A stretch of 64,000 nucleotides of DNA, taken from Nitrososphaerota archaeon. Its GTDB lineage: Archaea > Thermoproteota > Nitrososphaeria > Nitrososphaerales > Nitrosopumilaceae. A model generated the notes under the pieces. It was given only the letters and a program-made list of their open reading frames with translations, was not told the DNA's origin and ran no database searches. Both the position numbers and the translations under genes were made by a program. This document shows positions 1 to 64,000 of this stretch, in pieces (the stretch's first letter is position 1; every line of letters begins with the position of its first letter). The stretch spans positions 67,457-131,456 of the forward strand of contig JAGWFT010000001.1 of NCBI GenBank assembly GCA_028867755.1, in the 5' to 3' direction.

Positions 1-120
1 AGATCAACAACTATCCGATGACAAGGCAAGACTTACTTCTATAGATCAACAACTATCCGATGACAAGGCAAGACTTACTTCTATAGATCAACAACTATCC
101 GATGACAAGGCAAGACTTAC
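1..120 (+). repeat. Perfect 42-bp tandem repeat (2 full copies plus 36 bp of a third; may continue beyond the window start) encoding DQQLSDDKARLTSI
   Basis: agatcaacaactatccgatgacaaggcaagacttacttctat starts at 1, 43 and 85 (third copy partial). It is in frame with the downstream methyltransferase ORF. Confidence 0.97.
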
Positions 121-1051
121 CGATTTCAAAAAAGAGTTTGTAGAAGCTGAGATTAAACATACGTACGATCATCTTTTACAGAGAGAAGCAAAACTGGAAG
201 AAGTACAACTTTATGCCAATACAATCATGGCTACCAATCTAACAATCAAGTCATTTTATGATGATGTGAAAAATTCTCCTGAATATTTAGGATTAGAATA
301 TGAAAAAGAGATAGCAATACCAGTTTTAATAAAAAAGATGAATGACACAATGAGATATTCAAAAGAGTACGAAAATCAAATTAAAAGGAATCCATCATAT
401 GCTATTTGTTCTATAGATCCTTCAAAAATAGCTTACTATAACCATTTACCAATGAGCGAACGTTTCGATGAATATTTTTGGGTATTGAAGAATCTTGGCA
501 TTAATGGAAAAATTTTAGATGTGGGTTGTTCTGAAAGTATTTTTGCTCAAGAATTAAGTAAGATCAAGACTCTTGATGTGTACGGCATTGATATAAGATC
601 TCCAGAATTTACTCCCAAGTTTAAATTTTTTATAGAAGATGCTACAGCAACTCATTTTAAAGATAAATTCTTTGACATTATAACAATTATTTCCAGTATA
701 GAACATTTTGGTTTAGATTTTTACGGTAATAAAAAAATTGATGAAAACGCCGATCTAAAAACAATGAAAGAATTGAAACGCATACTAAAAGATAATGGAA
801 TTATTTTTTTAACAATACCGTATGGAAGAGAATGGAAATCATGGTATAGGAGATATGACGATATTCGGCTAAAGATACTTATGAAAGATTTTGAGATCTT
901 AGAATTAAAATATCTGAAACAGACTCATATCGGTTGGGAAGAAACTGATTCAGAAGAATCTTTCAAATCAGACGATTCCATATATTATAAAAAACTAGGA
1001 AATCCCGGTGCGGTTGCTTTTATTAAAGCAAAAAAGATCAAACATGCCTAA
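2..1051 (+). CDS. 5'-truncated class I SAM-dependent methyltransferase with an N-terminal coiled-coil repeat region
   Basis: Frame +2 is open from base 2 into the track ORF 227..1051. Motif I ILDVGCSE, then YGIDIR, EDAT and SSIEHFG motifs. Confidence 0.85.
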   Translation, partial: DQQLSDDKARLTSIDQQLSDDKARLTSIDQQLSDDKARLTDFKKEFVEAEIKHTYDHLLQREAKLEEVQLYANTIMATNLTIKSFYDDVKNSPEYLGLEYEKEIAIPVLIKKMNDTMRYSKEYENQIKRNPSYAICSIDPSKIAYYNHLPMSERFDEYFWVLKNLGINGKILDVGCSESIFAQELSKIKTLDVYGIDIRSPEFTPKFKFFIEDATATHFKDKFFDIITIISSIEHFGLDFYGNKKIDENADLKTMKELKRILKDNGIIFLTIPYGREWKSWYRRYDDIRLKILMKDFEILELKYLKQTHIGWEETDSEESFKSDDSIYYKKLGNPGAVAFIKAKKIKHA

Positions 1052-1133
1052 TTTGTATGCATAATTTGTTTCTTAGAGTATAAGATAAAGAATATTAAGT
1101 AATAGTTATAGAGGCTTTGAATTATATTAATTT

Positions 1134-2192
1134 ATGACTCAAAGGATACACCAAATTTTACCCACTATCAGTCCACATGATGCTATTGGAAACGAAGCTA
1201 TTCTTATTCAAAATACTCTCACAAAAATGGGATATGATTCCCAAATATTTGCTGAAAATATTCATACCTCTATGAGTAATGTAAAAAGCATAAATGATTA
1301 TAATAATTCAAACAAAAATGACATATTCATATATCATCATTCCATAGGCTCTGGCCTTCTTGATTTTATTTTATCTTTGAAGTGCAAAATTATAATGATA
1401 TATCATAATATTACACCACCCGAATTTTTTGACGGAACAAATAGTACAATTGCTGATCTTTTACGATTGGGTAGAAAACAACTTGAAATTTTAAAAAATA
1501 AAATTAGTTTAGCAGCAGGTGATTCTGAATTCAATAGACTTGAATTGGAGAAAATTGGTTATGAAAACACAACTGTTCTACCTATATTACTTGATTTCAG
1601 CAAATATCTAATACAACCAGATCAAAGCTTAATTTCTAGATACAGAGATTATATTAATATATTATATGTTGGACGTATAGCTCCAAACAAAAGAGTAGAT
1701 GATGTCATACGATCTTTTGCATATTTTAATCAGAACATAAATCCAAAATCTAATCTATTCATAGTAGGCAGAAGTAACGGTATAGCTGACAGATATCTTG
1801 ATTCGTTGCAATCATTGATAGAGAATGCACAAATAAAAAATGTTCACTTAGTAACTGATGCGGATGATAAAAAATTAGTAAATTTTTACCAGATTGCAAA
1901 CCTATTTGTGACAATGAGCTTGCACGAAGGTTTTTGTGTTCCTTTAGTAGAAAGTATGTATTTTAAAATTCCAATAATAGCCCATAACTCATCTGCAATT
2001 CCATATACTTTAGGAGACAGCGGCATCACGGTTAAGGATGAAACCTATGAAGAGATTGGAGAGCTTTTTGATTTCATATTACTCCACCCAGAACTAAAGA
2101 AAATAATTGAAAAACAAACTAATAGATTTCATTCAATTTATGCTAAAGATAACGAATCTATGATTTCTGATCTGCTACATCTTATTAAATAA
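1134..2192 (+). CDS. GT4 (GT-B) glycosyltransferase
   Basis: YVGRIAPNKRVDD and SLHEGFCVPLVESM (EX7E) motifs. Confidence 0.9.
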   Translation: MTQRIHQILPTISPHDAIGNEAILIQNTLTKMGYDSQIFAENIHTSMSNVKSINDYNNSNKNDIFIYHHSIGSGLLDFILSLKCKIIMIYHNITPPEFFDGTNSTIADLLRLGRKQLEILKNKISLAAGDSEFNRLELEKIGYENTTVLPILLDFSKYLIQPDQSLISRYRDYINILYVGRIAPNKRVDDVIRSFAYFNQNINPKSNLFIVGRSNGIADRYLDSLQSLIENAQIKNVHLVTDADDKKLVNFYQIANLFVTMSLHEGFCVPLVESMYFKIPIIAHNSSAIPYTLGDSGITVKDETYEEIGELFDFILLHPELKKIIEKQTNRFHSIYAKDNESMISDLLHLIK

Positions 2193-2210
2193 AAAACAAA
2201 CTGATTTAAA

Positions 2211-3383
2211 TTGAAATTAGCCTTTATAGTTCAAAGATGCGGAAAAGAAATAATAGGTGGTGCAGAAAGCCTTTGCCTCAATTTAGCTCTGAAACTTTCG
2301 GAATATTTTGAAATCGAAATACTAACTTCATGTGCATTAGATTACATGAGTTGGGAAAATTATTATCCTAGTGGAGTAGAAAAAATAAATGGAATTACCA
2401 TCAGGCGATTCAAAACTGATTTTGTACGCAATGTGTCCAAATTCAATTCAATTTCTGACATGGTACTTGTTGGCCATCATTCTCTTGATGATGAAGAATT
2501 ATGGATGAAGATGCAAGGTCCACATTGTTCTGGACTCATAAACTTTCTAAAGGAAAATAAGGATAATTACGACCTATTCGTCTTTTTCACTTATCTTTAT
2601 GCTACTACCTATTACGGATTACCTATTGTAGCCAACAAAAGTATTCTTATTCCACTAGCACATGATGAACTGCCATTAAAACTTTCAATTTATAATAAGA
2701 TCTTTCAAAATGCAAGAGGTATAATATTTCATACTGAAGAAGAACAAAAATTAATTTTTAATAGATTTGATATTAAAAAAATAAAAAGTAAACTTATTGG
2801 TTATGGCGTGGATGAATTAACTGATATACCATCCGGATTTTCTTTAAAACATGATCTTGCTTTTCCCTATCTCCTTTACGTTGGAAGAATAGATGAATCA
2901 AAAGGTTGTGATGAGTTAATTAGTTTCTTTCTAAAATATAATTCTGAAAATAATTCTCAACTAAAATTAGTTTTAGTCGGTCCAAAGGTATTTGAATTTA
3001 AAAAAAATGAAAATATAGTACATTTAGGTGTTCTAGATGAAAAAGAGAAATCCTATGTTATAAGAAAATCGTTGATATTTGTCATGCCTTCTCGTTATGA
3101 GAGCTTTTCCATAGCAACTATGGAAGCATGGTTGGCAAAAAAACCAGTGTTAGTAAATGCTAAATCTGAGGTATTAAAAGCCCATTGCGAAAAAAGTAAT
3201 GGTGGGCTATATTACGAAACATATGAAGAATTTGTGGAATGTATAAACTTATTTTTGTCTAGTATGTCTCTTCTAAAACAGATGGGAGAAAACGGATTTG
3301 ATTATGTGAAACATAACTATGATTGGAATAACGTCATAAATAATTACCATAATTTTATAAAAGAACTAATCTCAAAACCTTGA
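2211..3383 (+). CDS. GT4 glycosyltransferase
   Basis: GGAE N-terminal motif, YVGRIDESKG, SRYESFSIATMEA. Confidence 0.9.
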   Translation: MKLAFIVQRCGKEIIGGAESLCLNLALKLSEYFEIEILTSCALDYMSWENYYPSGVEKINGITIRRFKTDFVRNVSKFNSISDMVLVGHHSLDDEELWMKMQGPHCSGLINFLKENKDNYDLFVFFTYLYATTYYGLPIVANKSILIPLAHDELPLKLSIYNKIFQNARGIIFHTEEEQKLIFNRFDIKKIKSKLIGYGVDELTDIPSGFSLKHDLAFPYLLYVGRIDESKGCDELISFFLKYNSENNSQLKLVLVGPKVFEFKKNENIVHLGVLDEKEKSYVIRKSLIFVMPSRYESFSIATMEAWLAKKPVLVNAKSEVLKAHCEKSNGGLYYETYEEFVECINLFLSSMSLLKQMGENGFDYVKHNYDWNNVINNYHNFIKELISKP

Positions 3384-3414
3384 TAGATTATTAAGTATGT
3401 GATTAAAATAAAAA

Positions 3415-4614
3415 TTGGATTTCATGAAAAGTGATCTAAAAAATATATTAACATTTGTGATTCCTTGGTACGGAATAGATCTTAATGGTGGAGCAGAGAA
3501 TCTGTGTAGGAGAACGGTTGAGAACTTGGCAAATAATGGTATAACCGTAGAGGTTTTTACAACTTGTTCTAAAGAGTTTCTAAGTGATTGGAGTAGTAAC
3601 TTTTATGATGAGGGAAAATATGATGTTAATGGAATTACAGTAAGAAGATTTTCAGTGGATTCCAGAGATGTATCATTATTTGATTCAATAAATTACAAAT
3701 TAATTAACAGAATTGCCATCACTGAGGAGGAAGAAAGTCAATTTTTTAAAAACAATATTAATAGTCATCAGATGATGTCGTCTATTCTAAAAGAAAAAGA
3801 TAAGAGGATCTACATCTTTCTGCCGTACTTGTATGGTACTACATTTTTTGGTGTACAGATTTGTCCAGAAAAATCATTAATGATTCCATGTCTTCATGAT
3901 GAAAGCTACGCATATATGAAAATCTTTAAAAAAGCTATAACTAATGTGAAAGGTCTAATTTTTAACTCCACTCCAGAAAAATTACTGGCAGAAAAAATTT
4001 ATGGAAAAATACCCCCAAATCAGGTTCTTGGGATAGGGGTAGATGATATTTCTGGCTGTAATCCTGAAAAATTCAAGAATAAACATAAGTTAGAAAAATT
4101 CCTTCTTTACACTGGCAGAAAAGATCCTCAGAAGAATTTGCATACACTAATTGACTATTTTTGTAAATATATGGATAGAAATGGACCAAAATTTGATCTT
4201 GTTTTAACAGGTTCTGGTGAAATAAAAATACCAAGCAAATATTCAAATCACATAAAAAGCCTGTTTTTGTCAAAAGAAGATCTTAATGACGCCTATTCTG
4301 CTGCCTTTCTGACCTGTCAACCGTCATTGAATGAGAGTTTTTCATTTTCCATTATGGAATCGTGGTTATGTTCTACACCAGTATTGGTACATGGAAATTG
4401 TGCTGTTACTACCGATCATTGTATAAAAAGCAATGGAGGTTTGTACTTTACTAACTATGAGGAATTTGAGGAATGTATAAATTATTTTCTTGAAAATCCA
4501 GACGAAAGTAAAATTATGGCTTTGAACGGAAAGAATTATGTTTTAAACAATTTTGAATGGAAGAAAATAGTCGATAAGTACATTAGTTTTATCACTAAAC
4601 TATTTTTAACTTGA
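3415..4614 (+). CDS. GT4 glycosyltransferase, paralog of the preceding gene (likely start ATG 3424)
   Basis: GGAE, YTGRKDPQKN, SLNESFSFSIMES. Shares NGITxRRF and KSNGGLY...YEEFxECIN with 2211..3383. Confidence 0.9.
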   Translation: MDFMKSDLKNILTFVIPWYGIDLNGGAENLCRRTVENLANNGITVEVFTTCSKEFLSDWSSNFYDEGKYDVNGITVRRFSVDSRDVSLFDSINYKLINRIAITEEEESQFFKNNINSHQMMSSILKEKDKRIYIFLPYLYGTTFFGVQICPEKSLMIPCLHDESYAYMKIFKKAITNVKGLIFNSTPEKLLAEKIYGKIPPNQVLGIGVDDISGCNPEKFKNKHKLEKFLLYTGRKDPQKNLHTLIDYFCKYMDRNGPKFDLVLTGSGEIKIPSKYSNHIKSLFLSKEDLNDAYSAAFLTCQPSLNESFSFSIMESWLCSTPVLVHGNCAVTTDHCIKSNGGLYFTNYEEFEECINYFLENPDESKIMALNGKNYVLNNFEWKKIVDKYISFITKLFLT

Positions 4615-4674
4615 AAAATCATTTCAAGTCTGATGTACCCTAATAGGTTTGACATCATAAGGAAAAATATATCC

Positions 4675-6315
4675 TTATTTTCTAATTAGAAAATCATTAA
4701 TGATTAATGCATCAAGATCAGAATTTGTAAAAGTGAGGAGTGCATTAGTGGGGCTTTCAACCATTGGTTCGCCAGCAAGATTAAAGGAGGTATTCAAAAT
4801 AATGCCTCCTGCTCCCTTCACTACATCATAAAAGGAGGGATTAATAGATTTTTCAAGTATTTGTGGCCTGCAAGTTTTATCTATGTGACAAACAGCGGGT
4901 GCTTCTTCCGAATTATTCATTCTAAATCCTAAAATCATATAAGGTGCATCAGTGGGATCATTGAGGTAGTAGGATCTCTTTTGATCTATTATTGTAGGGC
5001 AAAATGGTCTCCATAATTCTCTTTTCTTCACTTTTTCATTTACTATATTTTTATACCTAATGTCATTCGCAAGAGAAAGAATGCTTCTATTTCCTAGAGC
5101 TCTCTGACCCAATTCAGACCTTCCTTGAAACCAGCCCAAGACATTTCCTTTCCTAAGCAATTCAATTGCCATTTGTACTTTATCAACTCGTTCATATTTG
5201 AAATTCCATTTCTTTAATGAAGCTATAACCTCATCATTACCATAATCTGGTCCAAGATACAAGGTACTCTTGGGGAAAGAAATATTCCTACCTGTCACTT
5301 GGTAGTAATCTTCAAAAACTACTCCAAGGGCATTGCCTAAGTCACTGCTCACAGGATTAAAAAAAATACTATAATTATTACCTAACTGTTCTCTAATTTT
5401 CAGATTCATAATCATGTTCATGAATACCCCACCAGTTAACACTACATTTTTTTGGTGTGTAAGTTCTACGGCATTAATCACAAGATCGACTACTATCTCT
5501 TCTAATCTTTTTTGTGCAGCCCATGCAATAATCTCGTTTTTGAATAGCTTGTTTATCGAATTTATTCGTTCATCAGCACAGTAAATTAGCTGAGTATTGT
5601 GAATATATCTAATAATTAGTTCCTTAATACCACCATTAAGATATTCAAGACCTTTGAAAGTAGGAAAAATTTCTTTTGCATATTGGTATGCTTTATTTTT
5701 CACATCCTCCGGCTCTTTTTCACCATACGCTGCAAGACTCATTGTTTTTCCCTCACCATCCTGCATACGAAAACCACACGTTTGTGTTAATATCCCATAC
5801 GCAAATCCTAACGAAGCATGTATGGGGAAAATTATAACTGGTTCTATTTCTCCACCATTTGCGACAAAAATACCTCCGCAATTTGCTTTTCCATCATCTT
5901 GTCCCCCGCCATCAAGAGAGATTATAACAGCGCTGTTAAAACCACTTAAAGAATATCCAGTTCGTGCATGAATATACTGATGATTATAAAAAATTGGATT
6001 TTTATTCTCGATTAAAGTTTTTTTAAATCGAGTATCAGATTTGGCAGTAGATGAAAATCTTTGTTTATTTGGCTTTTCAATCAATTCATCTTGCAGGCCA
6101 AATCCAACTACCACTCTGTCTACATCAGATAAAGTTATGCCGCATTCATTTAAACAAAATTGTATTGCATTTGATGGGTAACCACCATCATGTTTAATTC
6201 TACTAAATCGCTCTTCGCTAACTGCAGAACGAAGTATGCCATCTTGTAATAGAGCTACTGTAGTATCATGACCTATTGGAGATGGTTCAAGATGACTTAA
6301 ACCCAAAATTATCAT
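4675..6315 (-). CDS. Carbamoyltransferase (NodU/CmcH/TobZ family)
   Basis: HD...EERFSRIKH, DGGG, GWFQGRSELGQRALGNRSIL, RELWRPF and LNTSFN motifs. Confidence 0.93.
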   Translation of the reverse strand: MIILGLSHLEPSPIGHDTTVALLQDGILRSAVSEERFSRIKHDGGYPSNAIQFCLNECGITLSDVDRVVVGFGLQDELIEKPNKQRFSSTAKSDTRFKKTLIENKNPIFYNHQYIHARTGYSLSGFNSAVIISLDGGGQDDGKANCGGIFVANGGEIEPVIIFPIHASLGFAYGILTQTCGFRMQDGEGKTMSLAAYGEKEPEDVKNKAYQYAKEIFPTFKGLEYLNGGIKELIIRYIHNTQLIYCADERINSINKLFKNEIIAWAAQKRLEEIVVDLVINAVELTHQKNVVLTGGVFMNMIMNLKIREQLGNNYSIFFNPVSSDLGNALGVVFEDYYQVTGRNISFPKSTLYLGPDYGNDEVIASLKKWNFKYERVDKVQMAIELLRKGNVLGWFQGRSELGQRALGNRSILSLANDIRYKNIVNEKVKKRELWRPFCPTIIDQKRSYYLNDPTDAPYMILGFRMNNSEEAPAVCHIDKTCRPQILEKSINPSFYDVVKGAGGIILNTSFNLAGEPMVESPTNALLTFTNSDLDALIINDFLIRK

Positions 6316-6497
6316 TCATTCAATAGTCATTATGAAGGTCAATTTAACTCAATTACCTATTAATTAATGTTCAAGAATCACGATTTAAGGTAAATTTTAA
6401 TATTTTAAGTCAAATAATTATTTTTTATATTAAAATCAAATAATATATGTATCAAGAAAAGAATTACTTTTAAGTACGTTACATTTGTTTAAAACGA

Positions 6498-7727
6498 ATG
6501 ACTGTCACAGAAAAAAATTCCTTTGAGAAGCCTAGGTATCCCATATTTAGTATTGTTTCTATTGTTTTAGTTATCTTTCTAATCATTAGGTTTGCCTTTA
6601 CTGACAGCCCGGTCAACGTGATACTCTTGGTATTGATCACGTTCTTAGTATTCATGTTTGTTTCGTTAATTTTTAAAAGACATAGGTTTGTTGAATTAGT
6701 TCAAGTATTTTACGTATTAGCATTAGGTATTTTCCTAAAATTTTATAGTATACAGATGCCAAGTGGTAATGATGTTTTTTGGGGCGGACAAGAAGCTGCA
6801 AAGTATCTGTTGAATGGAACCAATATTTATAATGCAACGTATTATGTCTATAATAATCCTGTTTGGGCAGGAGTGCCATTCAAAGTATATACTTATCTTC
6901 CTGGTACCACGATCTTTGAGGCTCTGTTTTACTCGATTTTTGCTGATATAAGATATGCAATTATGTTTGCGGATACTGGTATAGCGATTTTATTGTATTT
7001 GATCATAAGAAAAAAGAATGAGGATTATGGACGTGCAGCCATGTCTTTTTATCTTCTTGCAATGGCTTTAACTTTTGTCGCTCCTAGTAGAGTCTTTGAT
7101 ACTAGGATATCTGATGGGTTAACTGATCCTATATGGTGTGTTATGTTATTATCTGCCATATACCTCTCTATGAAAAATCAAAAACTCGCTGCTGCCATAT
7201 TCGTTGGTTACGCATTAGCTACTAAACAATTTGCAATTTTGTTTTTTATTCCAATTGCAATACTATGGTTAAAAAAAGATGTGAATTTCAAGCGGGATTA
7301 TAGATCTATCGTAATATCTGTCGGAGTGGCTACAGCTATCATCCTTCCCTTTTTCCTCTGGTCGCCTTCTAATTTTGTTAATGGCACAATGACTTCTCTT
7401 CCGAGTCAAGGTATAGCAATAAGTTTAGGTCAACCTCAATGGAATATGTCCATACCGGCACAAATGACTTTTTTTGGAATAAACATAGGAGTCAGAATAA
7501 CTCATATCATACAAATAGCTGTTATTGGAGGACTACTAGTAGCATTAAGAAATAAGATAACAAACATATTCTCAGCCACCCTTGTCTTTGTGGTCATATA
7601 CACTATATTTTTGTCCTTTAACAATTTTACCCAGTATTTTTATTGGCTTTCTATAATCCCTTACATTTTAATTGCGTTTTCACATAGTTTCACAGATTAT
7701 GTAAAGAAGGATGATAATCACTCGTAA
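6498..7727 (+). CDS. Polytopic GT-C-type glycosyltransferase (GT87/DUF2029-like)
   Basis: Many TM segments; first loop GNDVF...YTYLPG; D-P-I-W and ATKQFA motifs typical of GT87-like proteins. Confidence 0.65.
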   Translation: MTVTEKNSFEKPRYPIFSIVSIVLVIFLIIRFAFTDSPVNVILLVLITFLVFMFVSLIFKRHRFVELVQVFYVLALGIFLKFYSIQMPSGNDVFWGGQEAAKYLLNGTNIYNATYYVYNNPVWAGVPFKVYTYLPGTTIFEALFYSIFADIRYAIMFADTGIAILLYLIIRKKNEDYGRAAMSFYLLAMALTFVAPSRVFDTRISDGLTDPIWCVMLLSAIYLSMKNQKLAAAIFVGYALATKQFAILFFIPIAILWLKKDVNFKRDYRSIVISVGVATAIILPFFLWSPSNFVNGTMTSLPSQGIAISLGQPQWNMSIPAQMTFFGINIGVRITHIIQIAVIGGLLVALRNKITNIFSATLVFVVIYTIFLSFNNFTQYFYWLSIIPYILIAFSHSFTDYVKKDDNHS

Positions 7728-7875
7728 AGTTAACTCAAATTATATTTTCACGTCACCATGAAAAAAAATTGCCAAGAACTTGTAGTAGATTAAGCTGCAA
7801 TAGAAGTGTAACAAAAGGTATTCATGTCATAAACATGATAAGACATATTTACTACCATGATTAACCACAGCCTTA

Positions 7876-9429
7876 TTGCTGAAAAAAACGCAAATTGATT
7901 ACAAAATTTACATAATTCCCATAGTGTTGTTTTGTGTGTCATATATCATATACTCCTTTAATCTAGTAGGTCAACCATGGCATGGTGATGAGCTCATGTT
8001 TTTAGGATCGGGCGGAGAATATTTCAATCTGATTTTAGAGGGAAATTTTTCTAGTCCTTGTTGGAATGATTATCCTCACTGTAATCTTTTATATCCTTTT
8101 CCAGGTGCATGGAATCTGAATCATAGTCCTGTCAGAGATTTTTTTATTGGATTAAGTAGAACTATAACAACAGGACATAATGATGGAGATTTCTATATCT
8201 GGTCATGTATCTGGAATTCATGTTGGGATGCTTCAAAAATGCCATCTCCACAAGTTTTCGCAGCAGCAAGTTTTCTTTCATCAATCTTTGGGGCATTAGC
8301 AGTAGTATGTGCGTATGGCATAGGAAAAGTCCTATATTCTAGGATGGCTGGATTGTTTTTTTCATTAATTTTGTTGTTTAATAGCATGTGGTTATGGAAT
8401 AGTAGAGGAATTATGCAAGAAATATATCTCGGATTTTTTAGTTTGTTGTGTTTATTTTTACTTTTTTACTCGTTCAAAAATGAAACAACGAAAAAATGGA
8501 CTTTTGTTCTTAGTGCTGTCGTTTTAGGTCTATTATTCAATATAAAACTAATTTCAATTTATTTATTACCATTAATACTAACTACGATTTTATTAAGAGT
8601 GCCTCACAACAAACAATTCCCATATTTAACCAGCCTACCATCTAGAAAATCAATCTTACTACTGATGTTATTTGTAAGTGTGTCACTAGCAACAACCTAT
8701 GCAACGGAACCAAGCTATTGGAAGGATGTAACATATCCTATATCGGATATAGTAAAAGGTTTTCGCGTACATTACCCATTTTTTTCAGCTCCTTCTCTTG
8801 ATAATAACAACTTGTTTACAACTTTAGCAACCATACATTCTACAATTATACCATATTTTGTAAATTACTATGATCAGCCTAATAAGTCTGCCCCGAATTT
8901 GAGTTGGAATGCTCCTGGTACTTATTCGAGTATACCTGTTATGATCTTTTTTATGGTTGGCATAGTATATCTCTGCATCAGATTCAAAACAAAAAAGGCA
9001 ACCTATGCAGAATTTTTAATGACTGTTTGGGTATCTAGCATTTTTGTACTTTCTTCTTTGACAATAGTTGACTTTCAGATGGAACGATACTATCTTCTCC
9101 TCCTATTTCCCATCATGCTCGTTTCAGCATATGGCGTATGGAGGTTTCTAGAACGTCTAGACAAGAAAATTCATCTTGTTCTTTTTGGTAGTTTTCTTAT
9201 TTCCCATATTTTGACTACAATGGTATTTTGGAAGTACATTTACTTTTCCACAGGAGTACGATGGCTCAACCCGCTTGGTGTCAATCTTCAATCAGCACTA
9301 CAACATAAATCTGTGATTATCTCAAGTATTATTTTTGTAATAATATTCATAATAATTCTCTCATATAAGGTCAGAATCAATGCTAGATCAAGAACAAAAG
9401 ATCAAGCGCAATATCAACAACCTTCTTAG
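7876..9429 (+). CDS. Polytopic GT-C glycosyltransferase (ArnT/PMT-like)
   Basis: WHGDE acidic motif after TM1, a large external loop, then many TMs with NIK and ERYYL motifs. Confidence 0.7.
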   Translation: MLKKTQIDYKIYIIPIVLFCVSYIIYSFNLVGQPWHGDELMFLGSGGEYFNLILEGNFSSPCWNDYPHCNLLYPFPGAWNLNHSPVRDFFIGLSRTITTGHNDGDFYIWSCIWNSCWDASKMPSPQVFAAASFLSSIFGALAVVCAYGIGKVLYSRMAGLFFSLILLFNSMWLWNSRGIMQEIYLGFFSLLCLFLLFYSFKNETTKKWTFVLSAVVLGLLFNIKLISIYLLPLILTTILLRVPHNKQFPYLTSLPSRKSILLLMLFVSVSLATTYATEPSYWKDVTYPISDIVKGFRVHYPFFSAPSLDNNNLFTTLATIHSTIIPYFVNYYDQPNKSAPNLSWNAPGTYSSIPVMIFFMVGIVYLCIRFKTKKATYAEFLMTVWVSSIFVLSSLTIVDFQMERYYLLLLFPIMLVSAYGVWRFLERLDKKIHLVLFGSFLISHILTTMVFWKYIYFSTGVRWLNPLGVNLQSALQHKSVIISSIIFVIIFIIILSYKVRINARSRTKDQAQYQQPS

Positions 9430-9439
9430 GATGGAGTCA

Positions 9440-9460
9440 TTGGAGGGTTCAGTCCTCCAA
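9440..9460 (+). terminator. Short hairpin ttggagg-gttcagt-cctccaa, 10 nt after the GT-C stop
   Basis: Perfect 7-bp inverted repeat with a 7-nt loop. A terminator role is inferred from position only. Confidence 0.3.
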
Positions 9461-9636
9461 CCTAGTTTGCAGCTCATATCAAAAGTTATTACTTTGGATA
9501 ATGTAATTAAAATAATAAAACGATCAAAGCATCATATATACTTTAACAAGACTCAGATTAAGTTTTGGAGGAATTCTCAAGATGGTTAAGATAAACTACG
9601 ATACGCTTATACTAAAATATACTTTCAATTAGTTGA

Positions 9637-10572
9637 TTGAACTCAAATAAGATAATACTTGTATCTATATTTGTTGTCGTTGTATATGCAATAATTATTT
9701 CATTATCTGATACCAAATTATTTCTCACAAAATTTTCTACTGTAAATATCAAATATCTATTGATTGCATTAGGATTTTTTTCTTTGGGCTATTTTGTAAG
9801 ATCCTTTAGGTGGATAGAAATGTTGAGATTTATGAAGATCAAAATTCCAGTTTTAAAAAATATCATAATTTACTTTACTGGTTATGCTTTTTCACTTACT
9901 CCAGGAAAAGTGGGAGAAGGAATACGCTCAAAATATCTAAAGGACAGCTTTGAAGTTTCTATCACAAGATCTCTACCCACAGTTTTAGCGGAAAGATATT
10001 ATGATGTCATTGGAGTTATTGCAATAATTTTCATCACTGTAGGGTTAACACAGACAGGGAGTTTCATGGTATATGCTGGCATTGCACTTTTGGTGTTCTT
10101 CTACTTTTCAGTAAGAAAGAAAATTGCTTTGAAGCTACTTTCGCCTTTGAATAGGGTCAAGAGGCTTCAGGCAATACAACATAATCTAATCGAATCGGTT
10201 GAGGTTCTTGAAACTCTATTGAAGCCAAAGATATTCGTACAATGTTCTTTTCTGACCATTGTATCTTGGATGGCAGAAGCTGTTGGGGCTTACTTTGTCT
10301 TTAAGAGCTTTCACTTGGAGTTTGGCATTCTGAAGGGGGCGTTTGACTATGTGACAACGTCGCTTGCTGGTGCTGCTACATTGCTGCCAGGAGGCGTAGG
10401 TGGAACCGAGGCAAGTCTCATAGGTCTTTTACTATTACAGGGTCATAGCTATGACGATATACTTGGAGCAGTTCTCATGATTAGATTCTTCGCGCTATGG
10501 TATGTCATAATAATAGGAATTGTTTTTACATCAATCTATAAGATGAACCAGAGGAGGTATATCTCCAAATGA
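9637..10572 (+). CDS. Flippase-like membrane protein (lysylphosphatidylglycerol synthase TM / UPF0104 family)
   Basis: RSFRW, TPGKVGEGIR, ERYYD and PGGVGGTEA motifs. Stop overlaps the next ATG (ATGA). Confidence 0.85.
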   Translation: MNSNKIILVSIFVVVVYAIIISLSDTKLFLTKFSTVNIKYLLIALGFFSLGYFVRSFRWIEMLRFMKIKIPVLKNIIIYFTGYAFSLTPGKVGEGIRSKYLKDSFEVSITRSLPTVLAERYYDVIGVIAIIFITVGLTQTGSFMVYAGIALLVFFYFSVRKKIALKLLSPLNRVKRLQAIQHNLIESVEVLETLLKPKIFVQCSFLTIVSWMAEAVGAYFVFKSFHLEFGILKGAFDYVTTSLAGAATLLPGGVGGTEASLIGLLLLQGHSYDDILGAVLMIRFFALWYVIIIGIVFTSIYKMNQRRYISK

Positions 10573-11459
10573 CTAGCATGAGGACAATTGTAAGCTTCAT
10601 CAGGGTTAAACAATGGTACAAAAATGTCATCATCTTTTTGCCATTGGTATTTTCTTTCAAGTTCTTTCTCCTTCCAGAATTTCTATTAACCGTTCTTGGT
10701 TTCATAGCTCTTTCTATGATCTCAAGCGCAATGTATGCTAGGAACGATATCAAGGATCTGGAAACGGATAAATCACATCCGTTAAAAAAACAGAGGGCTT
10801 TGCCGGCTGGACGGATCAATGTAAAACAGGCAGAGACGATTTTTGGAATACTTCTGGTTATAGGATTTGGAATTTCGATTCTACTTAACGTGTACTTTAC
10901 TTTATTGCTTGCAATATTTTTTGCAAATACAGAGATCTATTCAAGATGGACAAAAAACATCATATTTCTTGATGCATTTGCAATTGGAATTAACTTCATC
11001 ATAAGAGCAATGGCTGGAATTGTTTTGTTGCACACTCCTCTTTCTCCATGGATTATTCTAGGTGTATTCTTTGTGGCTTTGTTTCTTGCCTTTACGAAGA
11101 GAAAAGGAGAGCTCATCACCCTAGAAGAAAAAGCACACGAGCATCGAGTAACGCTCAAAGATTATTCATCTTTTTCACTAAATTCAGCACTCATAATCTC
11201 AGCAGTTATGATAATCGTGACTTATTCACTTTATGCAATGCATGGTCCAAATGGAGATTGGAGGTTAATTCTCACAGTACCATTCATAATATTTGTCATT
11301 TTCAGACATCTGTACCTTTCAGGTATAAATGATACACTTGCTCAGACAAATGAGGTTTTCAAAGACAAGCATTCCCTTGTAGCTATTATTGCTTATGCCA
11401 TTTTCACGATAATTTTGTTGTATATGGGACATTCTGAAATCTTTGGTGGCAATTTTTAA
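10569..11459 (+). CDS. ubiA: UbiA-family polyprenyl-phosphate phosphoribosyltransferase (DPPR synthase-like, Rv3806c/NoeC type)
   Basis: RVKQWYKN, NDIKDLETDKSHPLKKQRALPAG and KRKGEL match the DPPR-synthase subfamily motifs RxxQWxKN, NDxxDxExDxxHPxKxxRP and KRxxEL. Confidence 0.88.
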   Translation: MTSMRTIVSFIRVKQWYKNVIIFLPLVFSFKFFLLPEFLLTVLGFIALSMISSAMYARNDIKDLETDKSHPLKKQRALPAGRINVKQAETIFGILLVIGFGISILLNVYFTLLLAIFFANTEIYSRWTKNIIFLDAFAIGINFIIRAMAGIVLLHTPLSPWIILGVFFVALFLAFTKRKGELITLEEKAHEHRVTLKDYSSFSLNSALIISAVMIIVTYSLYAMHGPNGDWRLILTVPFIIFVIFRHLYLSGINDTLAQTNEVFKDKHSLVAIIAYAIFTIILLYMGHSEIFGGNF

Positions 11460-11491
11460 GGTTTATTAAAGAACTGCGGAAGTCACATGGT

Positions 11492-12484
11492 GTGTCTGAG
11501 AAATATTTGGTAACAGGAGCTCCCGGGTGGCTGTGCAATAGACTTGTTAAAGTAATGGGACAAAGTGAGATGAAAGTAAGATGCCTTGTACTGAAGGGGA
11601 TGAAGATAGAGCATCTAGAAGAATGTGGTGCTGAGATTTTTTATGGTAATGTATTGAACTTTGATTCCTTGCTTGAAGCAACAAAAGGTATTGATAAAGT
11701 AATTCATGCTGTAGGAGTTATACACCCAAAGAAAGCAAAGGACTTTTATGATCTAAATACGGGGGGCACAAAGAACATGTTGGAAGCAAGCTCTCAGAAC
11801 GGGGTAAAGAAATTCTTGTTTGTAAGCTCCAACTCTGCTCAAGGATACAATGCAGACAAGGACAAACCAATGACTGAAGAGGGGCTAGAGAGACCATACA
11901 CTGACTATGGCAAGAGCAAGTGGAAGGCAGAGCAAATAGTAAAGGAGTATCAGAAATCTGGAAAATTACAAACCGTGATTGTAAGGCCATGCTGGTTTTA
12001 CGGGCCAAATCCAGGACAGATCTTCATTGAACTTGCAAAATACATCAAAAAAGGAAAGCCCCCAATCTTTGGAGACGGACAGAACCTCCGCACAATGTCC
12101 TATATAGATAATACTGTTGATGGTATACTAAAGGCAATAGACTCAGACAAGACTAATGGACAGATATACTGGCTTGGTGATGAAAAACCATACAAACTGA
12201 TTGACATCTACTATGAGATGGCAAAGAATCTTGGGGTGGAGATCAAACCAACTTACATACCATGGTTCTTGTGCTGGCTAGCTGAGAAAATTGATCAATT
12301 TACTGGAAAATTTGGACAATATCACAAACACCTTCATGTTATGGGCGAAACTGGGCATTACATATGGTGTGACACGGCAAAAGCACAGCAAGACTTTGGA
12401 TACAAGCCAGGAATATCGTTGCAGGAAGGAATGAAAAGAACTATAGGCTCTATGCAAGAAGCTGGTATTCTTGATAAGATCTAA
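11492..12484 (+). CDS. NAD-dependent epimerase/dehydratase (extended SDR)
   Basis: LVTGAPGWLC (atypical glycine motif), YGKSK, RPCWFYGP. Confidence 0.85.
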   Translation: MSEKYLVTGAPGWLCNRLVKVMGQSEMKVRCLVLKGMKIEHLEECGAEIFYGNVLNFDSLLEATKGIDKVIHAVGVIHPKKAKDFYDLNTGGTKNMLEASSQNGVKKFLFVSSNSAQGYNADKDKPMTEEGLERPYTDYGKSKWKAEQIVKEYQKSGKLQTVIVRPCWFYGPNPGQIFIELAKYIKKGKPPIFGDGQNLRTMSYIDNTVDGILKAIDSDKTNGQIYWLGDEKPYKLIDIYYEMAKNLGVEIKPTYIPWFLCWLAEKIDQFTGKFGQYHKHLHVMGETGHYIWCDTAKAQQDFGYKPGISLQEGMKRTIGSMQEAGILDKI

Positions 12485-13508
12485 GCGGTGCCTTGTAACT
12501 GGTGGTTCTGGATTTGTTGGCACACATCTTGTAAAGAAACTTTTAGATCTTGGTAATGAGGTGAGAATTCTCGATATTACAGAACCTGACAAAGGGATTG
12601 GTTCTAAGGTTGAGTTTTTCAAAGGAGATATACGAAATACTGAGAAAGTAAAGACGGCCTGTAAAGATATAGATCATGTCTTTCATGCAGTTGCACTAGT
12701 CCCCATTTCAAAAGCTGATAAAATGTTTGATGAGGTCAATGCAGGTGGAACTAAAAATATCCTAGATGCTGCAATAGAGAATAAAGTAAAGTCAGTTTTA
12801 CACTTGTCATCTACCTCAGTATACAAGATCCCAAATAGAGGTATGGTGATGGATGAGAATTACCCTAGAGCCCCAGTTGGAGCATATGGCAGAGCAAAAT
12901 ATCTTGCAGAAGAGATCTGTTTTGAATATATGAAGAAAGGAGTTCCTATAACCATCATTAGGCCGAAAACAATTCTTGGGCAAAATAGACTAGGTATTTA
13001 CTCGCTTCTTTTTGAATGGATAATGAATGACAAGCCAATTTTTATTCTAGGAGATGGCAAGAATTTTTATTCTTATATTAGCATTTCAGATTTGGTAGAG
13101 GCCATTGTTCTTAGTGCGGAAAAAGGAATAAGAGAAGTCTTTAATATTGCTACAGACAAATACGGAACTTACCGTGGAGACATAGAAGATCTTATCAAAT
13201 ATGCACATAGTAGATCAAAAGTGTATTCTATAAATGCCAATCTCTGTCGTTTTATTTTAAAAGCTCTTGATAAGATGAACTTATCTCCCTTGTCAGAGTG
13301 GCATTATTCCATAATAGACAAGGAATACGTCTTTGACATATCAAAGGCAAAGAAGATTCTAGGATGGTCTCCAAGGGATAGTAATCAAAAAATGTTTCGA
13401 GAATCATATGATTGGTTTAAGGAAAATTATCACTCACTTCATAAGACTGGTACTACTCACAAGACAAAACTCAATCCCAAGATTTTTGGGGTTATTAACA
13501 AACTCTAA
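12471..13508 (+). CDS. NAD-dependent epimerase/dehydratase (extended SDR)
   Basis: LVTGGSGFVG, YGRAK. Confidence 0.88.
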   Translation: MIRSKRCLVTGGSGFVGTHLVKKLLDLGNEVRILDITEPDKGIGSKVEFFKGDIRNTEKVKTACKDIDHVFHAVALVPISKADKMFDEVNAGGTKNILDAAIENKVKSVLHLSSTSVYKIPNRGMVMDENYPRAPVGAYGRAKYLAEEICFEYMKKGVPITIIRPKTILGQNRLGIYSLLFEWIMNDKPIFILGDGKNFYSYISISDLVEAIVLSAEKGIREVFNIATDKYGTYRGDIEDLIKYAHSRSKVYSINANLCRFILKALDKMNLSPLSEWHYSIIDKEYVFDISKAKKILGWSPRDSNQKMFRESYDWFKENYHSLHKTGTTHKTKLNPKIFGVINKL

Positions 13509-13563
13509 TTTGAAAAACATCTTTTTCATCTCTAAAAATTCTACAATTTTAACAGTAGGTATA

Positions 13564-14058
13564 TCATAACCTATGACTGAATTCTTTTATCATTTGTAGT
13601 TGTGTACGATTAAAATAACAATAGGGTCTAGCCTTTCTTACGGTTTGTATAGCTTCATCTGTTTTTATGCCTTCGGAAATTAGGTACAATACTGCCATCA
13701 GTGGACCTCTTCCCCTTCCTAAATTACAATGAATGAATATTTTGGATCCTTGCATACGTTGATTTCTTATCCATGCTGTTGTATTAATTGCTTCATTTAG
13801 GTCTGGAATGCCACGATCTTGTACGGATAATCTGATATAGCTCATCCTAAATTTCTCAATCTCCGTAGGATCATCATGATCTTCAGCCCGCATGTCTACT
13901 ACTGCTACGATTCCCTCTTTTGCAAGGTATTCTATTTTTGATGCTCCTCCAACGCTCAGATTTTGATTAATAAATGATATATCTGGTTTTTTGCCAAGTG
14001 TCTTTCTATGAAACCGTACTGTTACGGCTCCAAGAAGATGATCGAAGGTACTAAACAT
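13564..14058 (-). CDS. Dual-specificity / cysteine-based phosphatase
   Basis: P-loop HCNLGRGR (CX5R), with the upstream acid-loop VQDRGIP. Confidence 0.88.
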   Translation of the reverse strand: MFSTFDHLLGAVTVRFHRKTLGKKPDISFINQNLSVGGASKIEYLAKEGIVAVVDMRAEDHDDPTEIEKFRMSYIRLSVQDRGIPDLNEAINTTAWIRNQRMQGSKIFIHCNLGRGRGPLMAVLYLISEGIKTDEAIQTVRKARPYCYFNRTQLQMIKEFSHRL

Positions 14059-14267
14059 GATTTCATCATAAAATTAACTAGATTTATTCCAAACTATGAG
14101 TCGTATTATATACTCGATACATGTTGATAACTTTTTGATACATTGATTCAGTATCAATGAGCATCTCAAACGTGAGTAAGAAAACAAAGACCATAAATCG
14201 TTTGGTGAAAAACAATGTTGTTGCCTTCTTAGTTTTCTTGTAAATCTAAATCCATTTTTAAGCAAAA

Positions 14268-15839
14268 TTAAACAATTTTAGTTACTTGTTTTGATTTGTC
14301 TTTTAGAAAAAATGGAATTAATACACCAATAGAAAGCATTATTATCATTACAATAACAAAAATCTGGTTGTAAGAATTGAATGGATGATTTTCCGGATGT
14401 GATAAAGGACCAATACTTGGTAAAATAAAATCAAATCCTTGATAAATTGTATGGACTAAATTGCCTTTAATTGGGTTATAACAACACTCAGCCAATCTGC
14501 CTCCGATAAAAGAAAAACTAAATACAAAAGATGCACCTATAACTGAAAAAATTGATATTAATATTCTGTATATCCAATTTTTTGAAAATTTTTGTAAACC
14601 CAAAGCAAATGGTATTGTCATCAGAGGAATTGTGGGTAAAAAGTATCTAAATGGAGAATCTATTGCATCCATAGAGCTGATGGGATTCATCCATGTATAT
14701 GATCCTATGTCTAATGCTGATATAATTATAATAGTAGTCAACAATAAGCGGTTTTTATTCAATACTGATTTAATCCCTAATACAGATAACATTACCACTG
14801 GTGAAAAAATAAATAATCCGTGATATTTTCCAAAAAATATTTCAATCAATTCAGGGATTGCCCAAGTTTTAGTGTCACCACCACCAAAAACTCCATAACC
14901 AGAATAACCATTACTGAATGGTGGGTTCAATAGAAAGTGCAATGGAGTAATTGCTCCTAATGAAAGTCTTGCTTCTGCTCCTCCTACGAGTGAATGATAC
15001 ATGTAAATATTATTTATTATTGCCAGACTTGTTAAAATTATGAAAAAACTCAAGAAGACCATGAAATTTTTTAAATTGATTTTATGCGTTAAAAGCAGTA
15101 AAAAAACTAGAGGAATCAGTGCTAGATCTAGTATAATAAAAAAGATTTTTAAAAAAAAACCAAATCCTACGAGTGCTCCTGCTGCAGCCATATGGACATT
15201 ATTCTGATTTTTTTCAAAAATTACATAAAGAATAACAATCAAAAATAATGTAATTACTACATCAGGATAGATTTGGTTAGACCATGTGAATAAAAGCGTA
15301 GAAAAACTGAAAATTATTGTAGTAAGAAAACCTATTTTGGGTGTAGAAAGATTAGATGTAAATTTGTAGATGAAAACTGAAGTCAAGCTAGATAATGCCG
15401 ACATTGTTACTAATGCACCAAAAACACCTGCAACCGCGTAACCTGGAACTAGCATAAAAGACACACCTGGACCTCCTCCCATCATCCAATGCCCATCATC
15501 TCGTTGAAAAGATTCCCAATAAGCAGAATTATTGTAATATACATGAGGCCATATCAATTTTGGATCTTGATGACTGAAGTATTCATCCATGTACACATTG
15601 TGACGTTGTATTATCTCTGACGTAACGGCTAGATAATGTGGTTCATCTCCTGTCACGACCCCACCGATAACAGGATAATCTAGGTGTATTTTTACCTCAT
15701 ATACGTCCACTGAGACAAATGCAGTTAATGTTATAATAAATACTAGTAGAATTCCTTTTTTTTCTACTATTTTCCAAAAACTGCTAATCTGTATTTTCAT
15801 TTTAAATAATCCAATTAGACATTTTATAAAATATTCCAA
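14268..15839 (-). CDS. Polytopic GT-C glycosyltransferase
   Basis: TGDEPHY motif after TM1, IYPD, FLK and RYFLP motifs, many TMs. Confidence 0.72.
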   Translation of the reverse strand: MEYFIKCLIGLFKMKIQISSFWKIVEKKGILLVFIITLTAFVSVDVYEVKIHLDYPVIGGVVTGDEPHYLAVTSEIIQRHNVYMDEYFSHQDPKLIWPHVYYNNSAYWESFQRDDGHWMMGGGPGVSFMLVPGYAVAGVFGALVTMSALSSLTSVFIYKFTSNLSTPKIGFLTTIIFSFSTLLFTWSNQIYPDVVITLFLIVILYVIFEKNQNNVHMAAAGALVGFGFFLKIFFIILDLALIPLVFLLLLTHKINLKNFMVFLSFFIILTSLAIINNIYMYHSLVGGAEARLSLGAITPLHFLLNPPFSNGYSGYGVFGGGDTKTWAIPELIEIFFGKYHGLFIFSPVVMLSVLGIKSVLNKNRLLLTTIIIISALDIGSYTWMNPISSMDAIDSPFRYFLPTIPLMTIPFALGLQKFSKNWIYRILISIFSVIGASFVFSFSFIGGRLAECCYNPIKGNLVHTIYQGFDFILPSIGPLSHPENHPFNSYNQIFVIVMIIMLSIGVLIPFFLKDKSKQVTKIV

Positions 15840-16117
15840 TATATAGGTAATAGACTGAAAAAGCGCTTACAATCTCCTGATTCCCATCTCAGAATTAATA
15901 GACTTAAGATATTTTTATCTGATAACTTAGAGAATATATTGCATACTTCATGAATTGAATAACTCTTTCCGGATCCTACGTTGCACACATTGAATTTTTT
16001 CGTTTTTCTTAAAATTAATTCAATTGCTATAACTGCATCTTTTACATGAAGAAAATCTCTTTTTGGATAAAGTACTTTTAGATTCATTTTGAAAATAATT
16101 GTAGTTTTATAAAACAA
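15824..16117 (-). pseudogene. C-terminal fragment of an NAD-dependent epimerase
   Basis: RDFLHVKDA...FNVCNVGSGKSYSIHEV is the SDR C-terminal signature. No Rossmann N-terminus; the frame degenerates afterwards. Confidence 0.8.
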
Positions 16118-16189
16118 GTAATTGTGATTTCAGTTCATTCTTTTACTAATTTTGTAGATTATTGAAATATACGACTTTATGTCAATGTC

Positions 16190-17209
16190 CTAATATCTGA
16201 GAATTATCCAAAGAATATTTAAACCTCCCTCCAAATTTTTAAGGAATTTATCAGAACCAACTTTCGATTCTCCAATTCTTTTCTTATATGTCACAGGAAC
16301 TTCAATAATTCTAAAATCTTTATCCAAACATTTAGTTGTTAAGAATACAATTTCAGCAATCCCCCCAATTGGTATGTCACTATCCGGAAAATTCAATTGA
16401 TCATGTATTTCTTCAATGACTTTCCTTCTGAAGATTCTTAGCATACATCCTTCGTCACTTATATTAAAAATTCCTAAATAAATAAAGTTCAGATATTTTA
16501 ATTGAAGTAATTTTGAAAAAAAATAATTCCCCCATATGTGTACTGCTGATTCTCGAAGATTTCCCTTTTCAGTCAGAATTTGTACTCGCCTCGAACCATT
16601 TACTACGTCACAATGGTCTAGATATGGTAACATTTTGTCTAAATCATATGCGCTATGAGTTCCATCTGCTTCAGTAAGAGCAATTACATTTGCATCTGTA
16701 TTCAGAGCTTCTTTTAGTCCGAGTACAATTGAATGTGCCATGCCTCTATTTTCAGTCTTTGTGATTACCTTTGCTCCACTTTGTCTAGCTAATTCGACGG
16801 TCTTGTCGCTACTGAAATTATCTATTACAATAACATGTTTGACAAATTTATGTCTAAGATGATCATCGACTACTTGTTGAATGGATAGTTCTTCGTTATA
16901 AGCAGGTATTACTACACAGATACGTGGGTTATCAATCCTATCGTATTGAAGAAAATGCTTTTCAGATTCTGTTCGATATTTCATCCTACTAAACAAATAG
17001 ATCAAAAATAAAATTATCCAAATGAAGTCTATTAATAATATCCATTTCAGATATTGCGTACTAACAAGAGTTATAATAAGACCTTTACCTTGTAGAAAAA
17101 ATTGTATTCCGTTAGTAATGAGTAGAATAAAGATTGAGAATACAGAATACAAATTTACAATAAAAATCGGGAAAAACGATATTACTAATACTTTAAAAAG
17201 TTTTGCCAT
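16190..17209 (-). CDS. GT2 glycosyltransferase (polyprenol-phosphate-sugar synthase-like) with N-terminal TM helices
   Basis: VIPAYNEE, IDNFSSDKT, EADGTH (DxD-like), IEVPVTY...GESK. Confidence 0.85.
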   Translation of the reverse strand: MAKLFKVLVISFFPIFIVNLYSVFSIFILLITNGIQFFLQGKGLIITLVSTQYLKWILLIDFIWIILFLIYLFSRMKYRTESEKHFLQYDRIDNPRICVVIPAYNEELSIQQVVDDHLRHKFVKHVIVIDNFSSDKTVELARQSGAKVITKTENRGMAHSIVLGLKEALNTDANVIALTEADGTHSAYDLDKMLPYLDHCDVVNGSRRVQILTEKGNLRESAVHIWGNYFFSKLLQLKYLNFIYLGIFNISDEGCMLRIFRRKVIEEIHDQLNFPDSDIPIGGIAEIVFLTTKCLDKDFRIIEVPVTYKKRIGESKVGSDKFLKNLEGGLNILWIILRY

Positions 17210-17382
17210 TAATATCCCAATAGGAACAGATTATTTAACACATACTTTTGGGGTGGTCGTTGCTTTTAGTGGGATGGTATACAGAATGATGGATGCAACT
17301 GTTAGAGTGATTGAGATTATGTATTAATTTTAAATGGTTTCTGTATAGCAATTCTGTTACTAACACATAAATAACAAATTTA

Positions 17383-18312
17383 GTGATAGTAAACGAAATT
17401 ATGAAATATAGAAAATTAGGAAAAACAGGATTAGAAGTATCTGTCGTCGGTTTAGGAACTGATCAGTTTTATGGAGAATGGGGACAAGAATTTACTCAAT
17501 CCATTATAGATAAAATAATTAAAAAAGCAAATGATCTTGGCATCAATTTAATTGATACAGCGGAGTGTTATGGTGATCATTTCTCAGAATCGCTAGTTGG
17601 AAATGCAATTGAACATAATAGAGAAGATTGGATCATTGCAACAAAATTTGGTCATAAATACAATGGCTTTCAACAAGAAAGAACTCGGCAATTTTCACCA
17701 AAAGAAGTGATTGATCAATTAGATAAATCATTAAAGGCGCTGAAAACTGATTATGTCGATATTTATCAATATCATAGTGTCACTAACAAGGAATTTGATA
17801 ATGAAGAGCTTTGGGCTGTTTTAGAAAAGAAAGTTCAAGAAGGTAAAATACGCCATCTGGGAAATGCACTAGAAGCACCAGCAGTCAATAACGATGACAT
17901 GTTTCAACTAGAACATGCAGAAAAAGCAAAAGTCGAAATGATACAAGTGGTTTATAATCGTATAAATAAAAAAGCAGAAGAGAAGGTGCTTCCTTTTTGT
18001 CAAAAACATAACATAGGAGCGATCGCTCGTATACCATTAGCTAGAGGACATCTTAGTGGCAAATATGACCTAAACGTAACTTTTCCATCAAATGATAGAC
18101 GATCTTTTGAAGATAAAGAACAAACACTTCGACAACTCAAATTTGTTCAGGAGCTTAAGCGCACCGAAGTACCAAAAGACATGAACATGGCACAATGGGC
18201 ACTTGGTTGGTGTCTTCAAAATCCAACCATTGCAGCTGTGATACCCGGGTGCAAGAATATAGAACAAGTAGAGATAAACGCAAAAGCTGCAGAATTAAAC
18301 ATGGTAAAGTAA
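17383..18312 (+). CDS. Aldo/keto reductase (likely start ATG 17401)
   Basis: LGKTGLEVSVVGLG, DTAECYG, ATKFG, SLKALKTDYVDIYQYH. Confidence 0.92.
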   Translation: MIVNEIMKYRKLGKTGLEVSVVGLGTDQFYGEWGQEFTQSIIDKIIKKANDLGINLIDTAECYGDHFSESLVGNAIEHNREDWIIATKFGHKYNGFQQERTRQFSPKEVIDQLDKSLKALKTDYVDIYQYHSVTNKEFDNEELWAVLEKKVQEGKIRHLGNALEAPAVNNDDMFQLEHAEKAKVEMIQVVYNRINKKAEEKVLPFCQKHNIGAIARIPLARGHLSGKYDLNVTFPSNDRRSFEDKEQTLRQLKFVQELKRTEVPKDMNMAQWALGWCLQNPTIAAVIPGCKNIEQVEINAKAAELNMVK

Positions 18313-18406
18313 AACCGTTTCATCATAATGGAGCATATCCAGAAACATTTCAGTTCATTTAACAAGCAGTAAACAATATATTCCGCATTATTTGCTCATG
18401 AAATAG

Positions 18407-19147
18407 TTGAATAAATTAGATGCAGTGACTAAATTTTTTGAAACAGACAAAATCTATCTAGATGAGCGTAAAAAACTTTCAGAAAAATATGGGAAGCGTG
18501 AAATGTGGGAAGTTATCGATCCTTGGCCTCTTTACTGTGGAATAGCTAATTTAGCAATCAAGTTATCAGTAGCAGATCTTTTGCGTTCAACGTTGGACGT
18601 GCCAGGTCATGTTGCTGAATTTGGTTCACGGCGCGGTGATAACCTTCTATTCATGGCTAAAATATTAAGAATTTATGATCCATACGGCAGTAAGGTAACC
18701 CACTGTTTTGATAGTTTTGAAGGATTAACGGAATTCTCAAAACAGGATAGTGTTTCACTAACCGATGCAAAGGACTTGTACAAGGCTTCGTATGAAGAAT
18801 TGCTAGATTTCATTTCGTTATATAAAATGAGTAATGAAATAGTTATTCATAAAGGTCTAATCGAGAAAACACTCCCTAAACTTTTGGAAGAAAATAAAGC
18901 TCTATCATTTTCTTTTGTTTATTGCGATACTGATTTGTATAGCTCTACAAAAATAATATTGGAAAGTTTGCATGATAGACTTTCAAAAGGCGGTTTGTTT
19001 GTATTAGATGAATGGAATCACGAACATTTTCATGGTGAAGGCGTAGCTGTCACTGAATTTTTAAAGGAATATGGACATAAATACAAAATGCATCATGTAA
19101 GAAATACAAGAAGACCCAATTTAGTCCTCGAAAAAATTGATTTTTAA
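18407..19147 (+). CDS. TylF/MycF/NovP-family sugar O-methyltransferase
   Basis: VPGHVAEFG, FDSFEG, CDTDLYSST, LDEW motifs. Confidence 0.85.
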   Translation: MNKLDAVTKFFETDKIYLDERKKLSEKYGKREMWEVIDPWPLYCGIANLAIKLSVADLLRSTLDVPGHVAEFGSRRGDNLLFMAKILRIYDPYGSKVTHCFDSFEGLTEFSKQDSVSLTDAKDLYKASYEELLDFISLYKMSNEIVIHKGLIEKTLPKLLEENKALSFSFVYCDTDLYSSTKIILESLHDRLSKGGLFVLDEWNHEHFHGEGVAVTEFLKEYGHKYKMHHVRNTRRPNLVLEKIDF

Positions 19148-19239
19148 TAGGATCTAAGATGATGTGTTTTGGGCCTAGATGGTAATTATCTAGTTACTAT
19201 ATTTTTAAAGCATGACAAAGGGAAGAAGGATGAAATAAC

Positions 19240-19674
19240 TTGAGCAATATACGTCATGTAGGATTAGTTGTTGCAGATATGGAAAAAGCTCTTGGATTTT
19301 ATCGTGATCTATTAGGCCTAAAAATATGTGGTACAACAGATGAAAAAGGAGATTACATAAATCAATTGCTAGCCAAGGAAAATATCGAATTAAAAACAAT
19401 CAAACTCTCTGCAGAGGATAATGCAACAAGAATTGAATTACTGAAGTTCTCTAATTCTAAATCCAATCAAACCAAAAAAATTGAATTATCTGACCCGGGT
19501 TTTACACACATAGCACTTACTGTAAACAATTTAGATGAAATATATTTACGCTTGCGAAAAGCTGGCATCCAATTCAACTGTCCTCCAAAATCCTCACTAA
19601 ATGGAAAATTAAAGATTACTTTTTGTAGAGACTTTGAAGGAAACTATTTGGAATTAACTGAAGAGATCTTATGA
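19240..19674 (+). CDS. VOC/glyoxalase-superfamily protein
   Basis: RHVGLVV, IELLKF, HIALTV, RDFEGNYLEL: two beta-alpha-beta-beta-beta units with His/Glu metal ligands. Confidence 0.88.
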   Translation: MSNIRHVGLVVADMEKALGFYRDLLGLKICGTTDEKGDYINQLLAKENIELKTIKLSAEDNATRIELLKFSNSKSNQTKKIELSDPGFTHIALTVNNLDEIYLRLRKAGIQFNCPPKSSLNGKLKITFCRDFEGNYLELTEEIL

Positions 19675-19731
19675 TACCAGATTTCTACTGTTCCAAGAAA
19701 GAGTTTAAAATTTCTTGTGTATTACGTCTTA

Positions 19732-20748
19732 TCATTTAACGAAATCATATAAGTTCATAACTTTTGGACCCTCATTTTGAAATTGAAATTCAATCTGCTT
19801 TAAACCAATATTTTTCATTTTTTCTATCAGTTTTTGTCGCTTTGACGATTCACAGTAAAATAGCATATGACCACCACCACCAGCTCCAGTCAATTTTCCA
19901 CCGATTGCACCATGCTTTAATGCCATATTGTAAATTCGATCTATGCGTTCATTTGTAACATTTTTTGTGAATTTCTTTTTTGCAGTCCAACCTTTGTGAA
20001 GTAGATCACCAAATGTTGTTATATCTGATTTTTTTAGTGATTTGTACATAATTTCTGCAAGATTTTTTACATAGTTTAATGAATCCATAGTATCTTTTTG
20101 ATTTTCCTTTATTAGATCAATTTGTGTTGAAAGTATTGTTGAGCTAGTTCTCGTATCTCCGATATAGAATAATACTAAATTTTGTTGAAGTTCTAAAAAT
20201 GATGCCTTATTCATTTTTATTGGTACAACATTTACGTTACCTTTTGCAAACTTGATGTAATTAAATCCACCAAACGCTGAAACATACTCATCTTGTTTTC
20301 CGATGGGCCATTTTAGAATATTTCTACCTATATGGTATGAAATTTCAGCAAGGCTTTCTTTCGTAATTTCTTGTCCTTTCAATGATGATATTGTTTTTAC
20401 AAGGTTTACTGCTAAGGCACTTGAAGACCCTAGTCCAGAGCCTGGAGGGACATCACTAGAAATTAAAAAATTTGCCCCTTCTCCATAATTGAGATATTTG
20501 ATTACGGTGACGAACAATTCCATTCCATGTTTAGATAATAGTTTATCATAACTAGTTAGCTCATGGTGTGATTGAAAATCAGATGAAAAAGCTTGAACCA
20601 AATTATCATGGCGTGGATTAATTATAACATAAGTAAATTTAGTTATAGCTGTAGAGAGGACGTTTCCACCATGTGTTTCATAATATTCAGGAATATCCGT
20701 ACCCCCTCCTGCAAAACTTATCCTGACAGGAGACATACCAAGAAACAT
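19732..20748 (-). CDS. hddA: GHMP kinase, D-glycero-alpha-D-manno-heptose-7-phosphate kinase-like
   Basis: PVRISFAGGGTD, PPGSGLGSSS, GKQD and GGKLTGAGGGG motifs; gmhA/gmhB are nearby. Confidence 0.8.
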   Translation of the reverse strand: MFLGMSPVRISFAGGGTDIPEYYETHGGNVLSTAITKFTYVIINPRHDNLVQAFSSDFQSHHELTSYDKLLSKHGMELFVTVIKYLNYGEGANFLISSDVPPGSGLGSSSALAVNLVKTISSLKGQEITKESLAEISYHIGRNILKWPIGKQDEYVSAFGGFNYIKFAKGNVNVVPIKMNKASFLELQQNLVLFYIGDTRTSSTILSTQIDLIKENQKDTMDSLNYVKNLAEIMYKSLKKSDITTFGDLLHKGWTAKKKFTKNVTNERIDRIYNMALKHGAIGGKLTGAGGGGHMLFYCESSKRQKLIEKMKNIGLKQIEFQFQNEGPKVMNLYDFVK

Positions 20749-20890
20749 GAAGTGGGTATTTTTGATGTAGAATTTATTGTTATGGAATTTAGAAACAGAT
20801 AACTAAATTCTTATAACATAACTCAAAACTAACCAACAGTAAATTATTGACGATCTCTTGATCTATTTGCTATTTCGTCATCACAATTAC

Positions 20891-20950
20891 ATGAGATTCC
20901 AAGAATTGACTGATAGACAGTAGGCAAAATGGCATCTGGAAAAGATACTT
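20891..20950 (+). mobile_element. Possible heavily deleted IS5-family transposase relic
   Basis: ATG..MRFQELTDRQ* resembles the IS5 N-terminal LTDxQW motif. ggcatctggaaaagatactt reads GIWKKIL if one A is restored. No terminal repeats identified. Confidence 0.3.
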
Positions 20951-21019
20951 GTGGAAAGAGGCCTCTACTGAATCTGATATATGAGGGCTTGAAAGTAACT
21001 CATTATACACTTAACAATA

Positions 21020-21961
21020 TTAATTTATTAATTGACTCATGATATGTTTTATATCAATTTCCATTAGGTCTGATGTCGGATTTAGCCAATCATTAGAAAG
21101 TTGCCGTTTTAGAATAATTTTCTTCTTTAGATTGCAAGTGACACAAATTTCGGCAACAAGGGCATCACACGCAAGATTCTGACTTTTACTATCATCTATT
21201 ACTATCAATTTTTGAGTACTTTGCACATTATCAATTATCTTGCTCCAATTCGTGGGAGTAGCTGAAGTGACATTGAAAATAGATGTATCTATATTGCTTT
21301 TTTGCAATTCTTGATGTAAAAGCCAACCCTGAGGAAAGGAAAAGTTAAAACAAACTATTGTTGCATCTTTTCCCAAACTATATTGAAATACTGTATTATT
21401 GTCATTTGAATAATAAAGTTTCTCAGGTGATAATAGTTCTTCTTTGAATAGTCGTTGACTTACAGTAATTATCCTAAATCCTGGAGATACAAGTTCAGTT
21501 GAGATAATTTTTTCTGCTTCCCATTTGGTCATGATGGAGAATCCTGGGATTCTTGCTATGGAACAAAAATCAGGAAGGTTATTCAAACTTGATTGAGGTC
21601 CCTGATATCCATTATCTACCACAATCGGCATAATTGTGAAGGAAGAATTACTTCCCAGTTTCATGTTTCTAATGATATTATATGTGTTGACTAGGTGATC
21701 AATACCTAATAACAAAAAATCTAATTGTTTCATAAAAAATATGGAGGAAACGCCATTCATCATCATGCCAAATCCAAAACCGCACAAGGTGTTTTCTGAG
21801 TTTGTTGAATTAATTATCTTGCTACTAGGACGTACGGAGAGTCCTTTTGTCAATCCACCTAAACAAGAACCCGCACTGATGTTCTGACCAAATAATATAA
21901 GTTTATCATGCTTTGAAACCTCGTTTTTGAGTAGAGTATTCACAAACTCAAGGTATTTCAT
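21020..21961 (-). CDS. TPP-dependent enzyme beta subunit (E1-beta / transketolase C-terminal-like), divergent
   Basis: LFGQNI, SENTLCGFGFG, QLDFLLLGIDHLVN, GPQSS. ATGA-coupled to the alpha subunit. Confidence 0.75.
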   Translation of the reverse strand: MKYLEFVNTLLKNEVSKHDKLILFGQNISAGSCLGGLTKGLSVRPSSKIINSTNSENTLCGFGFGMMMNGVSSIFFMKQLDFLLLGIDHLVNTYNIIRNMKLGSNSSFTIMPIVVDNGYQGPQSSLNNLPDFCSIARIPGFSIMTKWEAEKIISTELVSPGFRIITVSQRLFKEELLSPEKLYYSNDNNTVFQYSLGKDATIVCFNFSFPQGWLLHQELQKSNIDTSIFNVTSATPTNWSKIIDNVQSTQKLIVIDDSKSQNLACDALVAEICVTCNLKKKIILKRQLSNDWLNPTSDLMEIDIKHIMSQLIN

Positions 21962-22884
21962 GTTGATATATCCTTCTTAATTTCATCACGTATCTCTCTC
22001 GACATTTCTTCCAAAACAGATGAATTAGCATGCTTATTCAGGACAAATATGGGATCTTCTTCACTTGTTTTTATTAACAATGGCCAATCTTTTAATTCAA
22101 CGGTAGGTGCTGGACCTGCATGATAATTAACAAATTTACCGTTTGGGTTTTCAGGAGTTTTCATAATCCAATCTCCCATGGTTGTTACCATAACTTCTAT
22201 ACAGACTGGCATGCCATCTAACGCTAATTTCCTTAATTTCTTTAGTTGTTCTATATACTCTATTGAATTGTTTCCTTCTAATCTTACATATTTAATGTTA
22301 TAGGAGGAAGTTAATTTTTCAAGATCAATAGGGCATCGCCTCTGATCTATACGAGTAGACATAGACCATTCATTGTTTTCAACAATCACAAATGCTCCAA
22401 GATTGAGACTCTTTAACATTAAAAGACTCTCGTGAAAGGTCCCTTCCTCTATAGAACCATCTCCCCCCAAGACAATTGTGATCCCATTCTGAGGAAGAAT
22501 TTTCTGTGCCATTGCCACACCTGTTGCGACTGAAAAATTATTTCCCAAAATACTAGAGCTGTAAATGATTCCTTTTTGAGAATTTATAACATTCATAGAT
22601 CCCAGTTTTCCCTCTGCAAGTCCTGAAGGTTTCAGAAAATATTCATCCAAGATAGGTTTCAATCTTCCATGTCTTGCCAAATTATAAGCGATGTTTCTAT
22701 GACTTAGAATTAGCTTATCATCGCCTTCCATGAAATGATTCATGGCAACTGCAATTGCCTCATGACCAAAGGCCAAATGAATTGGGATCTTGAATTTTCC
22801 AGCCTTGTATTCTTCATTTACAATCATTTGAGCCAATCTTAACCAAAGTATGTCATGAATAATTTTTTTATTATCTAGTCCCAT
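21958..22884 (-). CDS. TPP-dependent dehydrogenase E1 alpha-like subunit
   Basis: HLAFGHEA, SHRN, GSM and the TPP motif GDGSIEEG...ENNEWSMST. Confidence 0.88.
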   Translation of the reverse strand: MGLDNKKIIHDILWLRLAQMIVNEEYKAGKFKIPIHLAFGHEAIAVAMNHFMEGDDKLILSHRNIAYNLARHGRLKPILDEYFLKPSGLAEGKLGSMNVINSQKGIIYSSSILGNNFSVATGVAMAQKILPQNGITIVLGGDGSIEEGTFHESLLMLKSLNLGAFVIVENNEWSMSTRIDQRRCPIDLEKLTSSYNIKYVRLEGNNSIEYIEQLKKLRKLALDGMPVCIEVMVTTMGDWIMKTPENPNGKFVNYHAGPAPTVELKDWPLLIKTSEEDPIFVLNKHANSSVLEEMSREIRDEIKKDIST

Positions 22885-22893
22885 AGTAATCTA

Positions 22894-23775
22894 CTACACA
22901 AATGGTAAAACAGTCTTGAGTCCACTTTTCAAGTCTATTTCAGGGTTCCAATTTAACATTTTTTTTGCTTTGTTGTTTGAGGGGTTTCTTATGTTTATTT
23001 GAGAAGGATTTGTTTCTATTATCTTTACTGATTTCCCTAATAGATTCTGACTTGTTTCAATTATATCATGTAATGTGATTAATTTGTTACCAGTCAAATT
23101 CAGTATGTTAAATCCACTCAAGCCAATTGATTTCTTTATTCCTCCTGCAATATCAGATACATGAATAAAACGCCTGCCGTTTTTGAGAGATCCTACCTTG
23201 ATTTCTGATTGGTTTTTTACAGAACTCATCAATGACTCTACTGCCGCCCAGTTATTTTTTCGAGGTCCATATATAATACCAAAACGCAAAATTGTTACTG
23301 GACAAAATCCCTGTTCATATTTCTGGCGCAAGTTTGTCTCACTTACTAATTTTGAAAGTGCGTATTCAGAATGATGATTGGCTATGTTTATGAAAGCATG
23401 TTCATCTTTGATTTCATCTTCTTTAAATTCGTCATATACCCATTCGCTAGATGCGAAGATGAATTGTTTGACTTTTTTCATTGATACCGCATTAATCAGA
23501 TTTAGAGTACCCATGACGTTGACATCAAAGCATTCGTATGGCCTACCTCTACAATCTGCATCTCTAGATAATGCAGCCAAATGAATTAGTACATCAGCTT
23601 CTTGAGGAATGACTTGATGAATTTGTGGATTTCTGATATCTACTTGATGAAATTCATAACCACCTGATTTTATATTGGCAGAATCGAAACCAATTATTTC
23701 AAAATTACTATCCTTTAATTGTGAAATTAATTCTTTGCCAACAAAGCTTTCTGATCCAGTTATAACTATTTTCAT
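22894..23775 (-). CDS. NAD-dependent epimerase/dehydratase
   Basis: VITGSESFVG, HLAA, ASSEWVY, YALSK, LRFGIIYGP. Confidence 0.88.
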   Translation of the reverse strand: MKIVITGSESFVGKELISQLKDSNFEIIGFDSANIKSGGYEFHQVDIRNPQIHQVIPQEADVLIHLAALSRDADCRGRPYECFDVNVMGTLNLINAVSMKKVKQFIFASSEWVYDEFKEDEIKDEHAFINIANHHSEYALSKLVSETNLRQKYEQGFCPVTILRFGIIYGPRKNNWAAVESLMSSVKNQSEIKVGSLKNGRRFIHVSDIAGGIKKSIGLSGFNILNLTGNKLITLHDIIETSQNLLGKSVKIIETNPSQINIRNPSNNKAKKMLNWNPEIDLKSGLKTVLPFV

Positions 23776-23893
23776 GTTTTTTATTACCTATTAATTATAC
23801 TACATATCAACCTTTAGAGAAACTGGCTTTCACTAGAGTTGTTCGATAGTGGATCGATGACGACAAGTAAACAATTGACAAACAAAGGGCCAA

Positions 23894-24400
23894 TTAAAAT
23901 CTGAAATAATTAAAATATTGAAGAAATATGTTTCCGAGGTAAATGGCAACTAGTGAATGAATAGATCTTGCTATTCCCATTGAGATCACAAATTTCTTAA
24001 AATCATATTTTTTAATTCCTGCAATTATTGTCACAACTTCTGTCAATACGGGTATCAAATTTAAAATAAAGATTATAGTCCAACCGTGTTTGTTTAACCA
24101 ACCAGAACTTTTTTCAAAATGTTTATTTTCATGTGTTTTTTTTAATAATTTGTAAAATTTTTTACCATCATATCCTATAAAATAGGATAAAATTCCACCC
24201 CCTATTGCTCCGACAGTCATAACAAGAAATACTGTTGATGTTTCTTCACCATCTAAAAGAAGGGCTGTTGATGTAATTACAACTGGAATGGGAATAAACG
24301 AAGAAAAGACCGAATTAAGAAATAGACCAAGCAATCCGTATTTTACAAATATGGGATTTTCAAGGATAGGTTTTAGCAGGTCAATCAACATGGTTGTCAA
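23894..24400 (-). CDS. DedA/VTT-family membrane protein
   Basis: GAIGGGILSYFIG, F...G...IFILNLIP...IIAG...FKKF pattern. Confidence 0.8.
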   Translation of the reverse strand: MTTMLIDLLKPILENPIFVKYGLLGLFLNSVFSSFIPIPVVITSTALLLDGEETSTVFLVMTVGAIGGGILSYFIGYDGKKFYKLLKKTHENKHFEKSSGWLNKHGWTIIFILNLIPVLTEVVTIIAGIKKYDFKKFVISMGIARSIHSLVAIYLGNIFLQYFNYFRF

Positions 24401-24508
24401 GAATATTTTCCTAAATATTAGGGCTCAGTTACACGAAATAATCGCTTGAAAACATGTTCTCGATGCATAAAAATGAAGCCACAATCAGAGAGATTAAAAC
24501 GTTCATTT

Positions 24509-25246
24509 TTAAAAATTTATTTTCTTGAAAATTTTCCATGGAATAAAAGGTAAAAGTAATTTAACTAATTTCCATTTTTTGGGGTACGCCATAGTTCCAA
24601 AATCTCTAAACCTATTTGAATAAACTACATCGGATAATTTCTTTACGTCTATACGCCTGAAAAAAACTTGGTCTTGACCCCCAAAAGAAAGATTAGTATC
24701 AAGATAACCCAAAACATAGAATTGAATTATTACATTAGAATTTTGCATATGATGTCTTAGACTTTCGAAAAAACTTTCTAATCCCCTTTTTGATGCAGCA
24801 TAAGTTACATTTCTACTTCTACCTCTGATTGCAGCAACACTACCAAAACCTATAATCACAGATTTTCTTTCTTTTAGTGAATTCAAAAAATGATTTATTA
24901 TTAGACATACGCATATTAGATTGGTATTAAAAATTTCAATTGCTGTGGTATCATCTAGTCCTGGAACATCATTGATATCTGAATATCCAACGGGAAAAAG
25001 TATGCCTTCTAATGGAGATATATGGTTTAGTGATTGAATAATTTTAGTAAAATCTACAGATATTTTCTTTAAAGATAGTTCAATAGGTATAACTTTCACT
25101 TTAAACCTAATTTCTAAATCAGATTTTAATGGAATTAAATCCCTCATATCGGATGAAATTAAAATTAAATCATTTTTCTCTGAAGCAAATTTTTCTGCAA
25201 GGGATCTCCCTAATCCTGCAGATGCACCTACAATAATGAATGTCAT
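24509..25246 (-). CDS. dprE2: SDR, decaprenylphosphoryl-2-keto-ribose reductase-like
   Basis: GASAGLG; SVAAIRGRSRNVTYAASK resembles the DprE2 active-site segment. ATGA-coupled to dprE1. Confidence 0.75.
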   Translation of the reverse strand: MTFIIVGASAGLGRSLAEKFASEKNDLILISSDMRDLIPLKSDLEIRFKVKVIPIELSLKKISVDFTKIIQSLNHISPLEGILFPVGYSDINDVPGLDDTTAIEIFNTNLICVCLIINHFLNSLKERKSVIIGFGSVAAIRGRSRNVTYAASKRGLESFFESLRHHMQNSNVIIQFYVLGYLDTNLSFGGQDQVFFRRIDVKKLSDVVYSNRFRDFGTMAYPKKWKLVKLLLPFIPWKIFKKINF

Positions 25247-26559
25247 AAATTCAGTTGTTCAGAAAGGTAAGATTTAAAAATTCTATCCGGATCAATTTTT
25301 TTTAGAAGATTTTTAAATTCCTCATACTGAGGATAACACTTTTCAACAATATTCTTTGGTAGTCTTGAGTCTTTTATAATGTAAGGAAGTGCCTTGTAAG
25401 ACATTACTAGTTCGTCAATTTTAGATAGAAAGTGGCTAGTTGAAGGTGAATTTTTAAAGTTCAAAGTGATCGAGAGACCATCTCTACAATATTGAAGAAA
25501 TTTCTGTTCGCCTCTAAAGGGTTTTAGGCCCATGAGATGTAAATCAGGTTTTTCCTTTCTAATTAAACTAGTAAGATCATGAATGAAATCCCTTATGTTA
25601 TTTTTAGAGACAAGGATCTGACATTCCCTAAATCCTTTTTTTCCATAAAGTACAAAATACCATTGTGTTGAAAATGTAAATGGAAAAAAATTATTGAAAA
25701 TGTCTTTTTCTATTTTATTTTGACTTGTTTCGATGTTTCTATTAATAGAATTGAACAACGGAATGGTGAATTTTCCCCAAAAGGATATTGGGATCTGAAT
25801 TTTTTTAATAGTTGTTTTTTTTGGAACTATCAAATTGTTGCCAAGAAATCCTTCTGAAAATGACCCTATTTGTACGACTCCTTTCTCAAAATTCTTCAAT
25901 ATTGACCCATTGTGCCATGCATAAAGTATCTCCGAATTGGGATTTCTTTCAAATATTTCCGCAGATTCTATCATGGAATCTACTTTCCTTGGTTCAACAG
26001 TGATTCTGTCAGAAGGTAAATCTCGAAGTTGAATCTTTACTTTTGTTATGATACCAGTCAATCCCAAACCGCCAAAAGTAGCTTCAAAAAGTTCTGATTT
26101 TGATTCTAGTATTCTTGATCCATTTTTAGGATGAAATAGCTCTATCCAGATAACATGTTCTTTGAATGATCCATATTTGTGAGGATTCTTACCATGAACA
26201 TTTGCTGCTACACAGCCTCCTATCGTTATGTCTGGATATCCCGGTTGTACTGGCAGATATAATTTCTCAGTAAAGCTCCATTCCAATAACTTTTTGAGTG
26301 TAATTCCAGATTCAACAACCACAGTCTTCTGTTTTACATCGAATTCCAGTATCCGATTAAAGGGAGATAATTCTCTAACCAGAGTATCTTGTCCAAAGCT
26401 TGCTGGAACATAAGACAATCCAGAACCTCGAGGAATTTGAAACGTTGTAATGCTTTCTTCAAGCATTCTTGTTCTGTCTGGTTTTTGATGTAGTGTAGTA
26501 ATAGAAACTGTTTTATCAAAACTGGTAAAAGTTGTATTTTTTGTATAAGGTATTTTCAT
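25243..26559 (-). CDS. dprE1: FAD-linked oxidoreductase, decaprenylphosphoryl-ribose 2-oxidase-like
   Basis: PRGSGLSY, PG...ITIGGCVAANVHGKN...GSF, GGLGLTGII and KDSR motifs. Confidence 0.88.
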   Translation of the reverse strand: MKIPYTKNTTFTSFDKTVSITTLHQKPDRTRMLEESITTFQIPRGSGLSYVPASFGQDTLVRELSPFNRILEFDVKQKTVVVESGITLKKLLEWSFTEKLYLPVQPGYPDITIGGCVAANVHGKNPHKYGSFKEHVIWIELFHPKNGSRILESKSELFEATFGGLGLTGIITKVKIQLRDLPSDRITVEPRKVDSMIESAEIFERNPNSEILYAWHNGSILKNFEKGVVQIGSFSEGFLGNNLIVPKKTTIKKIQIPISFWGKFTIPLFNSINRNIETSQNKIEKDIFNNFFPFTFSTQWYFVLYGKKGFRECQILVSKNNIRDFIHDLTSLIRKEKPDLHLMGLKPFRGEQKFLQYCRDGLSITLNFKNSPSTSHFLSKIDELVMSYKALPYIIKDSRLPKNIVEKCYPQYEEFKNLLKKIDPDRIFKSYLSEQLNL

Positions 26560-26730
26560 AAATTACTTCTAAAATTTCTCTATTTATTATATTAACATTA
26601 GTATTAAATTGGTTATCAAAAATCATTCTTCAGGCATGTTTTTTTCAAAAATAAATCAGCAGAAAGTTTATTGATAGCAAATACCAGCCAAAATTTCTTG
26701 GCAATAACATATTTATCGTAAAGCGAATTT

Positions 26731-27162
26731 CTAGCTCTTCCAAGCAATTTTTTTTTGAGTAATATAATTAAAAAAGAATGCAGTTATAATTGCTATAAAC
26801 TCACTAATATAATAGGGGAATCCAATTTTTTCTGTAAAAAAAACCAATACTAACTCATTTACTCCCAATCCCAAAACAGCAAATGAATTGTATTTAATAA
26901 AACGAATTATTCCTCTTGTGCTTCTTGGTACGTCAGCAAATGTCCACCTATCATGTGCTACATAAGTCCATATTTGTGTAATTTCAAAAGCAAGTGCTAC
27001 TGAAATTACATAATAAACATGTAGAATAGACGTAAACAAAACTGTGATGAAGAAGACACTACTTGCTGAACCTGTTGCTACAAGTAAATATTTGAAAAGG
27101 ATGGGATTCATTATGTATTCGCGCAAAGTACCTATGATATCCATGCTACGTATTTTGTTCAT
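26731..27162 (-). CDS. GtrA-family small flippase-like protein
   Basis: Four TMs, KYLLVA, HDRWTF, RFIKY, FNYITQKKIAW. Directly upstream of dprE1. Confidence 0.85.
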   Translation of the reverse strand: MNKIRSMDIIGTLREYIMNPILFKYLLVATGSASSVFFITVLFTSILHVYYVISVALAFEITQIWTYVAHDRWTFADVPRSTRGIIRFIKYNSFAVLGLGVNELVLVFFTEKIGFPYYISEFIAIITAFFFNYITQKKIAWKS

Positions 27163-27369
27163 TTGTTTATAAACTATAATTGAGTATTACAAAATTGCGA
27201 CTGAATTTATAAACTAGTTCTAAACTGAAGCGATGAGTGTAAATCACGGAATTATGGAATTATTTGAGAGGAATTTGTGTGATTTGCTTTTACTAAAGAC
27301 GTTCATAATCCATAGTTAAAGATTGGAGAAGAATCACAAGTCTTCCTGAATTCTGGTAGCTAATAGTGA

Positions 27370-27915
27370 TTACATTTCATAGAGTCCTTCTTTGAATAGA
27401 GGATGAGATTTGTCCTTCTCCGATATTACAGTAGGTTCCAATGGCCAGTCTATTTTAAAGGCTGGATCATTCCACCTTATTCCTTGTTCATATTGTAGAT
27501 TGTACACTTGAGAAACCTGATAGGTCAATTCTACATCATCTACCAATGTTTGAAAACCCGCAGCAAACCCTTCTGGAGCATAGAGCATCTTGTAATTGTC
27601 AGCGCTTAGTTCTACTCCAATCCATTGTTTGTAGGTTTCAGATTTTGAGCGCAAATCAATGATAACATCATATATCCTCCCTCTAACACACCTAAGAAAT
27701 TTTGCTTCTTGATATGGAGGCAATTGAAAATGCATTCCTCGTATGGTACCTTTGTTTTTACTACAGGAAATGTTACATTGTAGAACGTTTGGATTCAGAC
27801 CATGTTTTCTAAATACCTCACTATCAAATGATCTAGCAAAGAAACCTCTTTCGTCCTGCTTCTTTTCTGGTTCAATAATGTATGCACCCTTTAACTTTGT
27901 TTCAGTAAAAATCAT
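27370..27915 (-). CDS. rfbC: NDP-4-keto-6-deoxyhexose 3,5-epimerase (RmlC family)
   Basis: DERGFFAR, GTIRGMHFQ, DLRSKS, PEGFA, GIRWNDP. Confidence 0.93.
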   Translation of the reverse strand: MIFTETKLKGAYIIEPEKKQDERGFFARSFDSEVFRKHGLNPNVLQCNISCSKNKGTIRGMHFQLPPYQEAKFLRCVRGRIYDVIIDLRSKSETYKQWIGVELSADNYKMLYAPEGFAAGFQTLVDDVELTYQVSQVYNLQYEQGIRWNDPAFKIDWPLEPTVISEKDKSHPLFKEGLYEM

Positions 27916-28008
27916 TTCTCTTATACCTCTCCAAGAATCTAATTTAAAGTGTTACGAATTAGTTAGTGGATTTCTTGATACTTTTTGATTAGATGAGTGT
28001 AAAAAGAA

Positions 28009-28788
28009 TCATTTCCAAACCTTCCAATATGCCTTACCAGAATTCCAGAGGTCTTCAAGTCTTTGCTTGTCCCTTAGAGTATCTAATGGTTGGTACAGTC
28101 CATCGTATTTGTAGGCAGAAAGTTGCCCCTCTTTGATAAGATTGTTTAATGGTTCATGCTCAAAAAAAGTCGAATCATCATGGATATAATCTAGAACCTT
28201 TGGTTCCAAGACAAAATATCCTCCGTTTATCCAAGTATCATTTTCTAGTGGCTTTTCTTTCAAGCTGGTTACTTTGTCTCCATCGATATTGACTACGCCA
28301 AACCTGTCTGGATTTCTAGCTACTGTGATCGTAGCTAATCTCTTCCTTTCTCTATGAAATTGAATCAAACCAGTGATATTAACATTCTTCAAGTCATCCC
28401 CATATGTTAAACAGAAAGTGTCGTCTTCGACATATTTTTTTATCCGTTTTAGTCTCCCTCCCGTCATAGTTTCTAGACCTGTATCAACTAATGTTACATT
28501 CCATGATTCCACATGCTTGTCATGTATTTCCATTTTATTTTGCTTCACATTGATTGTAACGTCAGCCATATTTAGAAAATAGTTGGCAAAATATTCCTTG
28601 ATCATGTTTCCTTTGTAGCCGCAACAGATGACAAAATCATTGATTCCATGTGAAGAATATATCTTCATAATATGCCAGATAACTGGCATCTCTCCAATCT
28701 CAATTAATGGTTTTGGTATGTTATATGTTACTTCCCCAATTCTTGTTCCTCGTCCTCCGGCTAGAATAACAGTTTTCAATAACTTCAA
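28009..28788 (-). CDS. rfbF: Glucose-1-phosphate cytidylyltransferase
   Basis: ILAGGRGTRI, PKPLIEIG..P..WHIMK, CGYKG, VDTGLETMTGGRLKR, LTYGD, WINGGYFV. Confidence 0.9.
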   Translation of the reverse strand: MKLLKTVILAGGRGTRIGEVTYNIPKPLIEIGEMPVIWHIMKIYSSHGINDFVICCGYKGNMIKEYFANYFLNMADVTINVKQNKMEIHDKHVESWNVTLVDTGLETMTGGRLKRIKKYVEDDTFCLTYGDDLKNVNITGLIQFHRERKRLATITVARNPDRFGVVNIDGDKVTSLKEKPLENDTWINGGYFVLEPKVLDYIHDDSTFFEHEPLNNLIKEGQLSAYKYDGLYQPLDTLRDKQRLEDLWNSGKAYWKVWK

Positions 28789-28841
28789 TCAAACTGTAAT
28801 TAACAAATATTTAAATCAAGATCAATTAATGACTCATTCGT

Positions 28842-29735
28842 TTGTTATCTAAAATGTTAATCATTGGTGGTAGTGGCCTTGTTGGAAGTACCCTTGTATC
28901 TTATGCCATTCCAGATTATGATCTTCATGTTACAACAAATAAAAGTGAATTAAAGCAGAATAATGTTGCAGTCACTAAAGTTGATCTGCTGAAAAATAGA
29001 GAGAAAATAATTGATTTGATAACAAAATTAAACCCTCACGTTGTTGTTAACACAGCAGCGCATGCCAGCGTAGATTTGTGCGAAACTGATCATGCTAGCG
29101 CGGAGTTGCTACACGTTGATGTAACCAAGGATATAGCTATCACATGTAGAAAAACTGGTTCCAAATTAATTCATTTCTCAACCGATTTTGTATTTGAGGG
29201 ATCATCAAATAAAAAATATACAGAAACTGATATTCCTAAACCAGTAAACTATTATGGTAAGACTAGGCTGTCAGCAGAAAAAATAGTCCTAAATGAATCT
29301 GAAAATAATGTGGTGCTAAGACCAGCTGTAATATATGGCTGGCATGAAAAATCACGTTTTACCAACTGGATAATAGAGTCATTACGGCAAAACAAGGTTG
29401 TTGATCCACACCTAGACCAATATAACACACCCACTCTGGTTGACGATTTATGTAAGGCTATACTTCAAATAATCAAACTCAACAAATCAGGTCTCTACCA
29501 CGCAACAGGAAAAACATGTTTATCTCGTTATGAATTTGCCCAAGCACTGGCAGACGGATTTAGCTTGGACAAAAATTTTATAAAACCTGTAACATCACAA
29601 GAAAAAAAACAACTTGCCCCACGCCCATTTCGTACATGCTTGGATTCAAGTAAACTAGAAAGAGAAATAGAATTTGAATTCTCCGATATCAAAACTGGAG
29701 TTTCCTATATTTTCAACAAATCAAAAGAAAGATAA
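28842..29735 (+). CDS. rfbD: NDP-4-dehydrorhamnose reductase-like (RmlD family)
   Basis: GGSGLVG, STDFVFEG, YTETDIPKPVNYYGKTR, PRP..TCLD. Confidence 0.8.
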   Translation: MLSKMLIIGGSGLVGSTLVSYAIPDYDLHVTTNKSELKQNNVAVTKVDLLKNREKIIDLITKLNPHVVVNTAAHASVDLCETDHASAELLHVDVTKDIAITCRKTGSKLIHFSTDFVFEGSSNKKYTETDIPKPVNYYGKTRLSAEKIVLNESENNVVLRPAVIYGWHEKSRFTNWIIESLRQNKVVDPHLDQYNTPTLVDDLCKAILQIIKLNKSGLYHATGKTCLSRYEFAQALADGFSLDKNFIKPVTSQEKKQLAPRPFRTCLDSSKLEREIEFEFSDIKTGVSYIFNKSKER

Positions 29736-29861
29736 GGATATGTCATTCTGAAATTTGCTCACGGTTACAAAGGACAAGTTCGACAATTTAGATGTAAAAA
29801 TTGGTTCCAAGTATAATGATATGAAATGTTAAACTTATATAATTTTAACAAATAGGATGAC

Positions 29862-30458
29862 TTGATGTCTAGTACACAAAATAAAGTAGATTCTTTTCTA
29901 AGGGAACAAGAGTTGGTTTACGATAAGATTACAAGCAAAACAGATGTGATAACAAAAATTATTGATATACTAACTAAGGCACGGGATGACGAAAATAAAA
30001 TTTTTACCATGGGTAATGGCGGATCAGCATCTACAGCATCTCATTTTGTATCAGACTTGTTGAAGACATCAATTACAAAAGGAAACAAACGCTTTAAAGC
30101 TATTTCGCTAGTAGATAATGTTCCCGTGACACTTGCTTGGGCAAACGATGTTTCTTACGAAGACATATTTGTAGAACAAGTAAAGAACTTTTTTGATAAA
30201 GATGATATCATAATTGGATTTAGCGGTAGTGGAAAATCAAAGAATGTCATCAAGGCAATGAAATATGCAAAAGAAAGTGGGGGACGATGTATAGGTTTTA
30301 CTGGAATGTCCGGAGGAGAATTTCCAAAAATTTGTGACATTTGTTTTGTGGTACCAAGCAATGACATGCTTGTAATAGAGTCTGTACATGTAGCGTTATG
30401 TCACTGCATTGTTTCTGCAATCAGAAATCTTGGAAAGCCTCAATTCACATATGAATAA
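29862..30458 (+). CDS. gmhA: Phosphoheptose isomerase (SIS)
   Basis: GNGGSASTASHF, AWANDVSYEDIF, FSGSGKSKNVIKA, ESVH...CH. Confidence 0.88.
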   Translation: MMSSTQNKVDSFLREQELVYDKITSKTDVITKIIDILTKARDDENKIFTMGNGGSASTASHFVSDLLKTSITKGNKRFKAISLVDNVPVTLAWANDVSYEDIFVEQVKNFFDKDDIIIGFSGSGKSKNVIKAMKYAKESGGRCIGFTGMSGGEFPKICDICFVVPSNDMLVIESVHVALCHCIVSAIRNLGKPQFTYE

Positions 30459-30945
30459 ACTTCGAAAAGCAGTCTTTTTCGACCGTGATGGTGTAATCAA
30501 TAAAAATAGACCAGATTATGTTAAGACAGTAGAAGAGCTTGAAATTTTTCCATATGTTGCAAAGTCAATTAAACAATTAAAGAAACAGGGATATCTAGTT
30601 GTGGTAATAACTAATCAATCTGCAATAAACAGAGGCCTTACAGATGATGATAAGGTTAGTGAGATACATCAGACTATTCAGAAACATCTCTTAAAGCACA
30701 GTTCAGGTATAGATGCGTTCTATTACTGTCCACATAGACCAGATGAGAATTGCGTGTGCAGAAAACCAAAACCTGGATTGCTACTAAAGGCAAGTCAGGA
30801 ATTAGAAATTGATCTGAAATCAAGTTGGATGATTGGAGATAACGAATCTGATATACAGGCAGCAGAATCTGTTGGCTGTAAGGCATTGAAGATTAGAGAA
30901 AATTTTCAATTAAAACATGCAGTGCAAAGTATATTAAATTCTTGA
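30451..30945 (+). CDS. gmhB: D,D-heptose-1,7-bisphosphate phosphatase (HAD)
   Basis: FDRDGVIN, VITNQS, CPH...C.CRKP, MIGD. ATG 30451 overlaps the gmhA stop (track start 30409). Confidence 0.9.
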   Translation: MNKLRKAVFFDRDGVINKNRPDYVKTVEELEIFPYVAKSIKQLKKQGYLVVVITNQSAINRGLTDDDKVSEIHQTIQKHLLKHSSGIDAFYYCPHRPDENCVCRKPKPGLLLKASQELEIDLKSSWMIGDNESDIQAAESVGCKALKIRENFQLKHAVQSILNS

Positions 30946-30971
30946 TATTTCTGATTGTTCTAGGTGATAGA

Positions 30972-31988
30972 TTGAAGATACTTGTAAGTGGAGGAGCAGG
31001 ATACGTTGGATCCGTTGTAATTCCAGAATTGGTAAAAGATGGGCATTACGTAAAATGTCTTGACAGATTCTTCTTTGGCAATGAGTATTTGTCCAGTGAA
31101 CAGTTTCAGGGCAAAGTTGAGCTTATTAGAGATGATATAAGATGGTTTGATCCGAAGATTCTAGAAAGTGTTGATATTGTATTGGATCTAGCAGCGTTAT
31201 CAAACGATCCTGTTGGTGAACTGGATCCAAATAAAACATTTGATATCAATCATCTTGGGAGAGCACGGGTTGCTCGCTTGAGCAAGAATGCAGGTGTTAA
31301 AAGATACATACTTGCATCAAGTGCTAGTGTTTATGGTCAACAATCTGGTGCGGTTGACGAAAAATCTCCAGTAAATCCACTTACAGCATATTCTAAAGCA
31401 AACAGAATGGCTGAAGTTGACAACATTCCATTGAATGATGACAACTTTGTCGTCACGGTAATGAGATTCTCAAGTATATATGGACTTTCACCTAGGATGA
31501 GATTTGATCTTGCTGTTAACAGCATGGCTCTTGAACTATACAAAACTGGAAAAATAGTTGTAAGGGGCAAGAGCAATACAAGACCATTCCTGCACATTAA
31601 AGATGCTGCCAGAGCATATCTTCTTTTCATAAATGCTCCAAAGGAAAAGATTGGAGGTGAGATATTCAACATAGGCTCTGATGAGCAGAATTACCAGATG
31701 GATAGGTTATCTAGAGAAGTAGCAGAATCAATAGGAAAAAAATATGAGATCGAAGTTAAGGATACCAAAGATCATCGTTCGTATATTGCCTCTTTTAAGA
31801 AAGTAAAAGAACGTATAGGATTTACGACAAAGCATACAGTAAAGGATGGATCAATAGAGATTTTCAAAGCACTTGAAAGTGGAAATCTGGTTGATTCTAC
31901 AAAAACAATCACCGTTGAGTGGTACAAACACCTTCAATCAATTTACAAAACTGCAAACGAAGTTAGTCTAAGAGATACCATACTTTGA
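30972..31988 (+). CDS. NAD-dependent epimerase/dehydratase with YxxxN in place of YxxxK
   Basis: TTG 30972 follows a GGTGA RBS (track start 30942). GGAGYVG, LAALSNDP, AYSKAN, RMRFDL. Confidence 0.85.
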   Translation: MKILVSGGAGYVGSVVIPELVKDGHYVKCLDRFFFGNEYLSSEQFQGKVELIRDDIRWFDPKILESVDIVLDLAALSNDPVGELDPNKTFDINHLGRARVARLSKNAGVKRYILASSASVYGQQSGAVDEKSPVNPLTAYSKANRMAEVDNIPLNDDNFVVTVMRFSSIYGLSPRMRFDLAVNSMALELYKTGKIVVRGKSNTRPFLHIKDAARAYLLFINAPKEKIGGEIFNIGSDEQNYQMDRLSREVAESIGKKYEIEVKDTKDHRSYIASFKKVKERIGFTTKHTVKDGSIEIFKALESGNLVDSTKTITVEWYKHLQSIYKTANEVSLRDTIL

Positions 31989-32010
31989 TCAAATAAGTAA
32001 AGCAAAATAA

Positions 32011-32098
32011 TTACCAAAAACTTGGTTTCCTACTGACCAAATCTTCTGCCAGATGATCCAATAAATTCTCCTGAGCCTGTTATCAGTATTTTATTCAA
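32011..32098 (-). pseudogene. N-terminal relic of an NAD-dependent epimerase
   Basis: TTG-NKILITGSGEFIGS-(frameshift)-LAEDLVSR, a degenerate KILITGxxGFIGSHL Rossmann start. Absent from the ORF track. Confidence 0.7.
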
Positions 32099-32196
32099 AT
32101 TATACTCAAGTTATTCATACAACATTAAAACTTTGTAATAGAACATCATTGTAGGTTTTTAAGGATCTATCTAAAAAACAAAGAAGGTGAAACTCG

Positions 32197-33237
32197 ATTA
32201 AAACTGCACTAATTACAGGTGTGACTGGACAGGATGGTGCCTATCTTGCAAAATTTCTATTAGAAAAAAACTACAGAGTTTTTGGGACATACAGACGCCT
32301 ATCAACACCAAATTTTTGGAGATTGCATTATCTTGACATTTATGATAAGATTACATTCATTCCAGCAGATATTATTGATTCAAGATCAATATCAGAGACT
32401 CTAAAAAAATCTCATCCTGATGAGGTATATCATTTGGCTGCACAAAGTTTTGTTGGAGCCTCCTTTGATCAGCCCTTGTATACAGGTGATATCACTGGTT
32501 TTGGAACAGTCAGATTACTGGAAGAGATCAAGAAATATAACAAAAATATTAGAATCTACCAAGCTTCATCAAGTGAAATGTATGGAGATGTGAAATCCCC
32601 AATTAAGAATGAAAACACTCCATTTCATCCCTCTAGTCCCTATGCCATTGCCAAGCTTTACAGCTACTGGATGATCAATTTGTACAGGGTAGCATATGGA
32701 ATGTATGCTGTCAACGGCATTTTGTTTAACCATGAATCACCAACACGAGGTTTAGAATTTGTTACAAGAAAAGTATCAAACGGTGTAGCAAAAATCTCTC
32801 TTGGATTAGCAAACAATCTAAAATTAGGAAACTTGGAAGCAAAAAGAGATTGGGGATACGCACCAGAATATGTAGAAGGAATGTGGATGATGCTTCAACA
32901 AAATAAACCAGATGATTATGTCTTAGCTACCAATGAATCACACACCATCAAAGAGTTGGTTTACGAGGCGTGCAGAGCTGCTGGAATTTCTACTTCTAAA
33001 ATAATATCAACAAAGGAAAACTTTCGTCCATTTGATGTATTGGATCTCAAGGGAGATTACTCCAAAGCTAAGAGAAGATTTGGATGGAAACCCAAAACAA
33101 CATTCAAAAAGTTGATAAAAATCATGGTAGAAGAAGACATTACAAGGTGGCAGAGGTGGCTAAAAGGAGAACATTTTCCATGGGATGCTGCTACCTCAGG
33201 AGAAGATTCACATGTACTTAAGAGAAAACCAACCTAA
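32197..33237 (+). CDS. gmd: GDP-mannose 4,6-dehydratase; apparent ATT start codon
   Basis: ATT-KTALITGVTGQDGAYLA, HLAAQSFV, QASSSEMYG, SPYAIAK, LFNHESP.RG..FVTRK. GGTGA RBS at 32186-32190; in-frame TGA at 32188. Confidence 0.93.
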   Translation: MKTALITGVTGQDGAYLAKFLLEKNYRVFGTYRRLSTPNFWRLHYLDIYDKITFIPADIIDSRSISETLKKSHPDEVYHLAAQSFVGASFDQPLYTGDITGFGTVRLLEEIKKYNKNIRIYQASSSEMYGDVKSPIKNENTPFHPSSPYAIAKLYSYWMINLYRVAYGMYAVNGILFNHESPTRGLEFVTRKVSNGVAKISLGLANNLKLGNLEAKRDWGYAPEYVEGMWMMLQQNKPDDYVLATNESHTIKELVYEACRAAGISTSKIISTKENFRPFDVLDLKGDYSKAKRRFGWKPKTTFKKLIKIMVEEDITRWQRWLKGEHFPWDAATSGEDSHVLKRKPT

Positions 33238-33238
33238 A

Positions 33239-34264
33239 TTATGCCTGCAAATGCGATAGTTTTTCTTTGATAAAATCTATTGACTTTATGGGTGTAGGAT
33301 CCACATTTGACATAATTGCACGATATATCGTAGAATAATCCAATACATAGATTAGAGAAACTAATTTAGTTATAATGCCACCTTTGTCGGCAAAGACTTC
33401 CCTATATCCTATACCATTAACGTCAAAATATTCTTTTATTACTTTCCATCTTTCTTTAGTTGTGATATAATCATCAGAGCCTTCTATTAGGATAGGTTGT
33501 ACTGTTGATTTTCCTTCCCATGCAACTATGCCATTGTGACAAACTTCTATGACGTTTTCAACCATTGAATGTAGTTTTGCATTTTCTTGTAACGAGTTCT
33601 TAAATCTAGTTGCTGCAGGTTTTAGCCCCCATGGATAATATATCACTGGAATTCCTGTGATCCATTCTGCCAAATTAAGCGATGTATTGTCATCAGTTAG
33701 GTTAGATGACCAAATTTTTCTTCTTACAACTTCAAGGTTGTTTATTGCTTCAGCCACATCCTTTTTGTCTATAGATAGTATTGGATCCAAGATCTTTAGC
33801 ATTGAGAACAAAAATGAAGGAAATGATGCTCGTGGAGAGTGAGTTTGCGGTATAATTCTGTGATCAATTTTGTTTCTTTTGCAAAATTCTTTAATTTTAC
33901 CACCAGATGAGAATGCTACTATATGACAATCCAATTTGCTTGCAATATCCAAAATAGAGAGTGTTTCTCGCGTATTTCCAGATACGCTAGTAGTTATGAC
34001 CAGAGTTTTATCATCTACCGTATTTGGCAAAGTGTATCCCTTTATGTTACAAACATGAATGTTTGTCCTTGAAAGAATAGAGGTCAGGACATCTCCAATT
34101 GCTCCTGAGCCTCCCATGCCTGCAAATACTATATGGTCTATATCTCTAAAATTAACTGGCTCATGATCTGATTCATAAGACTGCTTTGCTATATCAGGCC
34201 ATTGATCGTAAACTGTACAAATACCACTAGCATCAACTTTTTTTATCGTATCTATGTCAAGCAA
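33239..34264 (-). CDS. Bifunctional phosphoglucose/phosphomannose isomerase (double SIS)
   Basis: GMGGSG, SVSGNTRET, SSGG, PRAS, RFKNSLQENAK, EVCHN. Confidence 0.88.
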   Translation of the reverse strand: MLDIDTIKKVDASGICTVYDQWPDIAKQSYESDHEPVNFRDIDHIVFAGMGGSGAIGDVLTSILSRTNIHVCNIKGYTLPNTVDDKTLVITTSVSGNTRETLSILDIASKLDCHIVAFSSGGKIKEFCKRNKIDHRIIPQTHSPRASFPSFLFSMLKILDPILSIDKKDVAEAINNLEVVRRKIWSSNLTDDNTSLNLAEWITGIPVIYYPWGLKPAATRFKNSLQENAKLHSMVENVIEVCHNGIVAWEGKSTVQPILIEGSDDYITTKERWKVIKEYFDVNGIGYREVFADKGGIITKLVSLIYVLDYSTIYRAIMSNVDPTPIKSIDFIKEKLSHLQA

Positions 34265-34335
34265 CCTATGAGATTGAAAATTCGATTTCTATTTAATGCT
34301 TCTACCTATCTCAATATCAAAGATATGTTTTAATC

Positions 34336-35508
34336 ATGAAGATCCTACTGTTATCCCAGTTTTTTTCCACCACACGCGGAGGAGGCGAGTATGTATTCAG
34401 CCTAATTGCAAAGAATTTAGCTGATAACGGTCATAATGTGTGGGTAATTACTAATAAAATAAATGATGAAGAATACAAAATCCATGATGATAATGTCAAG
34501 TTGGTTTTTGTAAAACCGGACTTACAATATAAGGGAGGTTTACCACCATCATTTCTAGACAATATAAGATATCTTGTCAACGCCGTATCCCAAGGCTTGA
34601 AGATTATAAAAAATGAAAAAATAGATATCATACACTCTAATAATTTTGCACCAGCCCTTGCAGGTGCAATATTATCAAGTCTTACTTCAAAGCCACACAT
34701 AACTACAATTCATGATGTATTTTCATTATGCGGTAAAAATTATTGGAAGAGATGGGGAAAACAAAGCGACTTATCAAAGCTAAATGTATGGTTGGCCCCA
34801 TTTTTTGAGAAATTAATGATAAAGCTAAAGTTCAATTGTATCCATACCGTAAGTGAGACTACCAGAGATGATTTGGTAAAGTTTGGAGCAAGAAAACCAA
34901 TCCATGTGATTCACAATTCAATTGAAACAAATGTAATAAACAATACAATGCCGAATCCACTGCAGTTTGTATATGTTGGTAGACTAGTTTTTTATAAAAA
35001 TATTGAAGTTGCAATAAGAGCAATAGAGATTGTCAAGAAGACTGAACCTGAAATAAAACTCACAATAATAGGCAGTGGTCCTCATGAAAATTCTCTAAAA
35101 AATCTCGTCAAAAAGATTGGTTTGGAACAAAACATAGAGTTCAAGGGATATGTCAGTGCTCAAGAAAAATCAAGATTGATTACAGAATCAAATGCACTTG
35201 TTTTCCCAAGCCTGTGCGAAGGCTTTGGGCTAGTTATTTTAGAAGCCTTTGATCAATCTAGGCCTGTTCTTGTTTCCAATATCAGACCCATGTCAGATAT
35301 TGTAAGTCATGAAGAGAATGGATTTATTTTAGATCCATATAACGAAAACCAATGGGCAGATTGTTTACTTAGAATAATTAGAAATCCGCAAGAGGCAACA
35401 AAGATAGGACAAAATGGTAATCAGTTGTTGAAGACAAAATACAATCAGGAATCCATGTATGAGAAAATTGTTAACATGTATTCTGAAACATTAAAAATGA
35501 ATAAGTAA
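34336..35508 (+). CDS. GT4 glycosyltransferase
   Basis: GGGE, YVGRLVFYKN, SLCEGFGLVILEA. Confidence 0.92.
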   Translation: MKILLLSQFFSTTRGGGEYVFSLIAKNLADNGHNVWVITNKINDEEYKIHDDNVKLVFVKPDLQYKGGLPPSFLDNIRYLVNAVSQGLKIIKNEKIDIIHSNNFAPALAGAILSSLTSKPHITTIHDVFSLCGKNYWKRWGKQSDLSKLNVWLAPFFEKLMIKLKFNCIHTVSETTRDDLVKFGARKPIHVIHNSIETNVINNTMPNPLQFVYVGRLVFYKNIEVAIRAIEIVKKTEPEIKLTIIGSGPHENSLKNLVKKIGLEQNIEFKGYVSAQEKSRLITESNALVFPSLCEGFGLVILEAFDQSRPVLVSNIRPMSDIVSHEENGFILDPYNENQWADCLLRIIRNPQEATKIGQNGNQLLKTKYNQESMYEKIVNMYSETLKMNK

Positions 35509-35559
35509 CTACAAAACTCCTTTTTCTAATTTTTTATTTTAGTTAGGAGAGAGAATACT

Positions 35560-36117
35560 TTAACAAGAACCTATACAAATGTCGTTGGGAGAAACAATAT
35601 TACCAGTAAGTCGTATATTTCCAGTAACATCCAGAGTCTGTTGAGGACTAGTTGTACCTATGCCGACGCTGCCACCAAATATCGCGTTACCTGTTATGTC
35701 AGAAATTTCTAGTGGGGCATCTACGCGTGATACGCCTGACATGCTTGTAAGACCCTGTTTTATAATCGCAAACTTCCCAGTGTTTTCTTTTCCTACAAAC
35801 CAAGTGTTAGTGTAATCGCTTCCTGTGTGACCAGGCTGTCTGAAAAATATGGCATTATAGCCAGTTGCAGATGGATCGACTACAACTCCTTCACCCCAAC
35901 TATTAGATGTAGGATTAACTTCAAATGTAGAATATGGACTAGTTGTACCTATTCCTACAGTACCTGAACTAGTAACAATCAATCCGGTTGAGCTCTGGCC
36001 TGGAATTTGGTATGGATAACTTGTTATCGTTACAGTATCTGCTAATACTGTCGTTATTGTGATACTACCTAAGATAATTATCAATATCATATATAACGAG
36101 CTTAATTTTTTCATCAT
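35560..36117 (-). CDS. Secreted protein with phage-tail-fibre-like GxVGIGTTSP repeats
   Basis: N-terminal signal/TM segment; GTVGIGTTSP and GSVGIGTTSPQQTLDVTGNI; ends in DICIGSC. Confidence 0.7.
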   Translation of the reverse strand: MMKKLSSLYMILIIILGSITITTVLADTVTITSYPYQIPGQSSTGLIVTSSGTVGIGTTSPYSTFEVNPTSNSWGEGVVVDPSATGYNAIFFRQPGHTGSDYTNTWFVGKENTGKFAIIKQGLTSMSGVSRVDAPLEISDITGNAIFGGSVGIGTTSPQQTLDVTGNIRLTGNIVSPNDICIGSC

Positions 36118-36177
36118 TTACAAACTCTATCTGAAAAGTTTAAACTTTTAGTCAATATTATATCTTTTTTGATTTCT

Positions 36178-36453
36178 TTATCTAGTCATATTCTTTTCAG
36201 CTTTCAGACAAGAAACGTCGAAAATTGTCTTTGTCAGATTACCTATGGTTACAGTAGTAGTTTGACAGTTTTCCGTTTGCTTGTATACTGCAACAGCGGC
36301 ATCGGTCAATCCATTTTTGTATCCGCCCTGATAAGCATTTGCCAATTCCTGCTGTCTTGATTCTGTTATCTTTTCATAGATGATATATTGTGCCGATACA
36401 AACAAAGCTACTGAAAGTGCAACTATAGTTATTTTTTGCTTATTCATATCCAT
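36178..36453 (-). CDS. Small membrane-anchored hypothetical protein
   Basis: N-terminal TM, plausible composition, co-oriented with the fibre-like gene; two Cys. Confidence 0.65.
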   Translation of the reverse strand: MDMNKQKITIVALSVALFVSAQYIIYEKITESRQQELANAYQGGYKNGLTDAAVAVYKQTENCQTTTVTIGNLTKTIFDVSCLKAEKNMTR

Positions 36454-36694
36454 CTTGTATCAATCAAGAAATAGTTAATTGTTCCTCCAGCTTTAATCAA
36501 TATATTGCATCCTAATGACTAGTCTTGCTAAAGACAGGAAACCTAATCAAGCACAACAGGTCCTTCATGTCATCTCATTGTTTTGGTCCATTGTTCTTAA
36601 GCAGGTTGGATCTAAATCTTAGTCTGGTCTTTCTCTGTTGTACTGCGTAATCATGCTTTCATTATTTAAGAATTGTTTGAGATTTTTGGAAGAT

Positions 36695-39600
36695 CTAGTG
36701 TAGACCTATAGCTCCTGATGTATTGGCACCCTTCAGGTTGGCTCCTGTAAGGTTAGCACCAGTGAGATTGGCATTTTGTAGGTTATCACCCTTCAAATTG
36801 GCTCCTTGGAGGTTGGCTCCAGATAAAATTGCATTTTGTAGGTTAGAGCCAGACAAGTCGTCACCTTGCAAGTTGGTGTTTTGCAGGTTGGCTCCTTGCA
36901 GGTTAACACCTGATAGTGTAACTCCTTGTAGATTCATCCCACTCAAGTTATAACCTTGAAGATTAGCTCCAGACAGGTTCATGGCATCTGTTGCAGATTC
37001 CCAAGCTTGCCTGTAATCATATATAGCCCTGTGGGAGTTGCCGCCTGCCAAGTCTGACTGGGCCTTTTGCATCCAGCTGTTTGCATTGCTTACATCCTTC
37101 TGTACTTGTGCGATCAATGCTGGCGGTGCATTATGAGATTGGAGTGAGGCCAAGAACGATGTGGCAGTGTTAACCTGATTCTGTGCGAGAGTGTTATCGA
37201 TTGATACTAGTTGGTTTATTATAGTTTGAATCGAGCTTGCAGTACCTAATGGTAATGTTGTGGTTATAACAGAGTCGAGATCATGGTCTTTGGTAGTATC
37301 ATCACCACGTGGATCAACCAAGTCGGTATCTTGCGATGTAGACTGTAGAAGAAGTTTCTTAAGGATATTGACTGCATCTGCTTCCTGATTGAATACTTTA
37401 TTTCCATTCTTTAGGTCAAGTGTTGTTCCATCAGTATTCCATAGGCTGTTTGTAGCACTATTTTGTATGTGATCTGCTGCCCTTGCAAGCTTCTGTATCA
37501 TTCCTTTATCAAATATTCCAGATTCAAGACCCTTGATAGTGGATGCTAATCCTGACTTTTGCGATTCTAATGAACCTACTGTAAGAATCACACTGCCTGA
37601 GCTCTGTTTGTTGTTAGTATCACCTGAATAGATGCCCATTATCGATACCTGTCCTGACGATGATGAAGTAAATGTAACAGAACATGTACCAGCATTACTA
37701 AGAGTACACTGGTTTGGTTGGAATGAGCCAGATGCAGCGCTAAATGATACTGTTCCAGAAGGCGAGAATCCGTTAGTTATTTGGGCTGCTACGGTCGTAG
37801 AACCTCCTAATGGAATTGAGGATGAACCAAGTGAGATAGTCGTGGTTGGGATGGCTTGTGAAACTGACAAGACTGCATTATTTGTGTTCTGTTTATTGTT
37901 AGGATCACCTGAATATGCTGCAGTAATCTTGTGATAACCGTTGCTTACTGATGAAGGTGCATAGGTTACCGCACACTGGTTGTTGTGTACGGTACATGAT
38001 GTGGAGTTGAACGAACCAGTACTATTACTTGTAAATGATACTGTTCCCGTGGGTGAGATGCCGTTTATCTTGACTAATACGACCGAAGAGCTACCCACTA
38101 TAACGGATGATGGCGTGAGTGTGACAGATTCTGTTGGGGCAGTTGGTGTGACTGTCAGGCCTACGCTATTTGAGCTTCCCTGGTTGTTTGCATCACCTGA
38201 ATATGTCGCAGTAATGGTGTGCGTGCTTGTGCCTACAGACGATGGTGTATAGGTTACCGCACACTGGTTGTTGTTTACGGTACATGATGTGGAGTTGAAC
38301 GAGCCTGCACCGTCAGATGCAAATGATACTGTACCTCCTGGCAGGAATCCATTGTTTATCTGCACGGTTACTGTTGTGGTAGCTCCCACCGCAACGTTAG
38401 ATGGCCCAAGTGATGGGGCAATACTTGGAGTAGCTTTTGAAACTTTTAAGAGGGTGCTGCTTGAGCTGGGCAGGTTGTTCAAGTCGCCAGAATAACTGCC
38501 AGAGATCTGCACTTGGCCCGGTGCTGATGAAGTAAATGTAACAGAACATGTACCAGCATTACTAAGAGTACACTGGTTTGGTTGGAATGAGCCAGATGCA
38601 GCGCTAAATGATACTGTTCCAGAAGGCGAGGACCCTACCACTTGAGCAGTTACAGTTGTAGAGCCTCCAACAATGACTGATGATGGTACAACTGAGACTA
38701 TGGTATTTGTAGATACTGTTGTTTTAGATGGAGCCACAATGCTAATTGATACAGTAGCTGGGCTGCTGTTTACAAGCCCATCACTAGTCTGGAATGTAAA
38801 GCTGTCCTGCCCTGTAAATCCAGTAGCTGGTGTGTATACTAGATTAGGTGCGGTGCCAGACAGATCACCAGATGATGTGCCTTGCACAATTGAGAACTGG
38901 AGTGGAGCACTACCACCAGATCCCGTTAGTACTAACGCAACCTTGCCATTTTCTGTTAGTGTAACACTCTGGCTGTTGGCTATAGGGAAGTTCTCTAACT
39001 TGAGTAGTATAGTTGCTGTGTTGCTTTGTACGTTGTTTGTGTTGGTTGCATGGAACGTAAAGCTGTCTGTGTTTGTAAAGCTCGAGAATGCGTTGAACAT
39101 AAGGTTCGGTGCAGTTCCTGTTAGGGTACCATGTGATGGATTGGTGGAAGAGTATGCTAATGGTAAGTTGTTTGGATCTGTGGCCTGCAGTGTTACTGGT
39201 GTCGTAGTGATGCCGTTTACGTAAACGGTTTGTGATGATGCCATTGGTGGAAGATTAGCTTGAAGTGAGGAGATGATTCCATTTATTGTTGTAGTCATCT
39301 CGTTCTGGGCAATCTTGTCAGTAATCAACGGTGTTGGGCCGTTCACAAGCTCTAGTATTGCTTGAAGCTCAGATATGGCAGCATTAACATTCTTGCTTTG
39401 AATGTCTGAGATCACTATACTGATGTCATTGTTGAATATAACTCTGGAAGTTGAGGGGCTTGCAAAGTTGCTGTCTGGCAGGCTGTTAAGACCACTGTTA
39501 AGCTTTGTAATTACCAATGCCTCGATTTGTGTGAGAGCTGTAGAAGTAAGGTCTTTGTTGAGTGATACTGGTGTATAGAATCCATTACTGAAAAGTGACG

Positions 39601-42600
39601 AGCTTCTAAAGTTAAAATTTAGATTGGCCCAGTCATTCCAGCCATTAAGTGTAGTTAGTTGGCTGTTAGTTGATGCATCACAATTTGGAATGTTAAATTC
39701 ATGAATGTTCGTTTGTACTCCATTCGTTAGTGTAGCATCTCTGGAAAAGGCAACCTGGTTTCCAAATGTTGCACCAAGCGGTAGCAGGTAATTACCTGAC
39801 GAATCTACGCCACCAATTACAGTCTGAAGTCCTGACGGCGTACTCTGTCCAATTCCAGTTTGTTCATTGAGATTGTTCTCGTTCAGAGAAGCAATTTGGG
39901 ATTCAGAATAATCAAGTGACCTTCCAGGAATAAGTGTTGGGAACTGGAACAGATAGTTCATGACACTTGGATAGTTTGGCTTGCAGTTTAGACTATCAAA
40001 TATGGCACCGCCGTGGTTGAGTCCCAAGTTGTGACCAAGCTCATGCATGAATGTTGACTCCTGTTCTACCACACTTCCAACATCATTTGTAAATGCACCT
40101 AGAGATACAACAAAGTTATTCCCGCCTATATCTGACCAGCCAGAAGATGTTGGTGTGTCCCTTAGCTGATCGATAAACATTGCATAGTGGAATGCCTGTC
40201 TCTTTGCACTGAGTATATCTGAGACATATTCTGACTGTGAACCAGAGAATCCTGCCGGCGGAGTAGCTGAATGTTCTGCAGCTATACCGATAAAGTCCTG
40301 TTTGTAGTCAAAGAATCCTTTGATGTACGTACCAGTTGGTGTTGTATATCCATTAAGTGGGATGGTCTGGTTGTGGAATCCAGCTTCGCTAGGGTTTATC
40401 TGTATATGTAATTGTATGCCGTGATTTGCAAATGCATTGACAACATCGTTCAGTGCTGTTGGGTTGGGCTGGAATCCTGCCATGTAGTTCACCTCTACAA
40501 ATAGATCCTTTTTGTTTACATTAGGACATACTGGATCTGGATTTGCCATAGATCCAAGTGGCTGAGTAGAGTCTGTAACTGTGAAACCATCACCTTGACA
40601 ATAGTACTGATAGTAAGCTGTGTTGCCAGTAGTAGGATTGGTGTATGGGATTTGAAGTCCTGGGCTTACCTTCCACTCGTCGCATATTGCATCACCTGCG
40701 GCATTGCTATTACAACTTGCCCTTGTGGTTTTATCAACTGAAGTTCCAGCAATTGAGTTAACATTTGACGCTGCAATTACTGATGCTGTGGGAGTAGCAC
40801 TTATTCCGCTTGTTACTGGTCTGAAGACACCGACACTCGTTTTACCGCTACCTGTCCAGTCTCCAACTACCGGTACGTCTCCTGATGCACCCCAGCCAGG
40901 AGCTGAGTATGTACCATCGTTATGGAGTAGATACCAAGTACTAGTAGATGGTCTGAAGACACCAACTTCTGTTATTGGTACTCCTGATGTGGATTTGGCA
41001 CCATCCCAGTTGCCAACTACCGGTACGTCTCCTGATGCACCCCAGCTAGGAGCTGAGTATGTACCATCGTTATGGAGTAGATACCAAGTACTAGTAGATG
41101 GTCTGAAGACACCAACACTCGTTTTACCGCTACCTGTCCAGTCTCCAACTACCGGTACGTCTCCTGGTCCACCCCAGCCAGGAGCTGAGTATGTACCATC
41201 GTTATGGAGTAGATACCAAGTACCACCAGATGGATTATATGTTGCATAAACCGAATCGCCTACTCTTGTAACTAGTTTGGTGAGATGATCAGCAGGCAAT
41301 GCTGATGAGATGAGGAATTGACTTGATGAATACTGAGATGAAGCAGTGGGGGTCTGGTTTAATGTAATCAACATTCCCTCAGGCTGACTTGTAGATGCAA
41401 CAAATGCAGTAACAGATTTTGCTCCACTGTTTGCAGCATTCTGGTCTGCCACGCTCATTATCAAAGATTCCTGGTCAATGGTAAACACAGGAGAGTTTAG
41501 TGTGGCAGCTGGCGTGGACGAAGTTGTTGCTAGTGCAGTAACACCAATTGCAGGAAGGCCGATGTTTTGAGGAGTAGCAGTATTTACAGTGATAAAGTCA
41601 TTTGCTGTCACAGTGTTTGACGCGCTGTCTTGTGCCTTGACAGTTATGGAATGAAGGCCAGTTGCCAGAGTTCCTGTCACAAACTTCCAATCGCCAGAGG
41701 CCTGGTCAAGTGTTGCAGGTGAAAACGTTCCGCTGTGATCAATGTCAACTCCAACACTTGTCACAGTACCCGAGGAGACAACATGAGATTCTATAGTGAT
41801 TACATTTTGTGTAGTAGATGTATTGTTGGAAGGAGATACAATTGAAAGTGTTAGAGGAGCAACTGTCACAGATATCGATTGTGTAGTAACAAGCCCTGCA
41901 GAATCAGTTGCGTTGACGTATATCGTATGCAGACCGCTTGCAAGATTACCTGTTGTAAATATCCATGCTGTGGTACCTGTTGCTGCAGATACAGGACCAT
42001 TGTCCACCTTCCATGATACTGCAAACGAGACAATGTCAGACGCGGTACCTGATACGACAGGAGCCTGTGTAGTAATTGTTGCACCATTGGCAGGCGATGT
42101 AATGGATAACGTTGGTGGTATTGTAGTTACAGTCACTGCAAATGATTGTGTGCTGACAAGCCCTGCAGAATCAGTCGAGTTGACCTGTATTAGGTGCGAC
42201 CCTTGTGTCAATGTTGGATTAAATGACCAGCTCACGCTTGGTCCAGGGGTAATAAGCACTGTATTTACAGAGCCACTATCTGCCTTCCATGACACACCAG
42301 TAACCGATACGGCATCAGTTGATGTACCGGAGACGGTAGGTGTCGTAGTACCCAGTGCTGCATTGTTAGAGGGTGAGGAGATGTGTGTAGTTGGTGCAGC
42401 CGAGTTTACTGTTATTGATTCTGATTTTATTGTAGAGAGTCCGACACCGCTAGTAGCGTTTACTGTAATTGTATGTGAGCCATCAGAAAGTCCTGATGCA
42501 CCGTAAGACCAGCTAGTAGAGTTACCAATAATTGTTGCAGGAGAGTACGAGCCAAGGTCAATCTTTATCTGAACGCTGCCTATTCCAGATTGTGTATCGT

Positions 42601-45600
42601 TTGCAGTTCCGCTGATTGTAAATGTTCCTGTATTTAATACTGCATTATTGGCAGGCGATGTTATGATAACAGTCGGTGGGAATGATTGTACATTTACTGA
42701 AAAGAATGTTGGAGTAGAGATTATGGAGATGTTGTTGTCGACATTGTTAGTTACATAGAGGTCACCGTTTGAAGGAGCATACGTAATTCCAACAGGAGTA
42801 TTTCCTACAGGGATTTGTAAGCCGACAAGTGTGTTGGTTGTACCGTTGATTACTGATACTGAGCTACCACCGCTGTTAGTTACATAGAGGTTGCCGTTTG
42901 CAGGATCAAATGTGATTGCGTATGGACCGTTTCCAACTGAGATTGGGGAACCGACTATATTGTTGGTTGCACCGTTGATTACTGATACTGTGCCACCACC
43001 TTGGTTGGTTACATAGATGTTGCCGTTTGCAGGATCAAGTGCAAGACCAAATGGATTTGATCCCACTGCGATTGGGTTTGTAAAGCCAGTAGCAAGTGCG
43101 TTTGTTGTTCCATTGATTACAGAGACAGAGTTGCTGGCGTAGTTGGCTACATAGATGTAGTTGCTTGCAGGATTGTATACCATTCCTTCAGGATGGGTTC
43201 CTACTGTGATTGGACTGCCTATCACTGTATTTGATGCGGCATTTATCACCGATACGGTTCCCGCGTTAAAGTTATCTACAAATATGTGCTGGTTTGCCGA
43301 GTCATACACAACACCAGCTCCTCCACCGGCACCGATGTTTGTAAGAAGCGAGGTTCCATTTATGACGTTTGTAACTCCGCTAAGGCCGTTTACGTATATC
43401 TCACCATTTGCCGAGTCGTATGCTAGACCAAATGGTGTAAAGATTCCGCCAAGCGGGATTGTTGCAACAATATTGTTGTTTGCGGTATTGATTACAGATA
43501 TGCTGTTAGCGTTATAGTTTGCTACATAGAGATAGCCGTTTGCAGGATCGTATACGCTTTCTTCAGGAAGGGTTCCTACTGTGATTGGCGAGCCGATAAC
43601 TTTGTTTGAGGCATAGCTGTATCCATTATTTCCTGTATTGTCAGTTGCTCTTGCCAATATAGTATGAATGCTGTTTGTTAATCCATGTTTTGTGAACGAC
43701 CAAGATGTTGTGCCGTTTGCAAGTAGGAATGGACCGTTGTCAATTGATAATTTAACATGGGATATTGTAGAGTTTACAGCTGATGAGGTTCCAGTAATGG
43801 CAACATCAGATGATGTAAGTGTAGTGCCGTTTGATGGGAATCCTATATTGATATGCGGTGGAAACGCGAAGAATAATGTGCAGTTTCCGCATCCCGGAAG
43901 GCTTGTAATAATTCTTGGATAGAGTACTAGACCTGGATCAACAATGTTGCCGTTTGCCACTCCATCCGAGTCTCCAAACCCTCCATCGGTCACGTTAAGC
44001 AACATCGAATTCCTGTTGTTTACAATTGTAATGTGAGATGTAGCATTAACCCATGTTCCTCCCTGGAGTTTCCAGTATTGGGCATTTGCTGCAAGTTGTG
44101 CTGGGAATGTCATGTTGACAATATCATTTGCACCGTGTGCAAGACCTGTTACGTTAAACGCGAATGCACCAAACGGCAGTGTTGCATTTTGAGGAAGGCC
44201 GTTGCTTGTAAGGTTTGATGGCGAGATTGCAGCAAGGCTTGCAAAGCCACCAAATAAAGTCTTGAAGTTGACAATGCCTGCACCATTAGAAGATAAGGCG
44301 CTTGAGCTTGACGGAAAACTATTTGCAGAAAATTTCTCTACACGGTTGTTGTGAGCATCTACAACATAGATGTTGCTAGAGTTGTCAAGTGCAATCCCAA
44401 TTGGAACATTAAACTGGCCGTTAGTGGAACCAAATGAGCCAAACTGGGAGAGGTATGTGCCGGCAGAGTTGAATTTTTCGACGCGGGAGTTGCCTTCATC
44501 CGTAACATAGATGTTGCCGGAACTGTCAAGTGCTATTGCATATGGAGAGTGAAACTGGCCGGTGCCGGAACCTAATGAGCCGAATTGGGATTGGTATACT
44601 CCGGCAGAGTTGAATTCTTCAACGCGGGAGTTGCCTGTATCTACAACATAGATGTTGCCGGAGCTGTCAAGTGCAATCCCAAGTGGAGACAGAAACTGGC
44701 CATTGCCGGAACCAGAGGAGCCAAACTGGGAGAGGTATGTGCCGGCAGAGTTGAATTTTTCGACACGATCGTTTTGAGCATCTACAACATAGATGTTGCT
44801 AGAGTTGTCAAGTGCAATCCCAATTGGAACATTAAACTGGCCGTTAGTGGAACCAAATGAGCCGAATTGGGAGAGGTATGTGCCGGCAGAGTTGAATTTT
44901 TCGACACGGTTGTTGCCTGCATCCGTAACATAGATGTTGCCGGAACTGTCAAGTGCTATTCCATATGGAGTATTAAACTGGCCGGTGCCATTACCCAAAG
45001 AGCCAAATTGTGATTGGTAGACGCCGGCAGAGTTGAGTTTTTCGATGCGGTTGTTGCTTTGATCTGTGACATAGATGTTGCCGGAACTGTCAAGTGCAAT
45101 AAAAGCCGGACCGTTAAACTGGCCGTTGCCGGAACCAGCAGAGCCGAATTGTGATATGTAGGTTGCAAAGTGATTAAATTTTTCGACGCGGTTGTTGTCT
45201 GTATCTACAACATAGATGTTGCCGGAGCTGTCGATTGCAATGCCAATTGGGTGAAGAAGCTGGCCGTTGCCGGAGCCTTGTGAACCAAATTGGGATTGGT
45301 ATACACCGGCAGAGTTGAATTTTTCGACACGGTAGTTGCCATGATCTACAACATAGATGTTGCCGGAGCTGTCGATTGTAATGCCAATTGGATTATTAAA
45401 TTGACCGTTGCCGGAACCAAATGAGCCAAACTGGGATTGGTATACACCGGCAGAGTTGAATTTTTCGACACGATTGTTGCCTTGATCTGTAACATAGATG
45501 TTGCCGGAGCTGTCGATTGTAATGCCACCTGGATTTTGAAACTGGCCGTTGCCTAAGCCTGAAGAGCCAAATTGTGATTGGTATACACCGGCAGAGTTGA

Positions 45601-46030
45601 ATTCTTCAACGCGGTTGCTGCCTGTATCTGTAACATAGATGTTGCCGGAGCTGTCGATTGCAATGCGACCTGGACTTTGAAACTGGCCGTTGCCGAAGCC
45701 TGAAGAGCCAAATTGTGATTGGTATACACCGGCAGAGTTGAATTTTTCGACACGATTGTTGTTTTGATCTGTAACATAGATGTTGCCGGAGCTGTCGATT
45801 GCAATGCCAATTGGAACATTAAACTGGCCGTTGCCGGAACCAGATGAGCCAAACTGGGATTGATAATCAGCAGCTGCATTTTGTAAAGAAAATAATGGTG
45901 AAGGCAGTGAAAGATCTGATCTTGAATTTTGTGTAATAGGTTGTATCAATGATGCAAACATTGTTGATGGCGCAGGAATCATCATTGTTAAAACTACAAA
46001 AAATGCTATACCAAATGCTAAACGATTCAA
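36695..46030 (-). CDS. Giant (3111 aa) secreted multidomain adhesin/metalloprotease: 11 NHL repeats, choice-of-anchor-U-like domain, YVTN propeller, Ig-like domains, FG-GAP-like repeats, metzincin, further Ig repeats, helical region, pentapeptide repeats
   Basis: TTG start with a GGTGG RBS, signal peptide, uninterrupted 9.3-kb ORF. HELGHNLGLNH (40013-40045) and SVMNY Met-turn. GGFGDSDGVANGNIVDPG motif. Confidence 0.92.
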   Translation of the reverse strand: MNRLAFGIAFFVVLTMMIPAPSTMFASLIQPITQNSRSDLSLPSPLFSLQNAAADYQSQFGSSGSGNGQFNVPIGIAIDSSGNIYVTDQNNNRVEKFNSAGVYQSQFGSSGFGNGQFQSPGRIAIDSSGNIYVTDTGSNRVEEFNSAGVYQSQFGSSGLGNGQFQNPGGITIDSSGNIYVTDQGNNRVEKFNSAGVYQSQFGSFGSGNGQFNNPIGITIDSSGNIYVVDHGNYRVEKFNSAGVYQSQFGSQGSGNGQLLHPIGIAIDSSGNIYVVDTDNNRVEKFNHFATYISQFGSAGSGNGQFNGPAFIALDSSGNIYVTDQSNNRIEKLNSAGVYQSQFGSLGNGTGQFNTPYGIALDSSGNIYVTDAGNNRVEKFNSAGTYLSQFGSFGSTNGQFNVPIGIALDNSSNIYVVDAQNDRVEKFNSAGTYLSQFGSSGSGNGQFLSPLGIALDSSGNIYVVDTGNSRVEEFNSAGVYQSQFGSLGSGTGQFHSPYAIALDSSGNIYVTDEGNSRVEKFNSAGTYLSQFGSFGSTNGQFNVPIGIALDNSSNIYVVDAHNNRVEKFSANSFPSSSSALSSNGAGIVNFKTLFGGFASLAAISPSNLTSNGLPQNATLPFGAFAFNVTGLAHGANDIVNMTFPAQLAANAQYWKLQGGTWVNATSHITIVNNRNSMLLNVTDGGFGDSDGVANGNIVDPGLVLYPRIITSLPGCGNCTLFFAFPPHINIGFPSNGTTLTSSDVAITGTSSAVNSTISHVKLSIDNGPFLLANGTTSWSFTKHGLTNSIHTILARATDNTGNNGYSYASNKVIGSPITVGTLPEESVYDPANGYLYVANYNANSISVINTANNNIVATIPLGGIFTPFGLAYDSANGEIYVNGLSGVTNVINGTSLLTNIGAGGGAGVVYDSANQHIFVDNFNAGTVSVINAASNTVIGSPITVGTHPEGMVYNPASNYIYVANYASNSVSVINGTTNALATGFTNPIAVGSNPFGLALDPANGNIYVTNQGGGTVSVINGATNNIVGSPISVGNGPYAITFDPANGNLYVTNSGGSSVSVINGTTNTLVGLQIPVGNTPVGITYAPSNGDLYVTNNVDNNISIISTPTFFSVNVQSFPPTVIITSPANNAVLNTGTFTISGTANDTQSGIGSVQIKIDLGSYSPATIIGNSTSWSYGASGLSDGSHTITVNATSGVGLSTIKSESITVNSAAPTTHISSPSNNAALGTTTPTVSGTSTDAVSVTGVSWKADSGSVNTVLITPGPSVSWSFNPTLTQGSHLIQVNSTDSAGLVSTQSFAVTVTTIPPTLSITSPANGATITTQAPVVSGTASDIVSFAVSWKVDNGPVSAATGTTAWIFTTGNLASGLHTIYVNATDSAGLVTTQSISVTVAPLTLSIVSPSNNTSTTQNVITIESHVVSSGTVTSVGVDIDHSGTFSPATLDQASGDWKFVTGTLATGLHSITVKAQDSASNTVTANDFITVNTATPQNIGLPAIGVTALATTSSTPAATLNSPVFTIDQESLIMSVADQNAANSGAKSVTAFVASTSQPEGMLITLNQTPTASSQYSSSQFLISSALPADHLTKLVTRVGDSVYATYNPSGGTWYLLHNDGTYSAPGWGGPGDVPVVGDWTGSGKTSVGVFRPSTSTWYLLHNDGTYSAPSWGASGDVPVVGNWDGAKSTSGVPITEVGVFRPSTSTWYLLHNDGTYSAPGWGASGDVPVVGDWTGSGKTSVGVFRPVTSGISATPTASVIAASNVNSIAGTSVDKTTRASCNSNAAGDAICDEWKVSPGLQIPYTNPTTGNTAYYQYYCQGDGFTVTDSTQPLGSMANPDPVCPNVNKKDLFVEVNYMAGFQPNPTALNDVVNAFANHGIQLHIQINPSEAGFHNQTIPLNGYTTPTGTYIKGFFDYKQDFIGIAAEHSATPPAGFSGSQSEYVSDILSAKRQAFHYAMFIDQLRDTPTSSGWSDIGGNNFVVSLGAFTNDVGSVVEQESTFMHELGHNLGLNHGGAIFDSLNCKPNYPSVMNYLFQFPTLIPGRSLDYSESQIASLNENNLNEQTGIGQSTPSGLQTVIGGVDSSGNYLLPLGATFGNQVAFSRDATLTNGVQTNIHEFNIPNCDASTNSQLTTLNGWNDWANLNFNFRSSSLFSNGFYTPVSLNKDLTSTALTQIEALVITKLNSGLNSLPDSNFASPSTSRVIFNNDISIVISDIQSKNVNAAISELQAILELVNGPTPLITDKIAQNEMTTTINGIISSLQANLPPMASSQTVYVNGITTTPVTLQATDPNNLPLAYSSTNPSHGTLTGTAPNLMFNAFSSFTNTDSFTFHATNTNNVQSNTATILLKLENFPIANSQSVTLTENGKVALVLTGSGGSAPLQFSIVQGTSSGDLSGTAPNLVYTPATGFTGQDSFTFQTSDGLVNSSPATVSISIVAPSKTTVSTNTIVSVVPSSVIVGGSTTVTAQVVGSSPSGTVSFSAASGSFQPNQCTLSNAGTCSVTFTSSAPGQVQISGSYSGDLNNLPSSSSTLLKVSKATPSIAPSLGPSNVAVGATTTVTVQINNGFLPGGTVSFASDGAGSFNSTSCTVNNNQCAVTYTPSSVGTSTHTITATYSGDANNQGSSNSVGLTVTPTAPTESVTLTPSSVIVGSSSVVLVKINGISPTGTVSFTSNSTGSFNSTSCTVHNNQCAVTYAPSSVSNGYHKITAAYSGDPNNKQNTNNAVLSVSQAIPTTTISLGSSSIPLGGSTTVAAQITNGFSPSGTVSFSAASGSFQPNQCTLSNAGTCSVTFTSSSSGQVSIMGIYSGDTNNKQSSGSVILTVGSLESQKSGLASTIKGLESGIFDKGMIQKLARAADHIQNSATNSLWNTDGTTLDLKNGNKVFNQEADAVNILKKLLLQSTSQDTDLVDPRGDDTTKDHDLDSVITTTLPLGTASSIQTIINQLVSIDNTLAQNQVNTATSFLASLQSHNAPPALIAQVQKDVSNANSWMQKAQSDLAGGNSHRAIYDYRQAWESATDAMNLSGANLQGYNLSGMNLQGVTLSGVNLQGANLQNTNLQGDDLSGSNLQNAILSGANLQGANLKGDNLQNANLTGANLTGANLKGANTSGAIGLH
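36710..36970 (-). repeat. Pentapeptide repeat region (A-N-L-x-G type), C-terminus of the giant protein
   Basis: About 16-17 consecutive ANLQG/ANLTG-like pentads. Confidence 0.92.
37661..38630 (-). repeat. Nested internal duplications (A-B-B-A) among Ig-like repeats
   Basis: Identical 106 bp at 37661-37766 and 38525-38630. 54 bp with one mismatch at 37961-38014 and 38249-38302. Confidence 0.9.
40811..41222 (-). repeat. Three near-identical FG-GAP/VCBS-like repeats (TWYLLHNDGTYSAPxWGxxGDVPVVGxW...VGVFRP)
   Basis: Near-identical at DNA level; the middle copy carries an insertion (GAKSTSGVPITE). Confidence 0.88.
44315..45865 (-). repeat. 11 tandem NHL repeats, 141-bp (47-aa) period
   Basis: YQSQFGSxGxGNGQFxxPxxIAxDSSGNIYVxDxxNxRVEKFNSAGx repeated 11 times; 11 x 141 = 1551 bp, matching the coordinates. 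Confidence 0.97.
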
Positions 46031-46390
46031 AGACTTTCCACCAGATTCCCAGCATTGTTTCTAATTATCAATTGAATTCCATATTCCCTATTTGCAAGTC
46101 TAGATATGACACATCTCCTAGCCCTACAAAATGGAGTGTTATTATAGAATAGTATTATAGAACCCCCTTCAACAATCAACCTGATTATTCTCATAATAAA
46201 AACATGATCTTCCAATACTGGAAACGAGAATTTTATGTAAGAATATTTTTATAAAAAGAAAAAATCAGAAATAATGTATATTCATACAAATAAAATTGAA
46301 AAATTTGCAAAACTAACCCTTGACTCATCAGGTACAATATAATTGCAACGTATGGCGATGCAATACCAATTCATCCTTAATATATAGAAC

Positions 46391-46939
46391 ATGAAAATTT
46401 ACAGTATACTACAAAAAAGAACAAAAAAAACCATCAGTTTTAGAGTCGATCCCCATGTCATAGACGGATTAAACAAGGCTGCAAAAGATGACAGGATAAC
46501 ACTCAATGCCTTGGTAGATCAGATCTTTGACAATTATGTCACATGGGATAGAAAGGCCACCAAGTCAGGCTGGATCTTGGTAAAAAACAATGTTCTCAAA
46601 TTATTTATCGAGAACATCGATGAGAAAAAGATAGCAAGGCTTGGAATCCGTGCTGCAGGGATAGTGATGAGGGATACACTGCTTTCCATTTCAGGCAAGA
46701 TCGATCTAGAGTCATGGCTTTTAGTCACAAAGCACAGGTCAATGAGATCAGACTTTGCCTACCAAGAGTCGAAGAGCAATGATGATGGGATCAAGCTAGT
46801 GATCACACATGGGATGGGACTCAAGTGGTCGCTCTTTCACAAATGGTACTATCTACAGATGCTAAAAGATCTTGGCAAAAAGGCAGATGCCGAATATACT
46901 GCAAATACGCTTGTCATTAACATAAAAAATGTCACATGA
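46391..46939 (+). CDS. Ribbon-helix-helix DNA-binding protein with a thaumarchaeal-type C-terminal domain
   Basis: KTISFRVDPHVIDGLNKAAKDDRITLNALVDQIF fits the RHH pattern. Divergent from the giant gene. Confidence 0.7.
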   Translation: MKIYSILQKRTKKTISFRVDPHVIDGLNKAAKDDRITLNALVDQIFDNYVTWDRKATKSGWILVKNNVLKLFIENIDEKKIARLGIRAAGIVMRDTLLSISGKIDLESWLLVTKHRSMRSDFAYQESKSNDDGIKLVITHGMGLKWSLFHKWYYLQMLKDLGKKADAEYTANTLVINIKNVT

Positions 46940-47054
46940 AAATAATTGGCATCTCTGCAATCAGAGATCTACATGTTGAGATAAAAGAAGATGGATGTTA
47001 ATCCTGTCAGAGTAAAATTTCAACATATCTTTTTGCAGAATTAAAATAAGTCAT

Positions 47055-47366
47055 CTAAAAACTGTCGTGCTTTTCCACGCCGCCAAGTTTTTTCATAAAT
47101 TCCAAAAACGGCTCCTTTTCTGAGACCTCTCCTAAAAGTCCCCTCATCTTGTTTATTATGGTAATGTACTTGTCGCCACATCTTCTCTGGAGTGTCTTTC
47201 GCAAAGATTCTGGATGCTCCAAGCAGTCTGAAAAGTTATAATGGTATTCCGAGTCTAACCACTTTTGTACTGACTCGTGAAGCCCAGAGCCACCCACCTC
47301 AATTAGCGCCCTCTCTATTGTCACACTAACGAGTATCTTTTCCATCTCATTTTTGCTTGCCAACAA
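47055..47366 (-). CDS. Small helical hypothetical protein, resembling thaumarchaeal signalling output-domain proteins
   Basis: IERALIEVG...L..EYH....DCLEHPE.L pattern recalled for this family; unverified. Confidence 0.55.
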   Translation of the reverse strand: MLASKNEMEKILVSVTIERALIEVGGSGLHESVQKWLDSEYHYNFSDCLEHPESLRKTLQRRCGDKYITIINKMRGLLGEVSEKEPFLEFMKKLGGVEKHDSF

Positions 47367-47434
47367 TACATCAGTTTACAAAATGTTACTAGTTGCAGTA
47401 TATGGATAGAGCTTGTAATACTAGCTAACTAGTT

Positions 47435-48160
47435 GTGATATCAGCTAAATCAGGTCTATCAATTATTTCTGCAAATATATCATGCATGATAAAGAGATCA
47501 CCATACCAGATCGCAGTAGAGAGGGGCATAGTGACAGAGCCCTTCCAATACATAGACTCGCTAGAAGGTAGAAGACACATCATACTTGTCTATGATGACC
47601 AGATAGAGGGAAAGCTGATACAGTTTAGGTTCATAAGAAACGGCCTTAGAGTTGGCGAGAGTTGCTTCTACCTTACTCACCAAGAGCCCGAAATAATTGA
47701 AAGGGAGATGAGTGAATCTGGTTTGATAGATGCTGTAGAGTGGATGAAGAAGGGTCTGCTCTACATACACAAGATTCCAGACATAAGCCAGGATAAGGAG
47801 GGCATGCTTGAAGGATGCCAGAAAATTCTCAAAATGGTTCAGAGATACAAGGCACCATACAGGATTGTGGGAAGGGCCATCTCAGATGTGAGTACAGAAA
47901 TGGCAATGGAAGCCCAGTATGTCTTAGAGAAGGTCTTTCATTCCAAATTTGAGAGAACAAATGGCTCTTTTCTCTGCTACTATGACTGGTCGCAGATTGG
48001 CGGCAATCGCCTCAGATGGATAGAGAGACTTTCAAAGACACACCATGCAATGATCTTTGCAACAAAGTTCAAACTCGGTATGGCATTCAATCTAGAGGAT
48101 GTATTTCCAGATAGCCCCACAAATTATCTTAGATCTCCTCAACGCGATAGTAGCTGTTGA
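47435..48160 (+). CDS. Stand-alone MEDS-like sensory domain protein
   Basis: RHIILVYDD...FIRNGL..GE.CFY, RIVG, E..F, FLC.YD and THH motifs. Confidence 0.75.
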   Translation: MISAKSGLSIISANISCMIKRSPYQIAVERGIVTEPFQYIDSLEGRRHIILVYDDQIEGKLIQFRFIRNGLRVGESCFYLTHQEPEIIEREMSESGLIDAVEWMKKGLLYIHKIPDISQDKEGMLEGCQKILKMVQRYKAPYRIVGRAISDVSTEMAMEAQYVLEKVFHSKFERTNGSFLCYYDWSQIGGNRLRWIERLSKTHHAMIFATKFKLGMAFNLEDVFPDSPTNYLRSPQRDSSC

Positions 48161-48414
48161 AACAAAGACCAATAAGGTTTTGATTGGGTTGGATGAACCA
48201 GCCAATGTGGGAGACATAATGCCAAAAGTCTTTAGAAGCTTTGAGAGGCTGGCAAGTGCTAATATCACATCAAAGATAACAACCGTCTATCAATAGTGCG
48301 TCATTAAAAATTACATGATAATAGCAGACTAAAATAGATGCCAAGATTACTATTTCAGGTAACGTATTGCATACGTAAGAGATCACAAATCAGATTGTAG
48401 AATAATCTTAACTG

Positions 48415-49842
48415 CTACCAATCAAACTGGTACGCCTCATAGGCACGAAGGTTGTTCTTGGTCCATGTTATCTCAACCCTGTCGTCAAGATATTTTACAG
48501 AGGGCGGTGGAGACGCATGAATCTTGTACCCAGTCTCACTATCAACTTTTAGCACCCGGGTCTTCAGTTCTGTCCCCTTTGGAATGATAAACTTGTACGT
48601 AAATTTTTTGCAGTCGGAGGCAAACCTGTAGAAAAATGTCCTCTCAGGTTCCTCCCAATCATACTCTAGCTTCAATATCTTTTTCTGCTTTGGCTTCATG
48701 GGCCTGTTAAGCTGCACATTGAATTCTTTGTGAAAGGGCTTGTTTGTGTTGAGTGCAAGTATATCCATCTTGTTTCCCCTGTCATCCATTACTGTGACGT
48801 TCATGTCTGCAAACTCCTTTGGAGTGTCCCCATCAAGATAGTAGAATATCTGTGATTTTGGCTCCTTTGATACGTTGATAACATTCCATATCCAAGTATG
48901 ATGAACAAGCATCATTTTGGGGTCAATTACGTTAAGGTCTATCTCGATCGAGTTGAATGTAAAGTTGTTTACTGTTTTGATGTCATGCTCAAGATTCTTC
49001 TTTGCAACTTTTGATTTTCGTGGTGCAATCTTGTTTCCAAAACCGTCTCCATAGACATTATAAAGATACAGCTGTTCGCCGTGCTTTATAGAATAGTCCC
49101 CGATTGGATGCATGATGGACTTGTATTCTGGAGACAATTTTCTAATGTCTTCTGCAATTCTTGATGATGCCAAGATCTGCATGTCTGCTGCCAGGTCCAT
49201 GACACGCCTTGTCAGAATAATTCCAGGGCCCCATACATTGTCCCTGCCAGTGACGTCCTTGATAAAATAGACCGGACCAATATCGATGCCAACCCTGATT
49301 AGCAACTTTTCTTTGCCCTTTCGTTGTTCGTTGTATCTGTTTATTGCCTTGTGAATCTCGATTGCAAGGCGTAATGGCTTCTCGGGGCTGTCGGCAAACC
49401 CAATTGCCATGCCGTCTCCGGTTGGAAGTATCATGGTAGACTCGGGGTCTCGGTTCTTGAATGTCTCTGCCCTTGAAACAATCTCATTTAGTACGATTAC
49501 CTTTCTTACCTGGTCCTTTGTAGATATGGTAGGGTTTGAGCCAGCCACTATATCACAAAAAAACCAGTGGTATGTCTTGGTTAATGTCCTGATGTCCTCA
49601 TAGTCATCAAAGTCCTCTCCCTTTAGGACTCGGAGGACGTGCATCACAAAACTGTCAGGACATGATTTTAGTATCTCAAAACTATTTGTAGCACGCTTTA
49701 TTGGCAACTTTAGATGAGATTTTTTTATCTCTTGTAAAATCCAGTCCTTTCCCCTATGGGTCTCGTCCAAGATTCCCAAGATCTCAGCAATGCTGTGTAT
49801 CTTTTCTGGTCCTTGTGATAGTTTGTTGTCCTCAGTCTGCAA
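48415..49842 (-). CDS. Class III nucleotidyl cyclase with a C-terminal beta-rich domain
   Basis: FFCDIV, PTGDGMAIGF, IRVGIDIGPV, NVWGPGIILTRRVMDL. Confidence 0.85.
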   Translation of the reverse strand: MQTEDNKLSQGPEKIHSIAEILGILDETHRGKDWILQEIKKSHLKLPIKRATNSFEILKSCPDSFVMHVLRVLKGEDFDDYEDIRTLTKTYHWFFCDIVAGSNPTISTKDQVRKVIVLNEIVSRAETFKNRDPESTMILPTGDGMAIGFADSPEKPLRLAIEIHKAINRYNEQRKGKEKLLIRVGIDIGPVYFIKDVTGRDNVWGPGIILTRRVMDLAADMQILASSRIAEDIRKLSPEYKSIMHPIGDYSIKHGEQLYLYNVYGDGFGNKIAPRKSKVAKKNLEHDIKTVNNFTFNSIEIDLNVIDPKMMLVHHTWIWNVINVSKEPKSQIFYYLDGDTPKEFADMNVTVMDDRGNKMDILALNTNKPFHKEFNVQLNRPMKPKQKKILKLEYDWEEPERTFFYRFASDCKKFTYKFIIPKGTELKTRVLKVDSETGYKIHASPPPSVKYLDDRVEITWTKNNLRAYEAYQFDW

Positions 49843-50449
49843 TACAGGAACTAATCCACATCCACATATTCAAGCCTAGTGGTGTCCTCTCACAGCAAAT
49901 GCAAGTGTGATGTATTATAGTTTGCTTGTATTGCGATGCAATTATTTGCCATACGAGCTAAGTAATGGTAATCTAAGAAATTCTCCATAAACTACCATGG
50001 TAAAACTCTACTGTGCATTTCACTCTTCTAGAAATGTCTATTTTAGATATCTAGTCCTGAATCAGGATTGTCTTAAATCCATATTGACAAAAAGATTACA
50101 AACTGTATTTGTAATTGTACCGGTCTTGCTGCTAGTGTTTATCCCGTCTTCCTCATATGGAATGATACAGAGTTTGTCAGTAGTACAAAATATTTGCCTG
50201 ATGGCAACCAATTGGAGAAGAAATAATCATGCTTAATAACATAGTGACAAAATTTTACATCAAGCTGCCATACCATGGAAAGCTTTTATCTCTTTATCTG
50301 TCATACAAACAAGAGTTGGTTGTGGATTTGCTGTTTGTAAAAAATTGCACCGTTATGACACGTATTGGATATTTCATAACTGGAAAGATTTTTTGTATGC
50401 CTTACTATGATTTAGAATTTCAGAAATTATTTTACTGTAAAAGAGGAAA

Positions 50450-52396
50450 TTGAAAGAATTGTCTTACTTGAAAAAAACAATCACATCATTACTTGTTGCA
50501 ACAATCATCATCTTTTCTACCATTCCAATGCATCCCGGATTTGCAACTCCTAGCATAACGCTTGACTCGTCAAGGTACCTGTTAAGCTCCACCGCACATG
50601 TAACTGTCAACGATCCAAGCTCAAGTGGTTCTATCTCAATTAATGTAAAATCTACAAGTGATCCAGTTGGAATAACGCTTACACTTTCTGAGACAGGTGC
50701 TGGCACCCATACTTTTACCGGCACATTTACATTTACTGGTCTGCCGTCTTCTGGCTCCACACTACAAGCAAAATGCAGTGTAGTATCGTCAGTGTCCTCC
50801 TGTGATAAAATTACTGCAACATTTGGTTCTGTCAGCACTACTGCACAAATGGTCTCCATACAGTTTGGAGATACCGGTTCCAATCTCTCTCCAAGTGCAC
50901 CAGTATCTTATGGTACTACATCATATGATCAAGGAACTGTAGCACACCTGCGAGTTCTTGATCCAAGTGCCAGCAGTTCTGTTTCAGTTAGTGTAGAATC
51001 GCAAAACCAGCAAAACACTGTTTCATTGACACTTCCAGAAACGGCACCTGGCTCTGGGGTGTTTACAGGATCCTTTATTTTCATGGCAACTAACAACCTC
51101 TTTCCAGCAACAGGAACTGTTACAATTACACAACAGAGCTCTTTGGCTGATCAAGTCAGGTCGTCGTCTGACACTACCGGCATATTGCTCTCACTGACGC
51201 AAACAGGAAGCAATACTTTCACTGGAAAATTGGCGTTTAACAGTTTTAGCTCATCAACACAGGGAATAATTAAAGCATCAGGCGGTGACTTTGTGCAAAT
51301 TCAGGTGGGCAGTACCACCACTGACACAAATGGACTTGTTACTCCAAATTCTGACCTGTCCAAAGGGGCGCTCTTGATAGACATCTCATCTACTTTGGGT
51401 GATACAGTTGTTGCCACATACCAAGGAATTACTACCTCTTCAGTCTCTGTGGGATATCTGTTTGGCGAGGGAGGTGGGGGAGGAGGGGTTGTTGCACCAA
51501 GCCTAGTGCTTGATGTTACAGCTGCAATAGGAGGAGGAGCACCTCCGCCGCCAGCATTCAGCTTGCATAGCTTTGTTGTAGCAAACGGACTGCCAGAGAA
51601 CATAGCGTCTGCGATAACAAACCAAGACGCACTGACACCTATCGAACCGACAAACGAGCCAGGCGTACCGTTCTATCCGCTGACAATTGACGGCAATGGC
51701 TATCTCCTTGGAGGATACGCAAATACAATTGATACAGTAAAAGAGCAGGTAGGCAAGCCAATGACACTTGCGCTTACCACCATCTCAAGTCCTGTAGTGC
51801 ACATCAGCCTCTTCACAAACCTTCATAGCCTGTATGATACCATGCAAGATAGCGATACTTACATCATTTACGACAAAGGTGAGCCGTTGCAGATAGTGGA
51901 CCCACATGGCTTCTTCTCAAATGTAACAATAACCCCAGTAATCAACGGAACAAAGCAGAGCTTTGTGTATGGTATCACTTTTGCCAAGCCAATGAACACG
52001 TCAAACATAATGATTCGTGCGTGGGATGATCAGAAGGCATCAACCAACCTGACGATCTATGATGCATGGCAGGCAACACCACACATCGAGGTATCATCAC
52101 AGAACACAACACAAAATGATGAATTATCAAAGAATCTACTGACGCAAAAGATCATGCCAGTACCAGTAGCCCAGAACAAGACAAGCACTGGTCTACTGGA
52201 TTCCATAAAAGAGTGGGGAGGCTATTCTCCAACATCGATATCTGACTCGCAGCTTTTAGGCGAGATTGGCATAGACGGCAAGTCCATCCCGCCGTGGTTT
52301 ATGAAAACTACCAAGTGGATAGTGCAAGGAGAGACAACCCAACAAGAATTTGTAAACGGAATCAAGTATCTATATGAGAAGGGCTTGGTTCACTAG
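50450..52396 (+). CDS. Secreted Ser/Thr-rich cell-surface protein with a thaumarchaeal-type C-terminal IPxW...EFVNGIKYL module
   Basis: Signal peptide, two related Ig-like segments (SVSxTLxETxxGxxxFTGxF), poly-Gly/Pro linker, C-terminal motif. Confidence 0.8.
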   Translation: MKELSYLKKTITSLLVATIIIFSTIPMHPGFATPSITLDSSRYLLSSTAHVTVNDPSSSGSISINVKSTSDPVGITLTLSETGAGTHTFTGTFTFTGLPSSGSTLQAKCSVVSSVSSCDKITATFGSVSTTAQMVSIQFGDTGSNLSPSAPVSYGTTSYDQGTVAHLRVLDPSASSSVSVSVESQNQQNTVSLTLPETAPGSGVFTGSFIFMATNNLFPATGTVTITQQSSLADQVRSSSDTTGILLSLTQTGSNTFTGKLAFNSFSSSTQGIIKASGGDFVQIQVGSTTTDTNGLVTPNSDLSKGALLIDISSTLGDTVVATYQGITTSSVSVGYLFGEGGGGGGVVAPSLVLDVTAAIGGGAPPPPAFSLHSFVVANGLPENIASAITNQDALTPIEPTNEPGVPFYPLTIDGNGYLLGGYANTIDTVKEQVGKPMTLALTTISSPVVHISLFTNLHSLYDTMQDSDTYIIYDKGEPLQIVDPHGFFSNVTITPVINGTKQSFVYGITFAKPMNTSNIMIRAWDDQKASTNLTIYDAWQATPHIEVSSQNTTQNDELSKNLLTQKIMPVPVAQNKTSTGLLDSIKEWGGYSPTSISDSQLLGEIGIDGKSIPPWFMKTTKWIVQGETTQQEFVNGIKYLYEKGLVH

Positions 52397-52446
52397 GTTT
52401 GAAAAAAGGCAGCCAATGGCCAAGTCAAAGACAACGAAAAAGAATC

Positions 52447-52959
52447 CTATGTAGAACCATGAATGGTACCATATTCCACAAAACCCCCTACAAGCAATAG
52501 TGCAAGAACAATCCCTATCTCAATTCCAGCAGCGCGCATCTGTACTCTGATTCCTTTACGCCTTATCAATAACAATACAAGAAGACAGCTACGTGACATA
52601 CCAATCGAGTAAGCAACAAGCTCCATCACTCCAAAAGGCGATGACAGAAATATTGCAATTGGAGGAAGATTTGATAGCTGTGGGTTTTCTATCATCAAGA
52701 CACGAAACCCAGCACCAGTCTCCCACCCAGTAAATGCACCCCATGCAACACCAAAGCCTGGCACAAACATTGGCAACGCAACAGACGAGTTGTGCAAAAA
52801 TATTCCAATGGCGCCGATTCCTTTTGTTGTGCTGTGAAACTCCTTGAGAAACTTTCTAGCATCGTCTTCTGGCATCCTGTACCAAGTGCCTACTGTATAC
52901 GCAAGAAGGAATATTCCAAGAAATATTCCAAAAATAAAGATCCTTTTCTTCTTTGACAT
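52447..52959 (-). CDS. SpoIIM-like membrane protein
   Basis: IFLHNS..AL, PFGVMELVAY, LLVGGFVE. Confidence 0.75.
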   Translation of the reverse strand: MSKKKRIFIFGIFLGIFLLAYTVGTWYRMPEDDARKFLKEFHSTTKGIGAIGIFLHNSSVALPMFVPGFGVAWGAFTGWETGAGFRVLMIENPQLSNLPPIAIFLSSPFGVMELVAYSIGMSRSCLLVLLLIRRKGIRVQMRAAGIEIGIVLALLLVGGFVEYGTIHGST

Positions 52960-52971
52960 CTCAGCTACCTA

Positions 52972-53223
52972 TCATAAAACTTTTTGAAGATGATGACCTT
53001 TCACCGCACAGAGATGTATGCCAGTTTTTGATAGTATGGCTGAAAGGGCGTCTTCAATTGTACCAGAGTCTCCCATTCCGATAAGAATAATATTATCAAC
53101 TCCCCTGAAGTCAATCTTGTCAAGATTTTTTTTATAAGATTCTCCTGCAAGCTCAGGCCAGATATCATAGACCTTGTGCATGCCAGCTTTGTCATATTTT
53201 TCCAAATCATGATGAGTGGTCAA
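52972..53223 (-). pseudogene. Truncated paralog of the SIS PGI/PMI (N-terminal 83 codons only)
   Basis: Colinear with the N-terminus of 33239..34264 (D.xGM..VYD.WP, GMGDSG versus GMGGSG, ILS.T.IH.C..KG), then a stop. Confidence 0.85.
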
Positions 53224-53392
53224 GATATGATTTAGAAATTAAGGTTCCAATATAATGATTTATGATGATGTGTAGAGCCTAACCCAGACCTACAAAGTCG
53301 TTCCATTTGTCTTGTTTGATTTTATTTAGCATCTTTTTCAGATTGCCAACTCTCCTGTTTGTAGAACCAAAACCATACTGATGTGGACTTTT

Positions 53393-55093
53393 CTAGTTTA
53401 TTGTACCACCAGCTTTAATCAGTACACCTCCACCGGCTCGTACAAGTAAATGATGATGTACAAAGTCAATGTTTAAGGTTAGTCCATTTGGAATTGTCAA
53501 TACAGCACCTGACTGGATAATCACGTTTTGCGGTGCAGTTACAGTAGATGATATAGTGCAGCTTGATGATATGGTCCAGTCTCCAGACGATGGAGGACTG
53601 CAAGAAAGAGATGAGAGTGCCGAGTCCATCTTAATTCTTGGAAAAGAAAACCCACTGCCAGAATCACTGATAGTAATTCCAGTTGTCCTCAGGTCAGACA
53701 AAATTGTAGATACAGATGCAGATGGGTTTTTCTGTTTTAAAATAGCAAACGCGCCAGCTACTGCTGGGGTTGCAAACGAAGTTCCGCTTCCTGTACTTGT
53801 CCCCCCGCCAGGTACAGATGATATTACTGATTGTCCTGGTGCCAAAAGGCTAAGAAATGAGGCCCTGTCAGAAAACGACGATACTTGATCAGAGTCGGTT
53901 GTAGAACCAACACTTATTGCACTAGAAACACAGGCAGGAGAGTCCAAGGCATTTACAAAACCATCATTGCCTGCTGCAACCACAGGTGCAATCCCTACAG
54001 ATTGCAATGTGTCAAACTCTGACTTGTACTGGGGAAAAGATGAATCACAGTAACTTGTAAATGGGTCACTGCCAAGGCTCAAGTTTACTGCAGCTATATG
54101 AAATGTGTTTCTAAGACTGTAAACGTATTCAAGACCATTGATAATATCGCTGTCAGATGATACAATGCATGGTGTTGAAGAACCACAATCTCCTACATTG
54201 TTAGATTCATGAAAGATTTGGACTGCAATGATATTTGCACCTTTTGCAAAGCCAGGAAGTATTGTAGGATCATTTCCTGCTGCAATTCCTGCCACAAAGG
54301 TTCCATGGAAACACTCTGAAAATGAACTAGGACATGGTACTGCAGCACCAGAGCCTGTCTGGCTTGACTGGCTGTTTGGACAAAATGACAAGTCTCCAGT
54401 GTGTATTGGAGTAGAGTAGCACGCCTCTGAGACCACCTTGCCACTCAGAAAGGGATGTGTCTTGTCAACACCAGTATCAAGTATGGCAATTGTCTGACCT
54501 GTCCCATCATATCCCGCTGTCCATGCATTGTTTGTACCAGTTAGAGGGATTGTACTTGTATCAAATGGATGCAGTATCCTGTCTTCGTATATTCCTGCAA
54601 CTAGTCCAGATGAGTTGAGATACTTTAATGTTGCAGCATCAACTCTCATTGCAATAAATGGTATGTTCTTGAATTTCTTTACGTTGTCAACATGGTATAG
54701 CGATAAAGTCATGTTCAGCTGATCCTGGGTTTGGTTAATCGATAGTCTCTGACTTAATACACTGGAAGTGCTTCGAAGATTTCCCTCCGGAATAAAGGCA
54801 AGATTTAGTCGTATAATTACTCGAACTTTTCCTTCCTTGTTTGCCTTGGTCATGAGTAATTTGAAGTGACTTGTTGCATTTGTTGGAGAATATATTTTTG
54901 GGTGGAATGTGCCAGAAAAAGATTGGTTGGCAAGAACATTTCCAGAACCATTGTTTACAAAAAGATTAGAGCCGTTTATTGTGCTTGGTACAATTTGATT
55001 GGTAGCAATTGATGCATGACCTGATACCATAATTAAAAATGCAATCAAGACTAGAGGAATTACAAGCAACAAGAAACCATTAAAATATTTCAT
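53393..55093 (-). CDS. Secreted subtilisin-like serine protease (S8) with prodomain and C-terminal extension
   Basis: Catalytic triad ILDTGVD, HGTFVAG, GTSFATP; oxyanion AAGND; signal peptide. Confidence 0.93.
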   Translation of the reverse strand: MKYFNGFLLLVIPLVLIAFLIMVSGHASIATNQIVPSTINGSNLFVNNGSGNVLANQSFSGTFHPKIYSPTNATSHFKLLMTKANKEGKVRVIIRLNLAFIPEGNLRSTSSVLSQRLSINQTQDQLNMTLSLYHVDNVKKFKNIPFIAMRVDAATLKYLNSSGLVAGIYEDRILHPFDTSTIPLTGTNNAWTAGYDGTGQTIAILDTGVDKTHPFLSGKVVSEACYSTPIHTGDLSFCPNSQSSQTGSGAAVPCPSSFSECFHGTFVAGIAAGNDPTILPGFAKGANIIAVQIFHESNNVGDCGSSTPCIVSSDSDIINGLEYVYSLRNTFHIAAVNLSLGSDPFTSYCDSSFPQYKSEFDTLQSVGIAPVVAAGNDGFVNALDSPACVSSAISVGSTTDSDQVSSFSDRASFLSLLAPGQSVISSVPGGGTSTGSGTSFATPAVAGAFAILKQKNPSASVSTILSDLRTTGITISDSGSGFSFPRIKMDSALSSLSCSPPSSGDWTISSSCTISSTVTAPQNVIIQSGAVLTIPNGLTLNIDFVHHHLLVRAGGGVLIKAGGTIN

Positions 55094-55186
55094 CTAGACT
55101 TCATCGTTAAGATGAAAACCTAGCTTTTTAATGATTTAGCAATATGACAAAACATTCTAAAGAAGAATAGATGTCGAAAAACAAAG

Positions 55187-55753
55187 ATGAGAACTGAGAT
55201 ATCTTTTGTAATCAAAACAGGGTTGTTATTTTGCGTACTCTCTGCAGGCTTTTCATTTGTTGGGATGCTCCTTCCGGAAAGGGGTCTGCTCCCAAACCCA
55301 AGTGGTGGATTAAACCTTCATGAGATTGGAGGTCATATGTTATGGGGCCTGGTTGCTGGCGCAGTATTTCTTAGCGCAAGATACATAATCATTACAGGCA
55401 TCTTTGCAGTACTCATTGATTCAGACCATCTCATTGCACTACTACACGTAGATGCGCTGTCAAGGATGTCACATTCCTTTGCGTTTAGTGCAATTGCAAT
55501 AGTAGTACTGATGATATCATTTGGAAGACGAGATTACAAACTTGGCGCAGCAGCGTTTGCAGGAGTGCTATCACATCTCTCCTTTGATACGTTTGCAGGA
55601 AATGATGGCAAATTCCCGCTCTTTGTGCCGTTTTACAACCACCAGATCATATTTCCAAACATAGACTGGATTTATTTCGAGATAGCAGCAATAGCAATAG
55701 TTGGAACTGTAACACTTTTAGCAAGAAGAAAGGAAACGCAGGTACAAAATTAA
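55187..55753 (+). CDS. Membrane-bound metal-dependent hydrolase (YdjM-like)
   Basis: H..GH, LIDSDH, RMSHSF and SHLSFD motifs. Confidence 0.78.
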   Translation: MRTEISFVIKTGLLFCVLSAGFSFVGMLLPERGLLPNPSGGLNLHEIGGHMLWGLVAGAVFLSARYIIITGIFAVLIDSDHLIALLHVDALSRMSHSFAFSAIAIVVLMISFGRRDYKLGAAAFAGVLSHLSFDTFAGNDGKFPLFVPFYNHQIIFPNIDWIYFEIAAIAIVGTVTLLARRKETQVQN

Positions 55754-55842
55754 CTGGATATATTTTGAGATTGCAGTTGTAGGTATTGTGACTCTCCTGT
55801 CAGCAAGACAAGCAAGCTTGAGGCAAGTGCCAAGAGATTTGG

Positions 55843-56124
55843 CTATCTATTGTCTCGGCCGTAGAGATTTTTGTGATCATCAAGATCAATTAACTGAACA
55901 ATATCTTCATCAGAAAAATACCTGTATAGTAAGCTGTGGCTTTTTGTTACATGGATGCCATAGCAATAACGGTAGATACCGTGTTTTAACTCTCCAATCT
56001 TCCGTGGGTCTTGTGTCGTTTTTAGCTCGTCTAATATTCTGGAAAAGCCAAAAAATACAGCCTTATTTGATTTGAATTTCTTTAATTTTTTATCTATTAT
56101 TGGAGATGCTTGAATAATTCGCAA
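55843..56124 (-). CDS. relE: RelE/ParE-superfamily toxin
   Basis: 93 aa, basic; G..K.G...Y.IH......LLY.....V.L..LDDHKNLY pattern. Directly follows a small acidic-tailed ORF. Confidence 0.7.
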   Translation of the reverse strand: MRIIQASPIIDKKLKKFKSNKAVFFGFSRILDELKTTQDPRKIGELKHGIYRYCYGIHVTKSHSLLYRYFSDEDIVQLIDLDDHKNLYGRDNR

Positions 56125-56127
56125 ATC

Positions 56128-56286
56128 TTATTCTTTGAGAATGTCATCTACATGCTTGATGTATTCATCAACAGTGTATTTCTTCATCCTTATCTTGCCC
56201 TTATCAATATCTTCTAAAAGCTTTTCAACCTCTGGAGAAAGTTCTGGTATCTCTTTTTGCTTCTTTGCTTTTGCAGAGGACTGCAT
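56128..56286 (-). CDS. Putative antitoxin, 52 aa (MQSSAKAKKQKEIPELSPEVEKLLEDIDKGKIRMKKYTVDEYIKHVDDILKE); below the ORF-track cutoff
   Basis: Hand-translated. Stop lies 3 nt before the toxin TTG. The LEDIxxG...DE pattern is typical of RelB-like partners. Confidence 0.72.
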   Translation of the reverse strand: MQSSAKAKKQKEIPELSPEVEKLLEDIDKGKIRMKKYTVDEYIKHVDDILKE

Positions 56287-56385
56287 ATCTTAGTTATGTG
56301 CTAAACCTGTTATTATTAGTATTCTTGTCAGCAAGACAAACAAGCAAGCTTAAGGCAAGTGTCTAGCGGGATTTCAATTATTCAG

Positions 56386-56580
56386 CTATGTCTGTGAGAT
56401 CAAGTTTGCTGGATTTTTGTTGAATTTAGAAACAATGTACTGCACTTTATCGTCGCCTTCTGGCAGAGGATTTGCACACTTGCCACACTTTGGAAGGGTT
56501 ACCACTGCATCGTAGTCAATCTCGCCTATGAACCTGTCACACTTGGAGCAACGGACTGATTTTTTGTCATATATGTTCAT
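56386..56580 (-). CDS. Small zinc-ribbon protein
   Basis: CSKC and CGKC pairs, ATG start. Confidence 0.72.
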   Translation of the reverse strand: MNIYDKKSVRCSKCDRFIGEIDYDAVVTLPKCGKCANPLPEGDDKVQYIVSKFNKNPANLISQT

Positions 56581-56667
56581 GGCGTACTATAGTACGTTAT
56601 CCTTGCTATTAAGAGGGATCATGATTATCATCAAAAAAACTAAAGGCTACCTGTATACAATAAATAT

Positions 56668-57075
56668 ATGAAAAAAAGGCCCGCCAAGACACAAAAGAAA
56701 ACAAGAGCCAGCTCAAATGCAAATACAAAAAACAGTACTACAAAAACTAGTAGAAACAAACCTAGAGCAAAAAAGAGTCAAAAAAATACAGATCCAGAAA
56801 GGTTGGCGCTCTCAAAAAATGACATTTTACAGTTCTGCGATCGCGTGCTCAAAAAATGGCAGCAAGATCCGGTATCAAATGGAAGAAACGTTCCTGCAAT
56901 GTTTGCAGTGCGAACAAGCGTCCTTTTCTCTGATGAGCAGTCGCTCAAGGCAATCTGGTCTGAGATAACATCATGGGTTTACCAGCTACTCTACGAGAAT
57001 GCCCAGGCCCAAGCAAGACAAGAAAACCTAGAGTGGGCAAAGACATTTTCCAAGATAAAAAACGACAAGGTTTAG
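56668..57075 (+). CDS. Hypothetical protein with a Lys-rich N-terminal tail
   Basis: ATG after an AT-rich promoter; basic disordered N-terminus plus helical C-terminus. Confidence 0.65.
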   Translation: MKKRPAKTQKKTRASSNANTKNSTTKTSRNKPRAKKSQKNTDPERLALSKNDILQFCDRVLKKWQQDPVSNGRNVPAMFAVRTSVLFSDEQSLKAIWSEITSWVYQLLYENAQAQARQENLEWAKTFSKIKNDKV

Positions 57076-57120
57076 AAAATTCCGTTTCGCTTTTAAACCC
57101 AGCCACTTTAGGACAATCGT

Positions 57121-58410
57121 TTGGCAGACAAGAGAAAAAGACCAGAACCAAAAAAGGCGCCGGAGCCAAGACCAAAAAGGAGTTTTTCGATCAAGCCTCA
57201 TCTGCTTTCATGGGCAGTCTTTATCCCAACTGTCACTACAGTCTTCATCAGCCTTATTGCAGTAGTCTTTCCAGCCCTGATAAGCAGGACAACTAGCCCA
57301 TTTCAGGACAGTGTCTTTTCCCCAAACGTAGTAAATCCTTTTGAGCCAGGAGTCTTGGCAGCACCGCTTGTTATAGTAAGCATCATAATACTTGTAATAG
57401 GGCTTGGATATTACAAAAGGTCCAAGTACAAGGTACGGTTCAATAAGATTGCAAATTTTGAGATCTCACAAAAACAAGCACTGATTGGTGTAATTGCAAT
57501 ACTTGTAATCTTTGTAGCAATAACTGCAAATACGCTAGGGCAAGAAGAGCAGTGGGCGGACTATACAAAGGTCAAGCCAAGAGTCGAGTCTTGGGACATA
57601 TCACAGTTTACCAAAAGTTTTGAGCCGCATTTCAGATACCTCTTGCTCTCAGTGTCATTGCATGTATTTGGAAGCATGAGAGTGATTCCATTAATTACAA
57701 GTGCTGCACTGCTCCTTTTAACATATTTTTTTACAAAAAACATTACAGGAAAGAGATTTGCAGGATTGGTCTCCATGGCACTGTTTTTGCAAAGCAACAT
57801 CTTTGTCGCATACAGCACCACTGTAAGCTATGACAACTCATGGATACTGTTATACCTCTTCTCGCTTTATCTGATACTAAAGTTCTGGCCGCCGTCTCCC
57901 ATACCACACTTTCTCTCGCTATTTTCAAAACCGCTCACTATAGCATTTCTCCCAATGAATTTCTATTTCATTGCAAGGTCTACTCTTCCTAAAAGATTCA
58001 AGATGTACTCTTTTGCCACATATGGTATAATCATAGTTGCCATAATAGCAGCTTCAGCAGCATACAATACAACTTTTACCGGTGGAATCAAACCATTTGA
58101 TACATTCCAATTCTGGCAGGGCTTTACCGCAATGGCAATGCAGATGAGATTTGATTATATCGTGATACTTTTCTTGCTGCCGCTCACAGTCATGCTATTT
58201 TTTGCGTCAAGGAGAGGAATATTGCATGCAGATTCTATAATGGTATTCATACTGATCAATTTACTAATAGCTCCATTGCTTACTGCGTTTACTATAGAGA
58301 CAAACCAGCCGTACAGGTTTGTCTCGCTCTTGCTATTTTTTGCAATAGGTGCAGGGGTGTTGCTATCTAACAAAACTAGGAAAGAGACCGAATTATCGTC
58401 CAGTACGTAG
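57121..58410 (+). CDS. Polytopic membrane protein, GT-C/PMT-like
   Basis: Many TMs; R.IP, ALLLLTYFF, YD and SKP motifs reminiscent of PMT-type transferases. Confidence 0.6.
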   Translation: MADKRKRPEPKKAPEPRPKRSFSIKPHLLSWAVFIPTVTTVFISLIAVVFPALISRTTSPFQDSVFSPNVVNPFEPGVLAAPLVIVSIIILVIGLGYYKRSKYKVRFNKIANFEISQKQALIGVIAILVIFVAITANTLGQEEQWADYTKVKPRVESWDISQFTKSFEPHFRYLLLSVSLHVFGSMRVIPLITSAALLLLTYFFTKNITGKRFAGLVSMALFLQSNIFVAYSTTVSYDNSWILLYLFSLYLILKFWPPSPIPHFLSLFSKPLTIAFLPMNFYFIARSTLPKRFKMYSFATYGIIIVAIIAASAAYNTTFTGGIKPFDTFQFWQGFTAMAMQMRFDYIVILFLLPLTVMLFFASRRGILHADSIMVFILINLLIAPLLTAFTIETNQPYRFVSLLLFFAIGAGVLLSNKTRKETELSSST

Positions 58411-58843
58411 TTACATTATCTCCTGCTACGACAGGATATCCATCATGGTCTGCTGCAGCAAGTAGCTCTCTGCCAGCTATTGCAGCAACATCTATAAGAT
58501 TCTGCGATACTATGGTTGGAGACTGGTGTACAATAGAGGCATTTAGCTGGAAGACCTCAAAATCTTGTCCTCCAGAGTTTATCACGGTTCGCTTGAACCT
58601 GTCTATGTTGTTATCTATCATTTGGTTGAATTTTGTTGCATTATGCACAACAACACGTGATGTCTCAATATATGAGACCAAGTGTCCTGAAGAGTCACGT
58701 ATCACTAGCTGTGCATAAACTCCAAGTGTGGTGCTTGTAGTAGGGATGTTGTTCTGCACCACAGGATTTTGTGCAAAAGAATTTCCAGTCGACAGTACCA
58801 GAATAGAGCCAATTACTAGAAGAACAAATAATAGTGTACGCAT
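58376..58843 (-). CDS. Secreted hypothetical protein
   Basis: Clear signal peptide (MRTLLFVLLVIG...SFA) and a beta-rich mature part. Confidence 0.72.
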   Translation of the reverse strand: MRTLLFVLLVIGSILVLSTGNSFAQNPVVQNNIPTTSTTLGVYAQLVIRDSSGHLVSYIETSRVVVHNATKFNQMIDNNIDRFKRTVINSGGQDFEVFQLNASIVHQSPTIVSQNLIDVAAIAGRELLAAADHDGYPVVAGDNVTTYWTIIRSLS

Positions 58844-58987
58844 GTTTTTTTGGAACTGTTTTGTACTAATAAGCTTCTCGCACTAGATTTTGGAAATCCA
58901 TGCAGCGCTTTGTAAGATAGTTTGATTCTACCAACCAAAATGTTTTGTTGTGCTGATTTTATCATTTAACCTCCTGTGATACAAATA

Positions 58988-58995
58988 TTATTAAA
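58988..58995 (+). promoter_or_regulatory. Candidate TATA box of tRNA-Gln
   Basis: TTATTAAA about 26-33 nt upstream of the mature 5' end, preceded by an A-rich BRE-like tract. Confidence 0.45.
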
Positions 58996-59020
58996 GGAAC
59001 CAATCTGAAGATCCCAACGA

Positions 59021-59093
59021 AGCCCGGTAGTGTAGCGGTCAAGCATAGGGGCCTTTGGAGCCCTTGACCCCAGTTCGAATCTGGGCCGGGCTA
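59021..59093 (+). tRNA. tRNA-Gln (TTG), no intron, CCA not encoded
   Basis: Cloverleaf: acceptor AGCCCGG/CCGGGCT, anticodon stem GGGGC/GCCCT with loop CTTTGGA, T-arm CCCAG-TTCGAAT-CTGGG. A1-U72 pair is typical of archaeal tRNA-Gln. Confidence 0.97.
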
Positions 59094-59102
59094 CTGATTT
59101 TA

Positions 59103-59354
59103 TCACATGTAGTTCATGTGTGATATATTGATTGGAGGCATAAAGTGCGGCAGTATCGTAATGCCAACTAGAATTGGTACCAGAAACAACAGTATTGATA
59201 TTGCAGCAAGAAGTATTCCAAGCAAAAGACAGCTCTTGGCCTTTTTTGGGTCATCGTCACGAATAACAAAGTACGCAACTATTCCGCCTAGCACATTAAA
59301 CAAAATAGGCAACAGAAACCAGAGGCTACTCCTTCTTCGAATCTGCACAAGCAT
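59103..59354 (-). CDS. Small two-TM membrane protein
   Basis: RSSLWFLLPI...GGIVAYF..R.DDPKKAK.CL pattern. Confidence 0.7.
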   Translation of the reverse strand: MLVQIRRRSSLWFLLPILFNVLGGIVAYFVIRDDDPKKAKSCLLLGILLAAISILLFLVPILVGITILPHFMPPINISHMNYM

Positions 59355-59652
59355 AGATACGAGTGTTTTACATTTAAACTAACGTCTGCTCCGTTGCCAA
59401 TCTCAGTTACAGGTACATCTTTCCTAGTACCTTGTGGACTATATAGAACGGTATTTTGTCGCTTGCTGGTTGCTGAGTTGGATATGGAATTACATCCTCC
59501 CTGATCTGTCAAACAACCCCACAAATTTTCCGCACTGACTTGTATTAACCATTTCTAAAGTACGGGACAATCAAAGTATCAAAGAATTATGTTAGAAAGA
59601 TATGTTACTTGAGATTTAGAAGCCAGACTTGGAGAGAAATTTTTGTTTTGGC

Positions 59653-60414
59653 CTAGATCTCAAGTCTTGAGAGCAGTTTTGTTGCTATGATAAATAATGT
59701 CACTGCTCCTGTAATCAATACAATCATCTCGTATCCAACCGTTTGGGTAAAGTTGTCAAATATTCCTGCACGAACCACGTCAACAAGATAGGTGAGAGGA
59801 TTTAGGTAAAATGCAATTGCAAGAATTGGTGGGGCACCCTCTGCAGGATAAAATGCTGTGCTCACAAATGCAAAGAACAAAAATACAGTATTGATTACCA
59901 CGTTAAACCCCTCACTTGACTTAAGCCGTGTAGATATGATAGATGCAATCGAACCAAATAAAATTGCACCGGTGATAGACGCAAAGACAACAAGCGGTAT
60001 TGTCAGCGCATTAAACTCTATTGACTTGAAAAATAGCGGATACCCAATTGCAGTTATCAGTCCAGCAGATACAAGCCCAATTATTCCAATCGTATATACA
60101 TTTGATAAAATATACTGTGCACGGGTAAATGGGCCTACCAGAATCTGCTCAAACATTCCGTGTCTTCTGTCGTTCCAGATTATTATTCCAGAGATGAGCG
60201 TGCTGTTCATTATATTAAAACCAATCATGCCAGACGCGATAAATGCAGGATAGTTCAGGTTCTTTGATCCAAATGGAACACTATGAATCAGTGAAGTATA
60301 TGCAAACCCAGCAACAAAGATGTAGATTACAGGAAATATCACCTGCCATATCACAAAGCCCATGTTGAGCGATATGGTAAGATTCCTATTTACCAGACGA
60401 AATATTGGATGCAT
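59653..60414 (-). CDS. ABC-2 type exporter permease
   Basis: Six TMs; DRRHGMFEQILVGP, STAFYP, NPLTYLVDVVR. Confidence 0.92.
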   Translation of the reverse strand: MHPIFRLVNRNLTISLNMGFVIWQVIFPVIYIFVAGFAYTSLIHSVPFGSKNLNYPAFIASGMIGFNIMNSTLISGIIIWNDRRHGMFEQILVGPFTRAQYILSNVYTIGIIGLVSAGLITAIGYPLFFKSIEFNALTIPLVVFASITGAILFGSIASIISTRLKSSEGFNVVINTVFLFFAFVSTAFYPAEGAPPILAIAFYLNPLTYLVDVVRAGIFDNFTQTVGYEMIVLITGAVTLFIIATKLLSRLEI

Positions 60415-61360
60415 TAGAATTTTTCACCACTGTCAAAAAGATCTCCTCCAGACTTGTCGGAACTACACTCAAGTCTTCCACTGGAATGTTGTTTGATTGT
60501 AATGCTTGCAATATTTTTACCAAGACCTGTTCAGAGTCTGCAGAGTGTATCGTGATTATAGTGCCCTCGTCATACCCAACCTCATAGTTCCCAACCCCCT
60601 GCAAGACACTTGAGATGTCTTTCACATTTCCTATGCGAATCTTGATTGTCTTTTCTCTTCCAAATTTATTTTTGAGCTCGTCTGGTGTGTCAATAGCTAT
60701 TATCTTTCCCCGATTTATGATGGCAATCTTGTCGCAGAGATATTCTGCCTCTTCAAGTATGTGTGTTGTAAAAAATATTGTAAGCCCATTTTGCACCTTT
60801 CCCTTTATGTAGTCAAGCAGCCCCCTTCGTGCAGACGGGTCAAGGCCAGCTGTTGGCTCGTCTAAAAACAGCAAGTCCATGTCATGCATAAACTCTCGTG
60901 CAACCTGGACACGTCTTCTCTGTCCAATTGAGATGTCATCATTTTTCTTTTTCCTGATATCCTGCAGATCAAATGTAGAAAGAAGTTCTTCGACCCTATC
61001 TTTTCTTGTCTTTGGGTCAACATCCCACATCATGCCATATTCCTCAAGGGATTTTTCCACAGTAAGGGTTGGCTCGTAGCTTGGCTGCTGTAATACCACA
61101 CCAATCTTTTTTCGCACAGCAAGAGGATAACGAGACGTATCAATTCCCAGTATAGTTATTGTTCCACTGCTAGGAGAGACCAGTGTAGTCAAGAGCTTCA
61201 TTGTGGTGGTCTTGCCAGCACCGTTTGGTCCCAAAAATCCAAATATCTTGCCTTGTTCAACTGATAGATCGATTGAATCAACTGCAATAACGTTTCCATA
61301 TGATCTTGAAAGAGATTTGGCCTCGATGCAGAGCATTTGATGATTTTCATTTTCTCCCAC
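60386..61360 (-). CDS. ABC exporter ATP-binding subunit (DrrA-like)
   Basis: Walker A GPNGAGKTT, signature ISIGQ, Walker B LFLDEP, H-loop TTH. Confidence 0.95.
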   Translation of the reverse strand: MGENENHQMLCIEAKSLSRSYGNVIAVDSIDLSVEQGKIFGFLGPNGAGKTTTMKLLTTLVSPSSGTITILGIDTSRYPLAVRKKIGVVLQQPSYEPTLTVEKSLEEYGMMWDVDPKTRKDRVEELLSTFDLQDIRKKKNDDISIGQRRRVQVAREFMHDMDLLFLDEPTAGLDPSARRGLLDYIKGKVQNGLTIFFTTHILEEAEYLCDKIAIINRGKIIAIDTPDELKNKFGREKTIKIRIGNVKDISSVLQGVGNYEVGYDEGTIITIHSADSEQVLVKILQALQSNNIPVEDLSVVPTSLEEIFLTVVKNSNASNISSGK

Positions 61361-61597
61361 TAATCTAGGTTCTGAAATTCAGGCTTGATGTAGATTTTAG
61401 AAAATTTGTGTCTATATTCGTAATTTAGTTTTGGTTTTGGCAAGGATTAGTTCTGTACATTTTAGAGTTTTTGGTTCCTCTGTACTCATAAGGTCAGGTT
61501 GATCCTTCTTTGAGATAATAGACTTGCAGTGCATCAAAGAAAAAGATCGCTGCCACTGAAAATTCTTAATAATACACAGATTCTAACTGTGTTTGGT

Positions 61598-62995
61598 TTG
61601 TCCGAATTTGACTCTTTGATGAATAAACTACTTGAACAAAAGCCCGAGCTATCAAGAAAGGATATGGAAGAAATGATCCAAAGAAAGAAAGAAAAGATAG
61701 GTGCAGGCTATCTCACAGACCAAGGTGCACTCTTTCTTATCGCGTCAGACCTTGGCGTCTCATTGAGCGAGCCGCTCAAAGTCGAGATGGGCCTCAAAGA
61801 CATCTACGTTGGTGCAAAGGAGATTACACTTGAGAGCAGAGTCATGAATGTCTATCCAGTAAGACAATTTTCAAGAAAGGACGGCTCACAGTTTCTCTTG
61901 CGTAACATGACAGTATATGATGGAGATTCAAGGGCCAAGGTAAAGCTCTGGGACGAAAAGGCAAACTTGCCTGGTATCGAGAACCTAAAGCCAGGAGACC
62001 TTGTCAAGATAATCAAGGCATATGTAAAATCAGACATGAAGGGAAACCCGATCATAAATGTAGGCTCTGGCTCTACTGTAGAGCCAAACAATATGCAGAG
62101 CAAGATTCCAGGTCTTGATGCAATAACTGACAACGTATCAAGCGTAAAGGAGAACCAGCAGAACTTGGTGGTAACAGGAATCTTGGATGGAAATATTCGC
62201 ACTACAGAGTTTACAAATTTCAAGGGAGAACCAAGCAAGGCATTGCAATTGCGATTAAAGGGCAGTGATGGCACAATAGTTCGCGCCGTACTATGGAACA
62301 AGGATGAAAATTCTGTTCCAAAGGTTGTTTCTTCTGGCGCAAAGGCAAGACTGATTGGAGTGAACACAAAGGTGGGCCAGATGGGTCTTGAGCTTCACGG
62401 AGACGAGGGGACAGTATTAGAAATAGAGGGAGCAAAAGAGATCGAGCCAATAGTTACAAGAATATTGTCTGCCACAAAGAGCGATTCTAGAAGCAGATTG
62501 CTTGTAGGAGTGTTGCATGACAAGAAACTAGTAAACATCATAGATACTTCATCAATTACTTCTGATCTTAAACCAGGCGATGTCATCGAGATTACGCCAT
62601 CTAAAGTATATGGAAACTCTCTTACAATAGAACAAGACTCTCCTTTGAAAAAAATTGATGGACAAGATATTCCAACACTATCAGACACCAGAACAAAGAT
62701 AAGAGATGTCAAGCCATCTGACGGAACATACTGCATCGAGGCCATAATTCTCAAGGCTCCACAAAAAAAAGAGATACAGACCAAGACAGGCGAGACTGTC
62801 TTGCTTTCTGAAACATTTGTCGAGGATGATACTGGCCAGATATGGCTAAAGGGCTGGCGCTTGCAATCAAGACTACTAGAGCAGTTCACCCAAGGCGAGA
62901 TAATCAGTGTTACAGGAGTTACTGCAAAGCCAGGTCTTGAGGGAAGAACTGAGATATTTCTTACTGCATATTCTGTTGTCACAAGAAAGAACTAG
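61598..62995 (+). CDS. rpa: Replication protein A / multi-OB-fold ssDNA-binding protein (likely TTG start 61598; track start 61529)
   Basis: N-terminal helical domain (GAGYLTDQGALFLIA) followed by several OB folds (VYDGDS..KVKLWD, VEDDTGQIWLKGW). Confidence 0.88.
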   Translation: MSEFDSLMNKLLEQKPELSRKDMEEMIQRKKEKIGAGYLTDQGALFLIASDLGVSLSEPLKVEMGLKDIYVGAKEITLESRVMNVYPVRQFSRKDGSQFLLRNMTVYDGDSRAKVKLWDEKANLPGIENLKPGDLVKIIKAYVKSDMKGNPIINVGSGSTVEPNNMQSKIPGLDAITDNVSSVKENQQNLVVTGILDGNIRTTEFTNFKGEPSKALQLRLKGSDGTIVRAVLWNKDENSVPKVVSSGAKARLIGVNTKVGQMGLELHGDEGTVLEIEGAKEIEPIVTRILSATKSDSRSRLLVGVLHDKKLVNIIDTSSITSDLKPGDVIEITPSKVYGNSLTIEQDSPLKKIDGQDIPTLSDTRTKIRDVKPSDGTYCIEAIILKAPQKKEIQTKTGETVLLSETFVEDDTGQIWLKGWRLQSRLLEQFTQGEIISVTGVTAKPGLEGRTEIFLTAYSVVTRKN

Positions 62996-63126
62996 TGCAG
63001 ATATACATAGGAAAAGATTTTTGAACACAAACTCTAGTTCTAGTCAGATCCTAAGTCATTCTTACCAATAGGAATAGCCATATCAGTTAAAAGCAATTTA
63101 TCACACACCTATCGATGGTTTAGAAT

Positions 63127-63399
63127 ATGGAAGAGTTGTCTGTTACAAATTACGTACTCTTAGCAGCCCACCTGATAGTAGGGTTTACACTCGTGTTTTT
63201 TGCTGCCAAGGCATTTAAAAGAACAAAATACCCTCCCATGATACTTTTAGTCATAGGTTTCACATTATTGGTGCTCGGGGAAACTGTCGTTGAGTATGGT
63301 TTTGCATTTCTTCAAAATGAAGGCCTTCAAAAAATAATAGAAGAGGGGTTTGAGATAGCTGGGTTCATCGTACTAATCATCTCTGTTAAGAAAAGCTAG
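63127..63399 (+). CDS. Three-TM small membrane protein coupled to a wHTH regulator
   Basis: Three hydrophobic segments, ends EIAGFIVLIISV; 2 nt from the next gene. Confidence 0.72.
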   Translation: MEELSVTNYVLLAAHLIVGFTLVFFAAKAFKRTKYPPMILLVIGFTLLVLGETVVEYGFAFLQNEGLQKIIEEGFEIAGFIVLIISVKKS

Positions 63400-63401
63400 A
63401 G

Positions 63402-63743
63402 ATGGCAAACGACGATGATATTCTTTCCGTACTGGCAGATGAGTACAGCAGAAAGATACTATCCATACTGACTAAAAATGAGCTTAATGCACAAGAGATC
63501 TCAGATGCCCTTGGCATCCCTACTTCGACCACATACAGGAAGATAAAAAATCTAGAAAATCTTGATCTTGTAAAAAAGACAAAGGTAATTCGTACACTTG
63601 AGGGTCTCGATGAGAGATACTACAAAAGTTTGGTTTCAGGCATAGATGTGCAATTCAAGGATGGACAGGTCTCTTGCAAGATTGAAAAATTTACCATGGA
63701 TAAAAAGATACAAAGACTCTGGGAGAAATTTTCAGAAAAATAA
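63402..63743 (+). CDS. ArsR-like winged-helix transcription regulator
   Basis: LADEYSRKIL, AQEISDALGIPTSTTYRKI..LE..DLV. Confidence 0.88.
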   Translation: MANDDDILSVLADEYSRKILSILTKNELNAQEISDALGIPTSTTYRKIKNLENLDLVKKTKVIRTLEGLDERYYKSLVSGIDVQFKDGQVSCKIEKFTMDKKIQRLWEKFSEK

Positions 63744-63747
63744 ATGT

Positions 63748-63999
63748 CTACTTTGCCTCAATCTTTTCTTTATTCCAGTTTCGCAAAAGCAACAAAGATA
63801 CCACAACTATCGCACCTTGAGTAACTTTACACAAGATGTCTACTATTCCAACATCACCTTGTACTCCAACTATTGGTAGACTCGTAGTTCTTGAGGCCAC
63901 ATACAGCCCAATTAGTGCAATTGATATCATGCTTGCTATCACATATGGAGCCCTGCTGTGAAGATTGTTTTTGATCATCCATATTCCTAGCGGTAGATA
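63748..63999 (-). CDS. 5'-truncated small membrane protein
   Basis: The frame is open beyond the track ATG 63978 to the window edge (YLPLGIWMIK...). Hydrophobic. Confidence 0.7.
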   Translation of the reverse strand, partial: YLPLGIWMIKNNLHSRAPYVIASMISIALIGLYVASRTTSLPIVGVQGDVGIVDILCKVTQGAIVVVSLLLLRNWNKEKIEAK

Positions 64000-64000
64000 T

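Follow-up and report, generated by a model that had tools for sequence, protein, structure and literature searches.

The mycobacterial decaprenyl-phospho-arabinose pathway comprises Rv3806c, Rv3807c, DprE1 (Rv3790), DprE2 (Rv3791), the GtrA protein Rv3789 and the GT-C enzymes Emb and Aft. In Pseudomonas aeruginosa Pa5196/PA7, five contiguous genes (PsPA7_6245-6249) encode a phosphatase, a DPPR synthase, a GtrA-like protein that is required for function, DprE1 and DprE2. Together they feed the GT-C enzyme TfpW, which glycosylates a surface protein, the pilin, with proven D-Araf; the GtrA-DprE1-DprE2 order is common to this system and M. tuberculosis (bioRxiv 10.1101/2020.04.19.049825). Three-component pentofuranose systems of Gram-negative bacteria, such as those of Citrobacter youngae O1/O2, follow a related logic: a UbiA-type transferase uses PRPP, the 5-phosphate is removed, and the product is flipped and used by a GT-C enzyme outside the membrane (Kelly et al. 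2024, PMC11127046). Cytoplasmic epimerases are optional in these systems, with an SDR that converts lipid-P-Ribf to Xylf, or DprE1/E2 homologues for Araf (PMC11127046).

A UbiA operon in a low-GC surface-glycan island

The host is an ammonia-oxidising archaeon, as shown by an archaeal AmoA match of 356 bits; its genome measures 1.64 Mb, is 99.95% complete and has a mean GC of 0.383. The part studied of the window, the whole 64,000-nucleotide stretch of DNA analysed, is a piece of a low-GC, strain-variable surface-glycan island. The archaeon carries genes of a type with which bacteria make a lipid-borne five-carbon sugar and attach it outside the cell. Every gene named in a preliminary description of this DNA is found in the ORF list at the coordinates below. 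By their profile matches, these genes are specific full-length family members rather than chance ORFs. The genes present, the families they belong to, their couplings and their neighbourhoods are observed directly. Two loaders, two tailoring pairs and two flippase candidates accompany three GT-C enzymes in the island:

6498..7727, + strand: GT-C1, small GT87-like GT-C glycosyltransferase (AlphaFold model; GT87 matches of homologues)
7876..9429, + strand: GT-C2, PMT_2/ArnT-like GT-C glycosyltransferase (PMT_2 27.8 bits, cut-off 26.1; PMT 23.9 bits, cut-off 22.7)
9637..10572, + strand: MprF-TM-like (LPG_synthase_TM, TIGR00374) candidate lipid-phosphate-sugar flippase (PF03706 E 3.5e-40; TIGR00374 92.8 bits)
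10569..11459, + strand: UbiA-family polyprenyl-phosphate 5-phosphoribosyltransferase, PPPRS/DPPRS type (by NCBIfam, PDB and tree)
11492..12484, + strand: SDRa, extended SDR, HpnA/3-beta-HSD-like (PF01370 E 1.7e-33; YxxxK present)
12471..13508, + strand: SDRb, second extended SDR (PF01370 E 8.5e-38; TGxxGxxG and YxxxK present)
13564..14058, - strand: soluble CX5R dual-specificity-type phosphatase, candidate lipid-P-ribose-5-phosphate phosphatase (DSPc E 3.4e-12)
14268..15839, - strand: GT-C3, PMT_2-type GT-C downstream of the GT2 loader (PMT_2 35.4 bits, cut-off 26.1)
15824..16117, - strand: NAD epimerase/dehydratase fragment, 97 aa, probably a gene remnant (match limited to positions 205-262 of the Epimerase/GDP_Man_Dehyd profiles)
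16190..17209, - strand: GT2 polyprenyl/dolichyl-phosphate glycosyltransferase, AglJ/Dol-P-hexose transferase-like, putative second lipid-sugar loader (PF00535 E 5e-20)
23894..24400, - strand: DedA/VTT membrane protein that may recycle the free lipid phosphate carrier (PF09335 E 1.3e-19)
24509..25246, - strand: classical SDR at the DprE2 position, by analogy a 2-keto reductase (adh_short E 1.6e-20)
25243..26559, - strand: DprE1-like FAD-dependent lipid-phosphate-sugar 2-oxidase (NF053785, PDB DprE1)
26731..27162, - strand: GtrA-family small membrane protein in the Rv3789/PsPA7_6247 position (PF04138 E 3.9e-18)

The UbiA protein had been proposed to be of the DPPR synthase type, and profiles, structures and tree all place it there rather than with DGGGP synthases or quinone prenyltransferases. 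It scores 189 bits against NF008977, under the curated equivalog cut-off of 234, and at most 42 bits against other UbiA subfamilies. The match to PDB 8J8J reaches 101 bits (28 bits for DGGGPS), and the NDxxDxxxD, HPxK, IRAxAG and KRxxEL motifs align with that structure. In the tree, the protein lies inside a 99* clade with DPPRS-type proteins, and the four other UbiA paralogues of the genome fall apart from it. The described coupling to a flippase-like gene is also borne out, as the UbiA start codon (ATG) and the TGA stop of the gene before it overlap (ATGA junction). In two related loci, L048 and L052, UbiA adjoins flippase-like orthologues of 78-79% identity; in genome G007 it adjoins a homologue. 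No MatE gene was found in the whole genome.

Close orthologues of the CX5R phosphatase occur in 2/151 sampled genomes (G000 and G007), exactly those that hold the UbiA-type gene. The phosphatase gene adjoins UbiA in five other loci (L047, L048, L051, L052, G007), among which the HCNLGRGRGP loop is invariant. Among its neighbours in the PDB is PTPMT1, a lipid phosphatase. These data suggest that the CX5R enzyme is the likely remover of the 5-phosphate. No PAP2 gene lies within the island, and the CX5R protein plausibly stands in for the missing Rv3807c phosphatase.

SDRa starts 32 nt past UbiA and overlaps SDRb (32% identical to it) by 14 nt. A search of 150 family genomes with an E cut-off of 1e-25 gave no match to SDRa, a rarity that equals that of the co-operonic UbiA; SDRa is a candidate tailoring enzyme for a lipid-linked pentose. 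Overall, there is good support for a PRPP-derived lipid-phosphate-pentofuranose donor that GT-C enzymes would use outside the membrane, and it is likely that an ammonia-oxidising archaeon makes such a donor, whichever module the DprE pair serves.

DprE1-like oxidase, GT2 loader and GT-C enzymes

The oxidase matches NF053785 at 197.6 bits over positions 39-449 of 449 (cut-off 500 bits) and PDB DprE1 with an E value of 1.7e-33 across its full length. It thus groups with DprE1, as first described, to the exclusion of other FAD oxidases. Equivalents of HGKN (His132/Lys134), Lys418, Gln336 and Tyr60 are kept, and the position of Cys387, the benzothiazinone target residue, is occupied by Thr. No such oxidase was found in the 150 family and 400 phylum genomes searched. 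Its stop overlaps the start of the SDR gene by 4 nt (ATGA), and a homologous SDR directly follows the oxidase gene in 28/31 genome loci. The reported dprE1-dprE2 pair (24509-26559) holds for the oxidase and the coupling, but the SDR is not specifically DprE2-like: it reaches a weak, unspecific 35.6 bits against the DprE2 model NF053786, and six other SDRs of the genome match that model at least as well. The reported GtrA gene does lie upstream, 171 nt from the oxidase. The operon of the pair also holds nucleotidyltransferase, RmlC, SDR and TPP-enzyme genes. In NCBIfam, DedA comes closest to UptA, but its 50.8 bits are far below the 250-bit cut-off.

The best NCBIfam matches of the GT2 protein, which has two N-terminal TM segments, are AglJ, Dol-P-hexose transferase and PpgS. 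Orthologues occur in 4/150 family genomes; the one in L042 (64%) lies 3 kb from the DprE pair there.

The count of three GT-C transferases in the island stands. GT-C2 (about 10 TM segments) and GT-C3 (8 TM segments; GC 0.31, as in the GT2 and DprE genes) exceed the PMT_2 cut-off, and the ESM Atlas model for GT-C2 is closest to a Nitrososphaerota PMT_2 cluster (TM 0.83). GT-C1 is sub-threshold for Pfam GT87 and PMT_2. However, 38/80 of its homologues match GT87 (PF09594), D92 is invariant, and its AF2 model (pLDDT 89, pTM 0.90) confirms a GT-C fold, finding PIG-U, PimE, ALG3, ArnT and STT3 in Foldseek with E values of about 1e-4 to 1e-3. Public gene calls begin GT-C1 at residue 87.

Proposed assignment of the genes to lipid-linked donors

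From these genes we infer the activities, carrier lipid, sugars and acceptors that follow. Our preferred, though tentative, reading is that the island consists of two separate donor modules built on one plan, in which a sugar would be loaded on lipid phosphate, tailored on the lipid, flipped and transferred by a GT-C enzyme. In the first module, UbiA would move 5-phosphoribose from PRPP onto dolichyl or polyprenyl phosphate and the CX5R phosphatase would take off the 5-phosphate. SDRa and SDRb may then epimerise the lipid-linked ribofuranose, which the MprF-TM-like protein would flip, and GT-C1 and GT-C2 would put the pentofuranose on a surface acceptor, for which the preliminary description had proposed S-layer, pilin or lipid glycans. 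In the second module, the AglJ-like GT2 would charge the lipid with a sugar taken from a nucleotide sugar, the oxidase-SDR pair of the DprE type would invert C2 on the lipid, GtrA would flip the product for transfer by GT-C3, and DedA would return the carrier.

Several observations lead us to this partition. The GC of the GT2, GT-C3, GtrA, DprE1, DprE2 and DedA genes (0.29-0.33) differs from that of the flippase, UbiA, SDRa, SDRb and phosphatase genes (0.355-0.405). Loaders, tailoring pairs and flippase candidates come in twos, and SDRa shares the UbiA operon. The relatives that share each set also differ. L039 and L042 contain DprE1/E2 at 63-78% identity with GT2 (64%), RmlC, RmlD and GmhA-like genes and without UbiA, although the flanks of the related contigs extend no further than 10 kb and would not reveal UbiA at a distance of 14 kb. 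In L048 and L052, UbiA and flippase reach 78-82% identity, yet DprE1 is only 53% identical and falls in a different subclade. Finally, the DprE1 branch is mostly GT2-coupled rather than UbiA-coupled. In its sister bacterial clade, GT2 begins 16-23 nt past DprE2 in 20/28 loci, some of which represent one organism counted twice, and UbiA is present in none; of the sampled genomes with such a pair, 4/5 have no DPPRS-like UbiA. Marine-group-I-type loci have SDR-nucleotidyltransferase-GT2 divergent from DprE1-DprE2.

The preliminary description had instead seen a single near-complete mycobacterial-type pathway. With the genes listed above, the UbiA product would in this case be dephosphorylated by the CX5R enzyme, epimerised at C2 by the DprE1-like oxidase and SDR to dolichyl/polyprenyl-P-D-arabinofuranose, flipped by the MprF-TM-like protein, GtrA or both, and taken up by GT-C enzymes, leaving the GT2 and extended SDRs for other sugars. 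We regard this as possible but lean against it. Every step has a candidate gene within 21 kb, the oxidase keeps its catalytic residues, the GtrA-DprE1-DprE2 order is that of the M. tuberculosis and P. aeruginosa arabinose systems, and lipid-P-ribose is, to our knowledge, the only substrate on which DprE1/E2 activity has been characterised. DprE1-DprE2-UbiA is contiguous on eight low-GC contigs. In the sister archaeal subclade, the starred sister of the window's DprE1 subclade, the same holds for 10 loci (4/10 with the phosphatase too), so a DprE-type pair can serve the UbiA product there. L051 adds a GT-C and a phosphatase to this arrangement, and L048 and L052 a flippase-like gene and a phosphatase; the UbiA proteins closest to the window's (80-82% identity) adjoin such a pair without SDRa and SDRb. 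The GT2 itself lies outside the DprE operon, 7.3 kb off in a separate one, which also counts against two modules. Moreover, UbiA and DprE1 coincide here although each is very rare in the family; this rarity cuts both ways, since the GT2 orthologue is also rare. The lipid-pentofuranose core of the description is well supported, but its arabinose step is not secured: the DprE pair sits in a different operon 13.8 kb from UbiA, with a different GC and cohort of relatives, its own subclade and the wider branch are GT2-associated, its SDR is not DprE2-specific, and UbiA already has its own SDR pair. On these grounds, arabinofuranose may be the pentose, though it is not the outcome we would expect.

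Two further explanations bear on the same data. The oxidase-SDR pair could be a relaxed on-lipid 2-epimerase for both lipid-sugars of the island, with several epimers displayed, such as Ribf, Araf, an epimer made by an SDR and the 2-epimer of the sugar loaded by GT2. We know of no report of mycobacterial DprE1 acting on hexosyl lipids, and support for this proposal, which we consider unlikely, is indirect: pairs of a single archaeal clade, about 50% identical to one another, occur with UbiA in some loci and GT2 in others, no clear specificity-determining positions split the two contexts, and a Citrobacter GT-C takes Ribf and Xylf donors alike (PMC11127046). Lastly, co-location might be incidental, with UbiA prenylating something other than a sugar-phosphate, or the genes being degenerating passengers of a variable island that form no functional pathway. 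No curated equivalog cut-off is reached (UbiA 189 vs 234; DprE1 198 vs 500), the nearby SDR fragment indicates some decay, and nearly all relatives are without these genes. On the other hand, the ORFs are intact and translationally coupled with their catalytic motifs kept, UbiA sits deep within the DPPRS clade and the modules recur across many independent contigs, which makes this explanation very improbable.

Comparison with known systems

As in mycobacteria, the archaeal locus has Rv3806c and DprE1 homologues whose catalytic motifs align with solved structures, a DprE1-coupled SDR, GtrA directly upstream in the same order and GT-C enzymes nearby. It differs in its identity of about 25-30%, in Thr at the Cys387 position, in the unspecific SDR, in the separation of UbiA and the DprE pair, in the lack of PAP2 and in the modelled GT-C1, which is nearer to PimE, ALG3 and PIG-U than to Emb, AftA and AftB. 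With P. aeruginosa it shares a non-actinobacterial phosphatase/DPPR synthase/GtrA/DprE1/DprE2 set; the archaeal genes are split across two operons and known from sequence alone, and no TfpW-like TPR-bearing GT-C was identified among them.

Compared with Citrobacter, the archaeal gene set follows the same logic. The carrier is presumably dolichyl phosphate because the host is an archaeon, and a separate CX5R phosphatase replaces the HAD domain fused to UbiA. MprF-TM-like and GtrA proteins are the flippase candidates in place of a MATE protein. The GT-C enzymes are GT87-like and PMT_2-like by family match rather than assigned to GT136, and UbiA is followed by a tandem pair of extended SDRs rather than a single SDR.

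Among bacteria, the branch nearest to the archaeal DprE1-like clade consists of uncharacterised GT2-coupled DprE1/DprE2-like cassettes of Proteobacteria, on which our literature search found no paper. A Haliea locus (L033) is ordered flippase-like, DprE1-like, DprE2-like, GT2, methyltransferase. These cassettes share with the archaeal island the MprF-TM-like flippase family, the oxidase-SDR coupling and a GT2 lipid-phosphate glycosyltransferase as loader. However, the bacterial GT2 lies within about 20 nt of the SDR, whereas the archaeal one is found about 7 kb away in another operon, with a UbiA module added.

Layout and composition of the glycan island

The window spans 67457-131456 of contig C24. 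The source genome (1.64 Mb, 99.95% complete) encodes an archaeal AmoA; hence, the host is an ammonia-oxidising archaeon. A glycan island of low GC content covers approximately the first 36 kb of the window (1-36000). The GC of its genes is 0.29-0.36, for a genome mean of 38.3% (0.383) and a 5th percentile of 0.344 among 3-kb windows. ORF listing combined with Pfam/NCBIfam scans gave the following gene content, arranged in three blocks.

Table. Genes of the island (coordinates, strand, description).
Block 1
6498-7727, +, GT-C1, GT-C glycosyltransferase
7876-9429, +, GT-C2, GT-C glycosyltransferase
9637-10572, +, MprF-TM-like "flippase-like" protein
10569-11459, +, UbiA
11492-12484, +, SDRa, extended SDR
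12471-13508, +, SDRb, extended SDR
Block 2, convergent to block 1
13564-14058, -, CX5R dual-specificity-type phosphatase
14268-15839, -, GT-C3, GT-C glycosyltransferase
15824-16117, -, NAD epimerase/dehydratase fragment (97-aa ORF)
16190-17209, -, GT2 of the AglJ/Dol-P-hexose-transferase type
Block 3, long minus-strand run
23894-24400, -, DedA
24509-25246, -, SDR in the DprE2 position
25243-26559, -, DprE1-like FAD oxidase
26731-27162, -, GtrA
Also in block 3, all -: nucleotidyltransferase, RmlC, another SDR, TPP-dependent E1 alpha/beta, GHMP kinase

The preliminary description had pointed out a UbiA gene coupled to a flippase-like gene, a coupled DprE1-DprE2 pair with GtrA upstream, and three GT-C transferases. 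The ORFs, the family scans and the ATGA overlaps seen at both the flippase/UbiA and the oxidase/SDR junctions bear this out in every detail. The gene set is real, intact and rare, and its host is unexpected. Its composition is a mosaic: the GT2, GT-C3, GtrA, DprE and DedA genes share a GC of 0.29-0.33 (0.29-0.30 for DprE2 and DedA, below the 1st percentile of the genome), and the flippase, UbiA, SDRa/SDRb and phosphatase genes share 0.355-0.405, the upper value being that of SDRa. The 97-aa ORF between GT2 and GT-C3 matches only the C-terminal third of its profiles and is probably the remnant of a lost gene. Sugar genes of the DprE operon lie at 19732-23775 and 27370-29735, with RmlD divergent; together, the nucleotidyltransferase, RmlC, SDR, TPP-E1, GHMP kinase and RmlD could provide the GT2 loader with an unusual NDP-sugar (deoxy or branched).

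GT-C1 scores below the Pfam threshold, while GT87 is matched by 38 of its 80 homologues; this family also includes AftC. Structure modelling within the GT-C set covered GT-C1, whose AlphaFold model (pLDDT 89) has a GT-C fold, nearest to PIG-U, PimE, ALG3 and ArnT. E values are 1e-4 to 1e-3 against PimE, ALG3 and PIG-U, and only 0.4-1 against AftA, AftB and EmbB. PDB sequence searches with all three GT-C proteins had no match up to E 1. Relative to the longest ORFs, public annotations begin later, at residue 87 of GT-C1 and residue 41 of GT-C2 (upstream parts 6498-6755 and 7876-7995); since the helices of the GT-C1 model are confident from residue 16, its longer form is favoured.

A DPPRS-type UbiA and a candidate phosphatase

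The UbiA protein matches PF01040 with 86 bits and the DPPR-synthase model NF008977 with 189.1 bits (E 1e-55), which is below the equivalog cut-off of 234; the remaining DPPRS models score lower, and the other subfamilies (ubiA_other, EboC, heme o synthase, DGGGPS) give at most 42 bits. In the PDB, the solved M. tuberculosis enzyme (8J8J) is matched with 101 bits and DGGGPS with 28. The Asp-rich NDxxDxxxD and HPxK motifs are present, RNDIKDLETDKSHPLKK aligning with VNDVRDVEADREHPTKR of 8J8J, and the Arg/Glu motifs of the second half correspond as well (IRAMAG/IRAIAG and KRKGEL/KRYAEL). In the tree, UbiA falls with DPPRS-type proteins in the clade marked 99* (27 rows), which takes in a cut-off-passing Sulfuriferula protein and one protein named DPPRS; the four other UbiA paralogues of the genome lie outside it. 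Family scores, PDB scores and tree thus agree with the earlier assignment to the DPPRS type and led us to reject a DGGGP synthase or a quinone/heme prenyltransferase. PRPP-dependent transfer of ribose-5-phosphate to polyprenyl phosphate is predicted for this enzyme from its sequence.

In the fused model NF006088, the 296-aa protein aligns with positions 191-475 only, and no HAD domain is fused to it. The island contains no PAP2 gene, the two of the genome lying at least 440 kb away, and MatE (PF01554) has no match anywhere in the genome. On these profile-search results, we rejected the idea that the island hides a MATE flippase or a phosphatase of the PAP2 or HAD type. The best candidate for removal of the 5-phosphate is the small soluble CX5R phosphatase, a role that may not have been tied to this type before. 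Its orthologues, with an invariant HCNLGRGRGP loop, adjoin UbiA in four metagenomic contigs and in genome G007. Of 151 family genomes, only two encode a close orthologue, and they are the two that hold UbiA. Its solved relatives include PTPMT1, a lipid phosphate phosphatase.

Beyond the one other family genome with UbiA, a distant form (31-39% identity) was found in 29 of 400 phylum genomes, from other Thermoproteota families. Neither a CX5R phosphatase nor a flippase-like gene adjoins these homologues, which hence add no support to the UbiA-phosphatase link. A DUF362 protein stands beside DPPRS-like UbiA in two archaeal families (L038:14037-15161 in G007 and L143:2388-3599 in G200). In genome G452, a PHP_C/nucleoside-deoxyribosyltransferase-like protein (L135:434-1663) overlaps the UbiA gene and may represent another phosphatase solution. 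Several phylum UbiA matches carry one or two in-frame stops (TGA, TAA or TAG), namely contig C50 of G299 (8370-9239), contig C36 of G275 (1941-2810), and matches in G198, G158, G207 and G485; gene decay, sequencing error or recoding may explain them.

Overall, a core leading from PRPP to a lipid-linked pentofuranose is likely, whichever role is given to the DprE pair.

The DprE1-like oxidase and its possible substrate

The oxidase matches the DprE1 model NF053785 with 197.6 bits over residues 39-449 of 449, short of the equivalog cut-off of 500, and the next family with 63 bits. Against the PDB, DprE1 is matched over its full length (119 bits, E 1.7e-33), including both FAD_binding_4 and the C-terminal substrate domain, and the next match is partial (42 bits). 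The protein therefore groups with DprE1 and not with other FAD oxidases, as had been proposed; because they miss the NCBI equivalog cut-offs, both it and UbiA are distant members of their families. The HGKN, CQ, KDSR and SY positions line up with M. smegmatis DprE1 and are invariant in a 12-sequence alignment (A1); in M. tuberculosis numbering, the catalytic residues are His132, Lys134, Gln336, Lys418 and Tyr60. The position of DprE1 Cys387, the covalent benzothiazinone site and dispensable for catalysis, is a Thr (SITLNF vs NVCVDF).

The coupled SDR matches adh_short (E 1.6e-20), and of the 31 genome loci retrieved with the oxidase, 28 have a homologous SDR immediately after the oxidase gene. 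It shows no specific likeness to DprE2: NF053786 matches it in part (92-251), with 35.6 bits for a cut-off of 250, six other SDRs of the genome match that model no worse, placing it seventh, and a PDB search returned generic FabG-type proteins and no DprE2-type match. It is called "DprE2" by position only.

Neither the 150 other family genomes searched nor the 400 phylum genomes yielded the oxidase. Many metagenomic homologues of both oxidase and UbiA exist, and named ammonia-oxidiser records among the homologues are a Marine Group I single-cell genome, a "Thaumarchaeota archaeon" MAG and Candidatus Nitrosopelagicus. A tree built from 101 oxidase homologues groups the low-GC sequences in a single clade of 42 that lies within the bacterial ones and has a beta/gamma-proteobacterial clade as sister.

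The preliminary description had assembled the genes that it named into one arabinose pathway. The components are present, and the arabinose label is plausible at the sequence level; the single pathway itself is weakened by the 13.8 kb that separate the oxidase from UbiA, in distinct operons, by the GT2 linkage of the oxidase's own subclade and by the unspecific SDR. We tentatively favour a reading in which the DprE pair acts on the product of GT2, the island being made of two modules. That the pair instead turns the UbiA product into arabinofuranose is somewhat doubtful, although ten low-GC contigs, forming one oxidase subclade, do have DprE1-DprE2-UbiA contiguous. One of them (L051) additionally carries a GT-C and the phosphatase, and two (L048 and L052) a flippase-like gene and the phosphatase, with a UbiA 80-82% identical to that of the window. 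That this subclade is sister to the one that contains the window oxidase also speaks for a single pathway. Against it, in the subclade of the window oxidase itself (L039, L042 and L040), RmlC, RmlD, a GmhA-like gene, a nucleotidyltransferase and GT2 are common with the island, at 49-80% identity, and flanks of up to 9 kb hold no UbiA. In a marine-group-I-type subclade, likewise, DprE1-DprE2 and an SDR-nucleotidyltransferase-GT2 operon lie divergently.

The bacterial sister clade points the same way: in 20 of 28 loci (some organisms being sampled twice) about 20 nt separate the SDR from the start of GT2, and UbiA is present in none of the 28. A DPPRS-like UbiA is also missing from four of the five sampled genomes with a DprE1/E2-like pair, three of these being bacterial and one a partial Marine Group I single-cell genome. 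Within the island, the GC split separates the DprE genes from the UbiA operon, which includes two rare extended SDRs of its own. The joint presence of two rare genes was not accepted as decisive for one pathway, since the GT2 orthologue is rare as well. Between UbiA-linked and GT2-linked DprE1 homologues, seven columns separate weakly, with no clear pocket signature. That one DprE pair acts on both the GT2 and the UbiA products appears improbable.

Building on the two-module reading, it is possible, if still speculative, that the DprE1/DprE2-like pairs of ammonia-oxidising archaea and many proteobacteria are general on-lipid 2-epimerases fed by GT2, and that here SDRa and SDRb make a non-arabinose pentofuranose from PRPP-derived lipid-ribose after dephosphorylation by the CX5R enzyme. 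SDRa and SDRb would then reshape lipid-ribose into xylo- or even lyxofuranose. If true, GT2-fed on-lipid 2-epimerisation would give surface sugars without a nucleotide-activated precursor by a route not described before.

The sister-clade operon of bacteria comprises a flippase-like gene (LPG_synthase_TM), DprE1-like, DprE2-like, GT2 and methyltransferase genes, for instance L033:8994-13444 (a Haliea MAG), L009, L010, L014, L026 and others; its gene content suggests that a sugar loaded by GT2 is epimerised on the lipid, an activity so far uncharacterised. Six low-GC loci (L007:1352-9248, L044, L045, L046, L050 and L097) encode a DprE1-like oxidase (53-58% identity to that of the window) with no adjacent DprE2-type SDR, among GT2, a flippase-like gene, NeuB, a PMT_2 GT-C and a nucleotidyltransferase.

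Meaning and comparison with known systems

To our knowledge, hardly any work has addressed the surface glycans of ammonia-oxidising archaea, whose variable glycan islands probably determine recognition by viruses and grazers. Our literature search found no paper on a lipid-pentofuranose route, arabinofuranose or DprE1 in archaea, and nothing relevant on GT2-coupled DprE pairs. A 2025 glycoproteomics study of ammonia oxidisers identified one N-glycan in Nitrososphaera viennensis, saw no N-glycosylation in Nitrosopumilus piranensis and reported no pentose (PMC12153357). Should the proposed core be borne out, the route to lipid-linked pentofuranose, familiar from mycobacteria and in 2024 shown to be general in Gram-negatives, would extend to archaea, its dephosphorylation step would be filled by a fourth, unrelated phosphatase type, and marine and soil archaea would contain relatives of DprE1, a tuberculosis drug target. 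Since GT2 accompanies most of the closely related DprE1/E2-like pairs, automatic annotation of such pairs as arabinose synthesis calls for caution.

Among described systems, those nearest to this one are the Gram-negative three-component pentofuranose systems (PMC11127046), the mycobacterial DPA pathway and the pilin arabinosylation cluster of P. aeruginosa (10.1101/2020.04.19.049825). The island shares its logic with all three and differs from them in its archaeal host, phosphatase family, flippase candidates, GT-C families and split gene arrangement. In the system of Kelly et al. 2024, a HAD-type phosphoribose phosphatase is fused to the synthase, whereas the window UbiA lacks it and a separate CX5R candidate is found. 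That system also uses a MATE-family flippase, unlike the source genome, which has no MatE, and a GT136 GT-C, where a GT-C fold is confirmed in the window. The mycobacterial DPA pathway has a PAP2 phosphatase of the Rv3807c type with its genes, in contrast to the island. Finally, SDRa and SDRb in the UbiA operon recall the Citrobacter SDR that makes Xylf from lipid-P-Ribf (PMC11127046).
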